From contig CBDFLE010000004.1 in assembly GCA_965248925.1 (NCBI GenBank), positions 128,001 to 192,000 of the forward strand: a DNA stretch of 64,000 bases. The letters run 5' to 3'. Below, in pieces: positions 1 through 64,000 of the stretch. Positions within the stretch are counted from its first letter, which is position 1, and every line of letters begins with the position of its first letter. The notes beneath the pieces are model-generated. The model worked only from the letters and a program-made list of their open reading frames with translations. It was not told the origin of the DNA and ran no database searches. Origin of the DNA: Candidatus Multivoradales bacterium (lineage in GTDB: Bacteria; Acidobacteriota; Thermoanaerobaculia; Multivoradales; J023). The translations under genes and the position numbers were made by a program.

Positions 1-1
1 C

Positions 2-436
2 TCGCTGTCGACCTGTGCTACTTCGGCGGTCAAGGACATCTGGCTGCCGCGGGTCGGTGGCCAGATCTCAGAACAGCGCCAGCTCAAGGCGACCCGTGCC
101 TTGACGGTGATCTTCGGCTTGGTGCAAATCGGCGTTGGCATCGCTGGGCAGTGGCTCAAGTCCTCGGTGGTGAGTTCAGTGTTGGGCATCGCGGCGTTTA
201 CCATCGGTATTGTCCTGGGGCTGTTTTTCCTCGGTATCTTCACCGAGCGGGTGGGTCAGCGAGCCGCCCTCGTCGGCTTGGTTCTTGGCTTGCTGGCGAT
301 GACCACGATCTTCTTCGCTACCTCCCTCGCTTGGCCTTGGTTCGCTCTGGTGGGTTCAAGTTTGACCTTCGCCGCGGGTACCGCCGCCAGTCTGCTGTGG
401 CCGCGCACGGAGCGGGCCTCGGCGGTCAGTGGCTGA
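2..436 (+). CDS. Sodium:solute symporter family protein, 3' part (5' end outside window)
   Basis: Frame is open from base 2 (SLSTCATSAVKDIW...TRALTVIFG). Several hydrophobic helices with GLFFLGIFTERV and AWPWFALVG, typical of SSS-family C-termini. Confidence 0.75.
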   Translation, partial: SLSTCATSAVKDIWLPRVGGQISEQRQLKATRALTVIFGLVQIGVGIAGQWLKSSVVSSVLGIAAFTIGIVLGLFFLGIFTERVGQRAALVGLVLGLLAMTTIFFATSLAWPWFALVGSSLTFAAGTAASLLWPRTERASAVSG

Positions 437-476
437 GCGTCCTGTCCGCCGATTCCTCAGCGACCTTCTCGGCGTT

Positions 477-1592
477 CTACCGCTCCTCGGGGAGGAACAC
501 CGGAATGCTGCGAAAGATCCGGCTGGACCGTACGCTGGCGATAGTTCGTCCGAGGCGTTTTGCGATCTTCCTATCGGTGTCCGTGCCAAGGATTCCGACC
601 TCGTCGGAAGTCCACCGGGTCTCTTGATCGGCAGCGGCAATTCCCAGCCCTCGCCGCAAGCGGCTGATCCGCCGAGCAGTGCAGCCGATATCCCGCGCGA
701 TTTCGGCGTCGGTGTCCTTGCCGAACCGGGCGATGGTCTCGGGCAAGCAGTGGAGGTCGTGGAGGCGCTGGCCTTTGATACCGAGCTCCTTCTGCAGCCG
801 GCGAATGGTGTCGAGTTTAAGGTCGGTTCGCCTCGCGATAACGGAACCGGGAAGGTGGAGAATCGCTTTCAAATCGTCGGTGGCGACGACAGATTGGTTC
901 TCCTTCACCGGAGCGATCCCGAGCGACCGGCGCTTGGCTCCGATACTGTGGCAGTTAATACCGAATCGTCGGCGGATTTCGGCGTCAGGAACCTTGCCGA
1001 GAAGGCCGAGTATCTCTTCGGTCCAGCTGGCCCGCCGTGAGTCGATCCGGAAAGGCTCGATTCCAAGTCTTTGGCGATGCCTCTTGACGGTGGTGGGCGA
1101 GACTCCGATCTGGTCCGCTACAGATTTGTCGGAAATGGTACCAAGAAGTTGGATCTGCTCCAGGGTCCAGCTGAACCGGTTGGGAGAGGAATTTCGGTAG
1201 GGGTGATAGGGGGGGATGCGGAGCATCTGGCGCTTGTAGGTCACGCAATGGATGGCGAGGTCAAGCTCTGCGGCGACCTCGGCGTCGGACGCGACGCCGA
1301 GAAGCGCGATCATCTCGTCGGCCCACTCGGTGATCGGTGCCGATTGCTGGAACGCCTTGATGTCACGGCGCCGACGTTCCTTGGACACGGTGGTCAAGGA
1401 GATGCCGGCCTTGCTGGCGACGACGTGGTCCGGGACCTTGCCGAGCAGATCGATGAAGCGTTGCTGCCAATGGAGAAGCCGCCTTGCTTTCCGCTTGACC
1501 TCGATGCGCTCACGGGCTTGCGCCGTTTTTGCTTTTTTCCTCATCAGCTTCGCGGTTGATAGCGGGTAGACAGCTCGCTCTCCTGCGTCCAA
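477..1592 (-). CDS. Tandem HTH-repeat protein (7 repeats of ~45-50 aa)
   Basis: 371-aa ORF with seven copies of W(T)xExxxLLGxxxDxx(V/I)AxxxGxxxxxVxxxRxxLGI; basic composition. Confidence 0.75.
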   Translation of the reverse strand: MDAGERAVYPLSTAKLMRKKAKTAQARERIEVKRKARRLLHWQQRFIDLLGKVPDHVVASKAGISLTTVSKERRRRDIKAFQQSAPITEWADEMIALLGVASDAEVAAELDLAIHCVTYKRQMLRIPPYHPYRNSSPNRFSWTLEQIQLLGTISDKSVADQIGVSPTTVKRHRQRLGIEPFRIDSRRASWTEEILGLLGKVPDAEIRRRFGINCHSIGAKRRSLGIAPVKENQSVVATDDLKAILHLPGSVIARRTDLKLDTIRRLQKELGIKGQRLHDLHCLPETIARFGKDTDAEIARDIGCTARRISRLRRGLGIAAADQETRWTSDEVGILGTDTDRKIAKRLGRTIASVRSSRIFRSIPVFLPEER

Positions 1593-1929
1593 TTCTCACT
1601 CCGGCCTTCTAGTGGCCAGCTCCCCCTGAGTCCATGCCCTTTGTCGTATCGTCCGCTGCGTCCCCAGAGGGCGAGAAAAAGTAGGCTCTTACTCGGGCGG
1701 GAGGCCGGCGCCACTCTGAAGCGTAGGGGCTCTTTGCGGATGTACTATGATTTCCAGAGCCCCGTAAAACGGGCCATCCGATACTGCAGAGAAGTTGCGG
1801 GAGAATACCACAACACCCGCGGCGGCCGGGTGAGAGTCAAAACGCCAGCGCTGTGCCAGGTGAGTAGCGGTGCAAGCGCCGGGCCATTCCGGAGACGCAG
1901 CGCCGGCAGGGTTGTAGGAAGGGTCGCAG

Positions 1930-2520
1930 ATGACGAGAAGGCCCCCGATCAAGATCGAACGGACCGTCCATCCGACGAAGTTCAGCTGGCCCGCGTGGGC
2001 AGTGCAGGAGTTCGGCAAGATGACCGACTTCAAGATCTCCCAGTTGTTGAAGATTCACTACAGCACGGTGGCCGCCGAGCGCGAGCTGCTCAAGATCCCC
2101 ACAGCGGTCAAGCGAGCGCCGGTGGTGTGGACTGAGGAGATGATCGCGCATCTGGGTACGCAATCTGACCACGCCGTGGCCGCTGCCTTGGGTATTTCGA
2201 CCAACGTGGTGGCGAACAAACGCGCTGAGTTGGAGATTGGCCCATCGCGGCCTCCTACCGGGCCACCGCGAGGGCCATCTCCATTCTGGACAGCAGAGAA
2301 GGAGGCTCTTCTGGGCACCGAGAGCGATCAAAAGATCGCTGACCAGCTGGGGATTCCCCATCACCGGGTAGCCACCCGTCGGAGAGGCGTGGCGATTCAC
2401 AGCCCGATGCCGACCTGCGGCAGGCGGCGGCACTCTTCGACCGGGGCGACGCAGCCACCCTCGGAGTCTGGCTGCTGCGGGTGTGGATCGAGCACGACAC
2501 CTGGGTGGTACCCGAGTTGA
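1930..2520 (+). CDS. Tandem HTH-repeat protein, paralogue of 477..1592, probably truncated near 2405
   Basis: Three repeats (WPAWAVQEFGKMTDFKIS, WTEEMIAHLGTQSDHAVAAALG, WTAEKEALLGTESDQKIADQLG), then a non-homologous tail. Transcribed divergently from the paralogue. Confidence 0.6.
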   Translation: MTRRPPIKIERTVHPTKFSWPAWAVQEFGKMTDFKISQLLKIHYSTVAAERELLKIPTAVKRAPVVWTEEMIAHLGTQSDHAVAAALGISTNVVANKRAELEIGPSRPPTGPPRGPSPFWTAEKEALLGTESDQKIADQLGIPHHRVATRRRGVAIHSPMPTCGRRRHSSTGATQPPSESGCCGCGSSTTPGWYPS

Positions 2521-2855
2521 CTGAGGCGAGGAAGAACGAGCTCCGCGCCAGCGCCGAGCGCGCCGCGCAAATGGCCGAGCGCTTCGGACGCGGCGGCTCC
2601 GAACCGCAGGAGCGCTACCGCCAGCTGCTGGCTCAGGAAGAGAACCGGCCGGCACCGTCAAGTCTGCCCCATCAGGGGCTGCTGCCAATTGTCGCGGGCT
2701 CTGCTGAGGATGCTGTCTTGGATCGAGTCACCAGCCGCCTTCCAGGTGTTAGCAAAGGTTGCACAGTTCCCCGAGATTGCCGAAGCAGCCGCGGAATCGA
2801 TCGCCGCCCGCCAAGCTCGAAGCGGGTCGGGCTGAGGAACTCGGTAGCCGGGTGA
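2403..2855 (+). pseudogene. Probable fragment of an unrelated helical protein
   Basis: The frame of ORF 2481..2855 reads as protein-like, GC3-rich sequence from ~2403 (PDADLRQAAALFDRGDAATLGVWLLRVWIEHDTW...). No convincing start. Confidence 0.3.
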
Positions 2856-2895
2856 ACGCGGCGATTCCCGCCCACCAGGCTGCGTCGTCAACCGC

Positions 2896-3417
2896 CTATT
2901 CCTGGAAGGTCACTTGCAGTTGCGGATGGTTGGCCGCAGTGCCGTGGTCAGCCGAGTAGTAGCCGATGTAGTCGTGGCCGCGGTCGTCGTTGTCATCGCG
3001 GTTGAAGTAGAACCGCAGCTGCGTCGCCCCGGTCTTTTTGACCGCCGTCAGGCCGACCGGGTCGAGGCTGGCCTCGGACCAATCGCCGTTGGCTCCAGCA
3101 GCTGAGAGGCTGGCGGTCTTGGCCACTGACACTACCGCCTCGAAGTCACTGTTGGCCAGTGCCGTCGAGCCACCAAGGCCGCCGGAGTGTACATCGACCC
3201 AGCAAGTGCCATGGGTGTTAAACGGGTTGGTGCCATTGACCGTTCCGCGGCGCAATCTCAGGGTCGTGGAGATAATCGTCGCGCCGTCTGGAATCGATGA
3301 AGTGTCGAAGGACACAAGGCCCTTGTACTGGCGGTCCTTCCTATGATCTCCAGCGCGCAGGGCGCTGCTACTAGAGTTATTGTCGTTGCTGCGGCCGCCG
3401 ATGTTCGAACTCTCCGA
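2896..3417 (-). pseudogene. C-terminal fragment of a secreted protein with a DNRLRE/CBM96-like domain
   Basis: Frame extends upstream of the listed ORF (SESSNIGGR...LRAGDHRKDRQYKGLVSFDTSSIPDGATIISTTLRL...HPQLQVTF) to an in-frame TAA at ~3418. No start codon or signal peptide for the full domain. Confidence 0.55.
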
Positions 3418-3485
3418 TTACCGGCGGCGAAAGGGTTGCAGCTGGAAATTGTTGCGTTGTCGAAGGGCGCGGAAATACCCTAGCG

Positions 3486-3750
3486 ATGGGTGGTGGTGTT
3501 CTGGTCGAGGGCGGCGGGACCTTGACTCTGCTGCGGGTCCAGGTGAGTCAGAACCGTCTCATTGGTTTCCTTGGCGTGATCATCTTGCACGGCGGCGGTA
3601 TCCATGTCGCGGAAGGTGCCGAGCTGCACTTGATCGACAGCACGGTGGACAACAACTCCGTTAACGCTTCCTCTACTTTTGGCAACGTCGCGGGAGGTGG
3701 AATCTATGTCGCGACAAACGCCCTGGCGACTCTCCTCAACAGCACTCGGA
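3486..3750 (+). pseudogene. Fragment of a right-handed beta-helix / polymorphic-membrane-protein-repeat protein
   Basis: GGGVLV...GGGIHV...STVDNN...GGGIYV...LLNST repeats. The rest of the ORF is antisense to the AraC gene and is not protein-like. Confidence 0.5.
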
Positions 3751-3840
3751 CTGTGATGCTGGCGCCGTGGAACTCGAGCCGGAGATCTTCTCCGATGGCT
3801 TTGAGAGCGGCGATACGATGGGTTTGGATGGCGTCGGCAC

Positions 3841-4803
3841 CTAGACTGACTCCTGGTCCCCTAGCATGCAGGTGCTGGCGGCGACCAGGAAGCTCACTCG
3901 GGAATCGCACACTTCCAAGTTTTCGACCTCGGCCAGCGCGTTACGCAGATGATCGTTGGTGCCGTGGAGGTACTCAGTCAGACCTTGCTCCATGCGGGCT
4001 CTCGCCCACAGGTCGACGCGGCCTTGAGTCTCGGCCAGATAGTGCAGTAGCTGGCACACCCACAGGGCTTGGCGCGGCTGGCGGCCGCGCAGCTCGCTAG
4101 TGCGGTGTTGGCCAGATTCGAACAGGGTATCCCCTTCCCAGCTCAGGTTGTCGAGGAACTGCATAGCTTGGCCGATTGAATCCATGGTTTCGATCTCACG
4201 CCACAAGGAATCAGCAATCCGTCGATCAACCCGCGGGTATCTGCCGTGGGTGAAGTGTACTCGGGCGGCGTCGGCCTGAGCTTTGCTCGGTGCCAAGCGC
4301 TGACGTGCGCGGCGGGGAGTCTCGCCCCGCAGGCGGCGGTAGGCGCGCTGAAAACCTTGTTGAGAGCGATAACCCACCAGCCGGGCAATGCTGCGAATTC
4401 CCAGGGGTGAGCAGGTCAGGAGGGTGTCGGCGCAGTTGAGTCGCGCCGCGGTGACCACTTCTCCCGGACTCTTGCCGCACAGTTGGCGGAAGTCTTTAGC
4501 GAACATCTTGCTACGAATGTCGCAGATGAGCAGAGCTTCTTCGATAGTAAAGCCAGGCTCGAAAAGATGAATTTCGAGTTGGCGTAACAACCGATCGACC
4601 TGACGATCACCGGAAGGGCGCTTGCCGGCTAGTTCAGCCAGCGGATCGCGGGCTGCGAATCGCAGCCAGCGGTGTTGCGCGGCACGGCCTAGTGGATGCC
4701 TTTGTTGGCTAGCCGCCGTTGCTCTCGGCGGTGCGGAAGTGGCGGTCTGGGTGGGGGCAAGGGCATCTTCTGAACAGGACTGCTGAACTGGGAGATGGGT
4801 CAA
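3841..4803 (-). CDS. AraC-family HTH transcriptional regulator with C-terminal helical extension
   Basis: FRQLCGKSP...ARLNCADTLL...IRSIARLVGYRSQQGFQRAYRRLRGETP matches the AraC double-HTH signature. Start position uncertain. Divergent from the giant-gene operon. Confidence 0.75.
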   Translation of the reverse strand: MTHLPVQQSCSEDALAPTQTATSAPPRATAASQQRHPLGRAAQHRWLRFAARDPLAELAGKRPSGDRQVDRLLRQLEIHLFEPGFTIEEALLICDIRSKMFAKDFRQLCGKSPGEVVTAARLNCADTLLTCSPLGIRSIARLVGYRSQQGFQRAYRRLRGETPRRARQRLAPSKAQADAARVHFTHGRYPRVDRRIADSLWREIETMDSIGQAMQFLDNLSWEGDTLFESGQHRTSELRGRQPRQALWVCQLLHYLAETQGRVDLWARARMEQGLTEYLHGTNDHLRNALAEVENLEVCDSRVSFLVAASTCMLGDQESV

Positions 4804-5052
4804 AGAGAGGGTCCTTCCTTGATGGCGATATGTGCATATCTTTGGTCTCCATCTCCCGTTGTCTCCTGTCGGTGAAAAGCCCTCTGAGCCCTAATTATCC
4901 ATAGTCTGTGCCCCAATGCAAGGTTAAATCTTGCGACGGTTTGGGGAGGGTTCACCAGTACTGGCTCGCCGACGTCTCTAGATTCGTTGGAAATTCTGAA
5001 TTTTGTGGTGCGAGACTTGGTGGCCACTACTGTTTATCAGTGATTCGAGGGG

Positions 5053-5089
5053 AAACGGTTCATTTTGGTGACCACGAAATGAACCGTTT
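5053..5089. promoter_or_regulatory. Perfect 13-bp inverted repeat with 11-bp spacer (AAACGGTTCATTT-N11-AAATGAACCGTTT), copy 1
   Basis: Read directly, ~105 bp upstream of the 4727-aa gene. Identical arms recur at 41866..41902. Confidence 0.7.
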
Positions 5090-5193
5090 GGTCTCGGCAC
5101 CGGCCTTCCTTTACGGTTTTCTCAGCTTTTCGCCGGTTCTCCAACCGTGGGACCTGAGCTTGAATCGAAACGCAGCCCGAGGCAGTACTCCTG

Positions 5194-8100
5194 ATGATTT
5201 TTTCCCGATCTTGTTCCCTTTCATTTCTCTCATCGACCGTTGGCTGGCGACGGGCCATCGGTTTTGTAGTCCTGCAGCTAACCCTGGCCCATGGTGCCCT
5301 GGGTCAGCCGTTGGGCAGCGGCGAGTTACAACTCGCCGGCACCCGGCTGAGTGTTGCGCCAGCGGCGCAAACAGTGCCCTTCGACACCCCGACAGTGGTC
5401 GAGACGGCGCTCGATGGCTACGACCTTAGTCTGGGCACCCTGCCGCCGGACTGGCGGGTGGTAGGTGATTTATCGGGACCCGAGATCGGCGGTGTGCTGA
5501 CCCTCGAGACGGTTCCAGGCGAGCCCTTTCGCATTCCCCGCTTGCGCCACGAGGGAGAGTACCGGCTGAGCGCTATTCGCTTGCTCGAGGGCGACCGCTT
5601 GTTGGCCTTTGCCGAACCTCGCGAAGTCACTATTCGCTCCACCCAGATCCTGATTAGCCGGGTGAGTTCACGCGCCTTGACTCTCGACGAGTTGCGCGGT
5701 TTCGGGGTGGTGTTCGACGACGATAGTTTCCAAGCGTTCAACCTCACCTTCGGTTTTGGCGTCGACGGCGCGGTGGTGAATTACGACATCCCGGTGGTGG
5801 TGAATCTCTACGGACCGGGGGAAGTGGCGTTCATTCCCCGTGCGGGTCAGTGGGCAGCCAGCGGCGGCGCGCGGTTCGTGCCACCGCAGTTGGTGCCCTT
5901 CAGCTTTGCCCTCGAGCAGCAGGCGGAGCCCGAACCGCCGGCAGGTGGCTGTCTGGTGTTTGATTGCCGCGTCGGTGAGCCGGCGCCGCCGATGGTCGGG
6001 GTGATTCTCTTTCCCACCGACGTGCGCTTGCTCAATCAATTCTTCACCGTCGTGCTGATGGTGCAGAACGGGGCTCCCGAGGCCGACTTATTGCGCGTTC
6101 GTGACCTGAGCGCGAGGATCGTCTTGCCCGCGGGCCTGCGCCAGGCCGAAACCCAGCCGCCGACTCCCCTCGGGGTGCCGGTGCCAGTACGGGTGCCAGG
6201 TCCCGATGGTGAGTTGGGGACCGCTGATGACATCACTTTCATGGTCGCGCAAGCAACCGGCGAAGCTGAGTTCCTGGTCGAAGGCTTGCGCGAGGGCTCG
6301 CACGTTGTCGAATTCCAGCTCGAGGGTCTGCTCGAAGGCTTGCCGGGCGGCCTGCGGCGGATCACCGGCAGCGCGCGGGGTGCGGTGGTGGTGCGTGATC
6401 CCAGCCTCGGAGTGACCATCTCCCACCCCGAGGTGGTGCGCGACGGCGAGCCCTATCCGCTGCGCCTGACGGTTGCCAACACCGGCAACGTGCCGGTCAA
6501 TCTACTCAGCTTGGAGCTGCCGCTCAGCGGCCTCTCCGGTGTCGAGCTGGTCAGTAGCAATGTCGAGACCATCGAGGAGCTGTCGCCGGGAGACTCGGCG
6601 ACGGTCGAGTTTCAACTGATCGCCCGGCGTACCGGCAAAGTGGTGTCGAGCGCGCTACGCTCAGGCGGCGCGATCAATCCACGTTTTGACCTCACCGTCG
6701 GCGTGGGCGAGGATGGCATCCCCCTGTCCCCCGACACGCTGATCATGCCGGCCAGCACCGAGCAGTTGCCGGCCGAGCTGGTGCGCTCGGCTCTCGGCTT
6801 GCTCGGTCTGGGCTATTCACTCGCCACCGCGCCGCCGCAAGCGCTCGCTGGCAGCTTGCCGCAGGTGAGCCGGCAGTCGATCACCAGCCGGGTCTACAGC
6901 TTGACCCAGGCCGGCCGGCATGTCGCTTTGGGCGAAGAGCTATTCGACGCCTTGGCGGTGCTGGCAGCGGAATGGAATGGCGCCCGCGATCAGGATTGGG
7001 ATTGGGACTTGCTGCGGCGAAGTACCGCCCGTGGAGGCGAGACGGGAGTTCAGATCGGCGCGGCTTTGGCCGCCGAAGCGACGCTGAGTTCGCCGCTCGG
7101 GATGTTTGAACGATTTGCTGCCGCAACCCACTTCTTGCCCCCACAGCATGCCGTCCTGGGTATAGGTGCTGGCGTTTCGGTGCAGATCGAGAGCCCACTC
7201 AGCGGTCATGTCAGCAGTCGTCTTGGAGGTGATCCGCAACGCCGGCGGGAGGTGCCGTTCGCCGACATCTTTGGCCTTGGAGGGGCCGAGATGGCCTTGC
7301 TCAGCGCGCCCGAGGACACTGGCTACCGGGTGCGACTGACTGCATCGGCATCGACCTTGGCCGACCTTCACTTGCTGACCCGTGGTATTGATCGGGTGTT
7401 GCGAGTAAGGCGTTGGACTGGGTTCAATTTGCCGCCCGCCAGTGTTGCCTGGGCCACCTTGGGTGGTGCCGGTGATGCTCTGCTGCGCATCGACGACGAT
7501 GGTGATGGCGAGGCCGATCGGCTACTGCCGGCGACCGACTCCAGTTTGGCGCCGCGCCCTTTCGAGGTGGTGGCGGCGGTGCAGAACGAGGTAGTCGATC
7601 CGTCGGGGCATGTGGTCGATGTGCTGCTTTCGGCCGACCTCGATGCCCGTTCCTTGCTGCCTCGCGATGCGGCCCGCTTCGAGTTATCGGGCAAAGTCTC
7701 GAATGGCGGCGCCCTGCCGGGCGAGCAGGACTACGGTTCTTGGCTGGCCAGTGACCAGGTGATCGAGAACCCCTTCGCCGGTCTGCACAACCCGCGCATC
7801 GTGCGGGTGGTGTTCGACAATCCGCTCAGTCCCCTGGTTGACAACCCGCTGACCGTGCGCGATCTGCTGAGCGCGGTCGGCCAACCTCTCGCCGAGCAGC
7901 AGCGGTTGGTCGAGACCCGGGTGACCACCGCCGGAATCGTGGTGGAGGGTACGGTGATTGGCCCCGATGGCCAGCCGGTCCCCTTTGCCGAGGTCAGCCT
8001 CTACGAGCGCGACACACCAAGTTTCGCGCTCAATGCCTGCCAACGCCATCGCACCGCCGCGGTGCGGGCCGACGCGGCGGGCCAGTTTCGCTTCGACTAC

Positions 8101-11100
8101 GTTCGCGACACTTGCGGCGGCGATTTCGACCTGGTAGCTGAAGACAGCTCCGGAATCCACCGCGGCAAAGTGCGCGGCAAAGTGCGTTTTGCCGGCGCCA
8201 CGCAGCGGCTCGACATCGTGATGATGGGTCGCGGCCGGCTCGAGGGGCGAATTACCTACGACGACGGTACGGTGCCCAGCGGACTGACCTTGGTGGCCGA
8301 GAACGCGGTCTTTGGCGAAGGTCGGCTGGCGCACATGGACCCAGATGGCAGCTATGAGGTAGGTGAGCTGGTGGTCGGCACGGTGTCGGTGACGGCATCT
8401 GACGAGGAAGGCAATGTGGTCTTCGCCACCATTGAGCTGCCCCATGCCGGCAGCGTCGTCGAACTCGATTTAACCCTGCTGCGCCGCCCCGAAGAACCCC
8501 GTGGCGAGGTCCGGGGCACGGTGACGGCGGTCGATGGCACGACGCCGTTCGCGGATGCTTGGGTGGCGCTCTACATCGGCGGCGAGTTGATCGGGGTCGA
8601 GCGCAGTAGCGCGGACGGCAGCTTCGACTTCGGCATTGTGCCGACCGGGGTAGCGCATATCGAAGCTTTTCATGGTGGCAACAGCGAGAGTGGGGGCCAG
8701 CTCTACTTCGAGATCCTCGCCGATCAAATCAACAGCGTACAGATCGTCTTGCGCGATGACCGCGGCACGGTCGAGGGCCATGTCTACCGCCAAAGCCTCG
8801 GCGGTTTGACTCCGGTGGTCGGGGCGGTGGTGTGGATCTCCGGTTCGCAGCACAACACGGTCACCGACAGCACGGGTTATTACCGGCTCGACAATGTTTT
8901 CGGCGGCTCCTGGAACGTGGTGGCGGCCGATGTCGAGGCGGCTGAATCCACCACCAAAAGCGTTTCGGTCAGCGGTACTGGCGAGACCTTCGTCGCCGAT
9001 CTCTACTTCACTGACGAGCTGCCCAACGGTGGTATTCGCGGTGAGGTGCTGAGCTATGACGGTTCGCCGGTGCTGGGGGCCAGGGTTCATTTGGCCGGTG
9101 GCTATGAGTCGCAGCGCTGGCATCACGAGGCGATCACCGACAGCGACGGGCGTTTCTTGATCGCCGACCTTGATCCCGGCACTTACGGAGTGCACGCGGT
9201 TCGCGGTGCTGATGGTCGGCTGGGCTTTGCCGAGATTCGGTTCCAAGGAGACGCTCCCTTCATCACCCTGCGTTTTGCCAAGGGCACTATCCGCGGCCGT
9301 ACCCTGGCGACCAATGACGACGGTGAACTGATCGGCGTCAGTTCGACGGTGGTGTACCGCACCACCGTCACCCAGGTCGGTCTGGTGGGCGTGGCGTTCG
9401 TACCGTCTACCTTGGTGAGCGATGCCGAAGGTTGGTTTGAACTGCCAGCTGCCTTGATCGGGCCCTACAACATCACCGTTCACAACGCTTTCTATGGCAG
9501 TCAAGCGGTGGATGGAACCTTGGTGATTGCCGGAGATGAGCGCTTTCACGAGATCATTTTCGAACCCAACGGGGCAATTCGCGGGGTGGTATTCGACATC
9601 GATGGCGAGACCCCGGTTGCTGGGGTGACCGTGCGGCTGCGCGGCGGCCAGTTCCAGGACTACGATCTGCAGACAGATGCAACGGGCCGCTTTGCCTTCG
9701 AGCTGGTGCCGCCTGGCTTCTATTGGCTAGAGGCCGAATTCCAAAGCGGGGCGATCTTCCGCCGCCAGCGGGTCGGCGCTCGCTTGAGCCGCTTTGGCGA
9801 GGAACTTGACATCGAGTTGGTATTGCCACAACAGGGTTCGGTGGTGGGCCGGGTCGAGGATTCGAATGGGCTGCCGGTGACTGGCGCCATCGTCACTCTG
9901 CAAGAGGGCTCGTTCCCGAGTCGCCGGCTGGTGCTCAACACCGACGGCGCCGGCCAGCTGCGCTTCGACAACATCTTCGCCGGCCACCTGTCACTCAGTG
10001 CCCAAGCTCCATCACTCGGCGGTCTGGGAGGCAGGGTGACGGTTGAAATTACCGCCGAAGGTGAGGAAGTCGAGGCGGTGATCATGTTGCAGGATACCGG
10101 CGAGATCAGCGGTTATTTGTTAAGTCCGGTGGGCGGCTCGGTGGTCGCCGGAGCGCAGGTCTCCCTCTACTCTGGCTACAGTTTCGTCGACAGCGTTACC
10201 AGCGATGGTGATGGGGCCTTCCGCTTCCGTCTGCTGCCACTCAAGACCTACCATCTGCGGGCCCTCGATCCGGCCTCGGGGCGTCACGGCCAGAGCGGCG
10301 ACTTGCCGCTGACCAGTAACGGGCAACTGATCGAGAGCGAATTGACCCTCGAAGGCCGAGGGGTGGTCAACGGGCATCTATTCGATGATCTACACCAGAT
10401 CTTCGTTGCCGGGGCGACAGTCAAGCTGAGCAGCGATGCGGTGGTCCGCTTTGATACTTACTCGAGTACCGATATAGATGGCCGGTTCGAGTTTGGTGGT
10501 ATTCCGGAGGGTATTTTCAGGCTCAACAGCCTGGAGCCCGATGGCTTCCGCCACGCCGTGGGCGCGGGTGAGATCGAGTACGAGGATCAAATCGTAACCG
10601 TCGACCTGGTGTTACAACCGATCGGCGTGATACATGGCACGGTGTTGGCGCCGCCGGGCGCGCCGCCGGGTCTTGCCACCGCGGTCAACACCCGCCTCGA
10701 GCAGTGGGTACAACTCGGCTTTGGTGGCCCTTCGGACATCGTCGTCGACGCCACGATCGCCAATCCGTTCACTCTCGATGGGGTGCTGACCGACAGGTTC
10801 TTCAAAGTGCTGGTCGACGAGATCGGTGGCGTCCGCCGCGCTTTGCTCTATACCAGAATGCCCACCGACTCGACCGAATTGGAGGTTGAATTGCAGCTCG
10901 AAGCAGCTGGCTCGGTGGAAGTTTCGGTGGTTGATAGCAGTGGTTCGGTCAACGGTGCCGACGTTCTACTTAGCATCTATACAGACCTAAAAAGCTACGA
11001 TGATTTCAGCCGCACCGGCAACACCGGTGCCGACCATCAAATCACCTTCGACAACATCCGCCAGGGTTGGGTCGAAGCCCGTGCCACCCATCCAGTGACC

Positions 11101-14100
11101 GGTCTCAAGGGCAGTGCCTGGGTGCGCCTTGATCTCGACGGCGCGGTGGTTCCGCTAATCGTCCAGTTGGAGCCCAGCGGTAGCATCGTGGGTCGGGTGT
11201 TGGCGGTAGATGGAGCCACCCCGGTGGCGGGGGCAATTATAGCCTTGGGCCAGGATCTCGCCGCTTATACCGCTGCCGATGGCACTTTCCTACTCGATGC
11301 GCTAAGCCTGGATTCCTACGATTTGACAGTCCAGGATAGCGAAGGTAGCGGCCGCGCCCGGCGCGAGGTGCAGTTGAACGCCGACGGCCAGCAGGTCGAT
11401 CTTGGCGATCTGGTGCTCGACGCCGCCGACCCGCAGGTGCTGTCGGTGACGCCAGCGAGCGGCGCTCGTGATGTGCCGCGGACCGTCGTTCTGGAAGTCG
11501 AGTTCAGCGAGCCGATGGACGGTCCGCGCAGCCAGTCGGCTTTCGTGCTGACCACCCTGAGTGGTGGCAACCGAGCCTTGACTGTCGCCTGGTCGGCAGA
11601 CGGCCAGCGAGCCCTGCTAACCCCTTACTCACAACTCACCAACGACACCGGGTTCCACTTCCAGGTGCGAAACACCGCGGTCGACCTCGCCGGCCGGACG
11701 ATTCCTAACGCCATTCAGACCACGTTCTTTTCGCAAGACGATGTGCTACCGGTGGTGATCGAGCTGCTTCCCGCCGACGGTGCGGTGGAAGTGCCGGTCG
11801 ACAGCCAGATTTCGATCGAATTCTCCGAACCGGTGGTACTCGAATCTCTGTCCGGCAGTGCCCTGCAGCTAGTCGACGAAACCACCGGCGGCGGCGTGAC
11901 GACCACCTTCTTGCTACGCGAAGGCGAGCGCCAGGTGCTGTTGCAACCCACGGTCGATCTTCTGAGCGACCATCGCTATCGCTTGACCGTCCAGGGGGTG
12001 ATGGATAACTCCGGCAACACCTTGCAAGGGACCGTGTCGACCACCTTCTGGACTCCGGACACCACGCCACCGGCGATTACTTGGCTGGAGCCGGCGGCCA
12101 ACGCGGCGGTGAGTTCGGGTGATGCCCTCGAAGTGCGGGCCGAGATCACCGATCTGCGTGGGGTGGCGAGTGTCACTTTCACCCTCGGCGAGTGGAGTTC
12201 CAGCTTTACGGCTCCGCCCTATGAGTGGTCACTGTTCGTGCCGCCAGTGTTTGGCGCCGAGGTGCTGGAAATCGTTGCTGAAGCTACCGATGTGTTCGGC
12301 AATATCACCAGCTCGTTGCGCACTCTCCAGGTCACGCCGCAGATCAACGGCCAGGCGCCGCAGCTCGATTTGGCCTGCTTGGTGGAAGGCGATTTCGTTG
12401 CCCCGGGGCTAGAGGTTCCCTTCGCTCTGACGGTGACCGACGATCTGTCGATCGAGAGCTATAGCTTCTTTGTCGATGGCCAGCAGGTCGAGCGGCGGAC
12501 GCCGATCGATCTGCCCGAGGTCAGCGGGACTTTCTTGTGGACCCCGCCGGCCGCTGCGGTGGCGGGAGATCTCTTCCAGCTGCGTTTCACGGCTCGCGAC
12601 TATGCTGGCAATGTCACGGCGGAAGAGTTCAGCGTGCAGGTGCCAGCCGGCCAGATTTTGACCGGTACTCAGATCGTGGATGCGAGTTGGAACGGGGTCG
12701 ATCTGGTATTGGCGGCGGGTGAGATGACCGTCACCGGCACCGTCGAACCGGCCTCCTTGAAGATCTTGCACGGTGCCCAGCTGTCGCATGCCGACAGCTG
12801 CGTCTATTCCAGCTGGCTGGCCACCTTGGGGCCGTGGCCGAGCGGTGATACGCGGGTGCAATGCGGCGCGGTGGTGAACCTCTGCCGCTTGCAGGGTGAA
12901 AACCTGTGGCTGGGACCTGGCGCCCAGGCTGAGCTGCACACCTTGAAGGCTGCTGCCGTGGCCGAGATCAGGCCGCGGGCTGAAGTGAGCGCGGATTGGG
13001 TCGGTAGCGACCAGCTGCGTCAGTACGGCGAGCTGGCTACGGTGCAGGTAATCGTGCCCAATATTTCGCTGCGTCCGGGCTCGGTGACCCGCGCCAAATC
13101 CAGCACTCTCTATCTGGTTGGGCTGACGACTTTCGAGGTCGACGGTGGAGCCCGGATTGATGGCACCGGCGCTGGCTACCGTGGCGATGAAATCAACGGC
13201 GGTCCCGGCACGGTAGCCGGGATGCGGCCCGCTGGCCGCCAGGTCGGTGGCTCGCACGGCGGCTACTCGAGCTACGGTGAACGCCTCGAATTGGGTGAGA
13301 TCTACGGCAGTGTCTACAACCCCTGGCAGGCTGGCGCGGCGGGCGGCTCGGCCCAGGGAACTGGCGATGGCGAGCCTGGCGGAGCCGTGGTGTGGTTGCT
13401 CGCGGATCAGCTTCGGCTCGACGGCGAGCTGCTGGCCAACGGCGCTTCCCATGCGGAATATGGCTATGGCACCGGTGGCGCCGGGGGCAGCATCAACATC
13501 CAGGCCAACCTGCTGGCCGGTTCCGGGCGCATCGAGGCCGCCGGCGGCGAGGGCTATCGCCCTTCTTGTTGGCATCTCGACTTCCTGCAGATCTCAGGCG
13601 GCGGCGGTGGTGGCCGGGTGGCGCTGCATGTTGCCGACCAGAGTGCCTTCGATGCGCTGACCCAGGTGTCGGTGGCTGGAGGGCAGAGGCGTTGCTTAGG
13701 TGTCGTCGAGAGCATCGCCGGACCTGGCTCGCTGTACATCAACGATGCGCAGTCGACCTACGGCACCCTCTACGCCGCCGGTGGCGACCCGGCCTCTGTT
13801 GATCTGCGGAGCGGCCCCAACACGGGGTTGCCGCAGCTGGTCGCGGGCTCGGTCACTGCGACCGAGGTCAGTGGTGCCGATCTCTGGGTCACGGCCGAAC
13901 AGCCCTTGCTCGGACGTTGGTTTGGCGCCTGGATGGTGCTCTTCGATGCCGCCGGCAACGAATTGGGTACCTTCAACGTGTTGAGCATGGATTGGGCCGG
14001 CCGTGGACTGCTGAGTGGCGCGGCGGCGGTTGCCAATCAAGCGGCGAGCTATGCCGGTGAGTACCTATTCGATGCCGTCCATGTGCTGCCGGGAGCGGCT

Positions 14101-17100
14101 TTGGAGGTCCTGCCCAGCCAGTTGGGCCGCCGCTCCTTGGCGGTCGTCGGCGATCTCGAGGTGGCCGCCACGGCTCGTCTCGATGTCAGTGCTCGTGGCT
14201 TTGGCGGCGACCTCGGAGATCCGCGGATGGCGCCTGATTTTGTTGCCGGCTCCGAGCCCGATGCGGGCGGTAGCCACGGCGGTGGCGGGCTGGCGGCCAG
14301 TCAGAGTGGCCCGTCGGGGGAGGTCTTCGACAGCGTTTATTGGCCGAAGTTCTCCGGCGGTGGCGGGGCGATCGACCAGGGAAGCCGCTCCGCCGCCGGC
14401 GGCGCCGTGCTGTGGCTCCAGGCCGGCCGCCTGATCCTCGACGGTACTCTGCGAGCCAATGGTGAAGGCGCGGAGTTTGGCGTCAGGGAGTTCGGCGGCG
14501 GTGCCGGCGGCACGGTGCGGGTGGTGGCCGGTGAGTTGCTCGGCGCGGGCGGTATCGACGTCGTGGGTGGCGGCACCACCTGGTCTGGCCTCGGTGGTGG
14601 CGGCCGGGTGGCGCTCGAACTGGGCGCTGCATCATCCTTCGATCCGCTGAGCCAGATCGATCTCAGCGGCGGCATTCCGGGCAGCTCGCTGAGCCACCCC
14701 GCCGCCGCTCCGGGCACCGCCTACGTCTTCGGCGCGGGCTCGGTATACGGTGATCTCTACGTCTTGGGCGGTGCACGGACAACCCTGCTGGAAGTAACCC
14801 CACCGGCGTTGGGCCGGGGTGAGGTCGCGCTGGTGGAAGCCGCTGGCGCCGATCTGTGGATCGAGCCGCGAACCACCGACCCACTGCCGGCGTTGGGGGT
14901 CGATGGGATGTGGCTGCGGATTGCCGGAGTCGACTACCGGGTGGTCGAGCAGAGCGCCGATCGGCGACGGCTGCGGCTCACCGCTGCCGCCGGACTGGTG
15001 ACCGTCGGCGAGTCCTATGCCGGGATCTACAAATTCGACAACCTGATCCTCCGCGGGGGTGCCACGGTGCGTTTCTACGATGAGGTAGAGATCGGCCAGA
15101 TCGATGCCGAGTCGGGTAGCGAAGTGATATTCGCTGACCTCGAACCGCCAACCTTCGGCGTGGTGACCCCTGCCGAAGGAGCGCTCTACTCTGGCGGCGA
15201 TCCGATCTCGGTCACTGCCGAGGTCAGCGATAACCGGCTACTCACCCGAGTGACGGCGACGTTTGCCGGCTTGTCCTATGCGCTCGACGCGGCGCCCTTT
15301 GCTTGGACCCTCAACGCACCCCCGGTGCAGCAGCAGACCGTCATGACTCTGGAAATAGAGGCGGAAGACGGCGAGGGCAATCTGGCCCTGGTGACCCGTC
15401 ACTTGACTATCGAGCCGACCGCCGACCCTTCGGCACCGCAAGTGTTGCCGGCAGGTTGTCCGGCCGCTGGCGACTGGGTGCTGCCGGGTGCCACCCTGTC
15501 AGTGATCTTCGACGCCACCGACGATCAGCAGATCCTGGCCTACGGCTTCAGTGTCGATGGGGTGCGTCAGGCTTGGGTGGAGAATGTGTACCAAGATCAG
15601 GTACGCGCCGAGCTGAGTTGGACGGTGCCGGCGACGGCAGTGGCCGGCGATAGTTTCGTCGTCACCTTCGAGGCTGAAGACCTGGGAGGTCACCAGCAGA
15701 CCGCCAGTGTCACGGTTTCGGTGCCGGCAGTGCCTTACCTGGCTGGCGACCAAGATCTCGACAGCTCGGCTGGTGGTGCCCTGGTTCTCAGCCAGGGGCT
15801 GTTCACGGCGACTGAGCCGCTGGCGGTCGATTCGCTGCGCTTGCTGGCCGGCGCCCGCTTGTCCGTCGCCGCTGAAGAGACTTTGGACCTGCAGGTGTTG
15901 GGCGCGGTGCGAGTGCAGTGTGACGCAGTTTTCGACCTTGGCGGCCGAGGGTACCAAGGTGGCGCCGCGGCCAACGGGTGGGTGGCCGGTGCTCCTTCCT
16001 GGGTCGAGCGTTCTTGGGGCCATTCGGGAGGCAGTCATGGCGGCAGTGGCGAGGTGGTTGCCTCGACCACGATCACTGAGCTGTTCGACAGTGTTTACGC
16101 TCCGACTTTACCCGGCGGTGGAGCTTCACATGTCAATGGCTACATTCATGGCGGGCACGGCGGTGGAGTGCTTCATCTCGATGCCGGCGAGGTGATTCTC
16201 GATGGCTTGATTTCGGTGGCCGGCGAGGATCGCGATCCGGTCTCCTTCTCCAACCACGGCCGCTCGGGGACCGGCGCTGGGGGCTCGGTGTGGATCCGTT
16301 CGCTAAGTCTGAGCGGTGCGGGGTCGATCGATGCCGCGGGGGGGCACTACCTGAATGCTACCGCCTATTACGGTGGAGTGGGCGGTGGTGGTCGAGTCGC
16401 CTTGGAAGTCGATGATGTCAGCGGTTTTGATCTACAAGCGGTGGATGTGGGGGGTGGTTTGCGCACCGATACCGGTGGGGAGGTGACCTGGGTTGGCGAT
16501 CCTGGAACCTTCTTCTTGCGGGACGCTAGCTCGATCTACGGCGAGTTGCTGGCCTCGCGGACCCTGCCGGGATTCGAGCAACGGCTGGTGCTGCCGACCC
16601 TGGCCGGCGATTTGGTGAGTGCCACCGAGGTCGTGGCTGGCGATCTCTGGATCACCGCGCCACAGCCTTTGCGACCGCGCTGGCTGGGTGCCTGGATGGA
16701 ACTCTTCGATGGGGCGAGCGAGTCGCTAGGAGTATTCCAGGTGGTTGACATCGATGCCGCCCAGCGGGTCAGACTGCAAGGCGCGGCGGCGGCCCAACTG
16801 GCGGCTGCTTTCGAGGGCCGCTACCGCTTCGACGCCATCACCCTGGACGTTGACTTGCGTAGTGCCGAGCCGCTCGAAGTGACGCAGGTCGAGGTGATTG
16901 GCGACGTGGTGCTCGACTCGAGCGAGTTGCGCGGCGCCAGCCTGGCGGTGCGCTCGGGGGCGACGCTCAGGACAATCCAGGGCAAGCCGCTCCAGTTGCA
17001 ACTCAGCGGCAGCTTGATCGTCGAGGCTGGCGCGACCATCGATCTCGATGGCACTGGCTATCTCGGGGGCGTCGCATCACCGGACGGAGCCGTCCCGGCG

Positions 17101-19377
17101 GGCATCGATCCAGCTCGCTACAGCGGTGGCGGAAGCCACGGCGGGTTGGGTCTGAAGAGTCCTCATGACTCCGGTTCCGTTGGCGAGATTTACGACAGTG
17201 TCTACGCGCCAATCTACGGTGGCGGTGGCGGCGGTCGCAATGGTTCCTACAATCCCGGCGGCAACGGTGGCGGAGTTCTCCTTGTCGAGGTGGACACGGT
17301 GGTGCTCGATGGCTTGATCACCGCCCGTGGTGAAGGGCGCGATGCTCTGACTTTCTCCAACTATCGCTGGGCCAGTGCTGGTGCCGGCGGCGCAGTGTGG
17401 ATTCGCGCCACGACGCTCAGCGGCAGCGGCTCGATCGATGTCTCGGGTGGCGACTATCGGGCTAGCGATCAATATGGCGGCGGCATCGGTGCGGGTGGCC
17501 GAGTGGCTCTCGAAGTCGCTGATCTGGCGACCTTCGACCTCTCGTCGGTGATGGCCGCCGGGGGCCTGTATTACCGCACCGACGGCACCATCGCTGGGGC
17601 GGCCGAGCCAGGCACCATCTATGTGGCTGACGCCGCGTCGACCTTTGGCGACTTACGGATCCCAACGCCGCCCAGCGGCTGGCCGCAGACACTGGAACTG
17701 CCGCTGTTGGGCAGTGGCACGGTGCTCGCCACCGAGGTCGCAGCAGCGGATCTGTGGGTCGCTGCTGACGCCTCCTTGGCCGCCCGTTGGCGGGGCGCTT
17801 GGATGGAACTCAGCGATCCTGCTGGAATCCTCGATACCTACAGAGTCATTGCTCTCGACAGTGCTGGCCGCGCGCTCTTGCAGGATGCCGCGACAGTTGC
17901 CGCGGCAACTAGCTATCGAGGTGAATATCGCTTCGACAATCTGCACCTGGGCACTGGTTTGCTAAGCGTTGACGAGTTGCTGGCGACTGCGAGCCTCGAG
18001 ATCACTGGCGAGGCTGAGATCAACTTCGATTTCGTCGGCGACGATGTCACCGTTCGTGCGGGTGCGGTGCTGCGCCCGTCGCCGGGCAGAGCGTTGCATC
18101 TATCGCTCACCGGTGCCCTGACCGTAGAGACAGGCGCGACGATCGACCTCGATGGCGCCGGGTACACGGGTGGCGGGACGGTCTACGACGGTGCAGCGCC
18201 GCCGGCTATCGAGCCGGCTCACCTCCGCGCCGGGGGCAGCCATGGTGGGCTGGGTCTGAAGAGCGACGGTAGCGCCTTGGTGGGTGAGATCTACGACAGT
18301 GTCTACGCGCCGAGCTACGGTGGCGGTGGCGGTGGAAGCTACTACAGCAGCAATCCTGGCGGCAGTGGCGGTGGCTCGTTCTATGTCGAGGCCACCACGG
18401 TAGTGCTCGACGGACTGATCACCGCCCGTGGGCAGGGGCGCGACAGCCAGGCTTCCTCCAGCCAGCGCTACGCAGGTGCTGGCGCCGGCGGCGCGGTGTG
18501 GATACGCGCCGCGACCCTCGGTGGCAGCGGTTCGATCGACGTGACGGGTGGCGACTATCGGGCGTACGATCAATACGATGGCGGCCTGGGTGGTGGCGGT
18601 CGGGCGGCGCTCGAGGTCGATGATCTGTCCGGCTTCGACCTGACGGCGGTGACGGCGGCGGAAGGCCTGCGCTACCGCGCCGACGGCAGCGTCGACGCGG
18701 CTGCCGAGCCAGGTACGATCTATGTCACTGACGCGGCATCGACCTATGGTGACCTGCACTTCTCGGTGTCGCCGAGCGGCCTGTCTCCGGTCGTTACCCT
18801 GCCGAGCCTTGGCAGCGGCGGGATTGTCACCATCGAGGTCGAGGGCGGCGACCTCTGGGTGAGTGGCACGGCCCCCTTCCGGGGCCGGTGGCTGGGCGCT
18901 TGGATGGCACTGCAGGACTCGGCCGCGGTCGAGCTCGGTACATTTCGCGTGCTGGAGATCGATCTGGCGGGACGGCTGCTGCTGGGCGGTGGCGGCACGG
19001 TCGGCGGCGTCGCCACTTATCGTGGCGAGTATCGCTTCGACGCCATCGTGATCACCGGCGGCGGCAGTTGGGCGGCTACGGATCCGGTGGTGATTGGCGG
19101 CGGCATTGCAGCGTTGGTGCCGCTCGGCTTGCGGCGTCCAGGGCCGGTACCGCCACTGCTGCCCGACGAGGTTTTGGCCGCGAGGTTGCCGGCGCTGTTG
19201 CTGAGCCCTCTTCGGGGTTTTGCCGAGGATTCGCCACAGCACTTGACGGTGGTGCTTGCCAAGCACCGTTCGCGGCGCCGAGTCGCCGAGATGGTAGCCC
19301 CTGCCGAGACCGAGACCTCTGCCAAAGTCGTGATCCTCGCCGCTTCCCAGACCCTTTCCGGGCCAGCCCTGCGCTGA
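5194..19377 (+). CDS. Giant secreted protein (4727 aa): carboxypeptidase-regulatory-like and Ig-like repeats plus five glycine-rich GGSHGG repeats
   Basis: Uninterrupted ORF. Signal-like N-terminus (WRRAIGFVVLQLTLAHGALG). Repeated GxVxGxV...GxPVxGAxV...TDxxGxF units; SbsA/Big_5-like P.DGA..VP.D..I...FSEP units; five GGSHGG...YDSVYxP...GGGGRVAL units. Confidence 0.9.
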   Translation: MIFSRSCSLSFLSSTVGWRRAIGFVVLQLTLAHGALGQPLGSGELQLAGTRLSVAPAAQTVPFDTPTVVETALDGYDLSLGTLPPDWRVVGDLSGPEIGGVLTLETVPGEPFRIPRLRHEGEYRLSAIRLLEGDRLLAFAEPREVTIRSTQILISRVSSRALTLDELRGFGVVFDDDSFQAFNLTFGFGVDGAVVNYDIPVVVNLYGPGEVAFIPRAGQWAASGGARFVPPQLVPFSFALEQQAEPEPPAGGCLVFDCRVGEPAPPMVGVILFPTDVRLLNQFFTVVLMVQNGAPEADLLRVRDLSARIVLPAGLRQAETQPPTPLGVPVPVRVPGPDGELGTADDITFMVAQATGEAEFLVEGLREGSHVVEFQLEGLLEGLPGGLRRITGSARGAVVVRDPSLGVTISHPEVVRDGEPYPLRLTVANTGNVPVNLLSLELPLSGLSGVELVSSNVETIEELSPGDSATVEFQLIARRTGKVVSSALRSGGAINPRFDLTVGVGEDGIPLSPDTLIMPASTEQLPAELVRSALGLLGLGYSLATAPPQALAGSLPQVSRQSITSRVYSLTQAGRHVALGEELFDALAVLAAEWNGARDQDWDWDLLRRSTARGGETGVQIGAALAAEATLSSPLGMFERFAAATHFLPPQHAVLGIGAGVSVQIESPLSGHVSSRLGGDPQRRREVPFADIFGLGGAEMALLSAPEDTGYRVRLTASASTLADLHLLTRGIDRVLRVRRWTGFNLPPASVAWATLGGAGDALLRIDDDGDGEADRLLPATDSSLAPRPFEVVAAVQNEVVDPSGHVVDVLLSADLDARSLLPRDAARFELSGKVSNGGALPGEQDYGSWLASDQVIENPFAGLHNPRIVRVVFDNPLSPLVDNPLTVRDLLSAVGQPLAEQQRLVETRVTTAGIVVEGTVIGPDGQPVPFAEVSLYERDTPSFALNACQRHRTAAVRADAAGQFRFDYVRDTCGGDFDLVAEDSSGIHRGKVRGKVRFAGATQRLDIVMMGRGRLEGRITYDDGTVPSGLTLVAENAVFGEGRLAHMDPDGSYEVGELVVGTVSVTASDEEGNVVFATIELPHAGSVVELDLTLLRRPEEPRGEVRGTVTAVDGTTPFADAWVALYIGGELIGVERSSADGSFDFGIVPTGVAHIEAFHGGNSESGGQLYFEILADQINSVQIVLRDDRGTVEGHVYRQSLGGLTPVVGAVVWISGSQHNTVTDSTGYYRLDNVFGGSWNVVAADVEAAESTTKSVSVSGTGETFVADLYFTDELPNGGIRGEVLSYDGSPVLGARVHLAGGYESQRWHHEAITDSDGRFLIADLDPGTYGVHAVRGADGRLGFAEIRFQGDAPFITLRFAKGTIRGRTLATNDDGELIGVSSTVVYRTTVTQVGLVGVAFVPSTLVSDAEGWFELPAALIGPYNITVHNAFYGSQAVDGTLVIAGDERFHEIIFEPNGAIRGVVFDIDGETPVAGVTVRLRGGQFQDYDLQTDATGRFAFELVPPGFYWLEAEFQSGAIFRRQRVGARLSRFGEELDIELVLPQQGSVVGRVEDSNGLPVTGAIVTLQEGSFPSRRLVLNTDGAGQLRFDNIFAGHLSLSAQAPSLGGLGGRVTVEITAEGEEVEAVIMLQDTGEISGYLLSPVGGSVVAGAQVSLYSGYSFVDSVTSDGDGAFRFRLLPLKTYHLRALDPASGRHGQSGDLPLTSNGQLIESELTLEGRGVVNGHLFDDLHQIFVAGATVKLSSDAVVRFDTYSSTDIDGRFEFGGIPEGIFRLNSLEPDGFRHAVGAGEIEYEDQIVTVDLVLQPIGVIHGTVLAPPGAPPGLATAVNTRLEQWVQLGFGGPSDIVVDATIANPFTLDGVLTDRFFKVLVDEIGGVRRALLYTRMPTDSTELEVELQLEAAGSVEVSVVDSSGSVNGADVLLSIYTDLKSYDDFSRTGNTGADHQITFDNIRQGWVEARATHPVTGLKGSAWVRLDLDGAVVPLIVQLEPSGSIVGRVLAVDGATPVAGAIIALGQDLAAYTAADGTFLLDALSLDSYDLTVQDSEGSGRARREVQLNADGQQVDLGDLVLDAADPQVLSVTPASGARDVPRTVVLEVEFSEPMDGPRSQSAFVLTTLSGGNRALTVAWSADGQRALLTPYSQLTNDTGFHFQVRNTAVDLAGRTIPNAIQTTFFSQDDVLPVVIELLPADGAVEVPVDSQISIEFSEPVVLESLSGSALQLVDETTGGGVTTTFLLREGERQVLLQPTVDLLSDHRYRLTVQGVMDNSGNTLQGTVSTTFWTPDTTPPAITWLEPAANAAVSSGDALEVRAEITDLRGVASVTFTLGEWSSSFTAPPYEWSLFVPPVFGAEVLEIVAEATDVFGNITSSLRTLQVTPQINGQAPQLDLACLVEGDFVAPGLEVPFALTVTDDLSIESYSFFVDGQQVERRTPIDLPEVSGTFLWTPPAAAVAGDLFQLRFTARDYAGNVTAEEFSVQVPAGQILTGTQIVDASWNGVDLVLAAGEMTVTGTVEPASLKILHGAQLSHADSCVYSSWLATLGPWPSGDTRVQCGAVVNLCRLQGENLWLGPGAQAELHTLKAAAVAEIRPRAEVSADWVGSDQLRQYGELATVQVIVPNISLRPGSVTRAKSSTLYLVGLTTFEVDGGARIDGTGAGYRGDEINGGPGTVAGMRPAGRQVGGSHGGYSSYGERLELGEIYGSVYNPWQAGAAGGSAQGTGDGEPGGAVVWLLADQLRLDGELLANGASHAEYGYGTGGAGGSINIQANLLAGSGRIEAAGGEGYRPSCWHLDFLQISGGGGGGRVALHVADQSAFDALTQVSVAGGQRRCLGVVESIAGPGSLYINDAQSTYGTLYAAGGDPASVDLRSGPNTGLPQLVAGSVTATEVSGADLWVTAEQPLLGRWFGAWMVLFDAAGNELGTFNVLSMDWAGRGLLSGAAAVANQAASYAGEYLFDAVHVLPGAALEVLPSQLGRRSLAVVGDLEVAATARLDVSARGFGGDLGDPRMAPDFVAGSEPDAGGSHGGGGLAASQSGPSGEVFDSVYWPKFSGGGGAIDQGSRSAAGGAVLWLQAGRLILDGTLRANGEGAEFGVREFGGGAGGTVRVVAGELLGAGGIDVVGGGTTWSGLGGGGRVALELGAASSFDPLSQIDLSGGIPGSSLSHPAAAPGTAYVFGAGSVYGDLYVLGGARTTLLEVTPPALGRGEVALVEAAGADLWIEPRTTDPLPALGVDGMWLRIAGVDYRVVEQSADRRRLRLTAAAGLVTVGESYAGIYKFDNLILRGGATVRFYDEVEIGQIDAESGSEVIFADLEPPTFGVVTPAEGALYSGGDPISVTAEVSDNRLLTRVTATFAGLSYALDAAPFAWTLNAPPVQQQTVMTLEIEAEDGEGNLALVTRHLTIEPTADPSAPQVLPAGCPAAGDWVLPGATLSVIFDATDDQQILAYGFSVDGVRQAWVENVYQDQVRAELSWTVPATAVAGDSFVVTFEAEDLGGHQQTASVTVSVPAVPYLAGDQDLDSSAGGALVLSQGLFTATEPLAVDSLRLLAGARLSVAAEETLDLQVLGAVRVQCDAVFDLGGRGYQGGAAANGWVAGAPSWVERSWGHSGGSHGGSGEVVASTTITELFDSVYAPTLPGGGASHVNGYIHGGHGGGVLHLDAGEVILDGLISVAGEDRDPVSFSNHGRSGTGAGGSVWIRSLSLSGAGSIDAAGGHYLNATAYYGGVGGGGRVALEVDDVSGFDLQAVDVGGGLRTDTGGEVTWVGDPGTFFLRDASSIYGELLASRTLPGFEQRLVLPTLAGDLVSATEVVAGDLWITAPQPLRPRWLGAWMELFDGASESLGVFQVVDIDAAQRVRLQGAAAAQLAAAFEGRYRFDAITLDVDLRSAEPLEVTQVEVIGDVVLDSSELRGASLAVRSGATLRTIQGKPLQLQLSGSLIVEAGATIDLDGTGYLGGVASPDGAVPAGIDPARYSGGGSHGGLGLKSPHDSGSVGEIYDSVYAPIYGGGGGGRNGSYNPGGNGGGVLLVEVDTVVLDGLITARGEGRDALTFSNYRWASAGAGGAVWIRATTLSGSGSIDVSGGDYRASDQYGGGIGAGGRVALEVADLATFDLSSVMAAGGLYYRTDGTIAGAAEPGTIYVADAASTFGDLRIPTPPSGWPQTLELPLLGSGTVLATEVAAADLWVAADASLAARWRGAWMELSDPAGILDTYRVIALDSAGRALLQDAATVAAATSYRGEYRFDNLHLGTGLLSVDELLATASLEITGEAEINFDFVGDDVTVRAGAVLRPSPGRALHLSLTGALTVETGATIDLDGAGYTGGGTVYDGAAPPAIEPAHLRAGGSHGGLGLKSDGSALVGEIYDSVYAPSYGGGGGGSYYSSNPGGSGGGSFYVEATTVVLDGLITARGQGRDSQASSSQRYAGAGAGGAVWIRAATLGGSGSIDVTGGDYRAYDQYDGGLGGGGRAALEVDDLSGFDLTAVTAAEGLRYRADGSVDAAAEPGTIYVTDAASTYGDLHFSVSPSGLSPVVTLPSLGSGGIVTIEVEGGDLWVSGTAPFRGRWLGAWMALQDSAAVELGTFRVLEIDLAGRLLLGGGGTVGGVATYRGEYRFDAIVITGGGSWAATDPVVIGGGIAALVPLGLRRPGPVPPLLPDEVLAARLPALLLSPLRGFAEDSPQHLTVVLAKHRSRRRVAEMVAPAETETSAKVVILAASQTLSGPALR

Positions 19378-19411
19378 CCCTTGTTGGCGACTCATAATGA
19401 AGGAATTCCCC

Positions 19412-22400
19412 ATGTCGAAACAGCTCTTGCTGCGCTTTCTCCTCATCCTCCAGGTCTTTCTCGGGGTTCTTCTACTGTCGGCGAGCGCCGCTCAGGCGGC
19501 GCCGGTCTTTGTCTCGGTAACCCCCGTCGACGGCACTCTGTCGAGCGCCGCGTCGGTGACTCTGACGGTCGAGGTGCAGGGCGCGATTAGCTTGCAAGTG
19601 GATGGCCAAGCGGTCACCACGGTTGATCCCTCGGGGACGGTGTGGACCGCCGGTCCTTACTCGTTGAGCGAGGGGGAGCGGGTGTTGGTGTTGATCGCCG
19701 AGGACGCTTCTGGGGTGCAGGCTCAGCAGCTGCACCGGGTGGTGCGGGACTCGCTGCCGCCGGTGCTGAGCTTGAGCCAGCCGGCGGCGGGGGCGATCGT
19801 TGCCAGCTCGCCGCTCATCGTGGTCGGCACGGCGGTGGATGCGCATCTGGCGGCGGTGCGGGTGGGGGGCCAGGTGGCGGCTCTCAGTGGTGCGAGTTTT
19901 TCGCACTCTCTGGTCTTGGTGGAGGGCGAGCAGACGTTCACCGTGGAGGCGAGCGACAGCCTGGGGCAGAGCGGGCAGCAGAGTGTGACGGTGACTCTCG
20001 ATAGCCAGCCGCCGACGGTGGCGCTGTTGGAAGGAGCTCAGCCGTTGGCGGCGGATGCGCTGTTCAATCGCTCGGTGGTGCTGAGCTTCAGCGTCACGGA
20101 TGCGACGGCTACGACGGTCGAAGCGCTGCTCGACGGCGCTTCATTCACCTCCGGCACGACGGTGAGCGCGGCGGGTTCGCATGTGCTTTCAGTGACCGCC
20201 ACGGACGCGGCTGGCCAGCCGACTAGCGTCAGCCGGAGCTTTGAGATCGACCTGACGGCGCCGACTTTTCTCAGCTTCACGCCGAGCGATGGCACCCTCT
20301 TGGCAGACTCGCAGGTGACCCTCAGCGGGGTGGTGGAGGGTGCGGCCGCGCTGAGTGTCGAGGGACAGGCGGCGAGCCTGGTGGGGCAGTCGTGGACGGC
20401 CGGGGCATTGCAGCTGATCGAGGGGGAGCGGGAGATTTCTATCGTCGCTACTGATCTGGCGGGCAATAGCGCCTCGTTCACCTTGCATTTGGAGCGCGAC
20501 GCGAGGGCGCCGCAGCTGATCGGCCTGGTGCCCAGTGTGGACACGGTTCTGGCGACCTCGCCGGTGGCCGTAAGCGGTACCGCCAGTGATGCCCACTTGC
20601 TGGAGGTGCGGGTGGGGGGCGAGCTGGCGAGCTTGACCGGCTCGCAGTTCAGCCACCCGGCGGTGGCGCTGGTGGAGGGTGAGAATCTCCTGCCGATCGT
20701 GGCCACGGATCAGGTGGGCCATCAGGCGACGGCCGAGCTGCGGCTGGTGCTCGACACCCAAGCACCGACGCTGTCGCTGCTGGTGGCGGGAGTGCCGCTG
20801 CAGGGTGGGGCGGTGTTCGCCGGCCCGGTGACGCCTGAGATCTCGGCCAGCGACGCCACCGAGGTGGTGACGTCGGCGACTCTCGACGGCGCCACCTACC
20901 TGCCGGGGACGGTGATTGATGGCGATGGCTTGCATCAGCTGTCGGTGAGCGCCAGCGACGCGGCGGGCCATCAGGCGACGGTGCTGGTGAGCTTCAGCCT
21001 CGACCTGGCGGCGCCGGTGTTCGCGGATCTGGCGCCGGTGGCTGGCAGTGTGGACAGCGCTGCTCAGGTGACGCTGACCGGCCGCGCGCCGGGGGCGGTG
21101 TCGGTGTCGGTGGACGGGCAAGCGGCGACGCTGGCGGGGGATGGCTTTAGCGCCGGTCCCTTCAATTTGAGCGAGGGGGAGCGGGTGTTCTTGCTCGCCG
21201 CCACCGATAGCGGCGGCAACGTCACCCAGCTGACCCACCACCTGACTCGCGATTCGACGGCGCCGCAGCTCACTCTCGGCCAGCCGGCGGCCGGAGCCCT
21301 GCTGGGGAGTACCTCGGTCGATGTCAGCGGCACGGCGAGTGATCCGCGTCTCGATCAGGTGACGGTCAATGGGGTGCTGGCCGAGCTCAGTGGCGGCGCT
21401 TTCCTGGCCCGTCAGGTGCCGCTTACTGAAGGTGACAATGTGCTCACCGTGGTGGCGGCGGACACGGTGGGCAACGAGGTCCAAACGACCCGCTCGGTGA
21501 CCGTTGATACGACGCCGCCGACGGTCGTCATCACCGACCCGGCCAGCGGCACGATCACCCCCGAGGCGGGGCTGACCCTGTCGGGCAGCGCCGCGGATCC
21601 TCATCTCGACCGGGTCGAGGTGGCGGGGGTGGGGGCGAGCCTGGTGGGTGAGCAATGGTCGTTGGCGGTGGATCTGCAAGAGGGCAGTAACACTTTCACC
21701 GTCGAAGCCTTCGACCCGCTCGGCCACAGCACCAGCGCCAGCGTCACGGTGACTCGCGACAGCTCGGCGCCTGAGATCCACATCGAGAGCCCGGCCGAGG
21801 GGCTTTACAGCCCAGCAGCGAATCTCACGGTCAGCGGCACGGTGGTCGCGGAGCCCGATTTGACAGTGACGGTGGGCGGCGTGGCGGCGACGATTGCGGG
21901 CAGCAGCTGGAGCGCCGCCGCGGTGCCGCTAGTAGAGGGTGAGAACCGGCTGATCGCAAGGGTGACCGACGCCCTGGGCAACCAAGGCACTCACACGCGG
22001 GTGGTGTGGCGCGACAACCAAGCGCCGGAGTTTCTATCGTCGATCCCCGCCGCGGGGGCTCTCGAGCTGCCGGCCGGCAGCAGCTTCCGGCTGCGCTTCA
22101 GCGAGCCGTTGGCGGCGCCCAGCGGGGGCGCCTACAGCCTCAGCACCTTGGCCGGGCAAGCCCTGGCGAGCAGCGCCGAGATCGATGGCGACGACTTGGT
22201 GATCACCCCGCAGGCAGCACTGCCGTCGGCCACCGAGCTGCGCCTGGTGCTAGGGGCGGGGCTGGTCGATCGGGCGGGCAATGCTCTAGCGGCGGCTCAT
22301 ACTCTGGCTTTCACCGTGGTCGATGGCGGCGCGCCAGCGGCGCCGCAGCTCGACGCCTACGCTAGCTATCTCTGTGCGCCGGCTACCACCCTTGCCGGCG

Positions 22401-25400
22401 GTGCCGAGCCTGGTGCTTGGATCGAGGTAGATGGCGGGGCCTCAGTAGGAGCGGGGCAGGTGGCAGACGATGGCCGTTTCGCCATCAGCGTCGTGCTGCT
22501 GCCCGAGGGGCCGAATCACCTGACGGTGATCGCCGTCGACGCCGCGGGCAACCCCTCGCCCGCGACGAGCGCCGATATCGTCCACGATTGCACCGCGCCG
22601 GAAGTGCTGGGTGCCAGCCGGGAGGCGGCGGGATTCCGCATCGCCCTCAGCGAGACGGTCGACCCTCTGAGCTTGAGCGGCTCGGTGCGGGTGTACGACG
22701 GCGGGATGGAAATCGCCGGCACAGAGAGTGCGACTGCCAGCGAGCTGATCTGGACCGCCAGCGGAGCGTTGCCAGCAGTCGCTCTGCTGGTCGAAGTCGA
22801 GGGAGCTTTGGCGGACCTGGCCGGCAACCCGTTGGCTTTCCCCTACCGGCAACTCTTCGATATAGCCCTGGGCGGTAGCTTCTTCTCTGGCACCGCTATC
22901 GACGACGCCTCCGGCCGGCCGCTGGGCGGGGTGCGGGCGGTGGTGACGGCGAGCGATGGGGTGGCCCTGGCCGAGCCCTGGCCGGAGCAGACCAGCGGCG
23001 AGGACGGTCGCCTGGTGATCGCTCTGCCCGCCGGCACTCACGACGTGACCTTTGCCCGGCCGGGCTACACGCCGGTGTTTCGGGTGGTGACGACGGTCGA
23101 CGGCCAAGGCACGGACGTTTTCGACCCTCGCCTGACGCCGGCCGCGGCAGCGGTGTCGATAGATGCATCGGGCGGCTTGGTGGAGGGCTCTTCAGAAGTC
23201 GGCACGGCGCCGCGTCTCACCCTCCCGACCGCCGGCCTGGCGTCGGCTACGGCGGTGCGCCTGACGGCGGTGGGCGGCCAGGGGCTGGCCGCCTTGCTGC
23301 CCTACGGCTGGGCACCGCGGGGTGCCGTCTGGGTGGATCTCTCAGCCGCGAATCTAGCTGCCTCGGCGACCCTCGATCTGCCGGTGACCTCGGCCGACGG
23401 GACGGTGCTGGAGGCGGTAACTCTCGATCTCGCCACCCTGCAATGGCGTTCGCTGGGGGTGGTGACGGTGAGCGGCGGCGAGGTCACGATGACCGTCGAC
23501 GGCGAAGGAGCCTGGGCGGCGGTGGAAGCCGACTCGGGAGCTTTGGCGCCGCCCCCGGCGGTCGCTGGCCAGATGCTGGGCTCCTCGGCCGCGCCGCCGT
23601 CCGGCGGGGTGACTAGCGCCAGCCTGAGCTTCGATCCCGAGGTGGTCTTGCCGACGCAGCGCAGCTGGGTACAGGTGCTCTACGGGCTGGCGGCGGAGGT
23701 GCCGAGCGGGGTGCCGCTGACTTTGTCGATCGAGGAGCGGCTGGAGCTACTCGATGGCAGCGTGCGGCGGATCAGTCCCTACAGCGCCGATCTGGTGCTC
23801 TACCGCGATTCGCTGGGCGATCCGACCTCGAGGTTCCGCCTGCGGCCTTCGGCCGCGGCGCGCAGCCTGCCGGTGCGGCTAGGTGCCGAGCAAGTCAGCG
23901 TGCGGTCCTACGGTGATGAGACGGTGCGCGGCAACGTGCTCGGCCCCGACGGCGGCGTGGTGTCGAGTGCCGAGGGTGATCAGGTGGTGCTGCCGGCAGC
24001 AGCTCTCGAGGAGCCCACGGCGGTGACTCTGAGTCGCCGGACAGTGGCCGATCTGCCGCTGGCTCCACCCGCTGGTGGCACGGTCGACGGCGTCTTGGAG
24101 CTGGACCTTGCCGGCCGCCGGCTGTTGCTGCCGGCTGAGCTGTCGTGGTCGCTGACCCCGGCACCGGCTGCTGGCACGCCGGGTTTGTTGCTAGGGGTGG
24201 TGGAAGTGGAAGGCGAGCCGCGCTATCGGGCGATTGCCGAGCTGGAAGCCACCGCCACTGGCTGGACGACGAAGGTGATCGACACTGCCGACCTGGCCTG
24301 GCCGGGGGTGCTGGAGGGCGGTTTGTACGTTTTCTTGCGCCTCGATGCGGTACCGCGCTTTGTGCGGGGCATGGTGCTTGACCCAGGAGGTGCTCCGGTC
24401 GTGGGCGCGGTGGTCGAGTCGACGACGGTGCCTTGGCTCCAGATCTCAGCCGCCGAGGGTGGCTACGTGCTGCCGATTCTGCTGGATGCCGCCACTCTCA
24501 GCGCGCGGCGCGCGGTCACCGGCAACGCGGTGGCGGTGGCGCTGCCGGCCGGGGTTGCGGCGGAGCGGGTCGATCTCGATCTGCCGCTACAGATCGTGGC
24601 GCCGTGGGTCGAGCAGATCACTCCGTCAGCGGGCACCAGCGGAGTGTTGCTCGGCTTCAATCCAGTGGTGCGTTTCAGCGAGCCGGTGGATCGGGCCTCG
24701 CTCGATGGCGCTATCGAGCTGCGCCAGGGGGGCGTGGCGGTGGCGGTGGCACTCGATCACCAGGGCGCCCTGGTCACCCTGCTACCGCAGGCGACGCTGG
24801 TGCCTGGCAGTGAGTACGAGGTCTGGGTGGGGGCGGCGGTGCGTGACTTGCAGGGCTATGGGCTGAGCGGCTCGGTGAGCGTGCTGTTTAGCACCGAGGT
24901 GGTGGCGACGCCGGCCGGGGTCGATCGCGGGCGGATCTTCCTGGTCGAGCCCGATGCCCAGGGGCTGGCGCGAGTGGAGGGCCTGGCGGGGGCGGCGCCG
25001 GCCGGCACGCTGGTCTTCGTTGAAAATCTGACATCGTTCTCGACCACCGAGTCTGTACAAAGCGCGGGTGACGGTAGCTTCCTGCTGACGATCGGCGCCA
25101 GCCTCGAGGATCAGCTGCTGCTGCATGTGCTGATCGATGGGGGTAACGAGGTAGTGATCCTGCTGACTCCGTTCCTGGGCGCCGACCTGCGCACCGGCCT
25201 GGCGGGGACGGGGGCGGGGGAGTTTACGACCGCCGATGGAATCACCGTGCGTTACGCGGCTGGCACCTTCGCCGGGCCGTCCAGGGTGCAGGTGACGCCG
25301 ATCGCCATGGGCACGCTGGCGGCGGCAGAAGACTTCAGCGAGCTGCTGACCTTCCGGCTGGAGATCGACGGCGCGCAGCCGCTGAAGCCGCTGGAAGTGA

Positions 25401-28400
25401 CGATGGCGGCGCCGGCTGGCACCGCACCAGCTGGCACCGCGGCGGGCAGCCTCTGGCTGCTGCGCCGGCAGCTTGAGATCGCCGATTTACCGTGGATGGT
25501 CCACGCCGAGCTGGCTCTCGATGGAGGTCAGGTGAGTACGATCAATACCGTGGGCGAAGCCCAATCCGCCAACTCCGGCGAAGTGGGTGGCACCAAGTCA
25601 GCGGCCTTCGCCGTGCCGGCCCCTCTGCGGGTGCTGAGCCCGGCAGAAGCCGCCGCGCGGCTGCCGCGCTCGGGGTATCTGAGCGCTCTGCCGCCGTCTG
25701 ACCCAGCGGCTCTGGTCGAGGTCGAGCCGCCCCTGGCCGGCTTGGGACCGGCCAAGGCGACCGTTGCCCCCGTCCTGGCGGACTATCTGGTCGGCGTCTC
25801 CCGCCCCGGCGTCTATCAGGCAGCGCGGGCCGAGGTCGAGCTGGGTTGGATCGCCTTCCCCTTCCGTGGCGCCCAAGACCTAGTGGTGCGCAGCGCCGAG
25901 TTGCCCGAAGTGGTGCTGGCGCTCGATGCCGTCAACCGCTCCTTCCTGCCGCTAGGCGCCGGTGCCTTGCCGGTTGAACTCAGCCCGACGCCACTGAACG
26001 CCGATCCCGCCGCGCCGGGGACGCCGGGGACGCCGGGGTCGAAGGCGCCGCCAGCGGGCGAGCCCAAGGCCGACTCGGTGGAGATCCAGGTGCTCGATTT
26101 CGCCGGTGTCGAGCTTTATCGGGTGGTGGTTGACGCCCCGACCCAGCAGGTGGTGCTGCTGAGCCCCAGCCAGCTACCCAACGCCGGGCCGCCCATGCCG
26201 GTGGGCGGTGGGCCGCTGCGCTTCCATGCATTCGACGTCGCTGAAGGCACCGCTGGGATCGCCGCCGGCATCAGCGCCGAGCTGGAGGGTAACTCGCTCA
26301 CCGTGAGCGGCGAGGCCGGCAGCGCCGGAGCCGGAGTGGCGGTGCGTCTGATCGATCTAGAAAGCTCGAACGTGCTCAGCGCTACGGCTTCTCCAGGCGG
26401 TAGCTTCAGCGTCGTCGCCAGTCCGTCGCAGCTCGGCGATCAGCTGGTGCTGGCGATCTCGGCCAAGCTCACTCCGGGCCAGCCGCTGCGCCTCGACTTC
26501 TCAGAAGCCTTGCAAGAAGAGGCGCCAGGAATCCGGGTCGAGCACGACGGGATGGCCCTGCCCATCACCAAAGAGCCTCTGGGCAGCTGGGCACAGCTGC
26601 TGATCCACGGCGGCTGGCAGGCAGGCAAGACCTACAACTTGCGCCTGGACTCCACCATGGCCGACGCCGCCGGCTTGCCTTGGGATACTGACCTGACTCT
26701 GCCTTTCGAAGTCGCCGAATCGAGCGCCGGCACTAGCTTCGCGCTCGACGCGGCGCACGACATCGCGCGCCTCGGCTCGTTGCTCTTCGTGGCCGCCGGC
26801 GCCGATGGCCTGGCGGTGCTCGACGCCAGCGACCCGCGCCAGCTGAAGAACTGGCTGGCGGCTGAGACCTACGTCGATCTGGTCTCGGAGCCAGGTCTAC
26901 CGGTGCGCGGGGTGGCGACCGACAGCCATGGCCGGGTGGTGGCAGTAGGGGGTGGCGTCGCCCGCCGGGGGGTGCTGCTGATCCTCGATCCGCAAGAGCT
27001 GCCCCAGGGTGCCGCGACGGTGCCCGCGGCGGCGATTCTCGGCCGCACCCTCCTCACCGAGCCCCAGCTGGCTGGCTCGGGTGCCCCGCCGCTGCTCATC
27101 GGGCGGCCGCTGGCGGTCGAGATCTTCAACCGCGATGAGAGCACGAGCTGGACGGTGGGGGAGGTGGTGCCGCCGGGCCTCACCCTGGCTCCGCCCAGCC
27201 CACCGAGCGGCACGGCGGCTGTCTCGCTCACCGTCAGTGGCATGGCGACGGCGGAGCGTCCGGTGACTCTGCGCAACCTCACCACCGGCGAGCGCGACAG
27301 CGCTCGCGTCGGCAGTCCTGGTGGCGGCGGTGCTGGCAGTTTCTCCCTGAGTCTCAGCGTGCGGCGCGGCGACCGCCTGGAGCTACTGCGCAACGAGCTG
27401 TCCTTGGCCTACGTGGCGGGTTACGACGCCGGGGTGGTGACGGTGGATCTGAATGCCGTCGAAGCTGCCTCTGAGGAGGTCGACGATCCTTGGGATGCTT
27501 TCGATCTGCTGCGCTACAACACTCATTATGTTGTGCCGAGCGAGGTGCTGTGCTCGACGTTTGAGTACGACCAGCGCTTTGACGTGATTGACGCTCGGGT
27601 GCTGCCGGCGGCGGCCGAAGGCGAACCTTGGAGCGTTCTGGCTCTGGTCGAGAACTACGGCTTGCTGTCGCTGGGTGCCTCCGTGGCTGCGCCGCTGGAC
27701 AAGCTGGCCTACCGCGACGCTCTTTGCGGCGAGGTCGATGACAACCGCAAGATGGGCGGTCTCGATGTGCTGCCCGGCTACCGCTTCGACCGCAACGGCG
27801 ACGGTGTGCTTGACGACGAGGAGCCCGAGCGTGACTTCGCTCTTCTCACCAATACCGTCGGTGGCGGGGGTCTTGGCTGGCTGCTGATCGTCGATGTCAC
27901 CGAACGCAATGAGCTGCGCCTGGTGGGCCGCATCGAGCTGCCCGGCCCGGCGACGCGGGTGACTGCTGACCCGGTCGGCCGCCGCGCCCTGGTATCGGGC
28001 CACGGTGGCGGGGTCTACATCGTCGACCTCGACCGCTGGCCGGCGCAGAGTGGCGGGGGCGGAACCCCTCAGATCTGGTCGAGCGATCGGGTGGTCGAGC
28101 GCCTGAGCTTTGGCGAGGACGTGCGCGCCCCCACCCTGGTGGCTCCGGAACTGGGCCTAGCCTTCGCCGGCGGCGTTGCCCGTGGTGTGACCCCCCTCAG
28201 CACTGGCCTGCCGCGCCTGTCGCTGGTGTCCAGCGGCGAGCAGGGACTGCGCCGGGTCTCGCGGCTGGCGCCATTTGGCGCGCCTACCGCCCCGGAGAGC
28301 GCCGAGGAGGGAGCGGAAGAAATACCCGGAGTGATCCGAGTGCAGGCGCAGCTTCCCGGTGGCCTGGCCGATGCCGAGGGCAAGATCCGTGTCGACCTCA

Positions 28401-29764
28401 GCGGCATTGGCCCCGCCGGGCTGCCGGTGCGCGGCCTCGGCGAGGGGCTGATGGACGAGCCCGTGGCCGAGCTGAGAGACGATAAGGCGTTGGTGCTGCA
28501 ACGGCAGTCGGACAACCCCCTGTCAGAGGGCTACAACGTCTTCCTCTCCGATCCGGTGGTGCTGCTGGCTGATGTGCGTGCCTCGGCGCATTTCGAGCGC
28601 TCGGAGGCCGAGAAGGAGGCCTGCCGCCGCTGTGACCTGGTGGACGAGGGGGTCTACGCCGCGGCCGATCTACCCCCCAACGAGCTGCATGTCGAGCTGC
28701 TATCGGGCCATCAAGTGCGGGCTAGCTACAGCGAAGCCGTCGCCTCGAGCCTCAGCGGTCTTTACAACGCCGATCTGCTAGCGGGCTACGCCGTCATCGC
28801 CGACAGTGTGCCCTGGGATCTCAGTCCCTCGCCGCACCAGGAGCCGGTACTCAATGCCGCCACTAGCGCGATGGCGGCGCCGGGCACCCTCTTGCACTCC
28901 GGCGAAATGACCCGCCAGGCGCACGACCTCAGCCTCCAAGGCCGGGGATTGGACCTCGCCTTGGTGCGTACCTACCGCAGCCAAACAATCAGCAATGGTC
29001 CCCTCGGCCCAGGCTGGGATCATGGCTACCGCCTGCGCTTGCGGCTCTTGCCCAATGGCGATGTCGACTTCTTCGATGGCACTGGCCGCCGCGAGACCTT
29101 CACCCTGGAAGACGACCGCGAGCTGAAGCCGCCCGTCGGCCGCTTCGTCCAGCTCAAGAAGTACGCCGAGGGTTACACCCTGATCGGCAGCGGCTATCAG
29201 CGCTGGCGTTTCGACCGCTGGGGTCGCCTGGTGTCGATGATCGACTCGGTGCGCACCAGCGAGGAGACCGGCAACGAGATCACCTTCCACTACGACGCCC
29301 ACTCGCGCCTGGCGCGAATCCACGACGATCTCGGCCGCAACACCTTCCTGCACTACGACGACGAAGGCCGCCTGGAGAAGATCGTCGACTTCAGTGATCG
29401 CGACTTCCTCTACCACTACGACGCCCAGGGAAGATTGACCAGTTTCGAGACTCCAGTCGTCGACCTCGGCAGCGGCAGCAGCCAGCGTCTATCGACCACC
29501 TACGCCTACCACGCCGCCGGCACCGGCCTGGCTGGCCAGCTCAGCCAACGCGATGATCTGAAAAGCGAGACTGACGCCAAGAGCCAGACCTGGCTCACCC
29601 TGCGGTATCAGGATTCCGACGGCAACGGCCGCCCCGATGCGCTCAAAGAACAAGATTGGGGAGCGGAGACAGTGCATTTGGCCTTCGATTTCGACGGCCA
29701 GCAGACCACCCTCACCGATCGCCGAGGCAAAGTCTGGACCTACCATCTCAACGCTGCTGGGCAG
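19412..29764 (+). repeat. ~10.3-kb near-identical duplication of the RHS 5' region (matches 41936..52270; part also matches 61503..64000)
   Basis: Proteins and DNA are nearly identical up to ...YHLNAAGQ, then abruptly divergent. Confidence 0.95.
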
Positions 29765-32700
29765 ATGCTCAGCGAGCGCGACCCGGCGTCTCATCAGTCG
29801 AACTGGTCCTACGAGCCAAGTGGTGCGCTGGCACAGGCCACCGAGGCGGGGGGAATCACCACCGATCTGACCTACGGCTCGGACTCTCCGCGCCAGCGGG
29901 GCAATGTGTCGAGCGTGACGACGACGCCTTCCCCTGGCTACCCCAACCCTGTCGCGCCGGTGGTGGTGCAGGTGCTAGAGAGGGTTAAGAAAACCAATCG
30001 GGTGGCCAGTTGGAACGATAAGCACGGTGCGCAGCACCTGATCATCACCTATCCCAACGAGCTGCCCAAGGTGCGTCATGACGCCTATGGCACACCGCTC
30101 AACGCCACCTCGTCGATGACGTACGACTTTTTCGGTCGGATCCTGGAGCAGACTGCCCCCAACCAGAGCAAAACCACCTTTACCTACTCCCTTGAGGACG
30201 GTTACTTGACTCAGGTGGTCGCCGATGCCCAGAACCTGGCTCTGAGCACCGACTTTCTGGAGCGCGACGCCCGTGGCAATCCGCTGCGCTGGCGCGACCC
30301 GCGCGGGGTGATCCACGAAGCTGAGTACAACGCCCTCGGCTGGCTGCTGCGCCAGCGGCAGGCGATCTCAGGCGGGGCTGCCCCGATCGGCCTGGTGAGT
30401 GAATTCGACTACGACGCCAACGGCCAGGTCACGGCGACCCGGCGCTCCCACAGTGGCGGCGGGATGACCGCCGTTCGCTTCACCTACGGGGTTCTCGGCG
30501 AGCTGCTGCGCAGCGAGCGCGAGGTCGAGCCCGGCGGGGCGGCGATCCTCGAGACCGTAGCGTATGACCCTCACCTCAACCCGACTCGCATCGTCGATGG
30601 TGTCGGTGGGGTCACCCTGCTGGAGTACGACGCCCGCAACCTACCGCTGCGCAAGACTAGCGGGGCGGGTACGGCGGCGGAGATTGCAGAGGAGTACTCC
30701 TATGACGCCGATGGCCGGCTGGTGGTCTACACCGATGCTCGCCAACAAGTTTGGCGTACTGAGTACGACGGCTTGGGACGCCCCGCGGCACAGATCAATC
30801 CGCTGGGAGAGCGCACCGAGACCGAGTACACCCCAGGTGACCTGCCAATCCACCAGCGCCGCTTGAGTGCCTCGGGCGTCGTGAAGAGCGAGCAGCAATG
30901 GCAGTGGGACGTGCGTGCTCGGCAGACCCGCGGCATGGCTCATCTGTGGGCCTATGGCGAGGGTGACGGTGACGGCGAAGCTCATCAGCAGCTGACGACC
31001 GAGTTTACTTACGATGCCATCTCGAATCTGCTCACCGTCGAGGGTCCTGGCATCTCGTTGGAGCATCGCTACGACTCGGCGGGGCGGCGGACCTTGTCGC
31101 AGGACCAGGCCGGCAACATCGTCGAGCTGGACCTTGACCCGCTAGGTCTGGTCACCAGCCAACGCCACCTTGAGCAGCTCGCCGAGGGGGGCACCGCGAC
31201 CGTCGAGAACACCTTCACCCACGACGCTTTGGGCCGTCCGCTGAGTGAGAGTCTGCCCCAGGGTGGCAGCCGCAGCTGGCAATATGACGTCCGTGGCAAC
31301 CTGACCCGTTTTGCCGACGCCGACGGCCGCGTCTGGAGCTGGCAATACGACGGCCTCGACCGCCGGGTCGCCGAGCAGGCTCCGGGAGGTGTTGACCTCA
31401 GCCACACCTATGACCAGGCTTCGCGGCCGCTGACCTACACCGACGCTCTCGGTAACCAGACCCGCTGGGTCTACGACGTTCTGGGTCGGCGCACCGACTG
31501 GCTGCTCAACGGCGTCGGAGTAGAGATCTACGGCCACGACGAGAGCGGCAACCCAACCTCCATCCTGCGCGCCGACGGCAGCCGCATCGACCAGAGTTTC
31601 GATGCCGCCGGCCGGCTGATCAGCCGCCAGATCAACCTCCCTGACGGCACCCTGGGCGAGGCCGAGAGCTACGCCCATGACGCCCTGGGGCGGATCACTC
31701 AGCAAACCGCGGGCGGCATCTCCACCCAGCACAGCTTCGACTCGTTGTCGCGGCTGACCGCCGAGACCACCGCTAATCTCACCGTCGGTTACCAGCACGA
31801 TGCCGCCGGCAACCTGATTCAGATCAGCTACCCCTCGGGTCGCCGGGTCGACATCGTGCCCGACGGGCTCAATCGCCCCTCCACGGTCGCCTGGGCGGCG
31901 CCCGGGCCGCCCGAAGTCAAGGTGCGCTACGGCTATCGCGGCGGCAATCTGATGTCCTCCCGCAGCCTGGCCCAGCTCACCGGGGTGAAGACTTTTGATG
32001 CCGGCCGGCGCACCGCCGGCTGGCAAGTCCAGGATGCCGGCAACCAGCTGTTGCTCGGCGAAAGCCTGAGCTGGACCCCCGGCTCGCGGCTGGCCACCGC
32101 CACCCGCACCGATTTGGGTGGCCTCACCCGTCGTTACGGCTACCAGGACGGTCGCTTGATCTCGGCCATCCAGACTGGCGGCCCGGCCTCCAGCGCCCCG
32201 GCCGCCACCGGCTGGGCCGACGTGCCCGCGAGCTTCACCTACAGCTACGACCGAGCCCAGAATCTGCTGGGGATGGACTTCGCACAAAGCTGCGCAGCCA
32301 CCCAGGTCGCCCTGCCGCTGGATGGCAGCGGCTGGAACCGCCCGGCTTCAGTAGCCGGCGAAGCGCTCCAGTGGACCGCTCGCCAGGAGCTGGCGAGCAA
32401 AGGAAACTTCAACTTCACTTACAGCTGGGACCACCGTCCGATCGAACTCAGGCGCAACGGGGTGACGATCGCCTCCTACAAATACGACTCCCAGGGACGC
32501 CGAGTCGAGCGCCAAGTCGGCGCCGACACCTACACCACCGTCTGGTCTGGCTGGCAGCCGATCGAAGAGTACAAGAACGGTCTATTGCACAGCCGCCGCA
32601 CCTACGGCGTCGGTCTCGACGAACTTATTCGCCTCGAAAGCGACCTCGACGGCGACGGTGTCTTGGAGCAGGAATACCTACCCTTCTACGACACGATCGG

Positions 32701-34561
32701 CAACCTCGTCCTACTCACCAACGAAGCCGGCAAGCCCATCGAACGCTACGCCTACGGCCCCTACGGCCGGCAGTGGATCGTCGCCGACTCGACCGCGCCG
32801 GTAGTCGAGCAGATCCGCATGAAAGGCGACGAGCTGTGGCTCGAACTCTCAGAAGAAGTGCGGCTCGACCGCCTGCAAGCCGCCGCAAGTGCCGGCACGC
32901 TGACGCTGGTCAACGCCCTCGGCGAAGAGATCAGCTTGCAGATCGAGCAGCCCGTCGACAACGGCCGCGCCGCCCGGCGGCGCGTGGTGCTGAGCGAGGC
33001 GCCGAGCCAGAATCCCCCACGCTGGCCAGCGGCGGGCGAGACTGCCACCCTGACTATCCCAGCCGGAGCCCTGGTCGACCTCTTCGAAAACAAAGGCGCG
33101 GCCGTGGCCGAAGCTATGACCTGGCCGACCATCGCGGACGAGATCCACAGCGACACCGCCCCTCCCCAGCTGCTCCAGGCTTGCGTCACACCGCAGAGAA
33201 AAGTCGAGCTGGACTTCAGCGAGCCCCTCGACGAAGCGACCCTCGACACCATCCAGCTCAACAGCGTGGCAACCACCTGGACCGTCTCCGCCGATGGCTA
33301 CCGCCTGACCAGCGGCGCCCTCGCGGTCGGCTCCAACACCCTGCTGGTAGACGGCGAACTGAAAGACCTCGCCGGCACCTCGCTAGCCGGCATCGTGAGC
33401 GAGATCTTCATCGTCAACCCAGGTCAGGGCACGATCATCCACAGCGCCCCCTACGCCGGGCAGATCTCCGCCTCGGCCACCGGTAACCCGTTTGGCTTCA
33501 AAGGCTTGCCGCGAGACCCGGAGAGTGGGCTGATCTATGTGCGCAACCGCTACTACGATCCAGAAATGGGTCGGTGGATCACCTCCGATCCACTGGGACT
33601 CGTCGATGGGCCGGGGCAGTATGCCTTTGTCGGCGGGGATCCGGTGAATTTTGGCGACCCGATGGGACTCTTCAATGTCGGGTTGGGGCCGTGTGGTGCA
33701 GTTGTAGATGCCGAGAGGCGAGCAGAGTGCCTGGCGAAGTCTCGGTTGGGGGCTCAGCAGTTTGACCAGGCTGTCACTACCGCGTTAGCCAATCCCTATG
33801 TACAGGGCAGCCTTCAAGTCATCGGTGGTTGTACCGAAGCGGTTGTCGGAGGTGCTGCCGTGCTCTCCGGCGCGGGGGTCTTGCCGGGTGCTGTCGCTCT
33901 TGCTCATGGCACCGATCTGTGCGGGACGGGAATCTCAACGCTCATCGTGGGCGAGACTCAGGAGACCCTCTTCTATCAGGGTGCAACAGCTGGCTTGGTG
34001 GCAAGCGGAGTCGATCCGTACTATGCTGGTTGGGCCGCGGCAGGGCTGGACCTTGGAGTCGGGATCGGCGCTACTCGGGCTGTTGGGCGCTCGTTTGCGC
34101 GGGCTGCGACCACTGGGACGGCAGCTAAGTCCCGAGTGCCGCGAGTGAACCTCGCAAATCCAGTAAATCCGCTATTTGACAGCGAGGACTTAGTCTACGG
34201 TCTGTACAGGGCGACAACACGAAGCAGAAGGAGCGGCCTCGCTACGTTCAATCCGACCTTGGATCTAAGGAATAGAGCGGGCGGTAGACTTTTGACTTCT
34301 TTCGACAAGCCACCGGAATTGGACTGGGTTCGATTCAGCATACTCAAAATGGACGAAGTGTTGGCAAGCGGAAGAAAGATTCGTTTTAACCTGAGCTACC
34401 TTGAGGATGTTGATAACCTAATTCTCGGCCAAGGGAGGTATGGTGCATCAATTACGGCCAGTGAGCTGCGGTACCTGCGAGATAATTGGGGACGGTTTGA
34501 GAACAACGTTGTTTTTTACAAGCACTATCGAGTGGTGAGGTCGCCATGGCAAGTTCAGTAG
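19412..34561 (+). CDS. Giant RHS/YD-repeat polymorphic toxin 1 (signal peptide, Ig repeats, ZU5-like and LVIVD-like segments, DUF6531-like, RHS core, unknown toxin tip)
   Basis: ATG at 19412 follows AGGA and aligns with the copy 2 start. Sec signal LLLSASAAQA-A; RTYRS...GPLGPGW; many YD repeats; RNRYYDPEMGRWITSDPLG...PVNFGDPMGL core end at ~33670. Confidence 0.92.
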   Translation: MSKQLLLRFLLILQVFLGVLLLSASAAQAAPVFVSVTPVDGTLSSAASVTLTVEVQGAISLQVDGQAVTTVDPSGTVWTAGPYSLSEGERVLVLIAEDASGVQAQQLHRVVRDSLPPVLSLSQPAAGAIVASSPLIVVGTAVDAHLAAVRVGGQVAALSGASFSHSLVLVEGEQTFTVEASDSLGQSGQQSVTVTLDSQPPTVALLEGAQPLAADALFNRSVVLSFSVTDATATTVEALLDGASFTSGTTVSAAGSHVLSVTATDAAGQPTSVSRSFEIDLTAPTFLSFTPSDGTLLADSQVTLSGVVEGAAALSVEGQAASLVGQSWTAGALQLIEGEREISIVATDLAGNSASFTLHLERDARAPQLIGLVPSVDTVLATSPVAVSGTASDAHLLEVRVGGELASLTGSQFSHPAVALVEGENLLPIVATDQVGHQATAELRLVLDTQAPTLSLLVAGVPLQGGAVFAGPVTPEISASDATEVVTSATLDGATYLPGTVIDGDGLHQLSVSASDAAGHQATVLVSFSLDLAAPVFADLAPVAGSVDSAAQVTLTGRAPGAVSVSVDGQAATLAGDGFSAGPFNLSEGERVFLLAATDSGGNVTQLTHHLTRDSTAPQLTLGQPAAGALLGSTSVDVSGTASDPRLDQVTVNGVLAELSGGAFLARQVPLTEGDNVLTVVAADTVGNEVQTTRSVTVDTTPPTVVITDPASGTITPEAGLTLSGSAADPHLDRVEVAGVGASLVGEQWSLAVDLQEGSNTFTVEAFDPLGHSTSASVTVTRDSSAPEIHIESPAEGLYSPAANLTVSGTVVAEPDLTVTVGGVAATIAGSSWSAAAVPLVEGENRLIARVTDALGNQGTHTRVVWRDNQAPEFLSSIPAAGALELPAGSSFRLRFSEPLAAPSGGAYSLSTLAGQALASSAEIDGDDLVITPQAALPSATELRLVLGAGLVDRAGNALAAAHTLAFTVVDGGAPAAPQLDAYASYLCAPATTLAGGAEPGAWIEVDGGASVGAGQVADDGRFAISVVLLPEGPNHLTVIAVDAAGNPSPATSADIVHDCTAPEVLGASREAAGFRIALSETVDPLSLSGSVRVYDGGMEIAGTESATASELIWTASGALPAVALLVEVEGALADLAGNPLAFPYRQLFDIALGGSFFSGTAIDDASGRPLGGVRAVVTASDGVALAEPWPEQTSGEDGRLVIALPAGTHDVTFARPGYTPVFRVVTTVDGQGTDVFDPRLTPAAAAVSIDASGGLVEGSSEVGTAPRLTLPTAGLASATAVRLTAVGGQGLAALLPYGWAPRGAVWVDLSAANLAASATLDLPVTSADGTVLEAVTLDLATLQWRSLGVVTVSGGEVTMTVDGEGAWAAVEADSGALAPPPAVAGQMLGSSAAPPSGGVTSASLSFDPEVVLPTQRSWVQVLYGLAAEVPSGVPLTLSIEERLELLDGSVRRISPYSADLVLYRDSLGDPTSRFRLRPSAAARSLPVRLGAEQVSVRSYGDETVRGNVLGPDGGVVSSAEGDQVVLPAAALEEPTAVTLSRRTVADLPLAPPAGGTVDGVLELDLAGRRLLLPAELSWSLTPAPAAGTPGLLLGVVEVEGEPRYRAIAELEATATGWTTKVIDTADLAWPGVLEGGLYVFLRLDAVPRFVRGMVLDPGGAPVVGAVVESTTVPWLQISAAEGGYVLPILLDAATLSARRAVTGNAVAVALPAGVAAERVDLDLPLQIVAPWVEQITPSAGTSGVLLGFNPVVRFSEPVDRASLDGAIELRQGGVAVAVALDHQGALVTLLPQATLVPGSEYEVWVGAAVRDLQGYGLSGSVSVLFSTEVVATPAGVDRGRIFLVEPDAQGLARVEGLAGAAPAGTLVFVENLTSFSTTESVQSAGDGSFLLTIGASLEDQLLLHVLIDGGNEVVILLTPFLGADLRTGLAGTGAGEFTTADGITVRYAAGTFAGPSRVQVTPIAMGTLAAAEDFSELLTFRLEIDGAQPLKPLEVTMAAPAGTAPAGTAAGSLWLLRRQLEIADLPWMVHAELALDGGQVSTINTVGEAQSANSGEVGGTKSAAFAVPAPLRVLSPAEAAARLPRSGYLSALPPSDPAALVEVEPPLAGLGPAKATVAPVLADYLVGVSRPGVYQAARAEVELGWIAFPFRGAQDLVVRSAELPEVVLALDAVNRSFLPLGAGALPVELSPTPLNADPAAPGTPGTPGSKAPPAGEPKADSVEIQVLDFAGVELYRVVVDAPTQQVVLLSPSQLPNAGPPMPVGGGPLRFHAFDVAEGTAGIAAGISAELEGNSLTVSGEAGSAGAGVAVRLIDLESSNVLSATASPGGSFSVVASPSQLGDQLVLAISAKLTPGQPLRLDFSEALQEEAPGIRVEHDGMALPITKEPLGSWAQLLIHGGWQAGKTYNLRLDSTMADAAGLPWDTDLTLPFEVAESSAGTSFALDAAHDIARLGSLLFVAAGADGLAVLDASDPRQLKNWLAAETYVDLVSEPGLPVRGVATDSHGRVVAVGGGVARRGVLLILDPQELPQGAATVPAAAILGRTLLTEPQLAGSGAPPLLIGRPLAVEIFNRDESTSWTVGEVVPPGLTLAPPSPPSGTAAVSLTVSGMATAERPVTLRNLTTGERDSARVGSPGGGGAGSFSLSLSVRRGDRLELLRNELSLAYVAGYDAGVVTVDLNAVEAASEEVDDPWDAFDLLRYNTHYVVPSEVLCSTFEYDQRFDVIDARVLPAAAEGEPWSVLALVENYGLLSLGASVAAPLDKLAYRDALCGEVDDNRKMGGLDVLPGYRFDRNGDGVLDDEEPERDFALLTNTVGGGGLGWLLIVDVTERNELRLVGRIELPGPATRVTADPVGRRALVSGHGGGVYIVDLDRWPAQSGGGGTPQIWSSDRVVERLSFGEDVRAPTLVAPELGLAFAGGVARGVTPLSTGLPRLSLVSSGEQGLRRVSRLAPFGAPTAPESAEEGAEEIPGVIRVQAQLPGGLADAEGKIRVDLSGIGPAGLPVRGLGEGLMDEPVAELRDDKALVLQRQSDNPLSEGYNVFLSDPVVLLADVRASAHFERSEAEKEACRRCDLVDEGVYAAADLPPNELHVELLSGHQVRASYSEAVASSLSGLYNADLLAGYAVIADSVPWDLSPSPHQEPVLNAATSAMAAPGTLLHSGEMTRQAHDLSLQGRGLDLALVRTYRSQTISNGPLGPGWDHGYRLRLRLLPNGDVDFFDGTGRRETFTLEDDRELKPPVGRFVQLKKYAEGYTLIGSGYQRWRFDRWGRLVSMIDSVRTSEETGNEITFHYDAHSRLARIHDDLGRNTFLHYDDEGRLEKIVDFSDRDFLYHYDAQGRLTSFETPVVDLGSGSSQRLSTTYAYHAAGTGLAGQLSQRDDLKSETDAKSQTWLTLRYQDSDGNGRPDALKEQDWGAETVHLAFDFDGQQTTLTDRRGKVWTYHLNAAGQMLSERDPASHQSNWSYEPSGALAQATEAGGITTDLTYGSDSPRQRGNVSSVTTTPSPGYPNPVAPVVVQVLERVKKTNRVASWNDKHGAQHLIITYPNELPKVRHDAYGTPLNATSSMTYDFFGRILEQTAPNQSKTTFTYSLEDGYLTQVVADAQNLALSTDFLERDARGNPLRWRDPRGVIHEAEYNALGWLLRQRQAISGGAAPIGLVSEFDYDANGQVTATRRSHSGGGMTAVRFTYGVLGELLRSEREVEPGGAAILETVAYDPHLNPTRIVDGVGGVTLLEYDARNLPLRKTSGAGTAAEIAEEYSYDADGRLVVYTDARQQVWRTEYDGLGRPAAQINPLGERTETEYTPGDLPIHQRRLSASGVVKSEQQWQWDVRARQTRGMAHLWAYGEGDGDGEAHQQLTTEFTYDAISNLLTVEGPGISLEHRYDSAGRRTLSQDQAGNIVELDLDPLGLVTSQRHLEQLAEGGTATVENTFTHDALGRPLSESLPQGGSRSWQYDVRGNLTRFADADGRVWSWQYDGLDRRVAEQAPGGVDLSHTYDQASRPLTYTDALGNQTRWVYDVLGRRTDWLLNGVGVEIYGHDESGNPTSILRADGSRIDQSFDAAGRLISRQINLPDGTLGEAESYAHDALGRITQQTAGGISTQHSFDSLSRLTAETTANLTVGYQHDAAGNLIQISYPSGRRVDIVPDGLNRPSTVAWAAPGPPEVKVRYGYRGGNLMSSRSLAQLTGVKTFDAGRRTAGWQVQDAGNQLLLGESLSWTPGSRLATATRTDLGGLTRRYGYQDGRLISAIQTGGPASSAPAATGWADVPASFTYSYDRAQNLLGMDFAQSCAATQVALPLDGSGWNRPASVAGEALQWTARQELASKGNFNFTYSWDHRPIELRRNGVTIASYKYDSQGRRVERQVGADTYTTVWSGWQPIEEYKNGLLHSRRTYGVGLDELIRLESDLDGDGVLEQEYLPFYDTIGNLVLLTNEAGKPIERYAYGPYGRQWIVADSTAPVVEQIRMKGDELWLELSEEVRLDRLQAAASAGTLTLVNALGEEISLQIEQPVDNGRAARRRVVLSEAPSQNPPRWPAAGETATLTIPAGALVDLFENKGAAVAEAMTWPTIADEIHSDTAPPQLLQACVTPQRKVELDFSEPLDEATLDTIQLNSVATTWTVSADGYRLTSGALAVGSNTLLVDGELKDLAGTSLAGIVSEIFIVNPGQGTIIHSAPYAGQISASATGNPFGFKGLPRDPESGLIYVRNRYYDPEMGRWITSDPLGLVDGPGQYAFVGGDPVNFGDPMGLFNVGLGPCGAVVDAERRAECLAKSRLGAQQFDQAVTTALANPYVQGSLQVIGGCTEAVVGGAAVLSGAGVLPGAVALAHGTDLCGTGISTLIVGETQETLFYQGATAGLVASGVDPYYAGWAAAGLDLGVGIGATRAVGRSFARAATTGTAAKSRVPRVNLANPVNPLFDSEDLVYGLYRATTRSRRSGLATFNPTLDLRNRAGGRLLTSFDKPPELDWVRFSILKMDEVLASGRKIRFNLSYLEDVDNLILGQGRYGASITASELRYLRDNWGRFENNVVFYKHYRVVRSPWQVQ

Positions 34562-35028
34562 TTCTTCCGTTATCAGGCACTGGTTCGATTGAGCTTGTAG
34601 AACAGTGGGTTGATGGTAAAGAGAGAAGACCGCAGCGGTCAACTTACTTTGACTCCCATAGATTTAGAGACTGTGTCCTTTGGTCGGTTTCAGTGCGTTG
34701 CATTGATAGTGAAGTGCGACTGGGGAGTGCAAGTAGAGGTTCTTGGGTTTCTGCGTTCCGGTCCTTCGCGTCGAGCATCAATGCTCTGAAATTTAAGTTT
34801 GAGAAGTTTCTGGGGGAGAACGTCTACTTGTTACTATACCTACACGATGAGTGTGGGCCTTTCGCGAATCTCTATGTCGTTGAATACGGTCGGCGGCAGA
34901 TTGAACTTGGGTGGCAGGTTGGCACAGGTAAAATCGAGAGGAGCGGCATCGAGATTGATCGCGCATTGGTTGAAACTTGGCCGAGTCTTCTTCGAGTGTC
35001 CCGTCCGCCGCGTCCACAATCAGATTAG
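34546..35028 (+). CDS. Putative cytoplasmic immunity protein for toxin 1
   Basis: 160-aa, lower-GC ORF overlapping the RHS stop by 16 nt; no signal peptide. Its last codons (VSRPPRPQSD*) come from the boundary repeat and module DNA. Confidence 0.65.
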   Translation: MASSVVLPLSGTGSIELVEQWVDGKERRPQRSTYFDSHRFRDCVLWSVSVRCIDSEVRLGSASRGSWVSAFRSFASSINALKFKFEKFLGENVYLLLYLHDECGPFANLYVVEYGRRQIELGWQVGTGKIERSGIEIDRALVETWPSLLRVSRPPRPQSD

Positions 35029-35206
35029 TAGCCAAACGGCCACTTTACTGGTCGCCGGCCCTCATTGATGGACCCGCTCCTTGTCGCTCCTCCTCAGCTC
35101 ACGCCGAGTCAGGAAATCCATGGAAACTTGCGGTGTCCCGTCCGCCGCGTCCACAGCCAAAATTTGTCCCGTCCGCCACGTCCACATGTCCCGTCCGCCG
35201 CGTCCA
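34997..35206 (+). repeat. Four direct copies of 20-mer TGTCCCGTCCGCC(G/A)CGTCCA
   Basis: Copies at 34997-35016, 35134-35153, 35165-35184 (1 mismatch) and 35187-35206. Confidence 0.9.
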
Positions 35207-35217
35207 CGAACAGAATA

Positions 35218-35253
35218 GTGGCTAAAAGGCCACTTTATTGACCGTTTAGCCAC
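35218..35253. other. Imperfect 15-N6-15 inverted repeat (GTGGCTAAAAGGCCA-CTTTAT-TGACCGTTTAGCCAC): terminator or protein-binding site
   Basis: 13/15 arm complementarity. Lies between the convergent immunity and rve genes. Related half-sites follow the 20-mer at ~35028 and ~57590. Confidence 0.4.
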
Positions 35254-35413
35254 GCCGGTAAGTCGGCACCGTGCCGATCATCCTCAGCGCATTCTGAAAA
35301 TCTTCCCAGTCGACCGCCCTCTTCGCTCACCGGCCGGAAATCGTGCCCCATGGTCGCACGTCACCGTGGACAGCGCGTCGCAGCAGCCCATCAACTCTCC
35401 AGCCTGAGCCGCT

Positions 35414-36328
35414 CTACTTGGGCGCATGGAAGCCAGAGAGCACTCCTTGCCAGGCGGTCATGAATCGTAGGTGCCCTCGTGAGGGCTGGCGGCCGGTCCA
35501 GATCTCTGCCGGTGTGCAGCCGTCGAGGTTCTGGTGCGGGCGCAGTTCGTTATACCAAAACCGGAAGACATCCAACTGTCGCTGGGTCTTGTGGCCCGCT
35601 GGCAGCGGCTCGCGCCGCCGCCGCAGGCGCTCTTTGAAGGTGCCGAAGAAGCGCTCGATACGTCCGTTCTGCCACGGCGAGGCCAGCTGGGTGCGCTGGT
35701 GGCGAATACCCAGTATGGCCAGCGAAAGCCGGAAGATCCAAGATGTAAAGACTGGCTCGTTGTCAGTGCGCAAGCACTTTGGCTTGCCGCATAGCTCGAT
35801 CGTGTCGAGCAGCTGGCGCACCAGTTCGACCGATGCTTTGGTCTTCACTGCTTGAAGGCTCAAGCAGAGCCGAGTGCCGTGGTCGAGCAGGCCGAAGATG
35901 GTTTCTTTCTGGCCGGCGGTGTTATCAGCGTAGGTGAGATCGGCGGCCCAGATCAGCCGCTTGCCGCCGATCCCAGGTTTTCTCCTGCGGATCTTCCGGC
36001 GCCAAGCGAGAATCTCCAGCTGGTGCTCGTTGAAGATCTTTGCAACGTAGCTCTTGCCCACCGTCATTCGGCGATGGCGGTAGTTGCGATTGAAGGCTGC
36101 CGCGATCGCCCTACAGCCATCGTCGGGCTGCAACGCCTTGAGCCGGATCACCGCTTGGCGCACCCACTTGGGCTTGCGCCGGCAGAAGCCGCGACAAGTC
36201 GTCGGGTCGGGTGGACACTTGGCTCGGCGGCGGTGCTTTGCTCTGGGTCGCAGGGCGAAGGAAGTGAGCGCAAGAATCAGAAGCAACACGAACGCCCAGA
36301 GAAGGGCGCCGGCAAGGTCGGAAGTCAT
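35414..36328 (-). CDS. rve/DDE integrase-core protein with hydrophobic N-terminus, copy 1
   Basis: WAADLT (D), LRTDNE (D), PWQNGRIERFFGTFKE (E), YNELRPHQNLDGCTP. HTH-like GCRAIAAAFNR...VGKSYV. Confidence 0.85.
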   Translation of the reverse strand: MTSDLAGALLWAFVLLLILALTSFALRPRAKHRRRAKCPPDPTTCRGFCRRKPKWVRQAVIRLKALQPDDGCRAIAAAFNRNYRHRRMTVGKSYVAKIFNEHQLEILAWRRKIRRRKPGIGGKRLIWAADLTYADNTAGQKETIFGLLDHGTRLCLSLQAVKTKASVELVRQLLDTIELCGKPKCLRTDNEPVFTSWIFRLSLAILGIRHQRTQLASPWQNGRIERFFGTFKERLRRRREPLPAGHKTQRQLDVFRFWYNELRPHQNLDGCTPAEIWTGRQPSRGHLRFMTAWQGVLSGFHAPK

Positions 36329-36378
36329 TCCTTGAGAATACCGATCTGGCGCAGCCTAGCACGAGGCGCCGCGTTCTC

Positions 36379-36846
36379 TTACTGATCACCTCCCGAATGC
36401 CAGAAGCCCGGCTTGTGCAACTCCAGCACGAAGTCCACCTCGGCGGCCCTCGTCTCGTAGTCACGCCGCTCCTTCGCCGCCGCGATCCTGGCGGCGATCT
36501 CGCTGGCCAGGTGCTCTCCCTTGCCGGGTCGCGTCGGCAAGGCTTCTCTGGCCACATCGCGGAGGACTTGCTCCACCAGCGCCCGGTCCTTCTTCTTCGG
36601 GTCGCTAGCGTGGTTGAGAAACCACAGGATCAGCGCCGCGGGCTCGAGGAAACGGTGGTTGACCGCGGCCAGGAAGGCCGCAGTCAGCTCTTCGATCGGC
36701 GCGCCGGCAGAAAGCTTTATCTCGGCCAGGCTGTCGATGCTGGAATGATTGAGTCGCTGGTTGGCGCCGGTGATCTGAGCGGCGATCTGGCGTACTGTCT
36801 GGTGGATCTGTTCGGTGGTCATAGGCTTTCTGGACAGAGTGGCCAT
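36379..36846 (-). CDS. Hypothetical helical protein (155 aa), copy 1
   Basis: Strong AGGAGG RBS; 5 aa differences from 58751..59218; co-oriented with rve. Confidence 0.75.
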   Translation of the reverse strand: MATLSRKPMTTEQIHQTVRQIAAQITGANQRLNHSSIDSLAEIKLSAGAPIEELTAAFLAAVNHRFLEPAALILWFLNHASDPKKKDRALVEQVLRDVAREALPTRPGKGEHLASEIAARIAAAKERRDYETRAAEVDFVLELHKPGFWHSGGDQ

Positions 36847-36871
36847 TCTGGTGTTCCTCCTAGGTGATCTA

Positions 36872-37111
36872 TTATTGGCGGATATTGACGCCGAAGCCGA
36901 TGGCCATGGTTTCGATGGCTTGGGCCAGGGCGATGTGTTGCTCGGTGAGTTCGGCCTCCGGCGTGGCGGGCAGCTTGAGGGTCAGCAAAGTGCCGCGTAG
37001 ATGAACTTCTTTGAGGTCACGGTTCAAGAAAAAGCACCCTCCGGGCAGAAGGGACCGGTCCTGCCCGGAGGGGAGTCGCCGTGGTTGGGGAGGGACCACC
37101 ACGGCCATCAC
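36872..37111 (-). CDS. Small hypothetical protein (79 aa), copy 1
   Basis: Conserved in copy 2 with a frame-preserving indel and a synonymous CGC/CGA change. Start uncertain. Confidence 0.5.
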   Translation of the reverse strand: MMAVVVPPQPRRLPSGQDRSLLPGGCFFLNRDLKEVHLRGTLLTLKLPATPEAELTEQHIALAQAIETMAIGFGVNIRQ

Positions 37112-37180
37112 AGGGAATCCAGACCTCCTGACCTACCCCTCCTAACCCTCTGAAAACACAGGACCGCCCCTCAGAGGTGG

Positions 37181-37858
37181 TGCGGACCCAAAACTGTCCG
37201 CTCTTTTCGGTGCCGAGGCATGATCGAGCATGGCACTGACGAGCGAGCACACCGTCCTGTTCCCAGACCACGCCGGGGTCCCCGATGGGGTTGTGGTGAT
37301 CAACGACCGCTGCCGCCTCCAGCAGAGGGGCGGCTATCGGGTGGTGGTGGTCAGCGGCATGCCGCTCGCTCACTTCGCTGCCGGCGACAGGACAGGAGAG
37401 GCCCACGCGATGGTGAGTCTCGTTGAATTGGGCTGGGCACAGCAACGCGAGGTGGCCCTTGCGTTCGCTTGTGATGTGCGGACTGTGCGCCGGAATCAGC
37501 GCCGCTTCGAAGAAGGTGGGCTGGCTGCTCTGGGCCGGCCGCGCGGTTTTCCCCGGGGTCAGTCTCGGGTAGCGCAGGGCCGCCTGGACGCGGTCAACGG
37601 CTGGAAGGCCGAGGATGTGTCGAATCGCGAGATTGGCCGGCGGCTGGGCATCGATGAGAAGGCCGTTCGCAAGCTCGCCAAGCGCCTGGGCTGGAAAGAG
37701 CGGTCGGTAGTGCAGATGACGATGCCCTTCGAGAGTGCGGACCCAAAACTGTCCGCCTCTGATGAGCAGCAGGTCGACGGCCCCCTGAAAACTGCGGATC
37801 TTGCGCTCGACGCTGAGGGTGGCGGTGACCCAGCGGCTGCGGACCCAAAACTGTCCGC
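37181..37858 (+). repeat. Three identical 21-mers TGCGGACCCAAAACTGTCCGC inside the IS
   Basis: At 37181-37201, 37736-37756 and 37838-37858; each has GCGGAC/GTCCGC dyad arms. Confidence 0.85.
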
Positions 37859-39623
37859 TTCTGCGTCCGAGCAAGATCAGGTTCCCCTCTCGCTGGACCT
37901 CGATCCAGCGGATCGCGCCAGCGATCGGCTGCTGGCGAGGCTGGGATTCCTCGATGATGCGGCGCCGATCTTCGGAGCGGCGACCCAGCTACCGGGCGCC
38001 GGTGCTCTGCTGGCGATTCCCGCCCTGGTGGACAGCGGCGTGCTCTCCATCGCGCAGGAGCTGTACGGCAGCATCGGGCCGGCCTTCTATGGGCTGCGCA
38101 CCACTCTGGTAACCCTGCTGCTGATGGCACTGTTGCGGGTCAAGCGACCCGAAGGGCTCAAGGAGCGCTCACCCCGGCATTTGGGTCAGCTTCTCGGGCT
38201 CGACCGAGCGCCGGAAGTGAAAACCTTGCGCAACAAGCTCGCTCGGCTGGCCGCGCATGGCCTGGCCGCGGATCTCGGTCGCGCCCTCGCTCAGCGCCGG
38301 GTCGCCACCAGGGGCCATGCCATGGGCTTCCTCTACGTGGACGGGCATGTGCGCGCCTACCACGGTGGCCGAGAGATTCCCAAGACACACGTAGCGCGGA
38401 TGCGGATCGCGATGCCGGCCACCACCGACTACTGGGTCAACGATGCTGAGAGCGAGCCTCTCTTCGTGGTCCCCACCGAGGCCAACAAGGGGCTTGCGAC
38501 GATGCTTCCCCTCATTCTCGAAGAGGTACGAAAGCTACTCGGAGACCGGCGAGTCACCGTCGTCTTCGACCGTGGGGGTTGGAGCCCGAAGCTGTTTGCG
38601 AAGCTCATCGCCAAGAAGTTCGACATCCTCACATACCGAAAGGCCCCCTTTCGTCCGGTGCCGTTGAGCAAGTTCGGGCAGATCAAGGACACCATCCACG
38701 GGCGGAAGCTCGAGTACCTCCTCGCCGATCAGCGTATCTACCTCGAGTATGGCCCGAGGAAGAAGCGCAAGCGGCTGTACCTGCGCCAGGTCACCCGCCT
38801 CTGCGACAACGGCCACCAGACGTCCATCATCACCTCCCGCCGCGACCTCTCCACACTCGAGGTCGCCTACCGCATGTTCGATCGTTGGAGGCAAGAGAAC
38901 TTCTTCAAATACCTGCGCGAAGAATTCGCACTCGATGCCCTGGTGGACTATGGCACCGAGCCAGCGGACGCCGCCCGCGATGTGCCGAATCCCGAGCGCG
39001 GCAAGATCAATGCAGAGCTGCGCAAAGCTCACGCACATCTCGAGCAGCTCCGGGCCCACATCGGGATCGCTGCTCTTGAAAACCGCGAGGATCGGCGGCG
39101 CACGATGCGCGGATTCAAGATCGCCAACGCCGCCATCTCCGCCAGGGTCCGGGCAGCGATAGAGCAGATCACCGAACTCGAGAACCAGCGCGCGACCCTC
39201 CCCGTCCGCGTCCCCGTCCAAGAGGTCGTCGAAGCGGATGTCATCAAGCTGTCCGTCGAGCGCAAGCACCTCACCGATATTCTCAAGATGGTCGCCTACC
39301 AGGCCGAAGGTGATCTTCTCCGGCTCCTATCACCCCACTACCGCCGCACCGAGCAGGAGGGACGCACCCTGATCCAAAGCGCTTTCGCGGCCGGCGGCGA
39401 TATGGAGGTTACCGACACCGTGCTGCTCCTTTCCATCGACCCGCTCAGCTCTCCCCACAAGACGGCGGCGATCGCCGCCGTCTGCGAAGAACTCAACGCT
39501 ACCGCCACCCACTTCCCCGGCACCGAGCTACGGATGCGGTTCGCGATCAAGAAGGCGCCACCCCGGAGCCTGGCCTTCCCAGGGCCTCGGAACACCTCCG
39601 GAGGGGCTCAACCGGACATTTGA
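37230..39623 (+). CDS. DDE transposase with N-terminal HTH domains (797 aa; IS4/IS1634-like catalytic signature)
   Basis: YVDGH, VVFDRGG and RWRQENFFKY motifs; two HTH-like segments (QQREVALAFACDVRTVRR, SNREIGRRLGIDEKAVRK). Fills the IS. Confidence 0.85.
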   Translation: MALTSEHTVLFPDHAGVPDGVVVINDRCRLQQRGGYRVVVVSGMPLAHFAAGDRTGEAHAMVSLVELGWAQQREVALAFACDVRTVRRNQRRFEEGGLAALGRPRGFPRGQSRVAQGRLDAVNGWKAEDVSNREIGRRLGIDEKAVRKLAKRLGWKERSVVQMTMPFESADPKLSASDEQQVDGPLKTADLALDAEGGGDPAAADPKLSASASEQDQVPLSLDLDPADRASDRLLARLGFLDDAAPIFGAATQLPGAGALLAIPALVDSGVLSIAQELYGSIGPAFYGLRTTLVTLLLMALLRVKRPEGLKERSPRHLGQLLGLDRAPEVKTLRNKLARLAAHGLAADLGRALAQRRVATRGHAMGFLYVDGHVRAYHGGREIPKTHVARMRIAMPATTDYWVNDAESEPLFVVPTEANKGLATMLPLILEEVRKLLGDRRVTVVFDRGGWSPKLFAKLIAKKFDILTYRKAPFRPVPLSKFGQIKDTIHGRKLEYLLADQRIYLEYGPRKKRKRLYLRQVTRLCDNGHQTSIITSRRDLSTLEVAYRMFDRWRQENFFKYLREEFALDALVDYGTEPADAARDVPNPERGKINAELRKAHAHLEQLRAHIGIAALENREDRRRTMRGFKIANAAISARVRAAIEQITELENQRATLPVRVPVQEVVEADVIKLSVERKHLTDILKMVAYQAEGDLLRLLSPHYRRTEQEGRTLIQSAFAAGGDMEVTDTVLLLSIDPLSSPHKTAAIAAVCEELNATATHFPGTELRMRFAIKKAPPRSLAFPGPRNTSGGAQPDI

Positions 39624-39913
39624 GAAAAAGGGTATGTCAGGAGTTCTGGACTCAGGGAGCGAGCGAGGTCGAAGTCCGCCGGCCGCAGACGGGCCGGCGC
39701 CGCCGGCCCGATCCGTACCGAGACCCAGCGGCCGACCATTGCGGCTCTGGGTTCTAGGTTGGTGAGTTCACCGCGATAGAACACCCACTCGACGAAGATC
39801 AGAGAATCGCGCCAAGAATCAAAGAGATATTTGCGGGTGATCTTTTGTTGCCCTTTGATTTGTCGCCAATCGGGTAGGGTGTTTAGGGCCTGTTGGATCT
39901 CTTCGTCGGTCAT
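39608..39913 (-). CDS. Pterin-4a-carbinolamine dehydratase (PCD/DCoH)-like protein, copy 1; 3' end replaced by IS sequence
   Basis: EEIQQALNTLPDW...ITRKYLF...FVEWV...E...P...V.V...DFDLARSL pattern. The HHP and TH motifs are replaced by LEP and GP. Confidence 0.7.
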   Translation of the reverse strand: MTDEEIQQALNTLPDWRQIKGQQKITRKYLFDSWRDSLIFVEWVFYRGELTNLEPRAAMVGRWVSVRIGPAAPARLRPADFDLARSLSPELLTYPFSQMSG

Positions 39914-40051
39914 CGCTTGCTCCTTGGGTCTAGGAGGATGGTAGGCGATGACAGGAGGGATTGAGCAGACGTCCTGCTTTTCAAGCGCTCACTCCGCGCG
40001 GCCCGTCCCGTGATCGTCGGACTACCTGGCGGCTGGTTGATTCTGAGGCTT

Positions 40052-40104
40052 GAGGACTGTGAGTCCTCTTCATTGAGTAAGAGAGAGGACTGAGAGTCCT
40101 CTCT
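40052..40104. promoter_or_regulatory. Two tandem palindromic operators GAGGACT-N3-AGTCCTC
   Basis: 40052-40068 (7-3-7) and 40082-40104 (10-3-10), centres 33 bp apart, in the divergent intergenic region between the PCD-like and HTH-TPR genes. Confidence 0.7.
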
Positions 40105-40196
40105 GTCCAAAAACTCCGTCGTTTTTGCTGTCGAGGCCCCGGAGAGCCGTTGGTTGCGATACTCTTTGGGCCTAATCAATATCTCTGGAGGGAGCA

Positions 40197-41534
40197 ATGT
40201 TTGGCGAATCAGCGAGCGAGCAGCACCAGCGATGCCTACAAACGCTGAAGGCCCATGTGCGACGGCATCCGATGTCGGTAAGGGAGATCGAGCGGCGCCT
40301 GGGATATTCTCCGTCCTACTTGCACCGGATCCTTCGTGGCAAAGTAGGGTTGTCGTTTGAGGGCTTGTTGCAGCTGCTCGAAGTCGTGGATATGAGCTTC
40401 GAGGAGCTGGCGATCAAGACGGCGCGAGTGGATGCTGAGGGATTGTTGGAGAGGGCCTTACCTCCGGGCACGGTAGATCCGCCAGAGATTGAGGAGCTGG
40501 CGTTGATAGCCAGTCAGCTCATCGTCGGCGAGTATACTGACAAGGTCCACGATTCGGCATGCCAGGCACTGTTCCAGGCGGTGAGGGATGCTGATGATCA
40601 GCGTTACTCGGCCCCATGGCTAGCTGCCGCGAAGGTGCGCCCAATAGCAACTCATGTTGCTCCTAGAATAGCTGGAATAGTGGCGTTGGAGCTCTTCTGC
40701 CGAGCGACCAGCGTCTACGGGTCTTGCTGCCGCATCGGTGGAAGCGTTCAGCACGCGATCCGTACCCTGATCACTACCAGCCAGCTCGCTCGGTCGTGCG
40801 GGTCGAGTCATCGGGCGGACTGGCTTCTTCGTGCTGCGTCAGCCTTGAATAGTCACAGTGAGCATGATGCCGGTCTGGAAGTCGCTATCGTAGCTGGGGA
40901 GATTTTTGAGAGATTGGGCGACAGTGCGGGCGTAGGCTCGTCTTTCATCAGCAAAGCGATTTCGATGACACTTATACCGGACAGCGAGCGAGCCGAGGCG
41001 GCCTTTCGCACAGCGCTTCTTCATATTCCACTGAATGGGCATTCACGTCTGCTGATAGCAGCGCATCACGGTTTGGCGAAGCTTCTAGTCGAACGGGAGG
41101 ACTTAGAGCAGGCGGGTTCCCACCTTGAAATAGTGTCATCGAAGATTTATAAGTCGGACACCTATAGTCGGGGAATGTTGGCCAGAACCTTAGGTAACTG
41201 GCATAGGAAGAAGGGACACAGGGAAGAGGCGATAGAGAACCTACGGCAAGCGGAGGGTTTCTTTCTTGAGATCAATCCCTTCGACACGGCGTTTGTCGTG
41301 CTGGACCAGATCGATTTCTGTTTGGAAGATGGCCGACTCCAAGAGGCGGTCAGAATCGCGGAAGACACGGCCGATGTGATCGAGCTACTCAAATCGAATC
41401 CGGTCGCTGGTGGCATTCTCATGAGACTACGAGACGCTGCCCAGAAGGGAAGGTTGACTGCTCGGCTGATTGAAGCTGCTCGTAAGAAGATAGCCGGCGG
41501 GCGCCGGTTCGGAATCCGCCCGCCGGTAGCCTAG
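40197..41534 (+). CDS. XRE-type HTH + TPR-like regulator, allele 1
   Basis: MSVREIERRLGYSPSYLHRILRG HTH; TPR-like helices (AHHGLAKLLVEREDLEQA, LGNWHRKKGHREEAIENLRQA); GGAGGG RBS; lower GC. Confidence 0.8.
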   Translation: MFGESASEQHQRCLQTLKAHVRRHPMSVREIERRLGYSPSYLHRILRGKVGLSFEGLLQLLEVVDMSFEELAIKTARVDAEGLLERALPPGTVDPPEIEELALIASQLIVGEYTDKVHDSACQALFQAVRDADDQRYSAPWLAAAKVRPIATHVAPRIAGIVALELFCRATSVYGSCCRIGGSVQHAIRTLITTSQLARSCGSSHRADWLLRAASALNSHSEHDAGLEVAIVAGEIFERLGDSAGVGSSFISKAISMTLIPDSERAEAAFRTALLHIPLNGHSRLLIAAHHGLAKLLVEREDLEQAGSHLEIVSSKIYKSDTYSRGMLARTLGNWHRKKGHREEAIENLRQAEGFFLEINPFDTAFVVLDQIDFCLEDGRLQEAVRIAEDTADVIELLKSNPVAGGILMRLRDAAQKGRLTARLIEAARKKIAGGRRFGIRPPVA

Positions 41535-41865
41535 CTAGCCACTAGGATCGATGGACGTACCGAACTGCATCTCCGCTGACTTGTACTTGAGCATCTGGTT
41601 CTCCCTTGAAACGAGCTGGCCGGGCCACGACATTGTGCCCGCTGCCCGCTACTGGGGCCAAAGCTACCGTGCTTCTCCGAGTAGATCCTTGATTTGAATG
41701 CCCATCAGAGGGTGGTCGAGACCGTGAACTCGGATTGAGCGCAAGTAGCCTCGGTAGGCTTGTAAGCCACTTGGGGCCAGCTATTAGCTCCGAGTGAGGC
41801 TCGTCTCTTGGCTGATCCGAGGCGGCTTGGGCAGCAGAACCTCTATCATTCAGTGATCTGAGGGG

Positions 41866-41902
41866 AAACGGTTCATTTCGAGCTTGCACAAATGAACCGT
41901 TT
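41866..41902. promoter_or_regulatory. 13-N11-13 inverted repeat, copy 2
   Basis: Arms identical to 5053..5089 with a different spacer; shared flanks CAGTGAT..GAGGGG and GGTCTC; 33 bp upstream of the RHS 2 ATG. Confidence 0.7.
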
Positions 41903-41935
41903 GGTCTCAGCGGTGGACTTGCCTACAGTCTTCCG

Positions 41936-44900
41936 ATGCCAAAACAGCCCTCTCTGCGCTTTCTCCTCATCCTCCAGGTCTCTCTCGGAGTTCTCTTACT
42001 GTCGGCGAGTGCCGCTCAGGCGGCGCCGGTCTTTGTCTCGGTAACCCCCGTCGACGGCACTCTGTCGAGCGCCGCGTCGGTGACTCTGACGATCGAGGTG
42101 CAGGCCGCTGCCAGCTTGCAGGTGGACGGCCAAGCGGTCACTACGGTCGATCCCTCGGGGACGGTGTGGACCGCCGGCCCCTACTCGCTGAGCGAAGGGG
42201 AGCGGGTGTTCGTGTTGATCGCCGAGGACGCTTCTGGGGTGCAGGCTCAGCAGCTGCACCGGGTGGTGCGGGACTCGCTGCCGCCGGTGCTGAGCTTGAG
42301 CCAGCCGGCGGCGGGGGCGATCGTTGCCAGCTCGCCGCTCATCGTGGTCGGCACGGCGGTGGATGCGCATCTGGCGGCGGTGCGGGTGGGGGGCCAGGTG
42401 GCGGCTCTCAGTGGTGCGAGTTTTTCGCACTCTCTGGTCTTGGTGGAGGGCGAGCAGACGTTCACCGTGGAGGCGAGCGACAGCCTGGGGCAGAGCGGGC
42501 AGCAGAGTGTGACGGTGACTCTCGATAGCCAGCCGCCGACGGTGGCGCTGTTGGAAGGAGCTCAGCCGTTGGCGGCGGATGCGCTGTTCAATCGCTCGGT
42601 GGTGCTGAGCTTCAGCGTCACGGATGCGACGGCTACGACGGTCGAAGCGCTGCTCGACGGCGCTTCATTCACCTCCGGCACGACGGTGAGCGCGGCGGGT
42701 TCGCATGTGTTCTCAGTGACCGCCACCGACGCGGCTGGCCAGCCGACTAGCGTCAGCCGGAGCTTTGAGATCGACCTGACGGCGCCGTCTTTTCTCAGCT
42801 TCACGCCGAGCGATGGCACGCTCTTGGCAGACTCGCAGGTGACCCTCAGCGGGGTGGTGGAGGGTGCGGCCGCGCTGAGTGTCGAGGGGCAGGCGGCGAG
42901 CCTGGTGGGGCAGTCGTGGACGGCCGGGGCGTTGCAGCTGATCGAGGGGGAGCGGGAGATTTCTATCCTCGCTACTGATCTGGCGGGCAATAGCGCCTCG
43001 TTCACCTTGCATTTGGAGCGCGACGCGACGGCGCCGCAGCTGATCGGCCTGGTGCCCAGCCTGGACACGGTTCTGGCGACCTCGCCGGTGGCCGTAAGCG
43101 GCACCGCGAGTGACGCCCACTTGCTGGAGGTGCGGGTGGGGGGCGAGCTGGCGAGCCTGACGGGCTCGCAGTTCAGCCACCCGGCGGTAGTGCTGGTGGA
43201 GGGTGAGAATCTCCTGCCGATCGTGGCCACGGATCAGGTGGGCCATCAGGCGACGGCCGAGCTGCGGCTGGTGCTCGACACCCAAGCACCGACGCTGTCG
43301 CTGCTGGTGGCGGGAGTGCCGCTGCAGGGTGGGGCGGTGTTCGCCGGCCCGGTGACGCCTGAGATCTCGGCCAGCGACGCCACCGAGGTGGTGACGTCGG
43401 CGACTCTCGACGGCGCCACCTACCTGCCGGGGACGGTGATTGATGGCGATGGCTTGCATCAGCTGTCGGTGAGCGCCAGCGACGCGGCGGGCCATCAGGC
43501 GACGGTGCTGGTGAGCTTCAGCCTCGACCTGGCGGCGCCGGTGTTCGCGGATCTGGCGCCGGTGGATGGCAGTGTGGACAGCGGGGCTCAGGTGACGCTG
43601 ACCGGCCGCGCGCCGGGGGCGGTGTCGGTGTCGGTGGACGGGCAGGCGGCGACGCTGGCGGGGGATGGCTTCAGCGCCGGTCCCTTCAATTTGAGCGAGG
43701 GAGAGCGGGTGTTCTTGCTCGCCGCCACCGATAGCGGCGGCAACGTCACCCAGCTGACCCACCACCTGACTCGCGATTCGACGGCGCCGCAGCTCACTCT
43801 CGGCCAGCCGGCGGCCGGAGCCCTGCTGGGGAGTACCTCGGTCGATGTCAGCGGTACGGCGAGTGATCCGCGTCTCGATCAGGTGACGGTCAATGGGGTG
43901 CTGGCCGAGCTCAGTGGCGGCGCTTTCCTGGCCCGTCAGGTGCCGCTTATTGAAGGTGACAATGTACTCACGGTGGTGGCGGCGGACACGGTGGGCAACG
44001 AGGTCCAAACGACCCGCTCGGTGACCGTTGATACGACGCCGCCGACGGTCGTCATCACCGACCCGGCCAGCGGCACGATCACCCCCGAGGCGGGGCTGAC
44101 CCTGTCGGGCAGCGCCGCGGATCCTCATCTCGATCGGGTCGAGGTGGCGGGGGTGGGGGCGAGCTTGGCGGGTGGGCAATGGTCGTTGGCGGTGGATCTG
44201 CAAGAGGGCAGTAACACTTTCACCGTCGAAGCCTTCGACCCGCTCGGCCACAGCACCAGCGCTAGCGTCACGGTGACCCGCGACAGCTCGGCGCCTGAGA
44301 TCCACATCGAGAGCCCGGCCGAGGGGCTTTACAGCCCAGCAGCGAATCTCACGGTCAGCGGCACGGTGGTCGCGGAGCCCGATTTGACGGTGACGGTGGG
44401 CGGCGTGGCGGCGACGGTGGCGGGCAGTAGCTGGAGCGCCGCCGCGGTGCCGCTAGTAGAGGGTGAGAACCGGCTGATCGCAAGGGTGACCGACGCCCTG
44501 GGCAACCAAGGCACTCACACGCGGGTGGTGTGGCGCGACAACCAAGCGCCGGAGTTTCTATCGTCGATCCCCGCCGCGGGGGCTCTCGAGCTGCCGGCCG
44601 GCAGCAGCTTCCGGCTGCGCTTCAGCGAGCCGTTGGCGGCGCCCAGCGGGGGCGCCTACAGCCTCAGCACCTTGGCCGGGCAAGCCCTGGCGAGCAGCGC
44701 CGAGATCGATGGCGACGACTTGGTGATCACCCCGCAGGCAGCACTGCCGTCGGCCACCGAGCTGCGCCTGGTGCTAGGGGCGGGGCTGGTCGATCGGGCG
44801 GGCAATGCTCTAGCGGCGGCTCATACTCTGGCTTTCACCGTGGTCGATGGCGGCTCCCCGGCGGCGCCGCAGCTCGACGCCTACGCTAGCTATCTCTGTG

Positions 44901-47900
44901 CGCCGGCTACCACCCTTGCCGGCAGTGCCGAGCCTGGTGCTTGGATCGAGGTAGATGGCGGGGCCTCAGTAGGAGCGGGGCAGGTGGCAGACGATGGCCG
45001 TTTCGCCATCAGCGTCGTGCTGCTGCCCGAGGGGCCGAATCACCTGACGGTGATCGCCGTCGACGCCGCGGGCAACCCCTCGCCCGCGACGAGCGCCGAT
45101 ATCGTCCACGATTGCACCGCGCCGGAAGTGCTGGGTGCCAGCCGGGAGGCGGCGGGATTCCGCATCGCCCTCAGCGAGACGGTCGACCCGCTGAGCTTGA
45201 GCGGCTCGGTGCGGGTGTACGACGGCGGGATGGAAATCGCCGGCACAGAGAGTGCGACTGCCAGCGAGCTGATCTGGACCGCCAGCGGAGCGTTGCCAGC
45301 AGTCGCTCTGCTGGTCGAAGTCGAGGGAGCTTTGGCGGACCTGGCCGGCAACCCGTTGGCTTTCCCCTACCGGCAACTCTTCGATATAGCCCTGGGCGGT
45401 AGCTTCTTCTCTGGCACCGCTATCGACGACGCCAGCGGCCGGCCGCTGGCCGGGGTGCGGGCGGTGGTGACGGCTAGCGACGGGGTGGCCCTGGCCGAGC
45501 CCTGGCCGGAGCAGACCAGCGGCGAGGACGGTCGCCTGGTGATCGCTCTGCCCGCCGGCACTCACGACGTGACCTTTGCCCGGCCGGGCTACACGCCGGT
45601 GTTTCGGGTGGTGACGACGGTCGACGGCCAAGGCACGGACGTTTTCGACCCTCGCCTGACGCCGGCCGCGGCGGCGGTGTCGATAGATGCATCGGGCGGC
45701 TTGGTGGAGGGCTCTTCCGAGGTCGGCACGGCGCCGCGTCTCACTCTTCCGCTCGCCGGCCTGGCGTCGGCTGCGGCGGTGCGCCTGACGGCGGTGGGCG
45801 GCCAGGGGCTGGCCGCCTTGCTGCCCTACGGCTGGGCACCGCGGGGTGCCGTCTGGGTGGATCTCTCGGCCGTGAATCTGGATAGTTCCGCGACCCTCGA
45901 TCTGCCGGTGACCTCGGCCGACGGGACGGTCCTGGAAGCGGTGACTCTCGATCTCGCCACCCTGCAATGGCGTTCGCTGGGGGTGGTGACGGTGAGCGGC
46001 GGCGAGGTCACGATGACCGTCGACGGCGAAGGAGCCTGGGCGGCGGTGGAAGCCGACTCGGGAGCTTTGGCGCCGCCCCCGGCGGTCGCTGGCCAGATGC
46101 TGGGCTCCTCGGCCGCGCCGCCGTCCGGCGGGGTGACTAGCGCCAGCCTGAGCTTCGATCCCGAGGTGGTCTTGCCGACGCAGCGCAGCTGGGTACAGGT
46201 GCTCTACGGGCTGGCGGCGGAGGTGCCGAGCGGGGTGCCGCTGACTTTGTCGATCGAGGAGCGGCTGGAGCTACTCGATGGCAGCGTGCGGCGGATCAGT
46301 CCCTACAGCGCCGATCTGGTGCTCTACCGCGATTCGCTGGGCGATCCGACCTCGAGGTTCCGCCTGCGGCCTTCGGCCGCGGCGCGCAGCCTGCCGGTGC
46401 GGCTAGGTGCCGAGCAAGTCAGCGTGCGGTCCTACGGTGATGAGACGGTGCGCGGCAACGTGCTCGGCCCCGACGGCGGGGTGGTGTCGAGTGCCGAGGG
46501 CGATCAGGTGGTGTTGCCGACGGGAGCCCTCGAGGAGCCCACGGCGGTGACCCTGAGTCGCCGGACAGTGGCAGATCTGCCGCTGGCTCCACCCGCTGGT
46601 GGCACGGTCGATGGCGTCTTGGAGCTGGACCTTGCCGGCCGCCGGCTGTTGCTGCCGGCTGAGTTGTCGTGGTCGCTGACCCCGGCACCGGCTGCTGGCA
46701 CGCCGGGTTTGTTGCTAGGGGTGGTGGAAGTGGAAGGCGAGCCGCGCTATCGGGCGATTGCCGAGCTGGAAGCCACCGCCACGGGCTGGAGGACCCAGGC
46801 GATTGACGCTGCCGATCTGGCCTGGCCGGGGGTGCTGGAAGGTGGTTTGTACGTTTTCTTGCGCCTCGATGCGGCACCGCGCTTTGTGCGGGGCATGGTG
46901 CTTGACCCAGGAGGTGCTCCGGTCGTGGGCGCGGTGGTCGAGTCGACGACGGTGCCTTGGCTCCAGATCTCAGCCGCCGAGGGTGGCTACGTGCTGCCGA
47001 TTCTGCTGGATGCCGCCACTCTCAGCGCGCGGCGCGCGGTCACCGGCAACGCGGTGGCGGTGGCGCTGCCGGCCGGGGTTGCGGCGGAGCGGGTCGATCT
47101 CGATCTGCCGCTACAGATCGTGGCGCCGTGGGTCGAGCAGATCACTCCGTCAGCGGGCACCAGCGGAGTGTTGCTCGGGGTCAATCCAGTGGTGCGTTTC
47201 AGCGAGCCGGTGGATCGGGCCTCGCTCGATGGCGCTATCGAGCTGCGCCAGGGGGGCGTGGCGGTGGCGGTGGCACTCGATCACCAGGGCGCCCTGGTCA
47301 CCCTGCTACCGCAGGCGACGCTGGTGCCTGGCAGTGAGTACGAGGTCTGGGTGGGGGCGGCGGTGCGTGACTTGCAGGGCTATGGGCTGAGCGGCTCGGT
47401 GAGCGTGCTGTTTAGCACCGAGGTGGTGGCGACGCCAGCCGGGGTCGATCGCGGGCGGATCTTCCTGGTCGAGCCCGATGCCCAGGGGCTGGCGCGAGTG
47501 GAGGGCGTGGCGGGGGCGGCGCCGGCCGGCACGCTGGTCTTCGTCGAAAACCTGACGTCGTTCTCGACCACCGAGTCTGTACAGAGCGCGGGTGACGGTA
47601 GCTTCCTGCTGACGATCGGCGCCAGCCTCGAGGATCAGCTGCTGCTGCATGTGCTGATCGATGGGGGTAACGAGGTAGTGATCCTGCTGACTCCGTTCCT
47701 GGGCGCCGACCTGCGCACCGGCCTGGCGGGGACGGGGGCGGGGGAGTTTACGACCGCCGATGGAATCACTGTACGCTACTCGGCTGGCACCTTCGCCGGG
47801 CCGTCCAGGGTAAAGGTGACGCCGATCGCCATGGGCACGCTCGCGGCGGCAGAAGACTTCAGCGAGCTGGTGACCTTCCGGCTGGAGATCGCCGGCGCGC

Positions 47901-50900
47901 AGCCACTGAAGCCGCTGGAAGTGACGATGGCGGCGCCGGCTGGCACCGCACCAGCTGGCACCGCAGCGGGCAGCCTCTGGCTGCTGCGCCGGCAGCTCGA
48001 GATTGCCGATTTACCGTGGATGGTCCACGCCGAGCTGGCTCTCGATGGCGGTGAGCTGAGCACGATCCACACCGTGGGCGAAGCCCAATCCGCCAACTCC
48101 GGCGAGGTGGGTGGCACCAAGTCAGGCACGTTTGACGTGCCGGCCCCTCTGCGGGTACTGAGCCCGGCAGAAGCCGCCGCGCGGCTGCCGCGCTCGGGCT
48201 TCTTGAGCGCTCTGCCGCCTGCTGACCCAGCGGCTCTGGTCGAGGTCGAGCCGCCCCTGGCCGGCTTGGGAGCGGCCAAGGCGACCGTCGCCCCTACCTT
48301 GGCGGACTATCTGGTCGGCGTCTCCCGCCCCGGCGTCTATCAGGCAGCGCGGGCCGAGGTCGAGCTGGGTTGGATCGCCTTCCCCTTCCGTGGCGCCCAA
48401 GACCTGGTGGTGCGCAGCGCCGAGTTGCCCGAGGTGGTGCTGGCGCTCGATGCGGTCAACCGCTCCTTCCTGCCGCTAGGCGCCGGTGCCTTGCCGGTTG
48501 AACTCAGCCCGACGCCATTGAACGCCGATCCCGCCGCGCCGGGGACCAAGGCGCCGCCAGCGGGCGAGCCCAAGGCCGACTCGGTGGAGATCCAGGTGCT
48601 CGATTTCGCCGGTGTCGAGCTTTACCGGCTGGTGGTCGACGCCCCGACCCAGCAGCTGGTGCTGCTGACCCCCAGCCAGCTACCCAACGCCGGGCCGCCC
48701 ATGCCGCTGGGCGGTGGGCCGCTGCGCTTCCATGCTTTTAGCGCCGCTCCAGGCACTAGCGAGATCGCCGCCGGCATCAGCGCCGAGCTGGAGGGTAACT
48801 CGCTCACCGTGCGCGGCGAGGCCGGCAGTGCCGGAGCTGGAGTGGCGGTGCGTTTGATCGATCTAGAAAGCTCGAACGTGCTCAGCGCTACGGCTTCTCC
48901 AGGCGGTAGCTTCAGCGTCGTCGCCAGTCCGTCGCAGCTCGGCGATCAGCTGGTGCTGGCGATCTCGGCCAAGCTCACTCCCGGCCAGCCGCTGCGCCTC
49001 GACTTCTCAGAAGCCTTGCAAGAAGAGGCGCCAGGTATCCGGGTCGAGCACGACGGGATGGCGCTGCCGATCACCAAAGAGCCTCTGGGCAGCTGGGCAC
49101 AGCTGCGGATCCATGGCGGCTGGCAGGCTGGCAAGACCTACAACTTGCGCCTGGACTCGACCATGGCCGACGCCGCCGGCTTACCTTGGGACGCAAACAT
49201 GACTCTGCCTTTCGAAGTCGCCGAATCGAGCGCCGGCACTAGCTTCGCGCTCGACGAGGCGCACGACATCGCGCGCCTCGGCTCGTTGCTCTTCGTGGCC
49301 GCCGGAGCCGATGGCCTGGCGGTGCTCGACGCCAGCGACCCGCGCCAGCTGAAGAACTGGCTGGCGGCTGAGACCTACGTCGACCTGGTCGCGGAGCCCG
49401 GTCTACCGGTGCGCGGGGTGGCGACCGACAGCCATGGCCGGGTGGTGGCAGTAGGGGGTGGCGTCGCCCGCCGGGGGGTGCTGCTGATCCTCGATCCGCA
49501 AGAGCTGCCCCAGGGTGCCGCGACGGTGCCCGCGGCGGCGATTCTCGGCCGCACCCTCCTCACCGAGCCCCAGCTGGCTGGCTCGGGTGCCCCGCCGCTG
49601 CTCATCGGTCGGCCGCTGGAGGTCGAAATCTTCAACCGCGACCAGAGCACGACTTGGACGCTGGGGGAGGCGGTGCCGCCGGGCCTCACCCTGGCCCCGC
49701 CCAGTCCACCGAGCGGCACGGCGGCCGTCTCGCTCACGGTCAGCGGCATGGCGACGGCGGAGCGTCCGGTGACCTTGCGCAATCTCACCACCGGCGAGCG
49801 CGACAGCGCTCGCGTCGGCAGTGCTGGTGGCGGCGGTGCTGGCAGTTTCTCCCTGAGTCTCAGCGTGCAGCGCGGCGACCGCCTGGAGCTACTGCGCAAC
49901 GAGCTGTCCCTGGCCTACGTGGCAGGTTACGACGCCGGGGTGGTGACGGTGGATCTGAACGCCGTCGAAGCGGCCGATGAGGAAGTCGACGATCCTTGGG
50001 ATGCTTTCGATCTGCTGCGCTACAACACTCATTATTTTGTACCGACCGAGGTGCTGTGCTCGACGTTTGAGAACGATCAGCGCTTCGACGTGATCGACGC
50101 GCGGGTGCTGCCGGCGGCGTCGGAGGGCGAGCCTTGGAGCGTGCTGGCTCTGGTTGAGAACTATGGCTTGCTGTCGCTCGGTGCCTCGGTCGCCACTCCG
50201 CTGGAGAAGCTGGCCTACCGCGACGCTCTGTGCGGCGAGGTCGACGGCAACCGCAAGCTGGGCGGTCTCGATGTGCTGCCCGGCTACCGCTTCGACCGTA
50301 ACGGCGACGGTGTGCTGGACGACACTGAGCCCGAGCGTGACTACGCGCTGCTCACCAACACCGTCGGTGGCGGCGGTCGTGGCTGGCTGCTGATTGTCGA
50401 TGTCACCGAGCGCGATGAGCTGCGCCGGGTGGGCCGCATCGAGCTGCCCGGCCCGGCGACGCGGGTGACCGCCGATGCAATCGGCCGCCGCGCCCTGGTC
50501 TCAGGCCTCGGTGGCGGGGTCTACATCGTCGACCTCGACCGGTGGCCCGAGCTGGGTGGCGGCGGCGGAACCCCTCAGATCTGGTCGAGCGATCGGGTGG
50601 TCGAGCGCCTGAGCTTTGGCGAGGACGTGCGCGCCCCCACCCTGGTGGCTCCAGAACTGGGCCTGGCCTTCGCCGGTGGCGTTGCCCGCGGCGTGACCCC
50701 CCTCAGCACCGGCCTGCCACGCCTGTCGCTGGTGACTAGCGGCAAAAAGGGACTGCGCCGGGTCGCCCGGTTGGCGCCATTTGGCGCGCCTAGCGCGCCG
50801 GAGAGCGCCGAGGAAGGTGCCGAAGAAATACCCGGCCTGATCCGCGTGCAGGCGCAGCTTCCCGGTGGCCTGGCCGATGCCGAGGGCAAGATCCGCGTCG

Positions 50901-53900
50901 ACCTCGCGGGCATCGGCCCCGCCGGGCTGCCGCTGCGCGGCCTTGGTGAGGGGCTGATGGACGAGCCCGTGGCCGAGCTGAAAGACGATAAGGCGCTGGT
51001 GCTGCAACGGCAGTCAGACAACCCCCTCTCAGAGGGCTACAACGTCTTCCTCTCCGACCCGGTGGTGCTGCTGGCCGATGTACGCGCTTCGGCGCATTTC
51101 GAGCGCTCGGAGGCCGAGAAGAAGGTCTGCCGCCGCTGCGACCTGGTGGACGAGGGGGTCTACACCGCGGCCGATCTACCTCCCAACGAGCTGCATGTCG
51201 AGCTGCTGTCGGGCCATCAAGTGCGGGCTAGCTACAGCGCAGCCTTCGCCACCAGCCTTGCCGGCCTCTACGATGCCGACCTGCTAGCGGGCTACGCCGT
51301 CGTCGCCGACAGCGTGCCCTGGGATCTCAGCCCCTCGCCGCACCAGGAGCCGGTACTCAATGCCGCCACTAGCGCGATGGCGGCGCCGGGCACCCTCTTG
51401 CACTCAGGAGAGATGACCCGCCAGGCGATCGACTTAAGCCTCCAAGGCCGGGGATTGGACCTCGCCTTGGTGCGCACCTACCGCAGCCAGACCATCAGCA
51501 ACGGCCCCCTCGGCCCGGGCTGGGATCATGGCTACCGCCTGCGCCTGCGGCTCTTGCCCAATGGCGATATCGACTTCTTCGACGGCACTGGCCGCCGCGA
51601 GACCTTCACCTTGGAAGACGACGGCAAGCTTATGCCGCCCGTCGGCCGCTTCGTCCAGCTCAAGAAGTACGCCGAGGGCTACACCCTGATCGGCAGCGGC
51701 TACCAGCGCTGGCGTTTCGACCGCTGGGGTCGTTTAGTGTCGATGATCGACTCGGTGCGCACCAGCGAAGAGACCGGCAACGAGATCACCTTCCACTACG
51801 ACGCCCACTCGCGCCTGGCGCGAATCCACGACGATCTCGACCGCAACACCTTCCTGCACTACGACGACGAAGGCCGCCTGGAGAAGATCGTCGACTTCAG
51901 TGATCGCGACTTCCTCTACCACTACGACGCCCAGGGAAGATTGACCAGTTTCGAGACTCCAGTCGTCGACCTCGGCAGCGGCAGCAGCCAGCGTCTATCG
52001 ACCACCTACGCCTACCACGCCGCCGGCACCGGCCTGGCTGGCCAGCTCAGCCAACGCGATGATCTGAAAAGCGAGACCGACGCCAAGAGCCAGACCTGGC
52101 TCACCCTGCGGTATCAGGATTCCGACGGCAACGGCCGCCCCGATGCGCTCAAAGAACAAGATTGGGGAGCGGAGACAGTGCATTTGGCCTTCGATTTCGA
52201 CGGCCAGCAGACCACCCTGACCGATCGCCGAGGCAAAGTCTGGACCTACCATCTCAACGCTGCTGGGCAGGCCACCAGCCTGGTCGATCCGAAGTCAGCC
52301 AACGGGTCGTGGCAATACGACGGCGAGGGTCTGCTGACCCGCGCCACCCGCCCCTTGGGTGGGGCTACCCAGATCGAGTATCCGGCGGACACCTCCGGCG
52401 ACCGCCGCGGCAGAGGCGATGCCCAGCGGATGGTTAAGATCGCCGATGGCCGCGGCCCCAACGGCTCGCCCAGCGAGCTGGTGACCACCTGGGAATACCA
52501 CTCACCGACCCACCAGCCCAGCCGAAAAACCGAGCCCGGTGGCGCGGTGACGGTGTGGGAACGGACGGATAATGGCCTGCCCGAGCAGATCGTGCGGGCC
52601 GCTGGCGCGGCGGAGCAGAGCATCACTGGGTTGAGCTACAACGCCCACGGCCAGCTGCTGGAAGCCACCAATCCCAACGGCCACGTCACCCGCCACAGCT
52701 ATTTCACCTCTGGCTCAGAAGAAGGCTACTTGAAGCAAACTGAAGTCGACCCTGGCGGTCTCAGCCTGGTCACCATTTACGAGCGCAACGATCGCGGCCA
52801 GCTGGAGGCGATCACCGATCCGCGAGGCGTGCGCCATGAGACCGAGCTGAACAGGCTGGATTGGCCGCTGGCCCAGGTAGCCGCCGCCAGCACCAGCGGT
52901 TTTCTGGCACCCCTCGGCTACCGCACGACCTGGCGCTATGACGCTAACGGCGACATCAGCGAAGTGTCTAGTCCTTTCGGCGATGGCTCAACTACGACGA
53001 TCGAGGTCCGCACCTACGGCGTGCTCGGCGAGCTGCTGTCGGCCGAGAGAGAGGTGGCTCCAGGGGGTCGACGTATTGTAGAGACCTCGACCTATGACCC
53101 AAACCTGAACCTCTTGACTCACGTCGACGGTGCCGGCCAGCGGGTCGAGCGCGAGTACGACGAGCGAGGACAGTTGTCTCTGGTGCGCCGCGGCTTGGGT
53201 ACCGGCGCATTGGCGACACCGATTGTCGAGCACCAGAGCTACGACCTGGACGGCCATTTGAGCAGTCAGCGCGATGGCCGCGGCATGACCTGGGAGGCCG
53301 AGCGCGATGGCCATGGTCGGGTGCTGCGCAGCCGCTCGCCTCTCGGCCACTACCGAGAGCAACGCTACAATCCGGCCGGCGATCTGGCTGCCCTGCTGGC
53401 CTACGATGCCGGGGGGCAGCTGCTAGTCGAGAGTGCTTTTGCCTACGATCTGCTGCACCGCCGCACCGAGACCACCGCCTGGCGCTGGACACCGGACCCG
53501 CAGCAGCCCGACCCCTCTCGTACCGCTGAGAAGACTCACCATCGGTGGGACGCCGCCAGCAACCTGCTCGAAGTCGAAGATCCGCTGGGTCGCCTGACCA
53601 GGACTTCTTACGATGCTGCCGAGCGCCCCGAGCGAGTGGAGCTGCCCGAGGGCAACGTGCGCCGCACGACCTACGATTCTGGTGGCTTGCCGATTACCGA
53701 GCATGCCGACGAGGTCGATCCGGCGGGCGGCTCGCACACCATCACCTATCAATCGACTTTCGATGCCCTCGGCCGCCGCCTCAGCCGCCAAGACGGAATC
53801 TTCGCCAACCGCACCCTCTGGACGCTGGATGCTCGCGGCCAGGTGACCCTCGAAATCGACCCGACGGGTCGATTCACCCGGCGCAGCTACGATGGGCTCA

Positions 53901-56900
53901 ACCGGATGACCCGCGAGGTGCGGCCGGAAGGAATCTCGGTCGACTACAGTTGGGACGACGCTTCGCGCCTCACCACCTACACCGACGCCCGCGGCCAGGC
54001 CACCCGCTGGGAGTACGACGGCGTGGGTCGGCGCACCAAAGTCGTCTATCCCGATCAGCAGCAGGAGCGTTGGGTCTATGACCCCACCAACAACGTCACC
54101 GAGCGCCACGATCCTCGCGGCCTGGTAGTGCATCAAAGCTGGGACGAGGCTGGCCGGTTGCAATCTCGTACTGTCACCCAGTCGCCGGGAGGCGCTGTGG
54201 AAGGGCCGATGGTCGAGGCTTTCTCCTTCGACGGCCTCGACCGCCTAATCAGAGCCCAGTCGGGAAGCGTAGTTACCGAGCGAGTCTACAACTCCCTCTC
54301 CCACCTGGCCTCAGAGACGAATGCCGGACGCACCACCAGCTGGCAGCGCAACGCCCTTGGCGAGCCCACTCGCACTAGCTACCCCTCGGGACGCCAGGTC
54401 GAGCGCACTTTCGACAATCTCGGCCGAGTTAGCACGGTCGGCGAGTCCGGCGCGCCAGCTTCGATTGCCAGCTATGGTTATCGCGGCCCGGCGATTGCCC
54501 GCAAAGACCTCGGCAATGGCCTCCAGGGCAACATGAGCTTCGATGGCCTGCGCCGCATGGTGGACAACAACTTCAGCTTGGCGGGGGAGTCCGCCACCTT
54601 CCAAGAATCTCTGGCCTGGAGCCCCCGCAGCCTCAAGACCGGCCAATCGCGGGGCGATCTGGGCGGTGCTGGCCGGGTCTTTGCCTACGATGGCGCTCAA
54701 CGCTTGATCGAATCCGCCCGCGTGCCCCCGGCGCTGGCTCAGCGCCCCGGTAACACGCCCCCCGACGTGGCCCTGTTGGCCAGCTTGCCCGAGCGCACTA
54801 GCTATCAGCACGACAACGCCATGAACCTGATTCGCAGCACCACCACCCAGCGTGGCATCGAGCAGATCACCGACTTACCGCCCGACAATCGCAATCGTCC
54901 CAGCGCCTTCGGCGGCGTTGCCCTCGAATGGGATGCCGCCGGCAACATGAAGCGCAAAGGCGATATGCAGATGTACTATGATTTACACAACCGCCTGACG
55001 CGGGTTACTCGGAGTGGTGTCGAAGTCGCCAAATATCACTACGATGCTTTCAATCGTCGGGTGAAGATCCAGACTCCGGTTTACTCTGAGGAGAGCGTCT
55101 GGGACGGCTGGCAGTCCATGGAAACCTACCGCAACGGTGTTTTGGCCTCGCGGCGGGTCTACGGCAATGGAATCGACGAGATTCTCCAGCACGAGGTCGA
55201 CCTCAACGGAGATGGTACTGTGGAGCAGACCTACTATCCGATCACCGACAGCACTGGCAATGTGGCGATGCTGACCTCTTCTAACGGCAAACCCATCGAG
55301 CGTTATTTTTACAGCCCCTATGGTGAGCGGCGGGTGTTGGTGGATCTGACTGCCCCGAGCAATCATCAACTTCTCATCGATACTTCCGGGATGCTGCGAA
55401 TCGAGCTGAGCGAAGAGGTTTCTATCGAGGAGCTTGAATCGGGCCTGGCAGATGGCCGGATCAAGCTAGAGAGAGTGTCCGACGGGTCGCAGATTCCTCT
55501 TACCCTGGACCTGCCCGTTCAAGGCGGACCGCTGGCTCGACGCCGGTTGGTGCTGGCCCCAGCCACGCCGCCCGCGGCAGGGGAGCAAGTGCGGTTCCAA
55601 GTGGCGCCCTCGGCGCTGCTCGATACTTTCCACAACTCGGCCGTCTCGGGTATCGACCACACCTGGGCCTGGTCGGCGACGCCCAGCGTGCTCCAGGACA
55701 CGGCGCCGCCGAGAGTCAGCGAGGTAGTGGTCCGCTCGGGCGTTGTCGAGATCGTGTTTACGGAGGAAGTTGATCCAGCTGCTGCGGCGGCGATAGTACA
55801 GCTCGACGGCCAGCCCGCCAGCTGGACCTTGGCTGATGATCGCTACACCGTCATCGCTACTACCGCGCTGAGTGCTGGTTCCCACACCCTCGACATCGGC
55901 ACCGCGGCTCTCGACCTCGCCGGCACCGGCCTGGCCCAGCCCTTCAGCTTGGATCTTGAGATCGGTGCCGCTGCCAATCCACAGTCGGCTAACCTGACTG
56001 CAAAGAGTCCGGCTGGTGCCAAGGCGGAATCCGGTGACAGCTTCGTGGCCTACCAAGATGTGGACTTGCTCTTCAGCGACACCAGCGCGGTCGGCAACGT
56101 CTACGGCTTCCACGGCCGGCCACTCGATCGAGAGACCGGGCTGCTGTACTTCAGGAACAGGTATCTCGATCCGGAGATGGGACGGTTTATCAGCATGGAT
56201 CCGATGGGGTATGTGGATGGGCCTAGTGGGTATCAGTTTGCTGGGAGTTCGCCGGGGGATGGAAGGGATCCGTTGGGGTTGTGTGTGGGGAGGCTAAGAG
56301 AGACTGGTTTCTGCAAGGGCGTCAATGATTTGCTAACCGGGTATGGGCCGGTGGTCAATGACAATGCCGTTCTCAAGGAGTATGAAACGGTGAGACGGGA
56401 GGCGATTCGGGTTGTAGATGGTCTAGTTTTCTCGCCTAGGGTCGGACATCAGATCTATCCGAACCTGCACCATGGAAGCATGTCTTCTGTTGTAGGACTT
56501 GTTGTTCATCAGACGACTGCTGCTACCGCGACTTCTACTTACAATACGTATTCCAGTCCGGAGAGGACAGTTGGTGCTCACTTCTTGATCGAGAGGAATG
56601 GGAAAATCGTTCAAACGGCGTTGGTGAACCAACAGGCTTTCCACGTTGGCACTATGAAGTCGAAGTGTCTGGATGAATTCGAGGCTTGTGCCGTTGCGGT
56701 GGGTCCCTTCGTTGCGTTGTCAGCCGCTCTGGATATTGCCGAGTTCCTGCAGAGTCTTGCAATGGAGAATCATAGTCCGCGAGCACTCTCTGCCTACGAG
56801 AAGAAGAAGTCGTTCCCATTTCGGTATCCTTCGAATGCCGACTCAATCGGCATTGAGGCTGTTGGTGCAACTAGAGACCCTGCCACGGGAGCCTATCCAT

Positions 56901-57073
56901 ATTGGAAAAGCGATGCTGTTTTTGACGATGCAACGTCACGGCAAAACGATTCTTTGAAGTGGTTAGTCGGCCAACTGCGAAGGGTCTATGGTGTTGAGAA
57001 GATGTATGTTTACCGCCACCCGAGCATTGCGCGAAAGAATGCGGGCGAATCACAATCACTGGTGTGGGAGTAG
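41936..57073 (+). CDS. Giant RHS polymorphic toxin 2 with C-terminal N-acetylmuramoyl-L-alanine amidase (Amidase_2-like)
   Basis: Same N-terminal ~3440 aa as RHS 1. RNRYLDPEMGRFISMDPMG...DPLGL at ~56281. Tip has VVHQT, AHFLI..NGKIVQ, AFHVG, NADSIGIE and YRHP motifs. Confidence 0.92.
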   Translation: MPKQPSLRFLLILQVSLGVLLLSASAAQAAPVFVSVTPVDGTLSSAASVTLTIEVQAAASLQVDGQAVTTVDPSGTVWTAGPYSLSEGERVFVLIAEDASGVQAQQLHRVVRDSLPPVLSLSQPAAGAIVASSPLIVVGTAVDAHLAAVRVGGQVAALSGASFSHSLVLVEGEQTFTVEASDSLGQSGQQSVTVTLDSQPPTVALLEGAQPLAADALFNRSVVLSFSVTDATATTVEALLDGASFTSGTTVSAAGSHVFSVTATDAAGQPTSVSRSFEIDLTAPSFLSFTPSDGTLLADSQVTLSGVVEGAAALSVEGQAASLVGQSWTAGALQLIEGEREISILATDLAGNSASFTLHLERDATAPQLIGLVPSLDTVLATSPVAVSGTASDAHLLEVRVGGELASLTGSQFSHPAVVLVEGENLLPIVATDQVGHQATAELRLVLDTQAPTLSLLVAGVPLQGGAVFAGPVTPEISASDATEVVTSATLDGATYLPGTVIDGDGLHQLSVSASDAAGHQATVLVSFSLDLAAPVFADLAPVDGSVDSGAQVTLTGRAPGAVSVSVDGQAATLAGDGFSAGPFNLSEGERVFLLAATDSGGNVTQLTHHLTRDSTAPQLTLGQPAAGALLGSTSVDVSGTASDPRLDQVTVNGVLAELSGGAFLARQVPLIEGDNVLTVVAADTVGNEVQTTRSVTVDTTPPTVVITDPASGTITPEAGLTLSGSAADPHLDRVEVAGVGASLAGGQWSLAVDLQEGSNTFTVEAFDPLGHSTSASVTVTRDSSAPEIHIESPAEGLYSPAANLTVSGTVVAEPDLTVTVGGVAATVAGSSWSAAAVPLVEGENRLIARVTDALGNQGTHTRVVWRDNQAPEFLSSIPAAGALELPAGSSFRLRFSEPLAAPSGGAYSLSTLAGQALASSAEIDGDDLVITPQAALPSATELRLVLGAGLVDRAGNALAAAHTLAFTVVDGGSPAAPQLDAYASYLCAPATTLAGSAEPGAWIEVDGGASVGAGQVADDGRFAISVVLLPEGPNHLTVIAVDAAGNPSPATSADIVHDCTAPEVLGASREAAGFRIALSETVDPLSLSGSVRVYDGGMEIAGTESATASELIWTASGALPAVALLVEVEGALADLAGNPLAFPYRQLFDIALGGSFFSGTAIDDASGRPLAGVRAVVTASDGVALAEPWPEQTSGEDGRLVIALPAGTHDVTFARPGYTPVFRVVTTVDGQGTDVFDPRLTPAAAAVSIDASGGLVEGSSEVGTAPRLTLPLAGLASAAAVRLTAVGGQGLAALLPYGWAPRGAVWVDLSAVNLDSSATLDLPVTSADGTVLEAVTLDLATLQWRSLGVVTVSGGEVTMTVDGEGAWAAVEADSGALAPPPAVAGQMLGSSAAPPSGGVTSASLSFDPEVVLPTQRSWVQVLYGLAAEVPSGVPLTLSIEERLELLDGSVRRISPYSADLVLYRDSLGDPTSRFRLRPSAAARSLPVRLGAEQVSVRSYGDETVRGNVLGPDGGVVSSAEGDQVVLPTGALEEPTAVTLSRRTVADLPLAPPAGGTVDGVLELDLAGRRLLLPAELSWSLTPAPAAGTPGLLLGVVEVEGEPRYRAIAELEATATGWRTQAIDAADLAWPGVLEGGLYVFLRLDAAPRFVRGMVLDPGGAPVVGAVVESTTVPWLQISAAEGGYVLPILLDAATLSARRAVTGNAVAVALPAGVAAERVDLDLPLQIVAPWVEQITPSAGTSGVLLGVNPVVRFSEPVDRASLDGAIELRQGGVAVAVALDHQGALVTLLPQATLVPGSEYEVWVGAAVRDLQGYGLSGSVSVLFSTEVVATPAGVDRGRIFLVEPDAQGLARVEGVAGAAPAGTLVFVENLTSFSTTESVQSAGDGSFLLTIGASLEDQLLLHVLIDGGNEVVILLTPFLGADLRTGLAGTGAGEFTTADGITVRYSAGTFAGPSRVKVTPIAMGTLAAAEDFSELVTFRLEIAGAQPLKPLEVTMAAPAGTAPAGTAAGSLWLLRRQLEIADLPWMVHAELALDGGELSTIHTVGEAQSANSGEVGGTKSGTFDVPAPLRVLSPAEAAARLPRSGFLSALPPADPAALVEVEPPLAGLGAAKATVAPTLADYLVGVSRPGVYQAARAEVELGWIAFPFRGAQDLVVRSAELPEVVLALDAVNRSFLPLGAGALPVELSPTPLNADPAAPGTKAPPAGEPKADSVEIQVLDFAGVELYRLVVDAPTQQLVLLTPSQLPNAGPPMPLGGGPLRFHAFSAAPGTSEIAAGISAELEGNSLTVRGEAGSAGAGVAVRLIDLESSNVLSATASPGGSFSVVASPSQLGDQLVLAISAKLTPGQPLRLDFSEALQEEAPGIRVEHDGMALPITKEPLGSWAQLRIHGGWQAGKTYNLRLDSTMADAAGLPWDANMTLPFEVAESSAGTSFALDEAHDIARLGSLLFVAAGADGLAVLDASDPRQLKNWLAAETYVDLVAEPGLPVRGVATDSHGRVVAVGGGVARRGVLLILDPQELPQGAATVPAAAILGRTLLTEPQLAGSGAPPLLIGRPLEVEIFNRDQSTTWTLGEAVPPGLTLAPPSPPSGTAAVSLTVSGMATAERPVTLRNLTTGERDSARVGSAGGGGAGSFSLSLSVQRGDRLELLRNELSLAYVAGYDAGVVTVDLNAVEAADEEVDDPWDAFDLLRYNTHYFVPTEVLCSTFENDQRFDVIDARVLPAASEGEPWSVLALVENYGLLSLGASVATPLEKLAYRDALCGEVDGNRKLGGLDVLPGYRFDRNGDGVLDDTEPERDYALLTNTVGGGGRGWLLIVDVTERDELRRVGRIELPGPATRVTADAIGRRALVSGLGGGVYIVDLDRWPELGGGGGTPQIWSSDRVVERLSFGEDVRAPTLVAPELGLAFAGGVARGVTPLSTGLPRLSLVTSGKKGLRRVARLAPFGAPSAPESAEEGAEEIPGLIRVQAQLPGGLADAEGKIRVDLAGIGPAGLPLRGLGEGLMDEPVAELKDDKALVLQRQSDNPLSEGYNVFLSDPVVLLADVRASAHFERSEAEKKVCRRCDLVDEGVYTAADLPPNELHVELLSGHQVRASYSAAFATSLAGLYDADLLAGYAVVADSVPWDLSPSPHQEPVLNAATSAMAAPGTLLHSGEMTRQAIDLSLQGRGLDLALVRTYRSQTISNGPLGPGWDHGYRLRLRLLPNGDIDFFDGTGRRETFTLEDDGKLMPPVGRFVQLKKYAEGYTLIGSGYQRWRFDRWGRLVSMIDSVRTSEETGNEITFHYDAHSRLARIHDDLDRNTFLHYDDEGRLEKIVDFSDRDFLYHYDAQGRLTSFETPVVDLGSGSSQRLSTTYAYHAAGTGLAGQLSQRDDLKSETDAKSQTWLTLRYQDSDGNGRPDALKEQDWGAETVHLAFDFDGQQTTLTDRRGKVWTYHLNAAGQATSLVDPKSANGSWQYDGEGLLTRATRPLGGATQIEYPADTSGDRRGRGDAQRMVKIADGRGPNGSPSELVTTWEYHSPTHQPSRKTEPGGAVTVWERTDNGLPEQIVRAAGAAEQSITGLSYNAHGQLLEATNPNGHVTRHSYFTSGSEEGYLKQTEVDPGGLSLVTIYERNDRGQLEAITDPRGVRHETELNRLDWPLAQVAAASTSGFLAPLGYRTTWRYDANGDISEVSSPFGDGSTTTIEVRTYGVLGELLSAEREVAPGGRRIVETSTYDPNLNLLTHVDGAGQRVEREYDERGQLSLVRRGLGTGALATPIVEHQSYDLDGHLSSQRDGRGMTWEAERDGHGRVLRSRSPLGHYREQRYNPAGDLAALLAYDAGGQLLVESAFAYDLLHRRTETTAWRWTPDPQQPDPSRTAEKTHHRWDAASNLLEVEDPLGRLTRTSYDAAERPERVELPEGNVRRTTYDSGGLPITEHADEVDPAGGSHTITYQSTFDALGRRLSRQDGIFANRTLWTLDARGQVTLEIDPTGRFTRRSYDGLNRMTREVRPEGISVDYSWDDASRLTTYTDARGQATRWEYDGVGRRTKVVYPDQQQERWVYDPTNNVTERHDPRGLVVHQSWDEAGRLQSRTVTQSPGGAVEGPMVEAFSFDGLDRLIRAQSGSVVTERVYNSLSHLASETNAGRTTSWQRNALGEPTRTSYPSGRQVERTFDNLGRVSTVGESGAPASIASYGYRGPAIARKDLGNGLQGNMSFDGLRRMVDNNFSLAGESATFQESLAWSPRSLKTGQSRGDLGGAGRVFAYDGAQRLIESARVPPALAQRPGNTPPDVALLASLPERTSYQHDNAMNLIRSTTTQRGIEQITDLPPDNRNRPSAFGGVALEWDAAGNMKRKGDMQMYYDLHNRLTRVTRSGVEVAKYHYDAFNRRVKIQTPVYSEESVWDGWQSMETYRNGVLASRRVYGNGIDEILQHEVDLNGDGTVEQTYYPITDSTGNVAMLTSSNGKPIERYFYSPYGERRVLVDLTAPSNHQLLIDTSGMLRIELSEEVSIEELESGLADGRIKLERVSDGSQIPLTLDLPVQGGPLARRRLVLAPATPPAAGEQVRFQVAPSALLDTFHNSAVSGIDHTWAWSATPSVLQDTAPPRVSEVVVRSGVVEIVFTEEVDPAAAAAIVQLDGQPASWTLADDRYTVIATTALSAGSHTLDIGTAALDLAGTGLAQPFSLDLEIGAAANPQSANLTAKSPAGAKAESGDSFVAYQDVDLLFSDTSAVGNVYGFHGRPLDRETGLLYFRNRYLDPEMGRFISMDPMGYVDGPSGYQFAGSSPGDGRDPLGLCVGRLRETGFCKGVNDLLTGYGPVVNDNAVLKEYETVRREAIRVVDGLVFSPRVGHQIYPNLHHGSMSSVVGLVVHQTTAATATSTYNTYSSPERTVGAHFLIERNGKIVQTALVNQQAFHVGTMKSKCLDEFEACAVAVGPFVALSAALDIAEFLQSLAMENHSPRALSAYEKKKSFPFRYPSNADSIGIEAVGATRDPATGAYPYWKSDAVFDDATSRQNDSLKWLVGQLRRVYGVEKMYVYRHPSIARKNAGESQSLVWE

Positions 57074-57075
57074 AG

Positions 57076-57537
57076 ATGCCTAGTCGCCCTGTCAATACGC
57101 TTGGACACTTATTCGTCACCGCCTTCCTGTTTCTAGGTCTAGGCGGAAATCCTATGGATGTCGAGAAGGAGAACGAGCCGTCTCGCTTTGTAGATGTGTA
57201 CGGGCGGAAGTTCACTATAGAAATCCAGGAGCTTAAAGGGGACTTCGAGGAAAGGGTTTGTCAGCAGTTTCATCTGGAAGCTAAAGATGTGAAGTTTTTT
57301 TTCGACAATGCTGTATTAGTTGACGGTTACACTCTAGAGAAGGAGTATCCATGGTACCCCTGTGGTTTGAACGGGAAAATAACCATTGGCGAGCAAATCT
57401 TCGAGTGGGAGATTACGCCCGGGGGCAAGGGTGTGCTAGAGCCTATTTCTGGAGCTGAAGAGTCAGTCTGCCTAGTGTGTGATCTAGGCTGTGAGGATGT
57501 TTTTCCGCATGGTGGGAATATGTTCAGGGGCGAATAG
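57076..57537 (+). CDS. Putative exported immunity protein for the amidase toxin
   Basis: ATG 2 nt after the toxin stop, behind GGGAG. Hydrophobic N-terminus (HLFVTAFLFLGLGG), several Cys, low GC. Confidence 0.75.
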   Translation: MPSRPVNTLGHLFVTAFLFLGLGGNPMDVEKENEPSRFVDVYGRKFTIEIQELKGDFEERVCQQFHLEAKDVKFFFDNAVLVDGYTLEKEYPWYPCGLNGKITIGEQIFEWEITPGGKGVLEPISGAEESVCLVCDLGCEDVFPHGGNMFRGE

Positions 57538-57541
57538 GGTC

Positions 57542-57577
57542 TGTCCCGTCCGCCGCGTTGTCCCGTCCGCCGCGTCC
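57542..57577 (+). repeat. Two tandem copies of the TGTCCCGTCCGCCGCGT(CC) boundary repeat
   Basis: 57542-57558 and 57559-57577, beginning 4 nt after the immunity stop codon. Confidence 0.9.
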
Positions 57578-57785
57578 GCGATCAAAATCGTAGCCAAACG
57601 GCCACTTTATTGGTCGCCTTCCTTCGTTGATGGACCCGCTCCTTGTCGCTCCTCTTCAGCTCACGCCGAGAATTTCCCAGACCGACGGCGATCTTCGCTA
57701 GCTGCCGAGAATCCGAGGCGCCTGAGCGAGCCTCACCGTGGACAGCGCGTCGCAGCAGCCCATCAACTCGCCAGCCTGAGCCGCT

Positions 57786-58700
57786 CTACTTGGGCGCATA
57801 GAAGCCAGAGAGCACTCCTTGCCAGGCGGTCATGAATCGTAGGTGCCCCCGTGAGGGCTTGCGGCCGGTCCAGACCTCGGCCGGTGTGCAGCCGTCGAGG
57901 TTCTGATGCGGGCGCAGTTCGTTATACCAAAACCGGAAGACATCCAACTGTCGCTGGGTCTTGTGGCCCGCTGGCAGCGGCTCGCGCCGCCGCCGCAGGC
58001 GCTCTTTGAAGGTGCCGAAGAAGCGCTCGATACGTCCGTTCTGCCACGGCGAGGCCAGCTGGGTGCGCTGGTGGCGAATACCCAGTATGGCCAGCGAAAG
58101 CCGGAAGATCCAAGATGTAAAGACTGGCTCGTTGTCAGTGCGCAAGCACTTTGGCTTGCCGCATAGCTCGATCGTGTCGAGCAGCTGGCGCACCAGTTCG
58201 ACCGATGCTTTGGTCTTCACTGCTTGAAGGCTCAAGCAGAGCCGAGTGCCGTGGTCGAGCAGGCCGAAGATGGTTTCTTTCTGGCCGGCGGTGTTATCAG
58301 CGTAGGTGAGATCGGCGGCCCAGATCAGCCGCTTGCCGCCGATCCCAGGTTTTCTCCTGCGGATCTTCCGGCGCCAAGCGAGAATCTCCAGCTGGTGCTC
58401 GTTGAAGATCTTTGCAACGTAGCTCTTGCCCACCGTCATTCGGCGATGGCGGTAGTTGCGATTGAAGGCTGCCGCGATCGCCCTACAGCCATCGTCGGGC
58501 TGCAACGCCTTGAGCCGGATCACCGCTTGGCGCACCCACTTGGGCTTGCGCCGGCAGAAGCCGCGATAAGTCGTTGGGTCGGGTGGACACTTGGCTCGGC
58601 GGCGGTGCTTCGCCCTGGGTTGCAGGGCGAGCGAAGTGAGCGCAAGAATCAGAAGCAACACGAACGCCCAGAGCAGGACGCCGGCAAGGTCGGAAGTCAT
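57786..58700 (-). CDS. rve/DDE integrase-core protein with hydrophobic N-terminus, copy 2
   Basis: 304 aa, 7 visible substitutions versus copy 1, DDE intact. Confidence 0.85.
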   Translation of the reverse strand: MTSDLAGVLLWAFVLLLILALTSLALQPRAKHRRRAKCPPDPTTYRGFCRRKPKWVRQAVIRLKALQPDDGCRAIAAAFNRNYRHRRMTVGKSYVAKIFNEHQLEILAWRRKIRRRKPGIGGKRLIWAADLTYADNTAGQKETIFGLLDHGTRLCLSLQAVKTKASVELVRQLLDTIELCGKPKCLRTDNEPVFTSWIFRLSLAILGIRHQRTQLASPWQNGRIERFFGTFKERLRRRREPLPAGHKTQRQLDVFRFWYNELRPHQNLDGCTPAEVWTGRKPSRGHLRFMTAWQGVLSGFYAPK

Positions 58701-58750
58701 TCCTTGAGAATACCGATCTCACGCAGCCTAGCCCGAGGTGCCGCGCTGCC

Positions 58751-59218
58751 TCACGTATCACCTCCCGAATGCCAGAAGCCCGGCTTGTGCAGCTCCAGCA
58801 CGAAGTCCACCTCGGCGGCCCTCCTCTCGTAGTCACGCCGCTCCTTCGCCGCCGCGATCCTGGCGGCGATCTCGCTGGCCAGGTGCTCTCCCTTGCCGGG
58901 TCGCGTCGGCAAGGCTTCCCTGGCCACGTCACGGAGGACTTGCTCCACCAGCGCCCGGTCCTTCTTCTTCGGGTCACAAGCGTGGTTGAGAAACCACAGG
59001 ATCAGCGCCGCGGGCTCGAGGAATCGGTGGTTGACCGCGGCCAGGAAGGCCGCGGTCAGCTCTTCGATCGGTGCGCTGGCAGAAAGCTTAATCTCAGCCA
59101 GGCTGTCGATGCTGGAATGATTGAGTCGCTGGTTGGCGCCGGTGATCTGAGCGGCGATCTGGCGTACTGTCTGGAGGATCTGTTCGGTGGTCATAGGCTT
59201 TCTGGACAGAGTGGCCAT
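58751..59218 (-). CDS. Hypothetical helical protein (155 aa), copy 2
   Basis: Paralogue of 36379..36846 with AGGAGG RBS. Confidence 0.75.
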   Translation of the reverse strand: MATLSRKPMTTEQILQTVRQIAAQITGANQRLNHSSIDSLAEIKLSASAPIEELTAAFLAAVNHRFLEPAALILWFLNHACDPKKKDRALVEQVLRDVAREALPTRPGKGEHLASEIAARIAAAKERRDYERRAAEVDFVLELHKPGFWHSGGDT

Positions 59219-59240
59219 TCTGGTGTTCCTCCTCGGTAAT

Positions 59241-59486
59241 CTATTGTTGGCGGATATTGACGCCGAAGCCGATGGCCATGGTTTCGATGGCTTGGGCCAG
59301 GGCGATGTGTTGCTCGGTGAGTTCGGCCTCCGGCGTGGCGGGCAGCTTGAGGGTCAGCAAAGTGCCTCGTAGATGAACTTCTTTGAGGTCACGGTTCAAG
59401 AAAAAGCACCCTCCGGGCAGAAGGGGCTGATTCTGCCCGGAGGGGTGGAGTCGCCGTGGTTGGGGAGGGACCACCACGGCCATCAC
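59241..59486 (-). CDS. Small hypothetical protein (81 aa), copy 2
   Basis: Paralogue of 36872..37111; overlaps the tail of the PCD-like ORF. Confidence 0.5.
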   Translation of the reverse strand: MMAVVVPPQPRRLHPSGQNQPLLPGGCFFLNRDLKEVHLRGTLLTLKLPATPEAELTEQHIALAQAIETMAIGFGVNIRQQ

Positions 59487-59754
59487 AGGGACTCAGGGAG
59501 CGAGCGAGGTCGAAATCTTCCGGCCGCAGACGGGCCGGTGCCACCGGCCCGATCCGTACCGAGACCCAGCGGCCGACCATCGCGGCTCTGGGTTCTAGGT
59601 TGGTGAGTTCACCGCGATAAAACACCCACTCGACGAAGATCAGGGAATCGCGCCAAGAGTCAAAGAGGTATTTGCGGGTGATCTTTTGTTGCCCTTTGAT
59701 TTGTCGCCAATCGGGTAGGGTGTTTAGGGCCTGTTGGATCTCTTCATCGGTCAT
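59389..59754 (-). CDS. PCD/DCoH-like protein, copy 2 (uninterrupted)
   Basis: Start MTDEEIQQ behind AAGGAG matches copy 1; 2 substitutions in the shared 89 aa. Confidence 0.7.
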   Translation of the reverse strand: MTDEEIQQALNTLPDWRQIKGQQKITRKYLFDSWRDSLIFVEWVFYRGELTNLEPRAAMVGRWVSVRIGPVAPARLRPEDFDLARSLSPCDGRGGPSPTTATPPLRAESAPSARRVLFLEP

Positions 59755-60028
59755 CACTCTCTCCTTGGGTCTAGGAGGATGGTAAAGCCAACAGATTTGA
59801 TCTGTGCAAATGATCTGGGCTGCGCCATATCCTGGAGCTGTGCATCTTGGACCTCCGCCTCCGAGGTCCATTCAGGAGTCAAAGAACCCGATATTGGACT
59901 CTGAGTGCACACTGGTTTGACATGGCTGCGCACTCTCGTGCAGCTTTGATGTTTTTCGTTCCAAGATTTCGGGGCGAGTCCAACGATGCGCTATACTTTG
60001 CCCCTGACCCAACTATCTGGAGGAGAGC

Positions 60029-61360
60029 ATGTCAGAAGTTCTATATCTATCCGACCATCAGCGGCTCCTAACTACACTGAGAACGCATGTGCGGCGGCAT
60101 CCGAGGTCACTTCAGGCTATCGAGAGGCGCCTCGGGTGGTCGCGTTCCTATCTGTCTCGCAAGCTTGGCGGTGCAATTTCCCTTTCTACGGAGCAGCTGC
60201 TTGAGATTCTTAAGATCGTTGATTTGAATCTGAGCGAGCTAGAAGCGAAGGCATCCTGGGTTGATGTCGAGGGCCTCCTTGAGGGTCTGCTGCCTGAAGG
60301 AAGTCGAAATCCAGCTCCGATTGTGGAGTTGCGACGAGTAGCTCGGGAGCTGGCGGAACGGGACGGGGTCATAGGCGAGAACATCGAAGTTGCTGAACCT
60401 CACTTGTCGACTCTGCTAGCTGTCGATCGGTTACGATTCTCTCATCCGTGGCCTGCTGCGAGACAAGCCTTCGCCGTGGCGGCCCATGTGGCTCCTGCGA
60501 TCAATGGAGACGAAGCAAAGGAAATATTCTCTCGGGCCGCAGGCGTGTACGCTTCCTGTTGTCGAATGGGCGGTTCGCCAGAAGACGGAGTCCGCGCCAT
60601 CCTTGTTGCCTTGTCCGCAGCGGGTTCGTCAAACCCGCAACTTCGAGCCTCGCTCATGGAGCGCGCTGCCTATCTGCTGATTTCTTTCGCTCAGAACCTC
60701 AATGCGATTGCGGTATTTGATTTGGCGGATTCGATCAATATTGGAACTGGTGATCGATCTTGCCGAGGCCGGCTTGCCGTGGGGCGAGGTGTAGCTTGGC
60801 ATCTGGAGAACGAGTTTCAGTTGTCAGCTACAGAGTTTCTATCGGCTTTGCAGCTTCTCAGTAATTGTGAGCAGGTATTTGCCGGATCGGCTCATCAATG
60901 TCTTGGGCAAGTTAGAATGGATGAAGGGGATCTCATCGGGGCTGCACGAGAAATCGAATTTGCCAGAACGTTGCTAGCCGATGGTGACGTGTATAGCCTA
61001 GGTATTGTAGAATGGACGGCTGCTCGTCTGGCTAGCAAGTGTGGTCAGTCGGAGCAGGCTGAATTGTTGTTTCGAGGAGCTGTCGACAACTTGATGAAGA
61101 TCAATCCGTTCGACACCACTTTGGTCTGTCTAGATTGGGTTAAGTTGCTTCTTGAAAAAGGTGAAGCCGCCGATGCCGTCTTGACAGCCAGGAGAACGGC
61201 TAGGTTAATTGAGCAATTCGAATCGAATCCGATTGCGGGTAGAACTATCCTGGAATTGAAGAAGGCATCTCTGAGGGGGCAGCTGACGTTCAGACTTGTA
61301 GGAGCGGCCCGGATGAGTATCGAGAGTGGGCGCTGCCTAGGCATACGCCCACTCTTTTGA
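60029..61360 (+). CDS. XRE-type HTH + TPR-like regulator, allele 2
   Basis: SLQAIERRLGWSRSYLSRKLGG HTH. Colinear with allele 1 (HVRRHP, HVAP.I.G, SCCR.GGS, INPFDT, SNP.AG, GIRP) but strongly diverged. GGAGG RBS. Confidence 0.8.
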   Translation: MSEVLYLSDHQRLLTTLRTHVRRHPRSLQAIERRLGWSRSYLSRKLGGAISLSTEQLLEILKIVDLNLSELEAKASWVDVEGLLEGLLPEGSRNPAPIVELRRVARELAERDGVIGENIEVAEPHLSTLLAVDRLRFSHPWPAARQAFAVAAHVAPAINGDEAKEIFSRAAGVYASCCRMGGSPEDGVRAILVALSAAGSSNPQLRASLMERAAYLLISFAQNLNAIAVFDLADSINIGTGDRSCRGRLAVGRGVAWHLENEFQLSATEFLSALQLLSNCEQVFAGSAHQCLGQVRMDEGDLIGAAREIEFARTLLADGDVYSLGIVEWTAARLASKCGQSEQAELLFRGAVDNLMKINPFDTTLVCLDWVKLLLEKGEAADAVLTARRTARLIEQFESNPIAGRTILELKKASLRGQLTFRLVGAARMSIESGRCLGIRPLF

Positions 61361-61463
61361 TCTAACCTCCCGGCATTATTGCAGGCCCGTACAGCGTGGC
61401 ACTGACTTTGCGCAGATAGCTCACCTGTGATCTCCTATTCCACGACATCGCCAGAGGGTCGGA

Positions 61464-64000
61464 TTGATCCTCCGGGTTCGTGATTTAGGCAACCCTACCC
61501 TGGAGATCTTCAACCGCGACCAGAGCACGACTTGGACGCTGGGGGAAGCGGTGCCGCCGGGCCTCACCCTGGCTCCGCCCAGCCCACCGAGCGGCACGGC
61601 GGCTGTCTCGCTCACCGTCAGTGGCATGGCGACGGCGGAGCGTCCGGTGACTCTGCGCAACCTCACCACCGGCGAGCGCGACAGCGCTCGCGTCGGCAGT
61701 CCTGGTGGCGGCGGTGCTGGCAGTTTCTCCCTGAGTCTCAGCGTGCGGCGCGGCGACCGCCTGGAGCTACTGCGCAACGAGCTGTCCTTGGCCTACGTGG
61801 CGGGTTACGACGCCGGGGTGGTGACGGTGGATCTGAACGCCGTCGAAGCGGTCGATGAGGAAGTCGACGATCCCTGGGATGCCTTCGATCTGCTGCGCTA
61901 CAACACTCACTATTTTGTACCGACCGAGGTGCTGTGCTCGACGTTTGAGAACGATCAGCGCTTCGACGTGATCGACGCGCGGGTGCTGCCGGCGGCGTCG
62001 GAGGGCGAGCCTTGGAGCGTGCTGGCCCTGGTCGAGAATTATGGCTTGCTGTCGCTGGGTGCCTCGGTCGCTGCGCCGCTCGACAAGCTGGCCTACCGCG
62101 ACGCTCTGTGCGGCGAGGTCGATGACAACCGCAAGATGGGGGGTCTCGATGTGCTGCCCGGCTACCGCTTCGATCGCAACGGCGACGGTGTGCTGGACGA
62201 CGAGGACCCCGAGCGTGACTTCGCGCTGCTCACCAACACCGTTGGTGGCGGGGGTCTTGGCTGGCTGCTGATTGTCGATGTCACCGAGCGCGATGAGCTG
62301 CTTCTTGTGGGCCGCATCGAGCTGCCCGGCCCGGCGACGCGGGTGACCGCTGACCCGGTCGGCCGCCGCGCCCTGGTGTCGGGCCACGGTGGTGGGGTCT
62401 ACATCGTCGACCTCGACCGCTGGCCCGAGCTGGGTGGAGGGGGCGGAACCCCTCAGATCTGGTCGAGCGATCGGGTGGTCGAGCGCCTGAGCTTTGGCGA
62501 GGACGTGCGCGCCCCCACCCTGGTGGCTCCAGAACTGGGCCTGGCCTTCGCCGGTGGCGTTGCCCGCGGCGTGACCCCCCTCAGCACCGGCCTGCCACGC
62601 CTGTCGCTGGTGACTAGCGGCAAAAAGGGACTGCGCCGGGTCGCCCGGTTGGCGCCATTTGGCGCGCCTAGCGCGCCGGAGAGCGCCGAGGAAGGTGCCG
62701 AAGAAATACCCGGCGTGATCCGCGTGCAGGCGCAGCTTCCTGGTGGCCTGGCCGATGCCGAGGGCAAGATCCGTGTCGACCTCGCGGGCATCGGCCCCGC
62801 CGGTTTGCCGGTGCGCGGCCTCGGCGAGGGGCTGATGGACGAGCCCATGGCCGAGCTGAAAGACGATAAGGCGCTGGTGCTACAACGGCAGTCGGACAAC
62901 CCCCTGTCAGAGGGCTACAACGTCTTCCTCTCCGACCCGGTGGTGCTGCTGGCTGACGTGCGCGCCTCGGCGCATTTCGAGCGCTCGGAGGCTGAGAAGA
63001 AGGTCTGCCGCCGCTGCGACCTGGTGGACGAGGGGGTCTACACCGCGGCCGATCTACCTCCCAACGAGCTGCATGTCGAGCTGCTGTCGGGTCATCAAGT
63101 GCGGGCGAGCTACAGCGCCGCCGTCGCCTCCAGCCTCACCGGCCTCTACGATGCCGACCTGCTAGCGGGCTACGCCGTCGTCGCCGATAGCGTGCCCTGG
63201 GATCTCAGCCCCTCGCCGCACCAGGAGCCGGCGCTCAATGCCGCCACTAGCGCGATGGCGGCGCCGGGCACCCTCCTGCACTCAGGAGAGATGACCCGCC
63301 AGGCGATCGACCTCAGCCTCCAAGGCCGGGGTTTAGATGTGGCCTTGGTGCGCACCTACCGCAGCCAAACGATCAGCAACGGCCCCCTCGGCCCGGGCTG
63401 GGATCATGGCTACCGCCTGCGCTTGCGGCTCTTGCCCAATGGCGATATCGACTTCTTCGACGGCACTGGCCGCCGCGAGACCTTCACCTTGGAAGACGAC
63501 CGCGAGCTGAAGCCGCCCGTCGGCCGCTTCGTCCAGCTCAAGAAGTACGCCGAGGGCTACACCCTGATCGGCAGCGGCTACCAGCGCTGGCGTTTCGACC
63601 GCTGGGGTCGCCTGGTGTCGATGATCGACTCGGTGCGCACCAGCGAAGAGACCGGCAACGAGATCACCTTCCACTACGACTCCCACTCGCGCCTGGCGCG
63701 GATCCACGACGATCTCGGCCGCAACACCCTCCTGCACTACGACGACGAAGGCCGTCTGGAGAAGATCGAAGACTTCAGCGATCGCGACTTCCTCTACCAC
63801 TACGACGCCCAGGGAAGATTGACCAGTTTCGAGACTCCAGACGTCGACCTAGGCAGCGGCAGCAGCCAGCGCCTGTCGACCACCTACGCCTACCATCCCC
63901 TTGGCACCGGCCTGGCTGGCCAGCTCACCCAGCGCGATGATCTGAAAAGCGAGACCGACGCCAAGAGCCAGACCTGGCTCACCCTGCGGTATCAGGACTC
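61464..64000 (+). CDS. Third RHS copy, N-terminally truncated (orphan-type), continues beyond window
   Basis: Homology to RHS 1/2 starts at ~61503 (EIFNRDQSTTW), about 2560 codons into the full gene. Frame appears open to the window end. Possible TTG start at 61464 behind GAGGG; no signal peptide. Confidence 0.8.
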   Translation, partial: MILRVRDLGNPTLEIFNRDQSTTWTLGEAVPPGLTLAPPSPPSGTAAVSLTVSGMATAERPVTLRNLTTGERDSARVGSPGGGGAGSFSLSLSVRRGDRLELLRNELSLAYVAGYDAGVVTVDLNAVEAVDEEVDDPWDAFDLLRYNTHYFVPTEVLCSTFENDQRFDVIDARVLPAASEGEPWSVLALVENYGLLSLGASVAAPLDKLAYRDALCGEVDDNRKMGGLDVLPGYRFDRNGDGVLDDEDPERDFALLTNTVGGGGLGWLLIVDVTERDELLLVGRIELPGPATRVTADPVGRRALVSGHGGGVYIVDLDRWPELGGGGGTPQIWSSDRVVERLSFGEDVRAPTLVAPELGLAFAGGVARGVTPLSTGLPRLSLVTSGKKGLRRVARLAPFGAPSAPESAEEGAEEIPGVIRVQAQLPGGLADAEGKIRVDLAGIGPAGLPVRGLGEGLMDEPMAELKDDKALVLQRQSDNPLSEGYNVFLSDPVVLLADVRASAHFERSEAEKKVCRRCDLVDEGVYTAADLPPNELHVELLSGHQVRASYSAAVASSLTGLYDADLLAGYAVVADSVPWDLSPSPHQEPALNAATSAMAAPGTLLHSGEMTRQAIDLSLQGRGLDVALVRTYRSQTISNGPLGPGWDHGYRLRLRLLPNGDIDFFDGTGRRETFTLEDDRELKPPVGRFVQLKKYAEGYTLIGSGYQRWRFDRWGRLVSMIDSVRTSEETGNEITFHYDSHSRLARIHDDLGRNTLLHYDDEGRLEKIEDFSDRDFLYHYDAQGRLTSFETPDVDLGSGSSQRLSTTYAYHPLGTGLAGQLTQRDDLKSETDAKSQTWLTLRYQD

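What the first reader, a model, noticed from the sequence alone, without database searches (positions are those of the whole stretch)
19412..64000. Tandem array of giant RHS toxin cassettes, each coupled to an integrase / PCD-like / HTH-TPR module
Seen: the order [RHS-toxin][immunity][TGTCCCG repeat][rve <- 155 aa <- 80 aa <- PCD-like][HTH-TPR ->][next RHS] occurs twice, and a third RHS begins. The four-gene leftward operon and the RHS 5' region are nearly identical between units. The rear RHS, toxin, immunity gene, regulator and its promoter region all differ. Known: typical rhs/cdi loci carry short orphan tip-immunity modules without a dedicated recombinase or regulator per module. Inference: this is a self-propagating or self-diversifying toxin array whose ~22.5-kb unit (34997 to 57541) is bounded by direct repeats and carries its own DDE enzyme and allele-specific regulator. 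I do not recognise this as a described system.
Basis: partly seen in the sequence, partly recalled or inferred. Interest (0 to 1): 0.88.

Follow-up and report, generated by a model that had tools for sequence, protein, structure and literature searches.

The report
Rhs toxin array punctuated by one-ended transposase
The window is part of a huge array of giant Rhs bacterial-warfare toxin genes, and each unit ends with a transposase-like element whose relatives sit beside toxin cassettes in many bacterial phyla, so it may explain how such toxin arsenals are assembled.

Summary
The repeat is real and far larger than reported. The window shows 3 of at least 13 Rhs units spread over about 200 kb on two contig ends. 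The units carry 11 distinct toxin tips, each with its own putative immunity gene.

- Unit 1 holds an unrelated 2.5-kb IS.
- The "80 aa" gene is a deletion remnant.
- The third Rhs is a 5'-truncated, signal-less orphan.
- Regulator class follows long versus short Rhs form, not the tip.

Main result: the 304-aa rve protein belongs to a cross-phylum family.
- The outer DNA terminus (…GGACGGGACA) is conserved in 57 of 73 loci.
- No inverted repeat was found.
- An Rhs or CdiA-type gene lies convergent just downstream in 29 of 61 loci, and never on the rve strand.
- Stacked truncated termini, and a terminus joined inside an immunity gene of a 99.6% duplicate, show the end is a breakage-joining site.

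Best reading (about 0.55): a toxin-locus-specialised DDE element reshapes, and perhaps moves, cassettes in an IS26-like way. Mobility was not observed. Most Rhs clusters in this genome lack the element.

The parts
5194..19377 (+). Giant 4,727-aa Ig-like / carboxypeptidase-regulatory-repeat surface protein gene, 20 bp upstream of the first Rhs. It has no RHS repeats. It is context marking the array start.
   Evidence: ORF. Pfam CarboxypepD_reg, Big_5 and Big_7. Its last 1,597 aa recur at 99.9% identity before another full-length Rhs on contig C5.
19397..34561 (+). Full-length Rhs toxin gene 1 (5,054 aa). It has a Sec-type signal peptide, about 2,500 aa of Ig-like repeats, DUF6531, an RHS/YD shell of class A, and a 301-aa tip of unknown family.
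   Evidence: signal peptide read from the translation; DPxGL core end; tip has no Pfam hit.
34546..35028 (+). Immunity candidate 1 (160 aa). It overlaps the toxin stop by 16 nt and has no relative among the other units.
   Evidence: (no Pfam hit). The function is inferred from position.
34997..35207 (+). Stack of four outer termini of the rve element (starts 34997, 35134, 35165, 35187). Three are truncated on their inner side. The last runs on into the element.
35187..36328 (-). rve element copy 1. The terminus is at 35187 and the 304-aa DDE protein is encoded at 35414-36328.
   Evidence: Pfam rve_3, rve and DDE_Tnp_IS240. 98% aa identity to copy 2.
36379..36846 (-). 155-aa protein of unknown function, upstream of rve on the same strand. 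It is lineage-specific.
   Evidence: pN/pS is 0.29 in this frame against 0.69 in the opposite-strand frame. Only 4 database relatives. No Pfam or NCBIfam hit above cut-off.
36872..37111 (-). Remnant (79 aa) of a second PCD-like gene. The intact form is 101 aa in other units.
   Evidence: the intact copy gives Pterin_4a at E 1.4e-4, below cut-off.
37120..39647 (+). Unrelated 2,528-bp insertion sequence (797-aa Transposase_29 protein) with inverted ends. It is inserted between the PCD-like remnant and the PCD-like gene.
   Evidence: (more than 30 copies at about 99.7%).
39608..39913 (-). PCD-like (Pterin_4a) gene, copy 1. Its 3' end is altered by the IS insertion.
   Evidence: E 8.2e-11.
40197..41534 (+). 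HTH(XRE)-TPR regulator, class I (445 aa). It precedes a full-length Rhs.
41936..57073 (+). Full-length Rhs toxin gene 2 (5,045 aa). Its N-terminal 3,456 aa are the same as gene 1 (96% nt). The YD shell is class B (36% aa identity to gene 1). The tip is an Amidase_2 peptidoglycan amidase.
57064..57537 (+). Immunity candidate 2 (157 aa). It overlaps the toxin stop by 10 nt and has a hydrophobic N-terminus.
   Evidence: (no Pfam hit).
57542..57579 (+). Two outer termini: a 17-nt fragment, then the full terminus at 57559, 5 nt after the immunity stop codon.
57559..58700 (-). rve element copy 2. It has a subterminal terminator-like hairpin at 57605-57590 and the 304-aa DDE protein at 57786-58700.
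58751..59218 (-). 155-aa protein, copy 2.
59241..59486 (-). Remnant of the second PCD-like gene, copy 2.
59389..59871 (-). PCD-like gene, copy 2 (Pterin_4a domain at residues 40-126 of the ORF). A 14-pair terminator-like hairpin follows at 59444-59409.
60029..61360 (+). HTH-TPR regulator, class II (443 aa). It is 100% identical in three units and precedes short Rhs forms.
61464..64000 (+). 5'-truncated Rhs (2,492 aa in the genome; it runs off the window). It starts at the equivalent of nt 7723 of the full gene, has no signal peptide, and keeps DUF6531 and the YD shell.

Best explanation
WHAT IT IS (shown)
The window is a piece of a super-array of paralogous giant Rhs polymorphic toxins. The host is probably an acidobacterium of the class Thermoanaerobaculia.
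- The array has at least 13 Rhs ORFs on two contig ends.
- They carry 12 tips, 11 of them distinct. The recognisable tips are peptidoglycan amidase and TseH-like hydrolase.
- Each tip is followed by a unique overlapping immunity candidate.
- Every unit is closed by one copy of an rve (DDE) element, transcribed towards the toxin. Its outer terminus, 5'-TGTCCCGTCC..., abuts the immunity gene.
- The element belongs to a cross-phylum family of single-ORF, ~300-aa integrase-core proteins. The family has a hydrophobic N-terminus, one conserved terminus and no inverted repeat.
- Family members lie at the 3' boundary of Rhs and of CdiA (two-partner-secretion) toxin/immunity cassettes.

HOW IT WORKS (inferred)
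- The array grew by duplication and homologous recombination of units. This gave mosaic Rhs genes with a fixed breakpoint at nt 10368 and two YD-shell classes.
- The element's DDE enzyme cuts exactly at the terminus and joins it to nearby DNA, preferentially inside another copy's end.
- This creates adjacent deletions and the stacked termini.
- By analogy with IS26 translocatable units, it may also create circles of one element plus one toxin/immunity cassette. Such circles could re-enter next to another terminus, or by homologous recombination in the toxin core. That would add or displace cassettes.

The 155-aa, PCD-like and HTH-TPR genes are additions specific to this lineage. The HTH-TPR proteins probably regulate each Rhs gene.
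For: ARRAY
- map the units.
- 12 tips, 11 distinct, each with a private next ORF. YD cores fall in two classes, 36-39% identical between classes and 77-100% within.
- Amidase_2 in 2 tips and TseH-like in 1.
- a signal peptide on the full-length form.

ELEMENT UNDER SELECTION
- 9 intact 304-aa copies, 89-100% aa identity, pN/pS 0.21.
- D130, D189 and E225 are among the 32 invariant columns in 22 family members.
- The integrase catalytic-core fold is matched in the PDB at E 4e-11.

ELEMENT RESTRICTED TO TOXIN LOCI
- In its own genome, all strong matches lie in Rhs arrays. This includes a second, 25%-identical Rhs family.
- By contrast, the Transposase_29 IS is scattered over more than 30 sites.
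- In same-family and same-order genomes, 9 of 14 places have Rhs pieces beside the rve, always on the opposite strand. Four of the 5 without are loci of 3.2 kb or less.
- In 80 loci from named genomes of 6 phyla: convergent Rhs, CdiA or TPS genes lie within 6 kb downstream in 29 of 61 loci with enough flank. They lie upstream in 9 of 62. They are on the rve strand in 0 of 80.
- A complete Nitrincola chromosome has at least 5 tandem [rve][terminus][small ORF][CdiA fragment] units.
- Only 1 of 72,556 plasmids holds a relative.
- Close rve relatives sit beside different toxin types. At least 8 Rhs/CdiA switches occur on the tree among the rows labelled Rhs or CdiA.

TERMINUS
- GGACGGGACA (up to 1 mismatch) is found in 57 of 73 loci, at a median of 233 nt after the stop codon. 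The control rate is 0.025 per 330 nt.
- Homology stops exactly at the terminus.

BREAKAGE-JOINING FOOTPRINTS
- Stacks of termini truncated on the inner side, in the window, in the genome (fragments of 14-45 nt, and about 517 nt by the coordinates), in Nitrincola and in 9 of 50 other loci.
- In a 9,692-nt duplicate at 99.64% identity, one copy has the terminus joined within the immunity ORF.
Against: - No second end. An inverted copy of the terminus was sought within 500 nt upstream of rve in 53 loci. The mean score was 14.98 against 15.03 for shuffles, and 2 loci exceeded their 50 shuffles. No conserved upstream sequence was seen. The mobile unit therefore cannot be delimited.
- No excised circle, junction read or copy-number variant was seen. 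Only short-read contigs of one sample were available.
- Element copies in the array differ by 5-12% in DNA, much like the Rhs 5' regions (4-5%). Most copies were therefore spread by duplication of whole units, not by recent transposition.
- About 17 of about 21 Rhs clusters of this genome have no family rve, including a tandem pair at C5:1.24-1.26 Mb. Tandem Rhs genes arise without it.
- 32 of 61 loci elsewhere showed no recognisable toxin gene within 6 kb downstream. Some showed housekeeping genes such as Lon.
- The loci are not phylogenetically independent.
- Short tandem terminus repeats (8 nt x 4 in Nitrincola) could also arise by slippage.
Confidence: 0.55

Rival explanations
1. Passive passenger. 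The rve gene is an ordinary, mostly decaying insertion sequence that landed once beside an Rhs gene. It was then copied along as the Rhs units duplicated by homologous recombination. Toxin loci tolerate such insertions, so the element accumulates there without any role in cassette dynamics.
For: - The copies are as diverged as the surrounding unit.
- Tandem Rhs pairs exist without the element.
- The array also collected an unrelated IS, an IS3-type element and a primase/tyrosine-integrase island.
- The literature treats intervening transposases as signs of horizontal transfer (PMC4927057, passages).
Against: - 9 copies stay intact with pN/pS 0.21.
- The same family sits at the same position and in the same orientation next to two unrelated toxin types in several phyla: 0 of 80 same-strand and 29 of 61 convergent downstream. 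There are at least 8 switches of toxin type on the tree.
- It is almost absent from plasmids.
- The precise terminus junctions include one younger than a 99.64% duplicate.
- It has no inverted repeats, unlike an ordinary IS.
Confidence: 0.28
2. Domesticated recombinase. The rve protein is no longer a transposase. It is a host-retained, possibly membrane-tethered, site-specific factor that acts on the terminus sequence to regulate or switch toxin/immunity expression. It would not move DNA between sites.
For: - Purifying selection acts on many copies.
- There is a single conserved site and no second end.
- The hydrophobic N-terminus is conserved in 86 of 107 family members. This is unusual for transposases.
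Against: - Stacked truncated termini and the terminus joined inside an immunity gene are DNA rearrangements, not regulation.
- There are many copies per genome rather than one.
- The family shows partial and frameshifted copies typical of mobile DNA.
Confidence: 0.1
3. Assembly artefact. The tandem structure is a mis-join of strain variants of one Rhs locus.
For: - The array lies at two contig ends.
- Short-read contigs break at every repeat.
- All runs found come from one sample, which may be the source of the assembly.
Against: - Units differ in long unique segments: tips, immunity ORFs, regulators, two YD-shell classes, IS and island insertions. All are joined in one 285-kb and one 2.36-Mb contig.
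- Unique junctions such as tip-immunity-first terminus (33811-35094) are each covered by a single contig in all four runs.
- The same architecture is present in a complete Nitrincola chromosome and in other genomes.
Confidence: 0.04

Closest known systems
Orphan rhs-CT / cdiA-CT-immunity module arrays (Poole et al. 2011, PMC3150448, abstract and term search; Ruhe et al. 2016, PMC4927057, passages)
   Same: - Polymorphic toxin genes are followed by 5'-truncated toxin fragments with cognate immunity genes in the same orientation.
- The arrays have intervening transposase or integrase genes.
- New tips are thought to displace old ones by recombination.
   Different: - Here most units are complete 15-kb genes with their own regulator, and the orphans are about 2,500 aa long.
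- The intervening gene is one specific rve family. It has a conserved terminus, a fixed convergent orientation, and is shared by Rhs and CdiA loci across phyla.
- In the passages I read, these papers state this association only in general terms.
- Their supplementary tables, which I could not open, may name the transposase families.
IS26 (IS6 family) pseudo-compound transposons and translocatable units (as summarised in PMC6350997)
   Same: - Directly oriented copies of a DDE element alternate with cargo segments.
- There is a proposed circle of one element plus adjacent cargo.
- Reactions are targeted to an existing copy's end.
- Pfam DDE_Tnp_IS240 gives a marginal hit (27.5 bits, cut-off 27).
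   Different: - IS26 has 14-bp terminal inverted repeats (recalled) and carries resistance genes on plasmids.
- This family shows no inverted repeat and is nearly absent from plasmids.
- Its best NCBIfam match is IS481, below cut-off.
- Its termini are found truncated and stacked.
IS2-like composite transposon / 'megacircle' carrying bcpAIOB in Burkholderia thailandensis (Ocasio and Cotter 2019, PMC6350997, abstract and passages)
   Same: - A DDE (IS3-superfamily) element mobilises a CDI toxin locus as a circle holding one IS copy.
- The circle re-inserts next to an existing copy.
- This is experimental precedent for the mechanism proposed here.
   Different: - That element is a standard two-ORF IS2-like IS. 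It has inverted repeats and six copies, some of them outside toxin loci.
- Its cargo is 210 kb, not single cassettes.
- It has no conserved single terminus and no cross-phylum toxin association.
IS481 / IS3 family insertion sequences
   Same: - An rve catalytic core with the DDE triad.
- The terminus begins 5'-TG (typical of these families, recalled).
- These are the best NCBIfam models.
   Different: - Scores are far below the curated cut-offs: IS481 108.9 against 224, IS3 95 against 160.
- There are no inverted repeats.
- There is no OrfA/OrfB frameshift arrangement.
- A hydrophobic N-terminal segment is present.
One-ended mobilisation by ISEcp1-type elements, and integron cassette arrays (both recalled, not tested)
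   Same: - A single well-defined end next to variable cargo.
- Arrays of promoter-less cassettes, each closed by a conserved site beside one recombinase.
   Different: - ISEcp1 is an IS1380-family element with two recognisable ends.
- Integrons use a tyrosine recombinase and folded attC sites.
- Here the enzyme is DDE, and most cassettes carry their own enzyme copy.

Membership tests
Rhs/YD-repeat polymorphic toxin | RHS/YD repeats forming the shell | tested here: met
   Pfam RHS_repeat at E 6e-66 in 27002-34561. It is also found in 54002-57073 and 61464-63998.
Rhs/YD-repeat polymorphic toxin | Conserved core-end motif (DPxGL, recalled) followed by a variable C-terminal toxin tip | tested here: met
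   The regex finds the motif at residues 4730 and 4753 of gene 1 and 4777 of gene 2, leaving tips of 301 and 268 aa. The motif was absent from the rear core of 1 of the 12 tip-bearing Rhs ORFs (C4:218976). DNA homology between paralogues ends at nt 14217 or 14708. The 12 tips fall in 11 unrelated or weakly related groups.
Rhs/YD-repeat polymorphic toxin | Cognate immunity gene immediately downstream | tested here: inconclusive
   A private small ORF overlaps the toxin stop codon in the two window units, and a private next ORF follows 11 of the 12 tips. None has a Pfam hit. Protection was not tested.
Rhs/YD-repeat polymorphic toxin | Delivery route (T6SS PAAR/VgrG, or Sec-dependent surface display) | tested here: inconclusive
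   A Sec-type signal peptide and Ig-like repeats are seen on the full-length genes. No PAAR or VgrG domain was seen in the Pfam hits. The secretion system was not identified.
Orphan toxin/immunity module | 5'-truncated toxin gene lacking the secretion signal but keeping tip and immunity gene | tested here: met
   The third window Rhs starts at nt 7723 of the full gene and has no signal peptide. The genome holds 6 truncated forms.
IS481 / IS3 family transposase | Score above the curated family cut-off | tested here: not met
   NCBIfam: IS481 108.9 bits (cut-off 224); IS3 95 bits (cut-off 160).
IS481 / IS3 family transposase | DDE catalytic triad in an rve fold | tested here: met
   Pfam rve_3 and rve. 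D130, D189 and E225 are invariant in 22 sequences. PDB integrase cores are matched at E 4e-11.
Classical insertion sequence (any DDE family) | Terminal inverted repeats at both ends | tested here: not met
   The 21-mer is found only in direct orientation in the genome: 27 hits, all on the + strand. In 53 loci, the best local alignment of the inverted terminus upstream of rve equals the shuffled controls.
Classical insertion sequence (any DDE family) | Target-site duplication flanking the element | tested here: inconclusive
   The left end is undefined, so this cannot be assessed.
IS26-like translocatable unit / pseudo-compound transposon | Directly oriented element copies alternating with cargo | tested here: met
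   All array copies have the same orientation. The same holds in Nitrincola and in G009:C126.
IS26-like translocatable unit / pseudo-compound transposon | Circular intermediate of one element plus cargo; targeted conservative integration | not testable with these tools
   Only assembled short-read contigs of one sample were available.
Integron | Tyrosine recombinase IntI and attC-bounded cassettes | tested here: not met
   The enzyme is a DDE rve protein. The boundary site is a linear terminus with GGAC repeats.

The most novel reading that the evidence does not exclude
The rve proteins and their single conserved terminus define an undescribed class of mobile element specialised on polymorphic-toxin loci. 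It would be a one-ended, possibly membrane-tethered DDE recombinase that packages one toxin-fragment/immunity cassette per element copy. It would insert or delete such cassettes at existing termini. In this way it would build and edit the orphan arrays of both Rhs and CdiA systems across at least six bacterial phyla. In effect it would be a DDE-based counterpart of the integron for interbacterial weapons.
Probability: 0.35. Interest if true: 0.9.

Novelty: new variant of a known kind. Interest (0 to 1): 0.78.

Why it matters
How polymorphic toxin loci acquire new tips and lay down orphan toxin/immunity modules is an open question. The literature I could read speaks only of "intervening transposase and integrase genes" and of homologous recombination.

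This window leads to a concrete, testable candidate: one enzyme family and one conserved DNA end at cassette boundaries of two unrelated toxin delivery systems. Members occur in cultured, non-pathogenic isolates (Nitrincola, Rheinheimera, Limnohabitans, Stenotrophomonas nitritireducens) where genetics is possible.

If the enzyme moves cassettes, it explains the rapid turnover of interbacterial arsenals. It would also add a new kind of one-ended DDE element.

The array itself is an unusually large toxin repertoire for an acidobacterium: at least 13 Rhs genes, 11 tips, about 200 kb.

Tried and rejected
READS
- The four runs that hold the stretch are one sample, stored as assembled contigs.
- The two joints reported (34101->35185; 37113->39648) have only 25-26 letters on the shorter side. 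The second is simply the IS-free form present in paralogous units.
- Summed contig depths were about 12-36 for unique parts, about 100 for rve and 400-570 for the IS. This agrees in rank with the assembly's copy numbers, but the tool warns that depth is not a copy number. None of this is used as evidence.

LEFT END
- A search for an inverted copy of the terminus and inspection of 140 nt upstream of 56 rve starts found nothing conserved.

DISTANCE FROM TERMINUS TO THE NEXT CONVERGENT ORF
- The median is 105 nt with a wide spread.
- The tight abutment seen in the window (5 nt) is therefore not a family rule, and I dropped that idea.

SOLO TERMINI
- The apparent solo termini in L036, L044 and L050 are mostly chance 10-mer matches.
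- Those in L023 and L071 are real terminal fragments.

155-aa PROTEIN
- No informative relatives, no Pfam, NCBIfam or Atlas lead.

EARLIER-FINDINGS INDEX
- Three look-ups, nothing returned.

LITERATURE
- Six full-text searches were run.
- Term searches were run within four papers: PMC6350997, PMC3150448, PMC3482391 and PMC4927057.
- None described this rve family or its terminus.
- ISfinder could not be consulted.

NOT DONE
- I did not test whether the E. coli intervening transposases belong to this family.


Full report
1. WHAT IS IN THE WINDOW

Four giant + strand ORFs dominate:
- 5194-19377 (4,727 aa)
- 19397-34561 (5,054 aa)
- 41936-57073 (5,045 aa)
- 61464 to the window end

The first has only Ig-like and carboxypeptidase-regulatory repeats. 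The other three are Rhs proteins, with DUF6531 plus RHS repeats. The two full-length ones begin with a Sec-type signal peptide and about 2,500 aa of Ig-like domains.

- 19409-29764 matches 41933-52270 at 96.1%.
- 35165-37119 matches 57542-59494 at 94.2%.
- 39648-39943 matches 59489-59784 at 95.3%.

The 21-mer TGTCCCGTCCGCCGCGTCCAC occurs six times, all on the + strand, against 0.01 expected. It bounds a unit of about 22.5 kb.

2. CORRECTIONS TO THE OBSERVATION

- The segment 37120-39647 in unit 1 is an independent 2,528-bp IS. It encodes a 797-aa Transposase_29 protein and has inverted ends. More than 30 copies at about 99.7% identity are scattered over the genome.
- The third Rhs aligns only from nt 7723 of the full gene and has no signal peptide. 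It is a very long orphan.
- The "80 aa" ORF is what a 177-bp deletion left of a 101-aa second PCD-like gene that is intact in other units.
- A 14-pair terminator-like hairpin follows the PCD-like gene, so the four leftward genes are not one operon.
- Of the two overlapping ~155-aa frames, the minus-strand one is the gene. Its pN/pS is 0.29, against 0.69 for the other.

3. THE ARRAY IS MUCH LARGER

In the genome (7.98 Mb, 6 contigs; the window is C4:128001-192000), Rhs and rve units run to the end of C4 and over the first 62 kb of C5. Whether the two contig ends are joined is not shown.

I count 13 Rhs ORFs: 7 long and 6 truncated. They carry 12 tips, of which 11 are distinct. Eleven of the 12 are followed by a private small ORF; the twelfth is the unit whose immunity ORF is cut by the terminus (section 5).
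- Two tips are Amidase_2 peptidoglycan amidases and one is TseH-like. The rest have no Pfam hit.
- The YD shells fall into two classes, 36-39% identical between classes.
- Both classes are fused to the same N-terminal 3,456 aa, with a shared breakpoint at nt 10368. The genes are therefore recombination mosaics.

HTH-TPR regulators form classes:
- Class I (76-82% identical to each other) precedes full-length genes.
- Class II (three copies, 100% identical) precedes short forms.
It is not toxin-allele specificity.

The array also holds an IS3-type element and a primase/tyrosine-integrase island outside the window.

4. THE rve PROTEIN AND ITS DNA END

The 304-aa protein has rve_3 and rve domains. 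It scores far below the curated cut-offs of IS481 and IS3. Nine copies in the genome are intact, 89-100% identical in protein, with pN/pS 0.21.

A database search gave 1,385 proteins at E <= 1e-5 among 4,531 candidates. Typical members are ~300-aa "integrase core domain-containing" proteins. In an alignment of 22:
- A DDE triad is invariant (D130, D189, E225).
- A conserved KPxWV...GCRKIA segment precedes the core.
- The first ~50 residues vary in sequence but are hydrophobic. 86 of 107 members reach a Kyte-Doolittle mean of 1.6 over 17 residues.
- The profile matches retroviral integrase cores in the PDB.

In 80 loci fetched from named genomes, I examined the 73 with at least 330 nt after the rve stop codon.
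- 57 of 73 have GGACGGGACA (up to 1 mismatch), at a median of 233 nt after the stop.
- The control rate in upstream sequence is 0.025 per 330 nt.
- A second GGAC lies 8 nt further in.
- Conservation ends at the last A.

No inverted copy exists.
- In the genome all 27 matches are in direct orientation.
- In 53 loci, the inverted terminus aligns upstream of rve no better than in shuffles (14.98 against 15.03).
- The upstream flanks share nothing.

5. THE TERMINUS IS A BREAKAGE-JOINING SITE

Termini occur in stacks. Each outer copy keeps its outer end and is cut off on the inner side by the next complete terminus.
- In the window the stack starts at 34997, 35134, 35165 and 35187, with a 17-nt fragment at 57542.
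- Elsewhere in the genome the fragments are 14, 31, 41 and 45 nt and about 517 nt (from the coordinates).
- In Nitrincola they are 52 and 175 nt plus four of 8 nt.
- Stacks occur in 9 of 50 other loci.

The clearest event involves C4:187380-197071 and C5:51432-61123. These are 99.64% identical over 9,692 nt. In the C5 copy the sequence switches, inside the immunity ORF, directly into TGTCCCGTCC... The C4 copy continues through the ORF. That junction is younger than the duplication.

An end that attacks nearby DNA, preferentially another copy's end, would give exactly these adjacent deletions. This mechanism is inferred.

6. THE FAMILY LIVES IN POLYMORPHIC-TOXIN LOCI

Own genome:
- All strong rve matches are in Rhs arrays.
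- This includes two degraded copies beside a different Rhs family, only about 25% identical.

Related genomes:
- 27 of the 41 genomes searched (own genome included) have a match at E <= 0.001. Among same-family genomes the figure is 13 of 23.
- Of 14 places examined, 9 have Rhs pieces beside the rve, always on the other strand. Four of the 5 without are loci of 3.2 kb or less.
- One contig carries three [Rhs fragment][small ORF][terminus][rve] units about 4.6 kb apart, with the same terminus motif.

The 80 named loci span six phyla in the tree (Acidobacteriota, Pseudomonadota, Nitrospirota, Campylobacterota, Fibrobacterota, Thermodesulfobacteriota). The closest to the window are Thermoanaerobaculia MAGs.
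- A convergent Rhs, CdiA or TPS gene lies within 6 kb downstream in 29 of 61 loci with enough flank: 17 Rhs and 7 CdiA by phmmer, plus 5 by Pfam. A tblastn-only hit in L083 would make it 30.
- Such genes lie upstream in 9 of 62 loci.
- They lie on the rve strand in 0 of 80.
- A Pfam tally of the largest downstream ORF in 60 loci gave RHS_repeat 12, Fil_haemagg_2 6, RHS 5, DUF637 4 and PT-VENN 2. It also gave housekeeping families such as Lon.

The complete Nitrincola chromosome has at least five tandem units in which the cargo is a CdiA fragment. The domains are Fil_haemagg_2, DUF637 and Tox-REase-7.

On an rve tree, phyla are clustered (6 changes against 15.3 in shuffles). The neighbouring toxin type switches at least 8 times, even between close relatives.

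Only 1 of 72,556 plasmids has a relative. It sits beside a 38.8-kb repeat-protein gene.

7. WHAT SPEAKS AGAINST A CAUSAL ROLE

- The genome has about 21 Rhs clusters, of which about 17 lack the element. I counted these by eye from the coordinates. They include a tandem pair.
- Element copies are about as diverged as their units, so most spread by unit duplication.
- Half of the external loci show no recognisable toxin gene downstream.
- No left end, target duplication, circle or polymorphism was found.
- The other "module" genes are not conserved. The 155-aa protein has only 4 database hits, all own or near-own. None of the 155-aa, PCD-like or HTH-TPR proteins was found in the relatives' loci.

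8. COMPARISON WITH THE LITERATURE

- Ruhe et al. [quoted passage not shown] The general association is therefore known.
- Poole et al. 2011 has no occurrence of "transposase" or "integrase" in its main text.
- Zhang et al. 2012 has no occurrence of "integrase", and its single "transposase" occurrence is unrelated.
- Ocasio and Cotter 2019 (PMC6350997, abstract and passages) show experimentally that an IS2-like element forms an IS26-like circle carrying a CDI locus. That is a mechanistic precedent with a different, ordinary IS.
- My six searches found no description of this family, its single terminus or its dual Rhs/CdiA association.

9. VERDICT

- There is a dedicated-looking DDE element with a recombinogenic terminus at every cassette boundary, and its family tracks polymorphic toxin loci across phyla.
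- Self-propagation of the 22.5-kb unit is not shown.
- The per-unit regulator and small genes are local additions.

I rate it a new variant of a known kind (transposase-punctuated orphan toxin arrays). I give about one chance in three that it represents a distinct class of cassette-mobilising element.

Noticed in passing
window 37120-39647: A 2,528-bp IS encoding a 797-aa Transposase_29 protein, with inverted ends (CCAGACCTCCTGAC...GTCAGGAGTTCTGG). More than 30 copies at about 99.7% identity lie across contigs C5 and C6, which points to a recent burst. Only this one copy lies in the Rhs array.
   Followed up: partly
family alignment A1 and proteins P0001-P0120 (window rve at 57786-58700, minus strand): The rve family has a transmembrane-grade hydrophobic segment followed by a basic stretch in its first ~50 residues. 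86 of 107 members show it, although the sequence there is not conserved. A membrane-tethered transposase would be unusual. This is unexplained.
   Followed up: partly
window 5194-19377 and G000:C5:16044-21020 (L104): A 4,727-aa Ig-like giant protein precedes the first Rhs by 20 bp. A 1,658-aa ORF whose sequence is 99.9% identical to its last 1,597 aa precedes another full-length Rhs on C5. The array start has therefore itself been duplicated recently.
   Followed up: no
G000:C4:254165-259877 (L103 2166-7878): A DnaG-type primase / Toprim gene and a tyrosine (phage-type) integrase sit inside the array. They lie directly after a 17-nt fragment of the rve terminus at C4:253142. An integrative island seems to have landed in or next to an element end.
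   Followed up: no
window 34001-36000, 40001-42000, 56001-58000, 60001-62000: The tip, immunity and regulator segments have 55-57% G+C, against 65-71% in the Rhs bodies. This is compatible with foreign origin or different constraints.
   Followed up: no
L107 (Undibacterium sp. YM2 plasmid pUYM01, 127.7-168.6 kb): This is the only plasmid relative of the rve among 72,556 plasmids. It lies convergent to a hypothetical gene and a 38.8-kb "tandem-95 repeat protein" gene. The family may also accompany other giant secreted proteins.
   Followed up: no
G000 genome-wide: The genome is extremely rich in Rhs genes. There are 133 RHS_repeat matches in about 21 clusters, with three size classes of about 1,600, 3,600 and 5,000 aa. 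Only the two largest classes are accompanied by the rve element.
   Followed up: partly
window 39910-40197 and 41542-41889 (minus strand): Small ORFs of 95 and 115 aa flank the class I HTH-TPR regulator and have no Pfam hit. The 115-aa one recurs (61% identity) before another Rhs on C5. Their reality and role are unknown.
   Followed up: no
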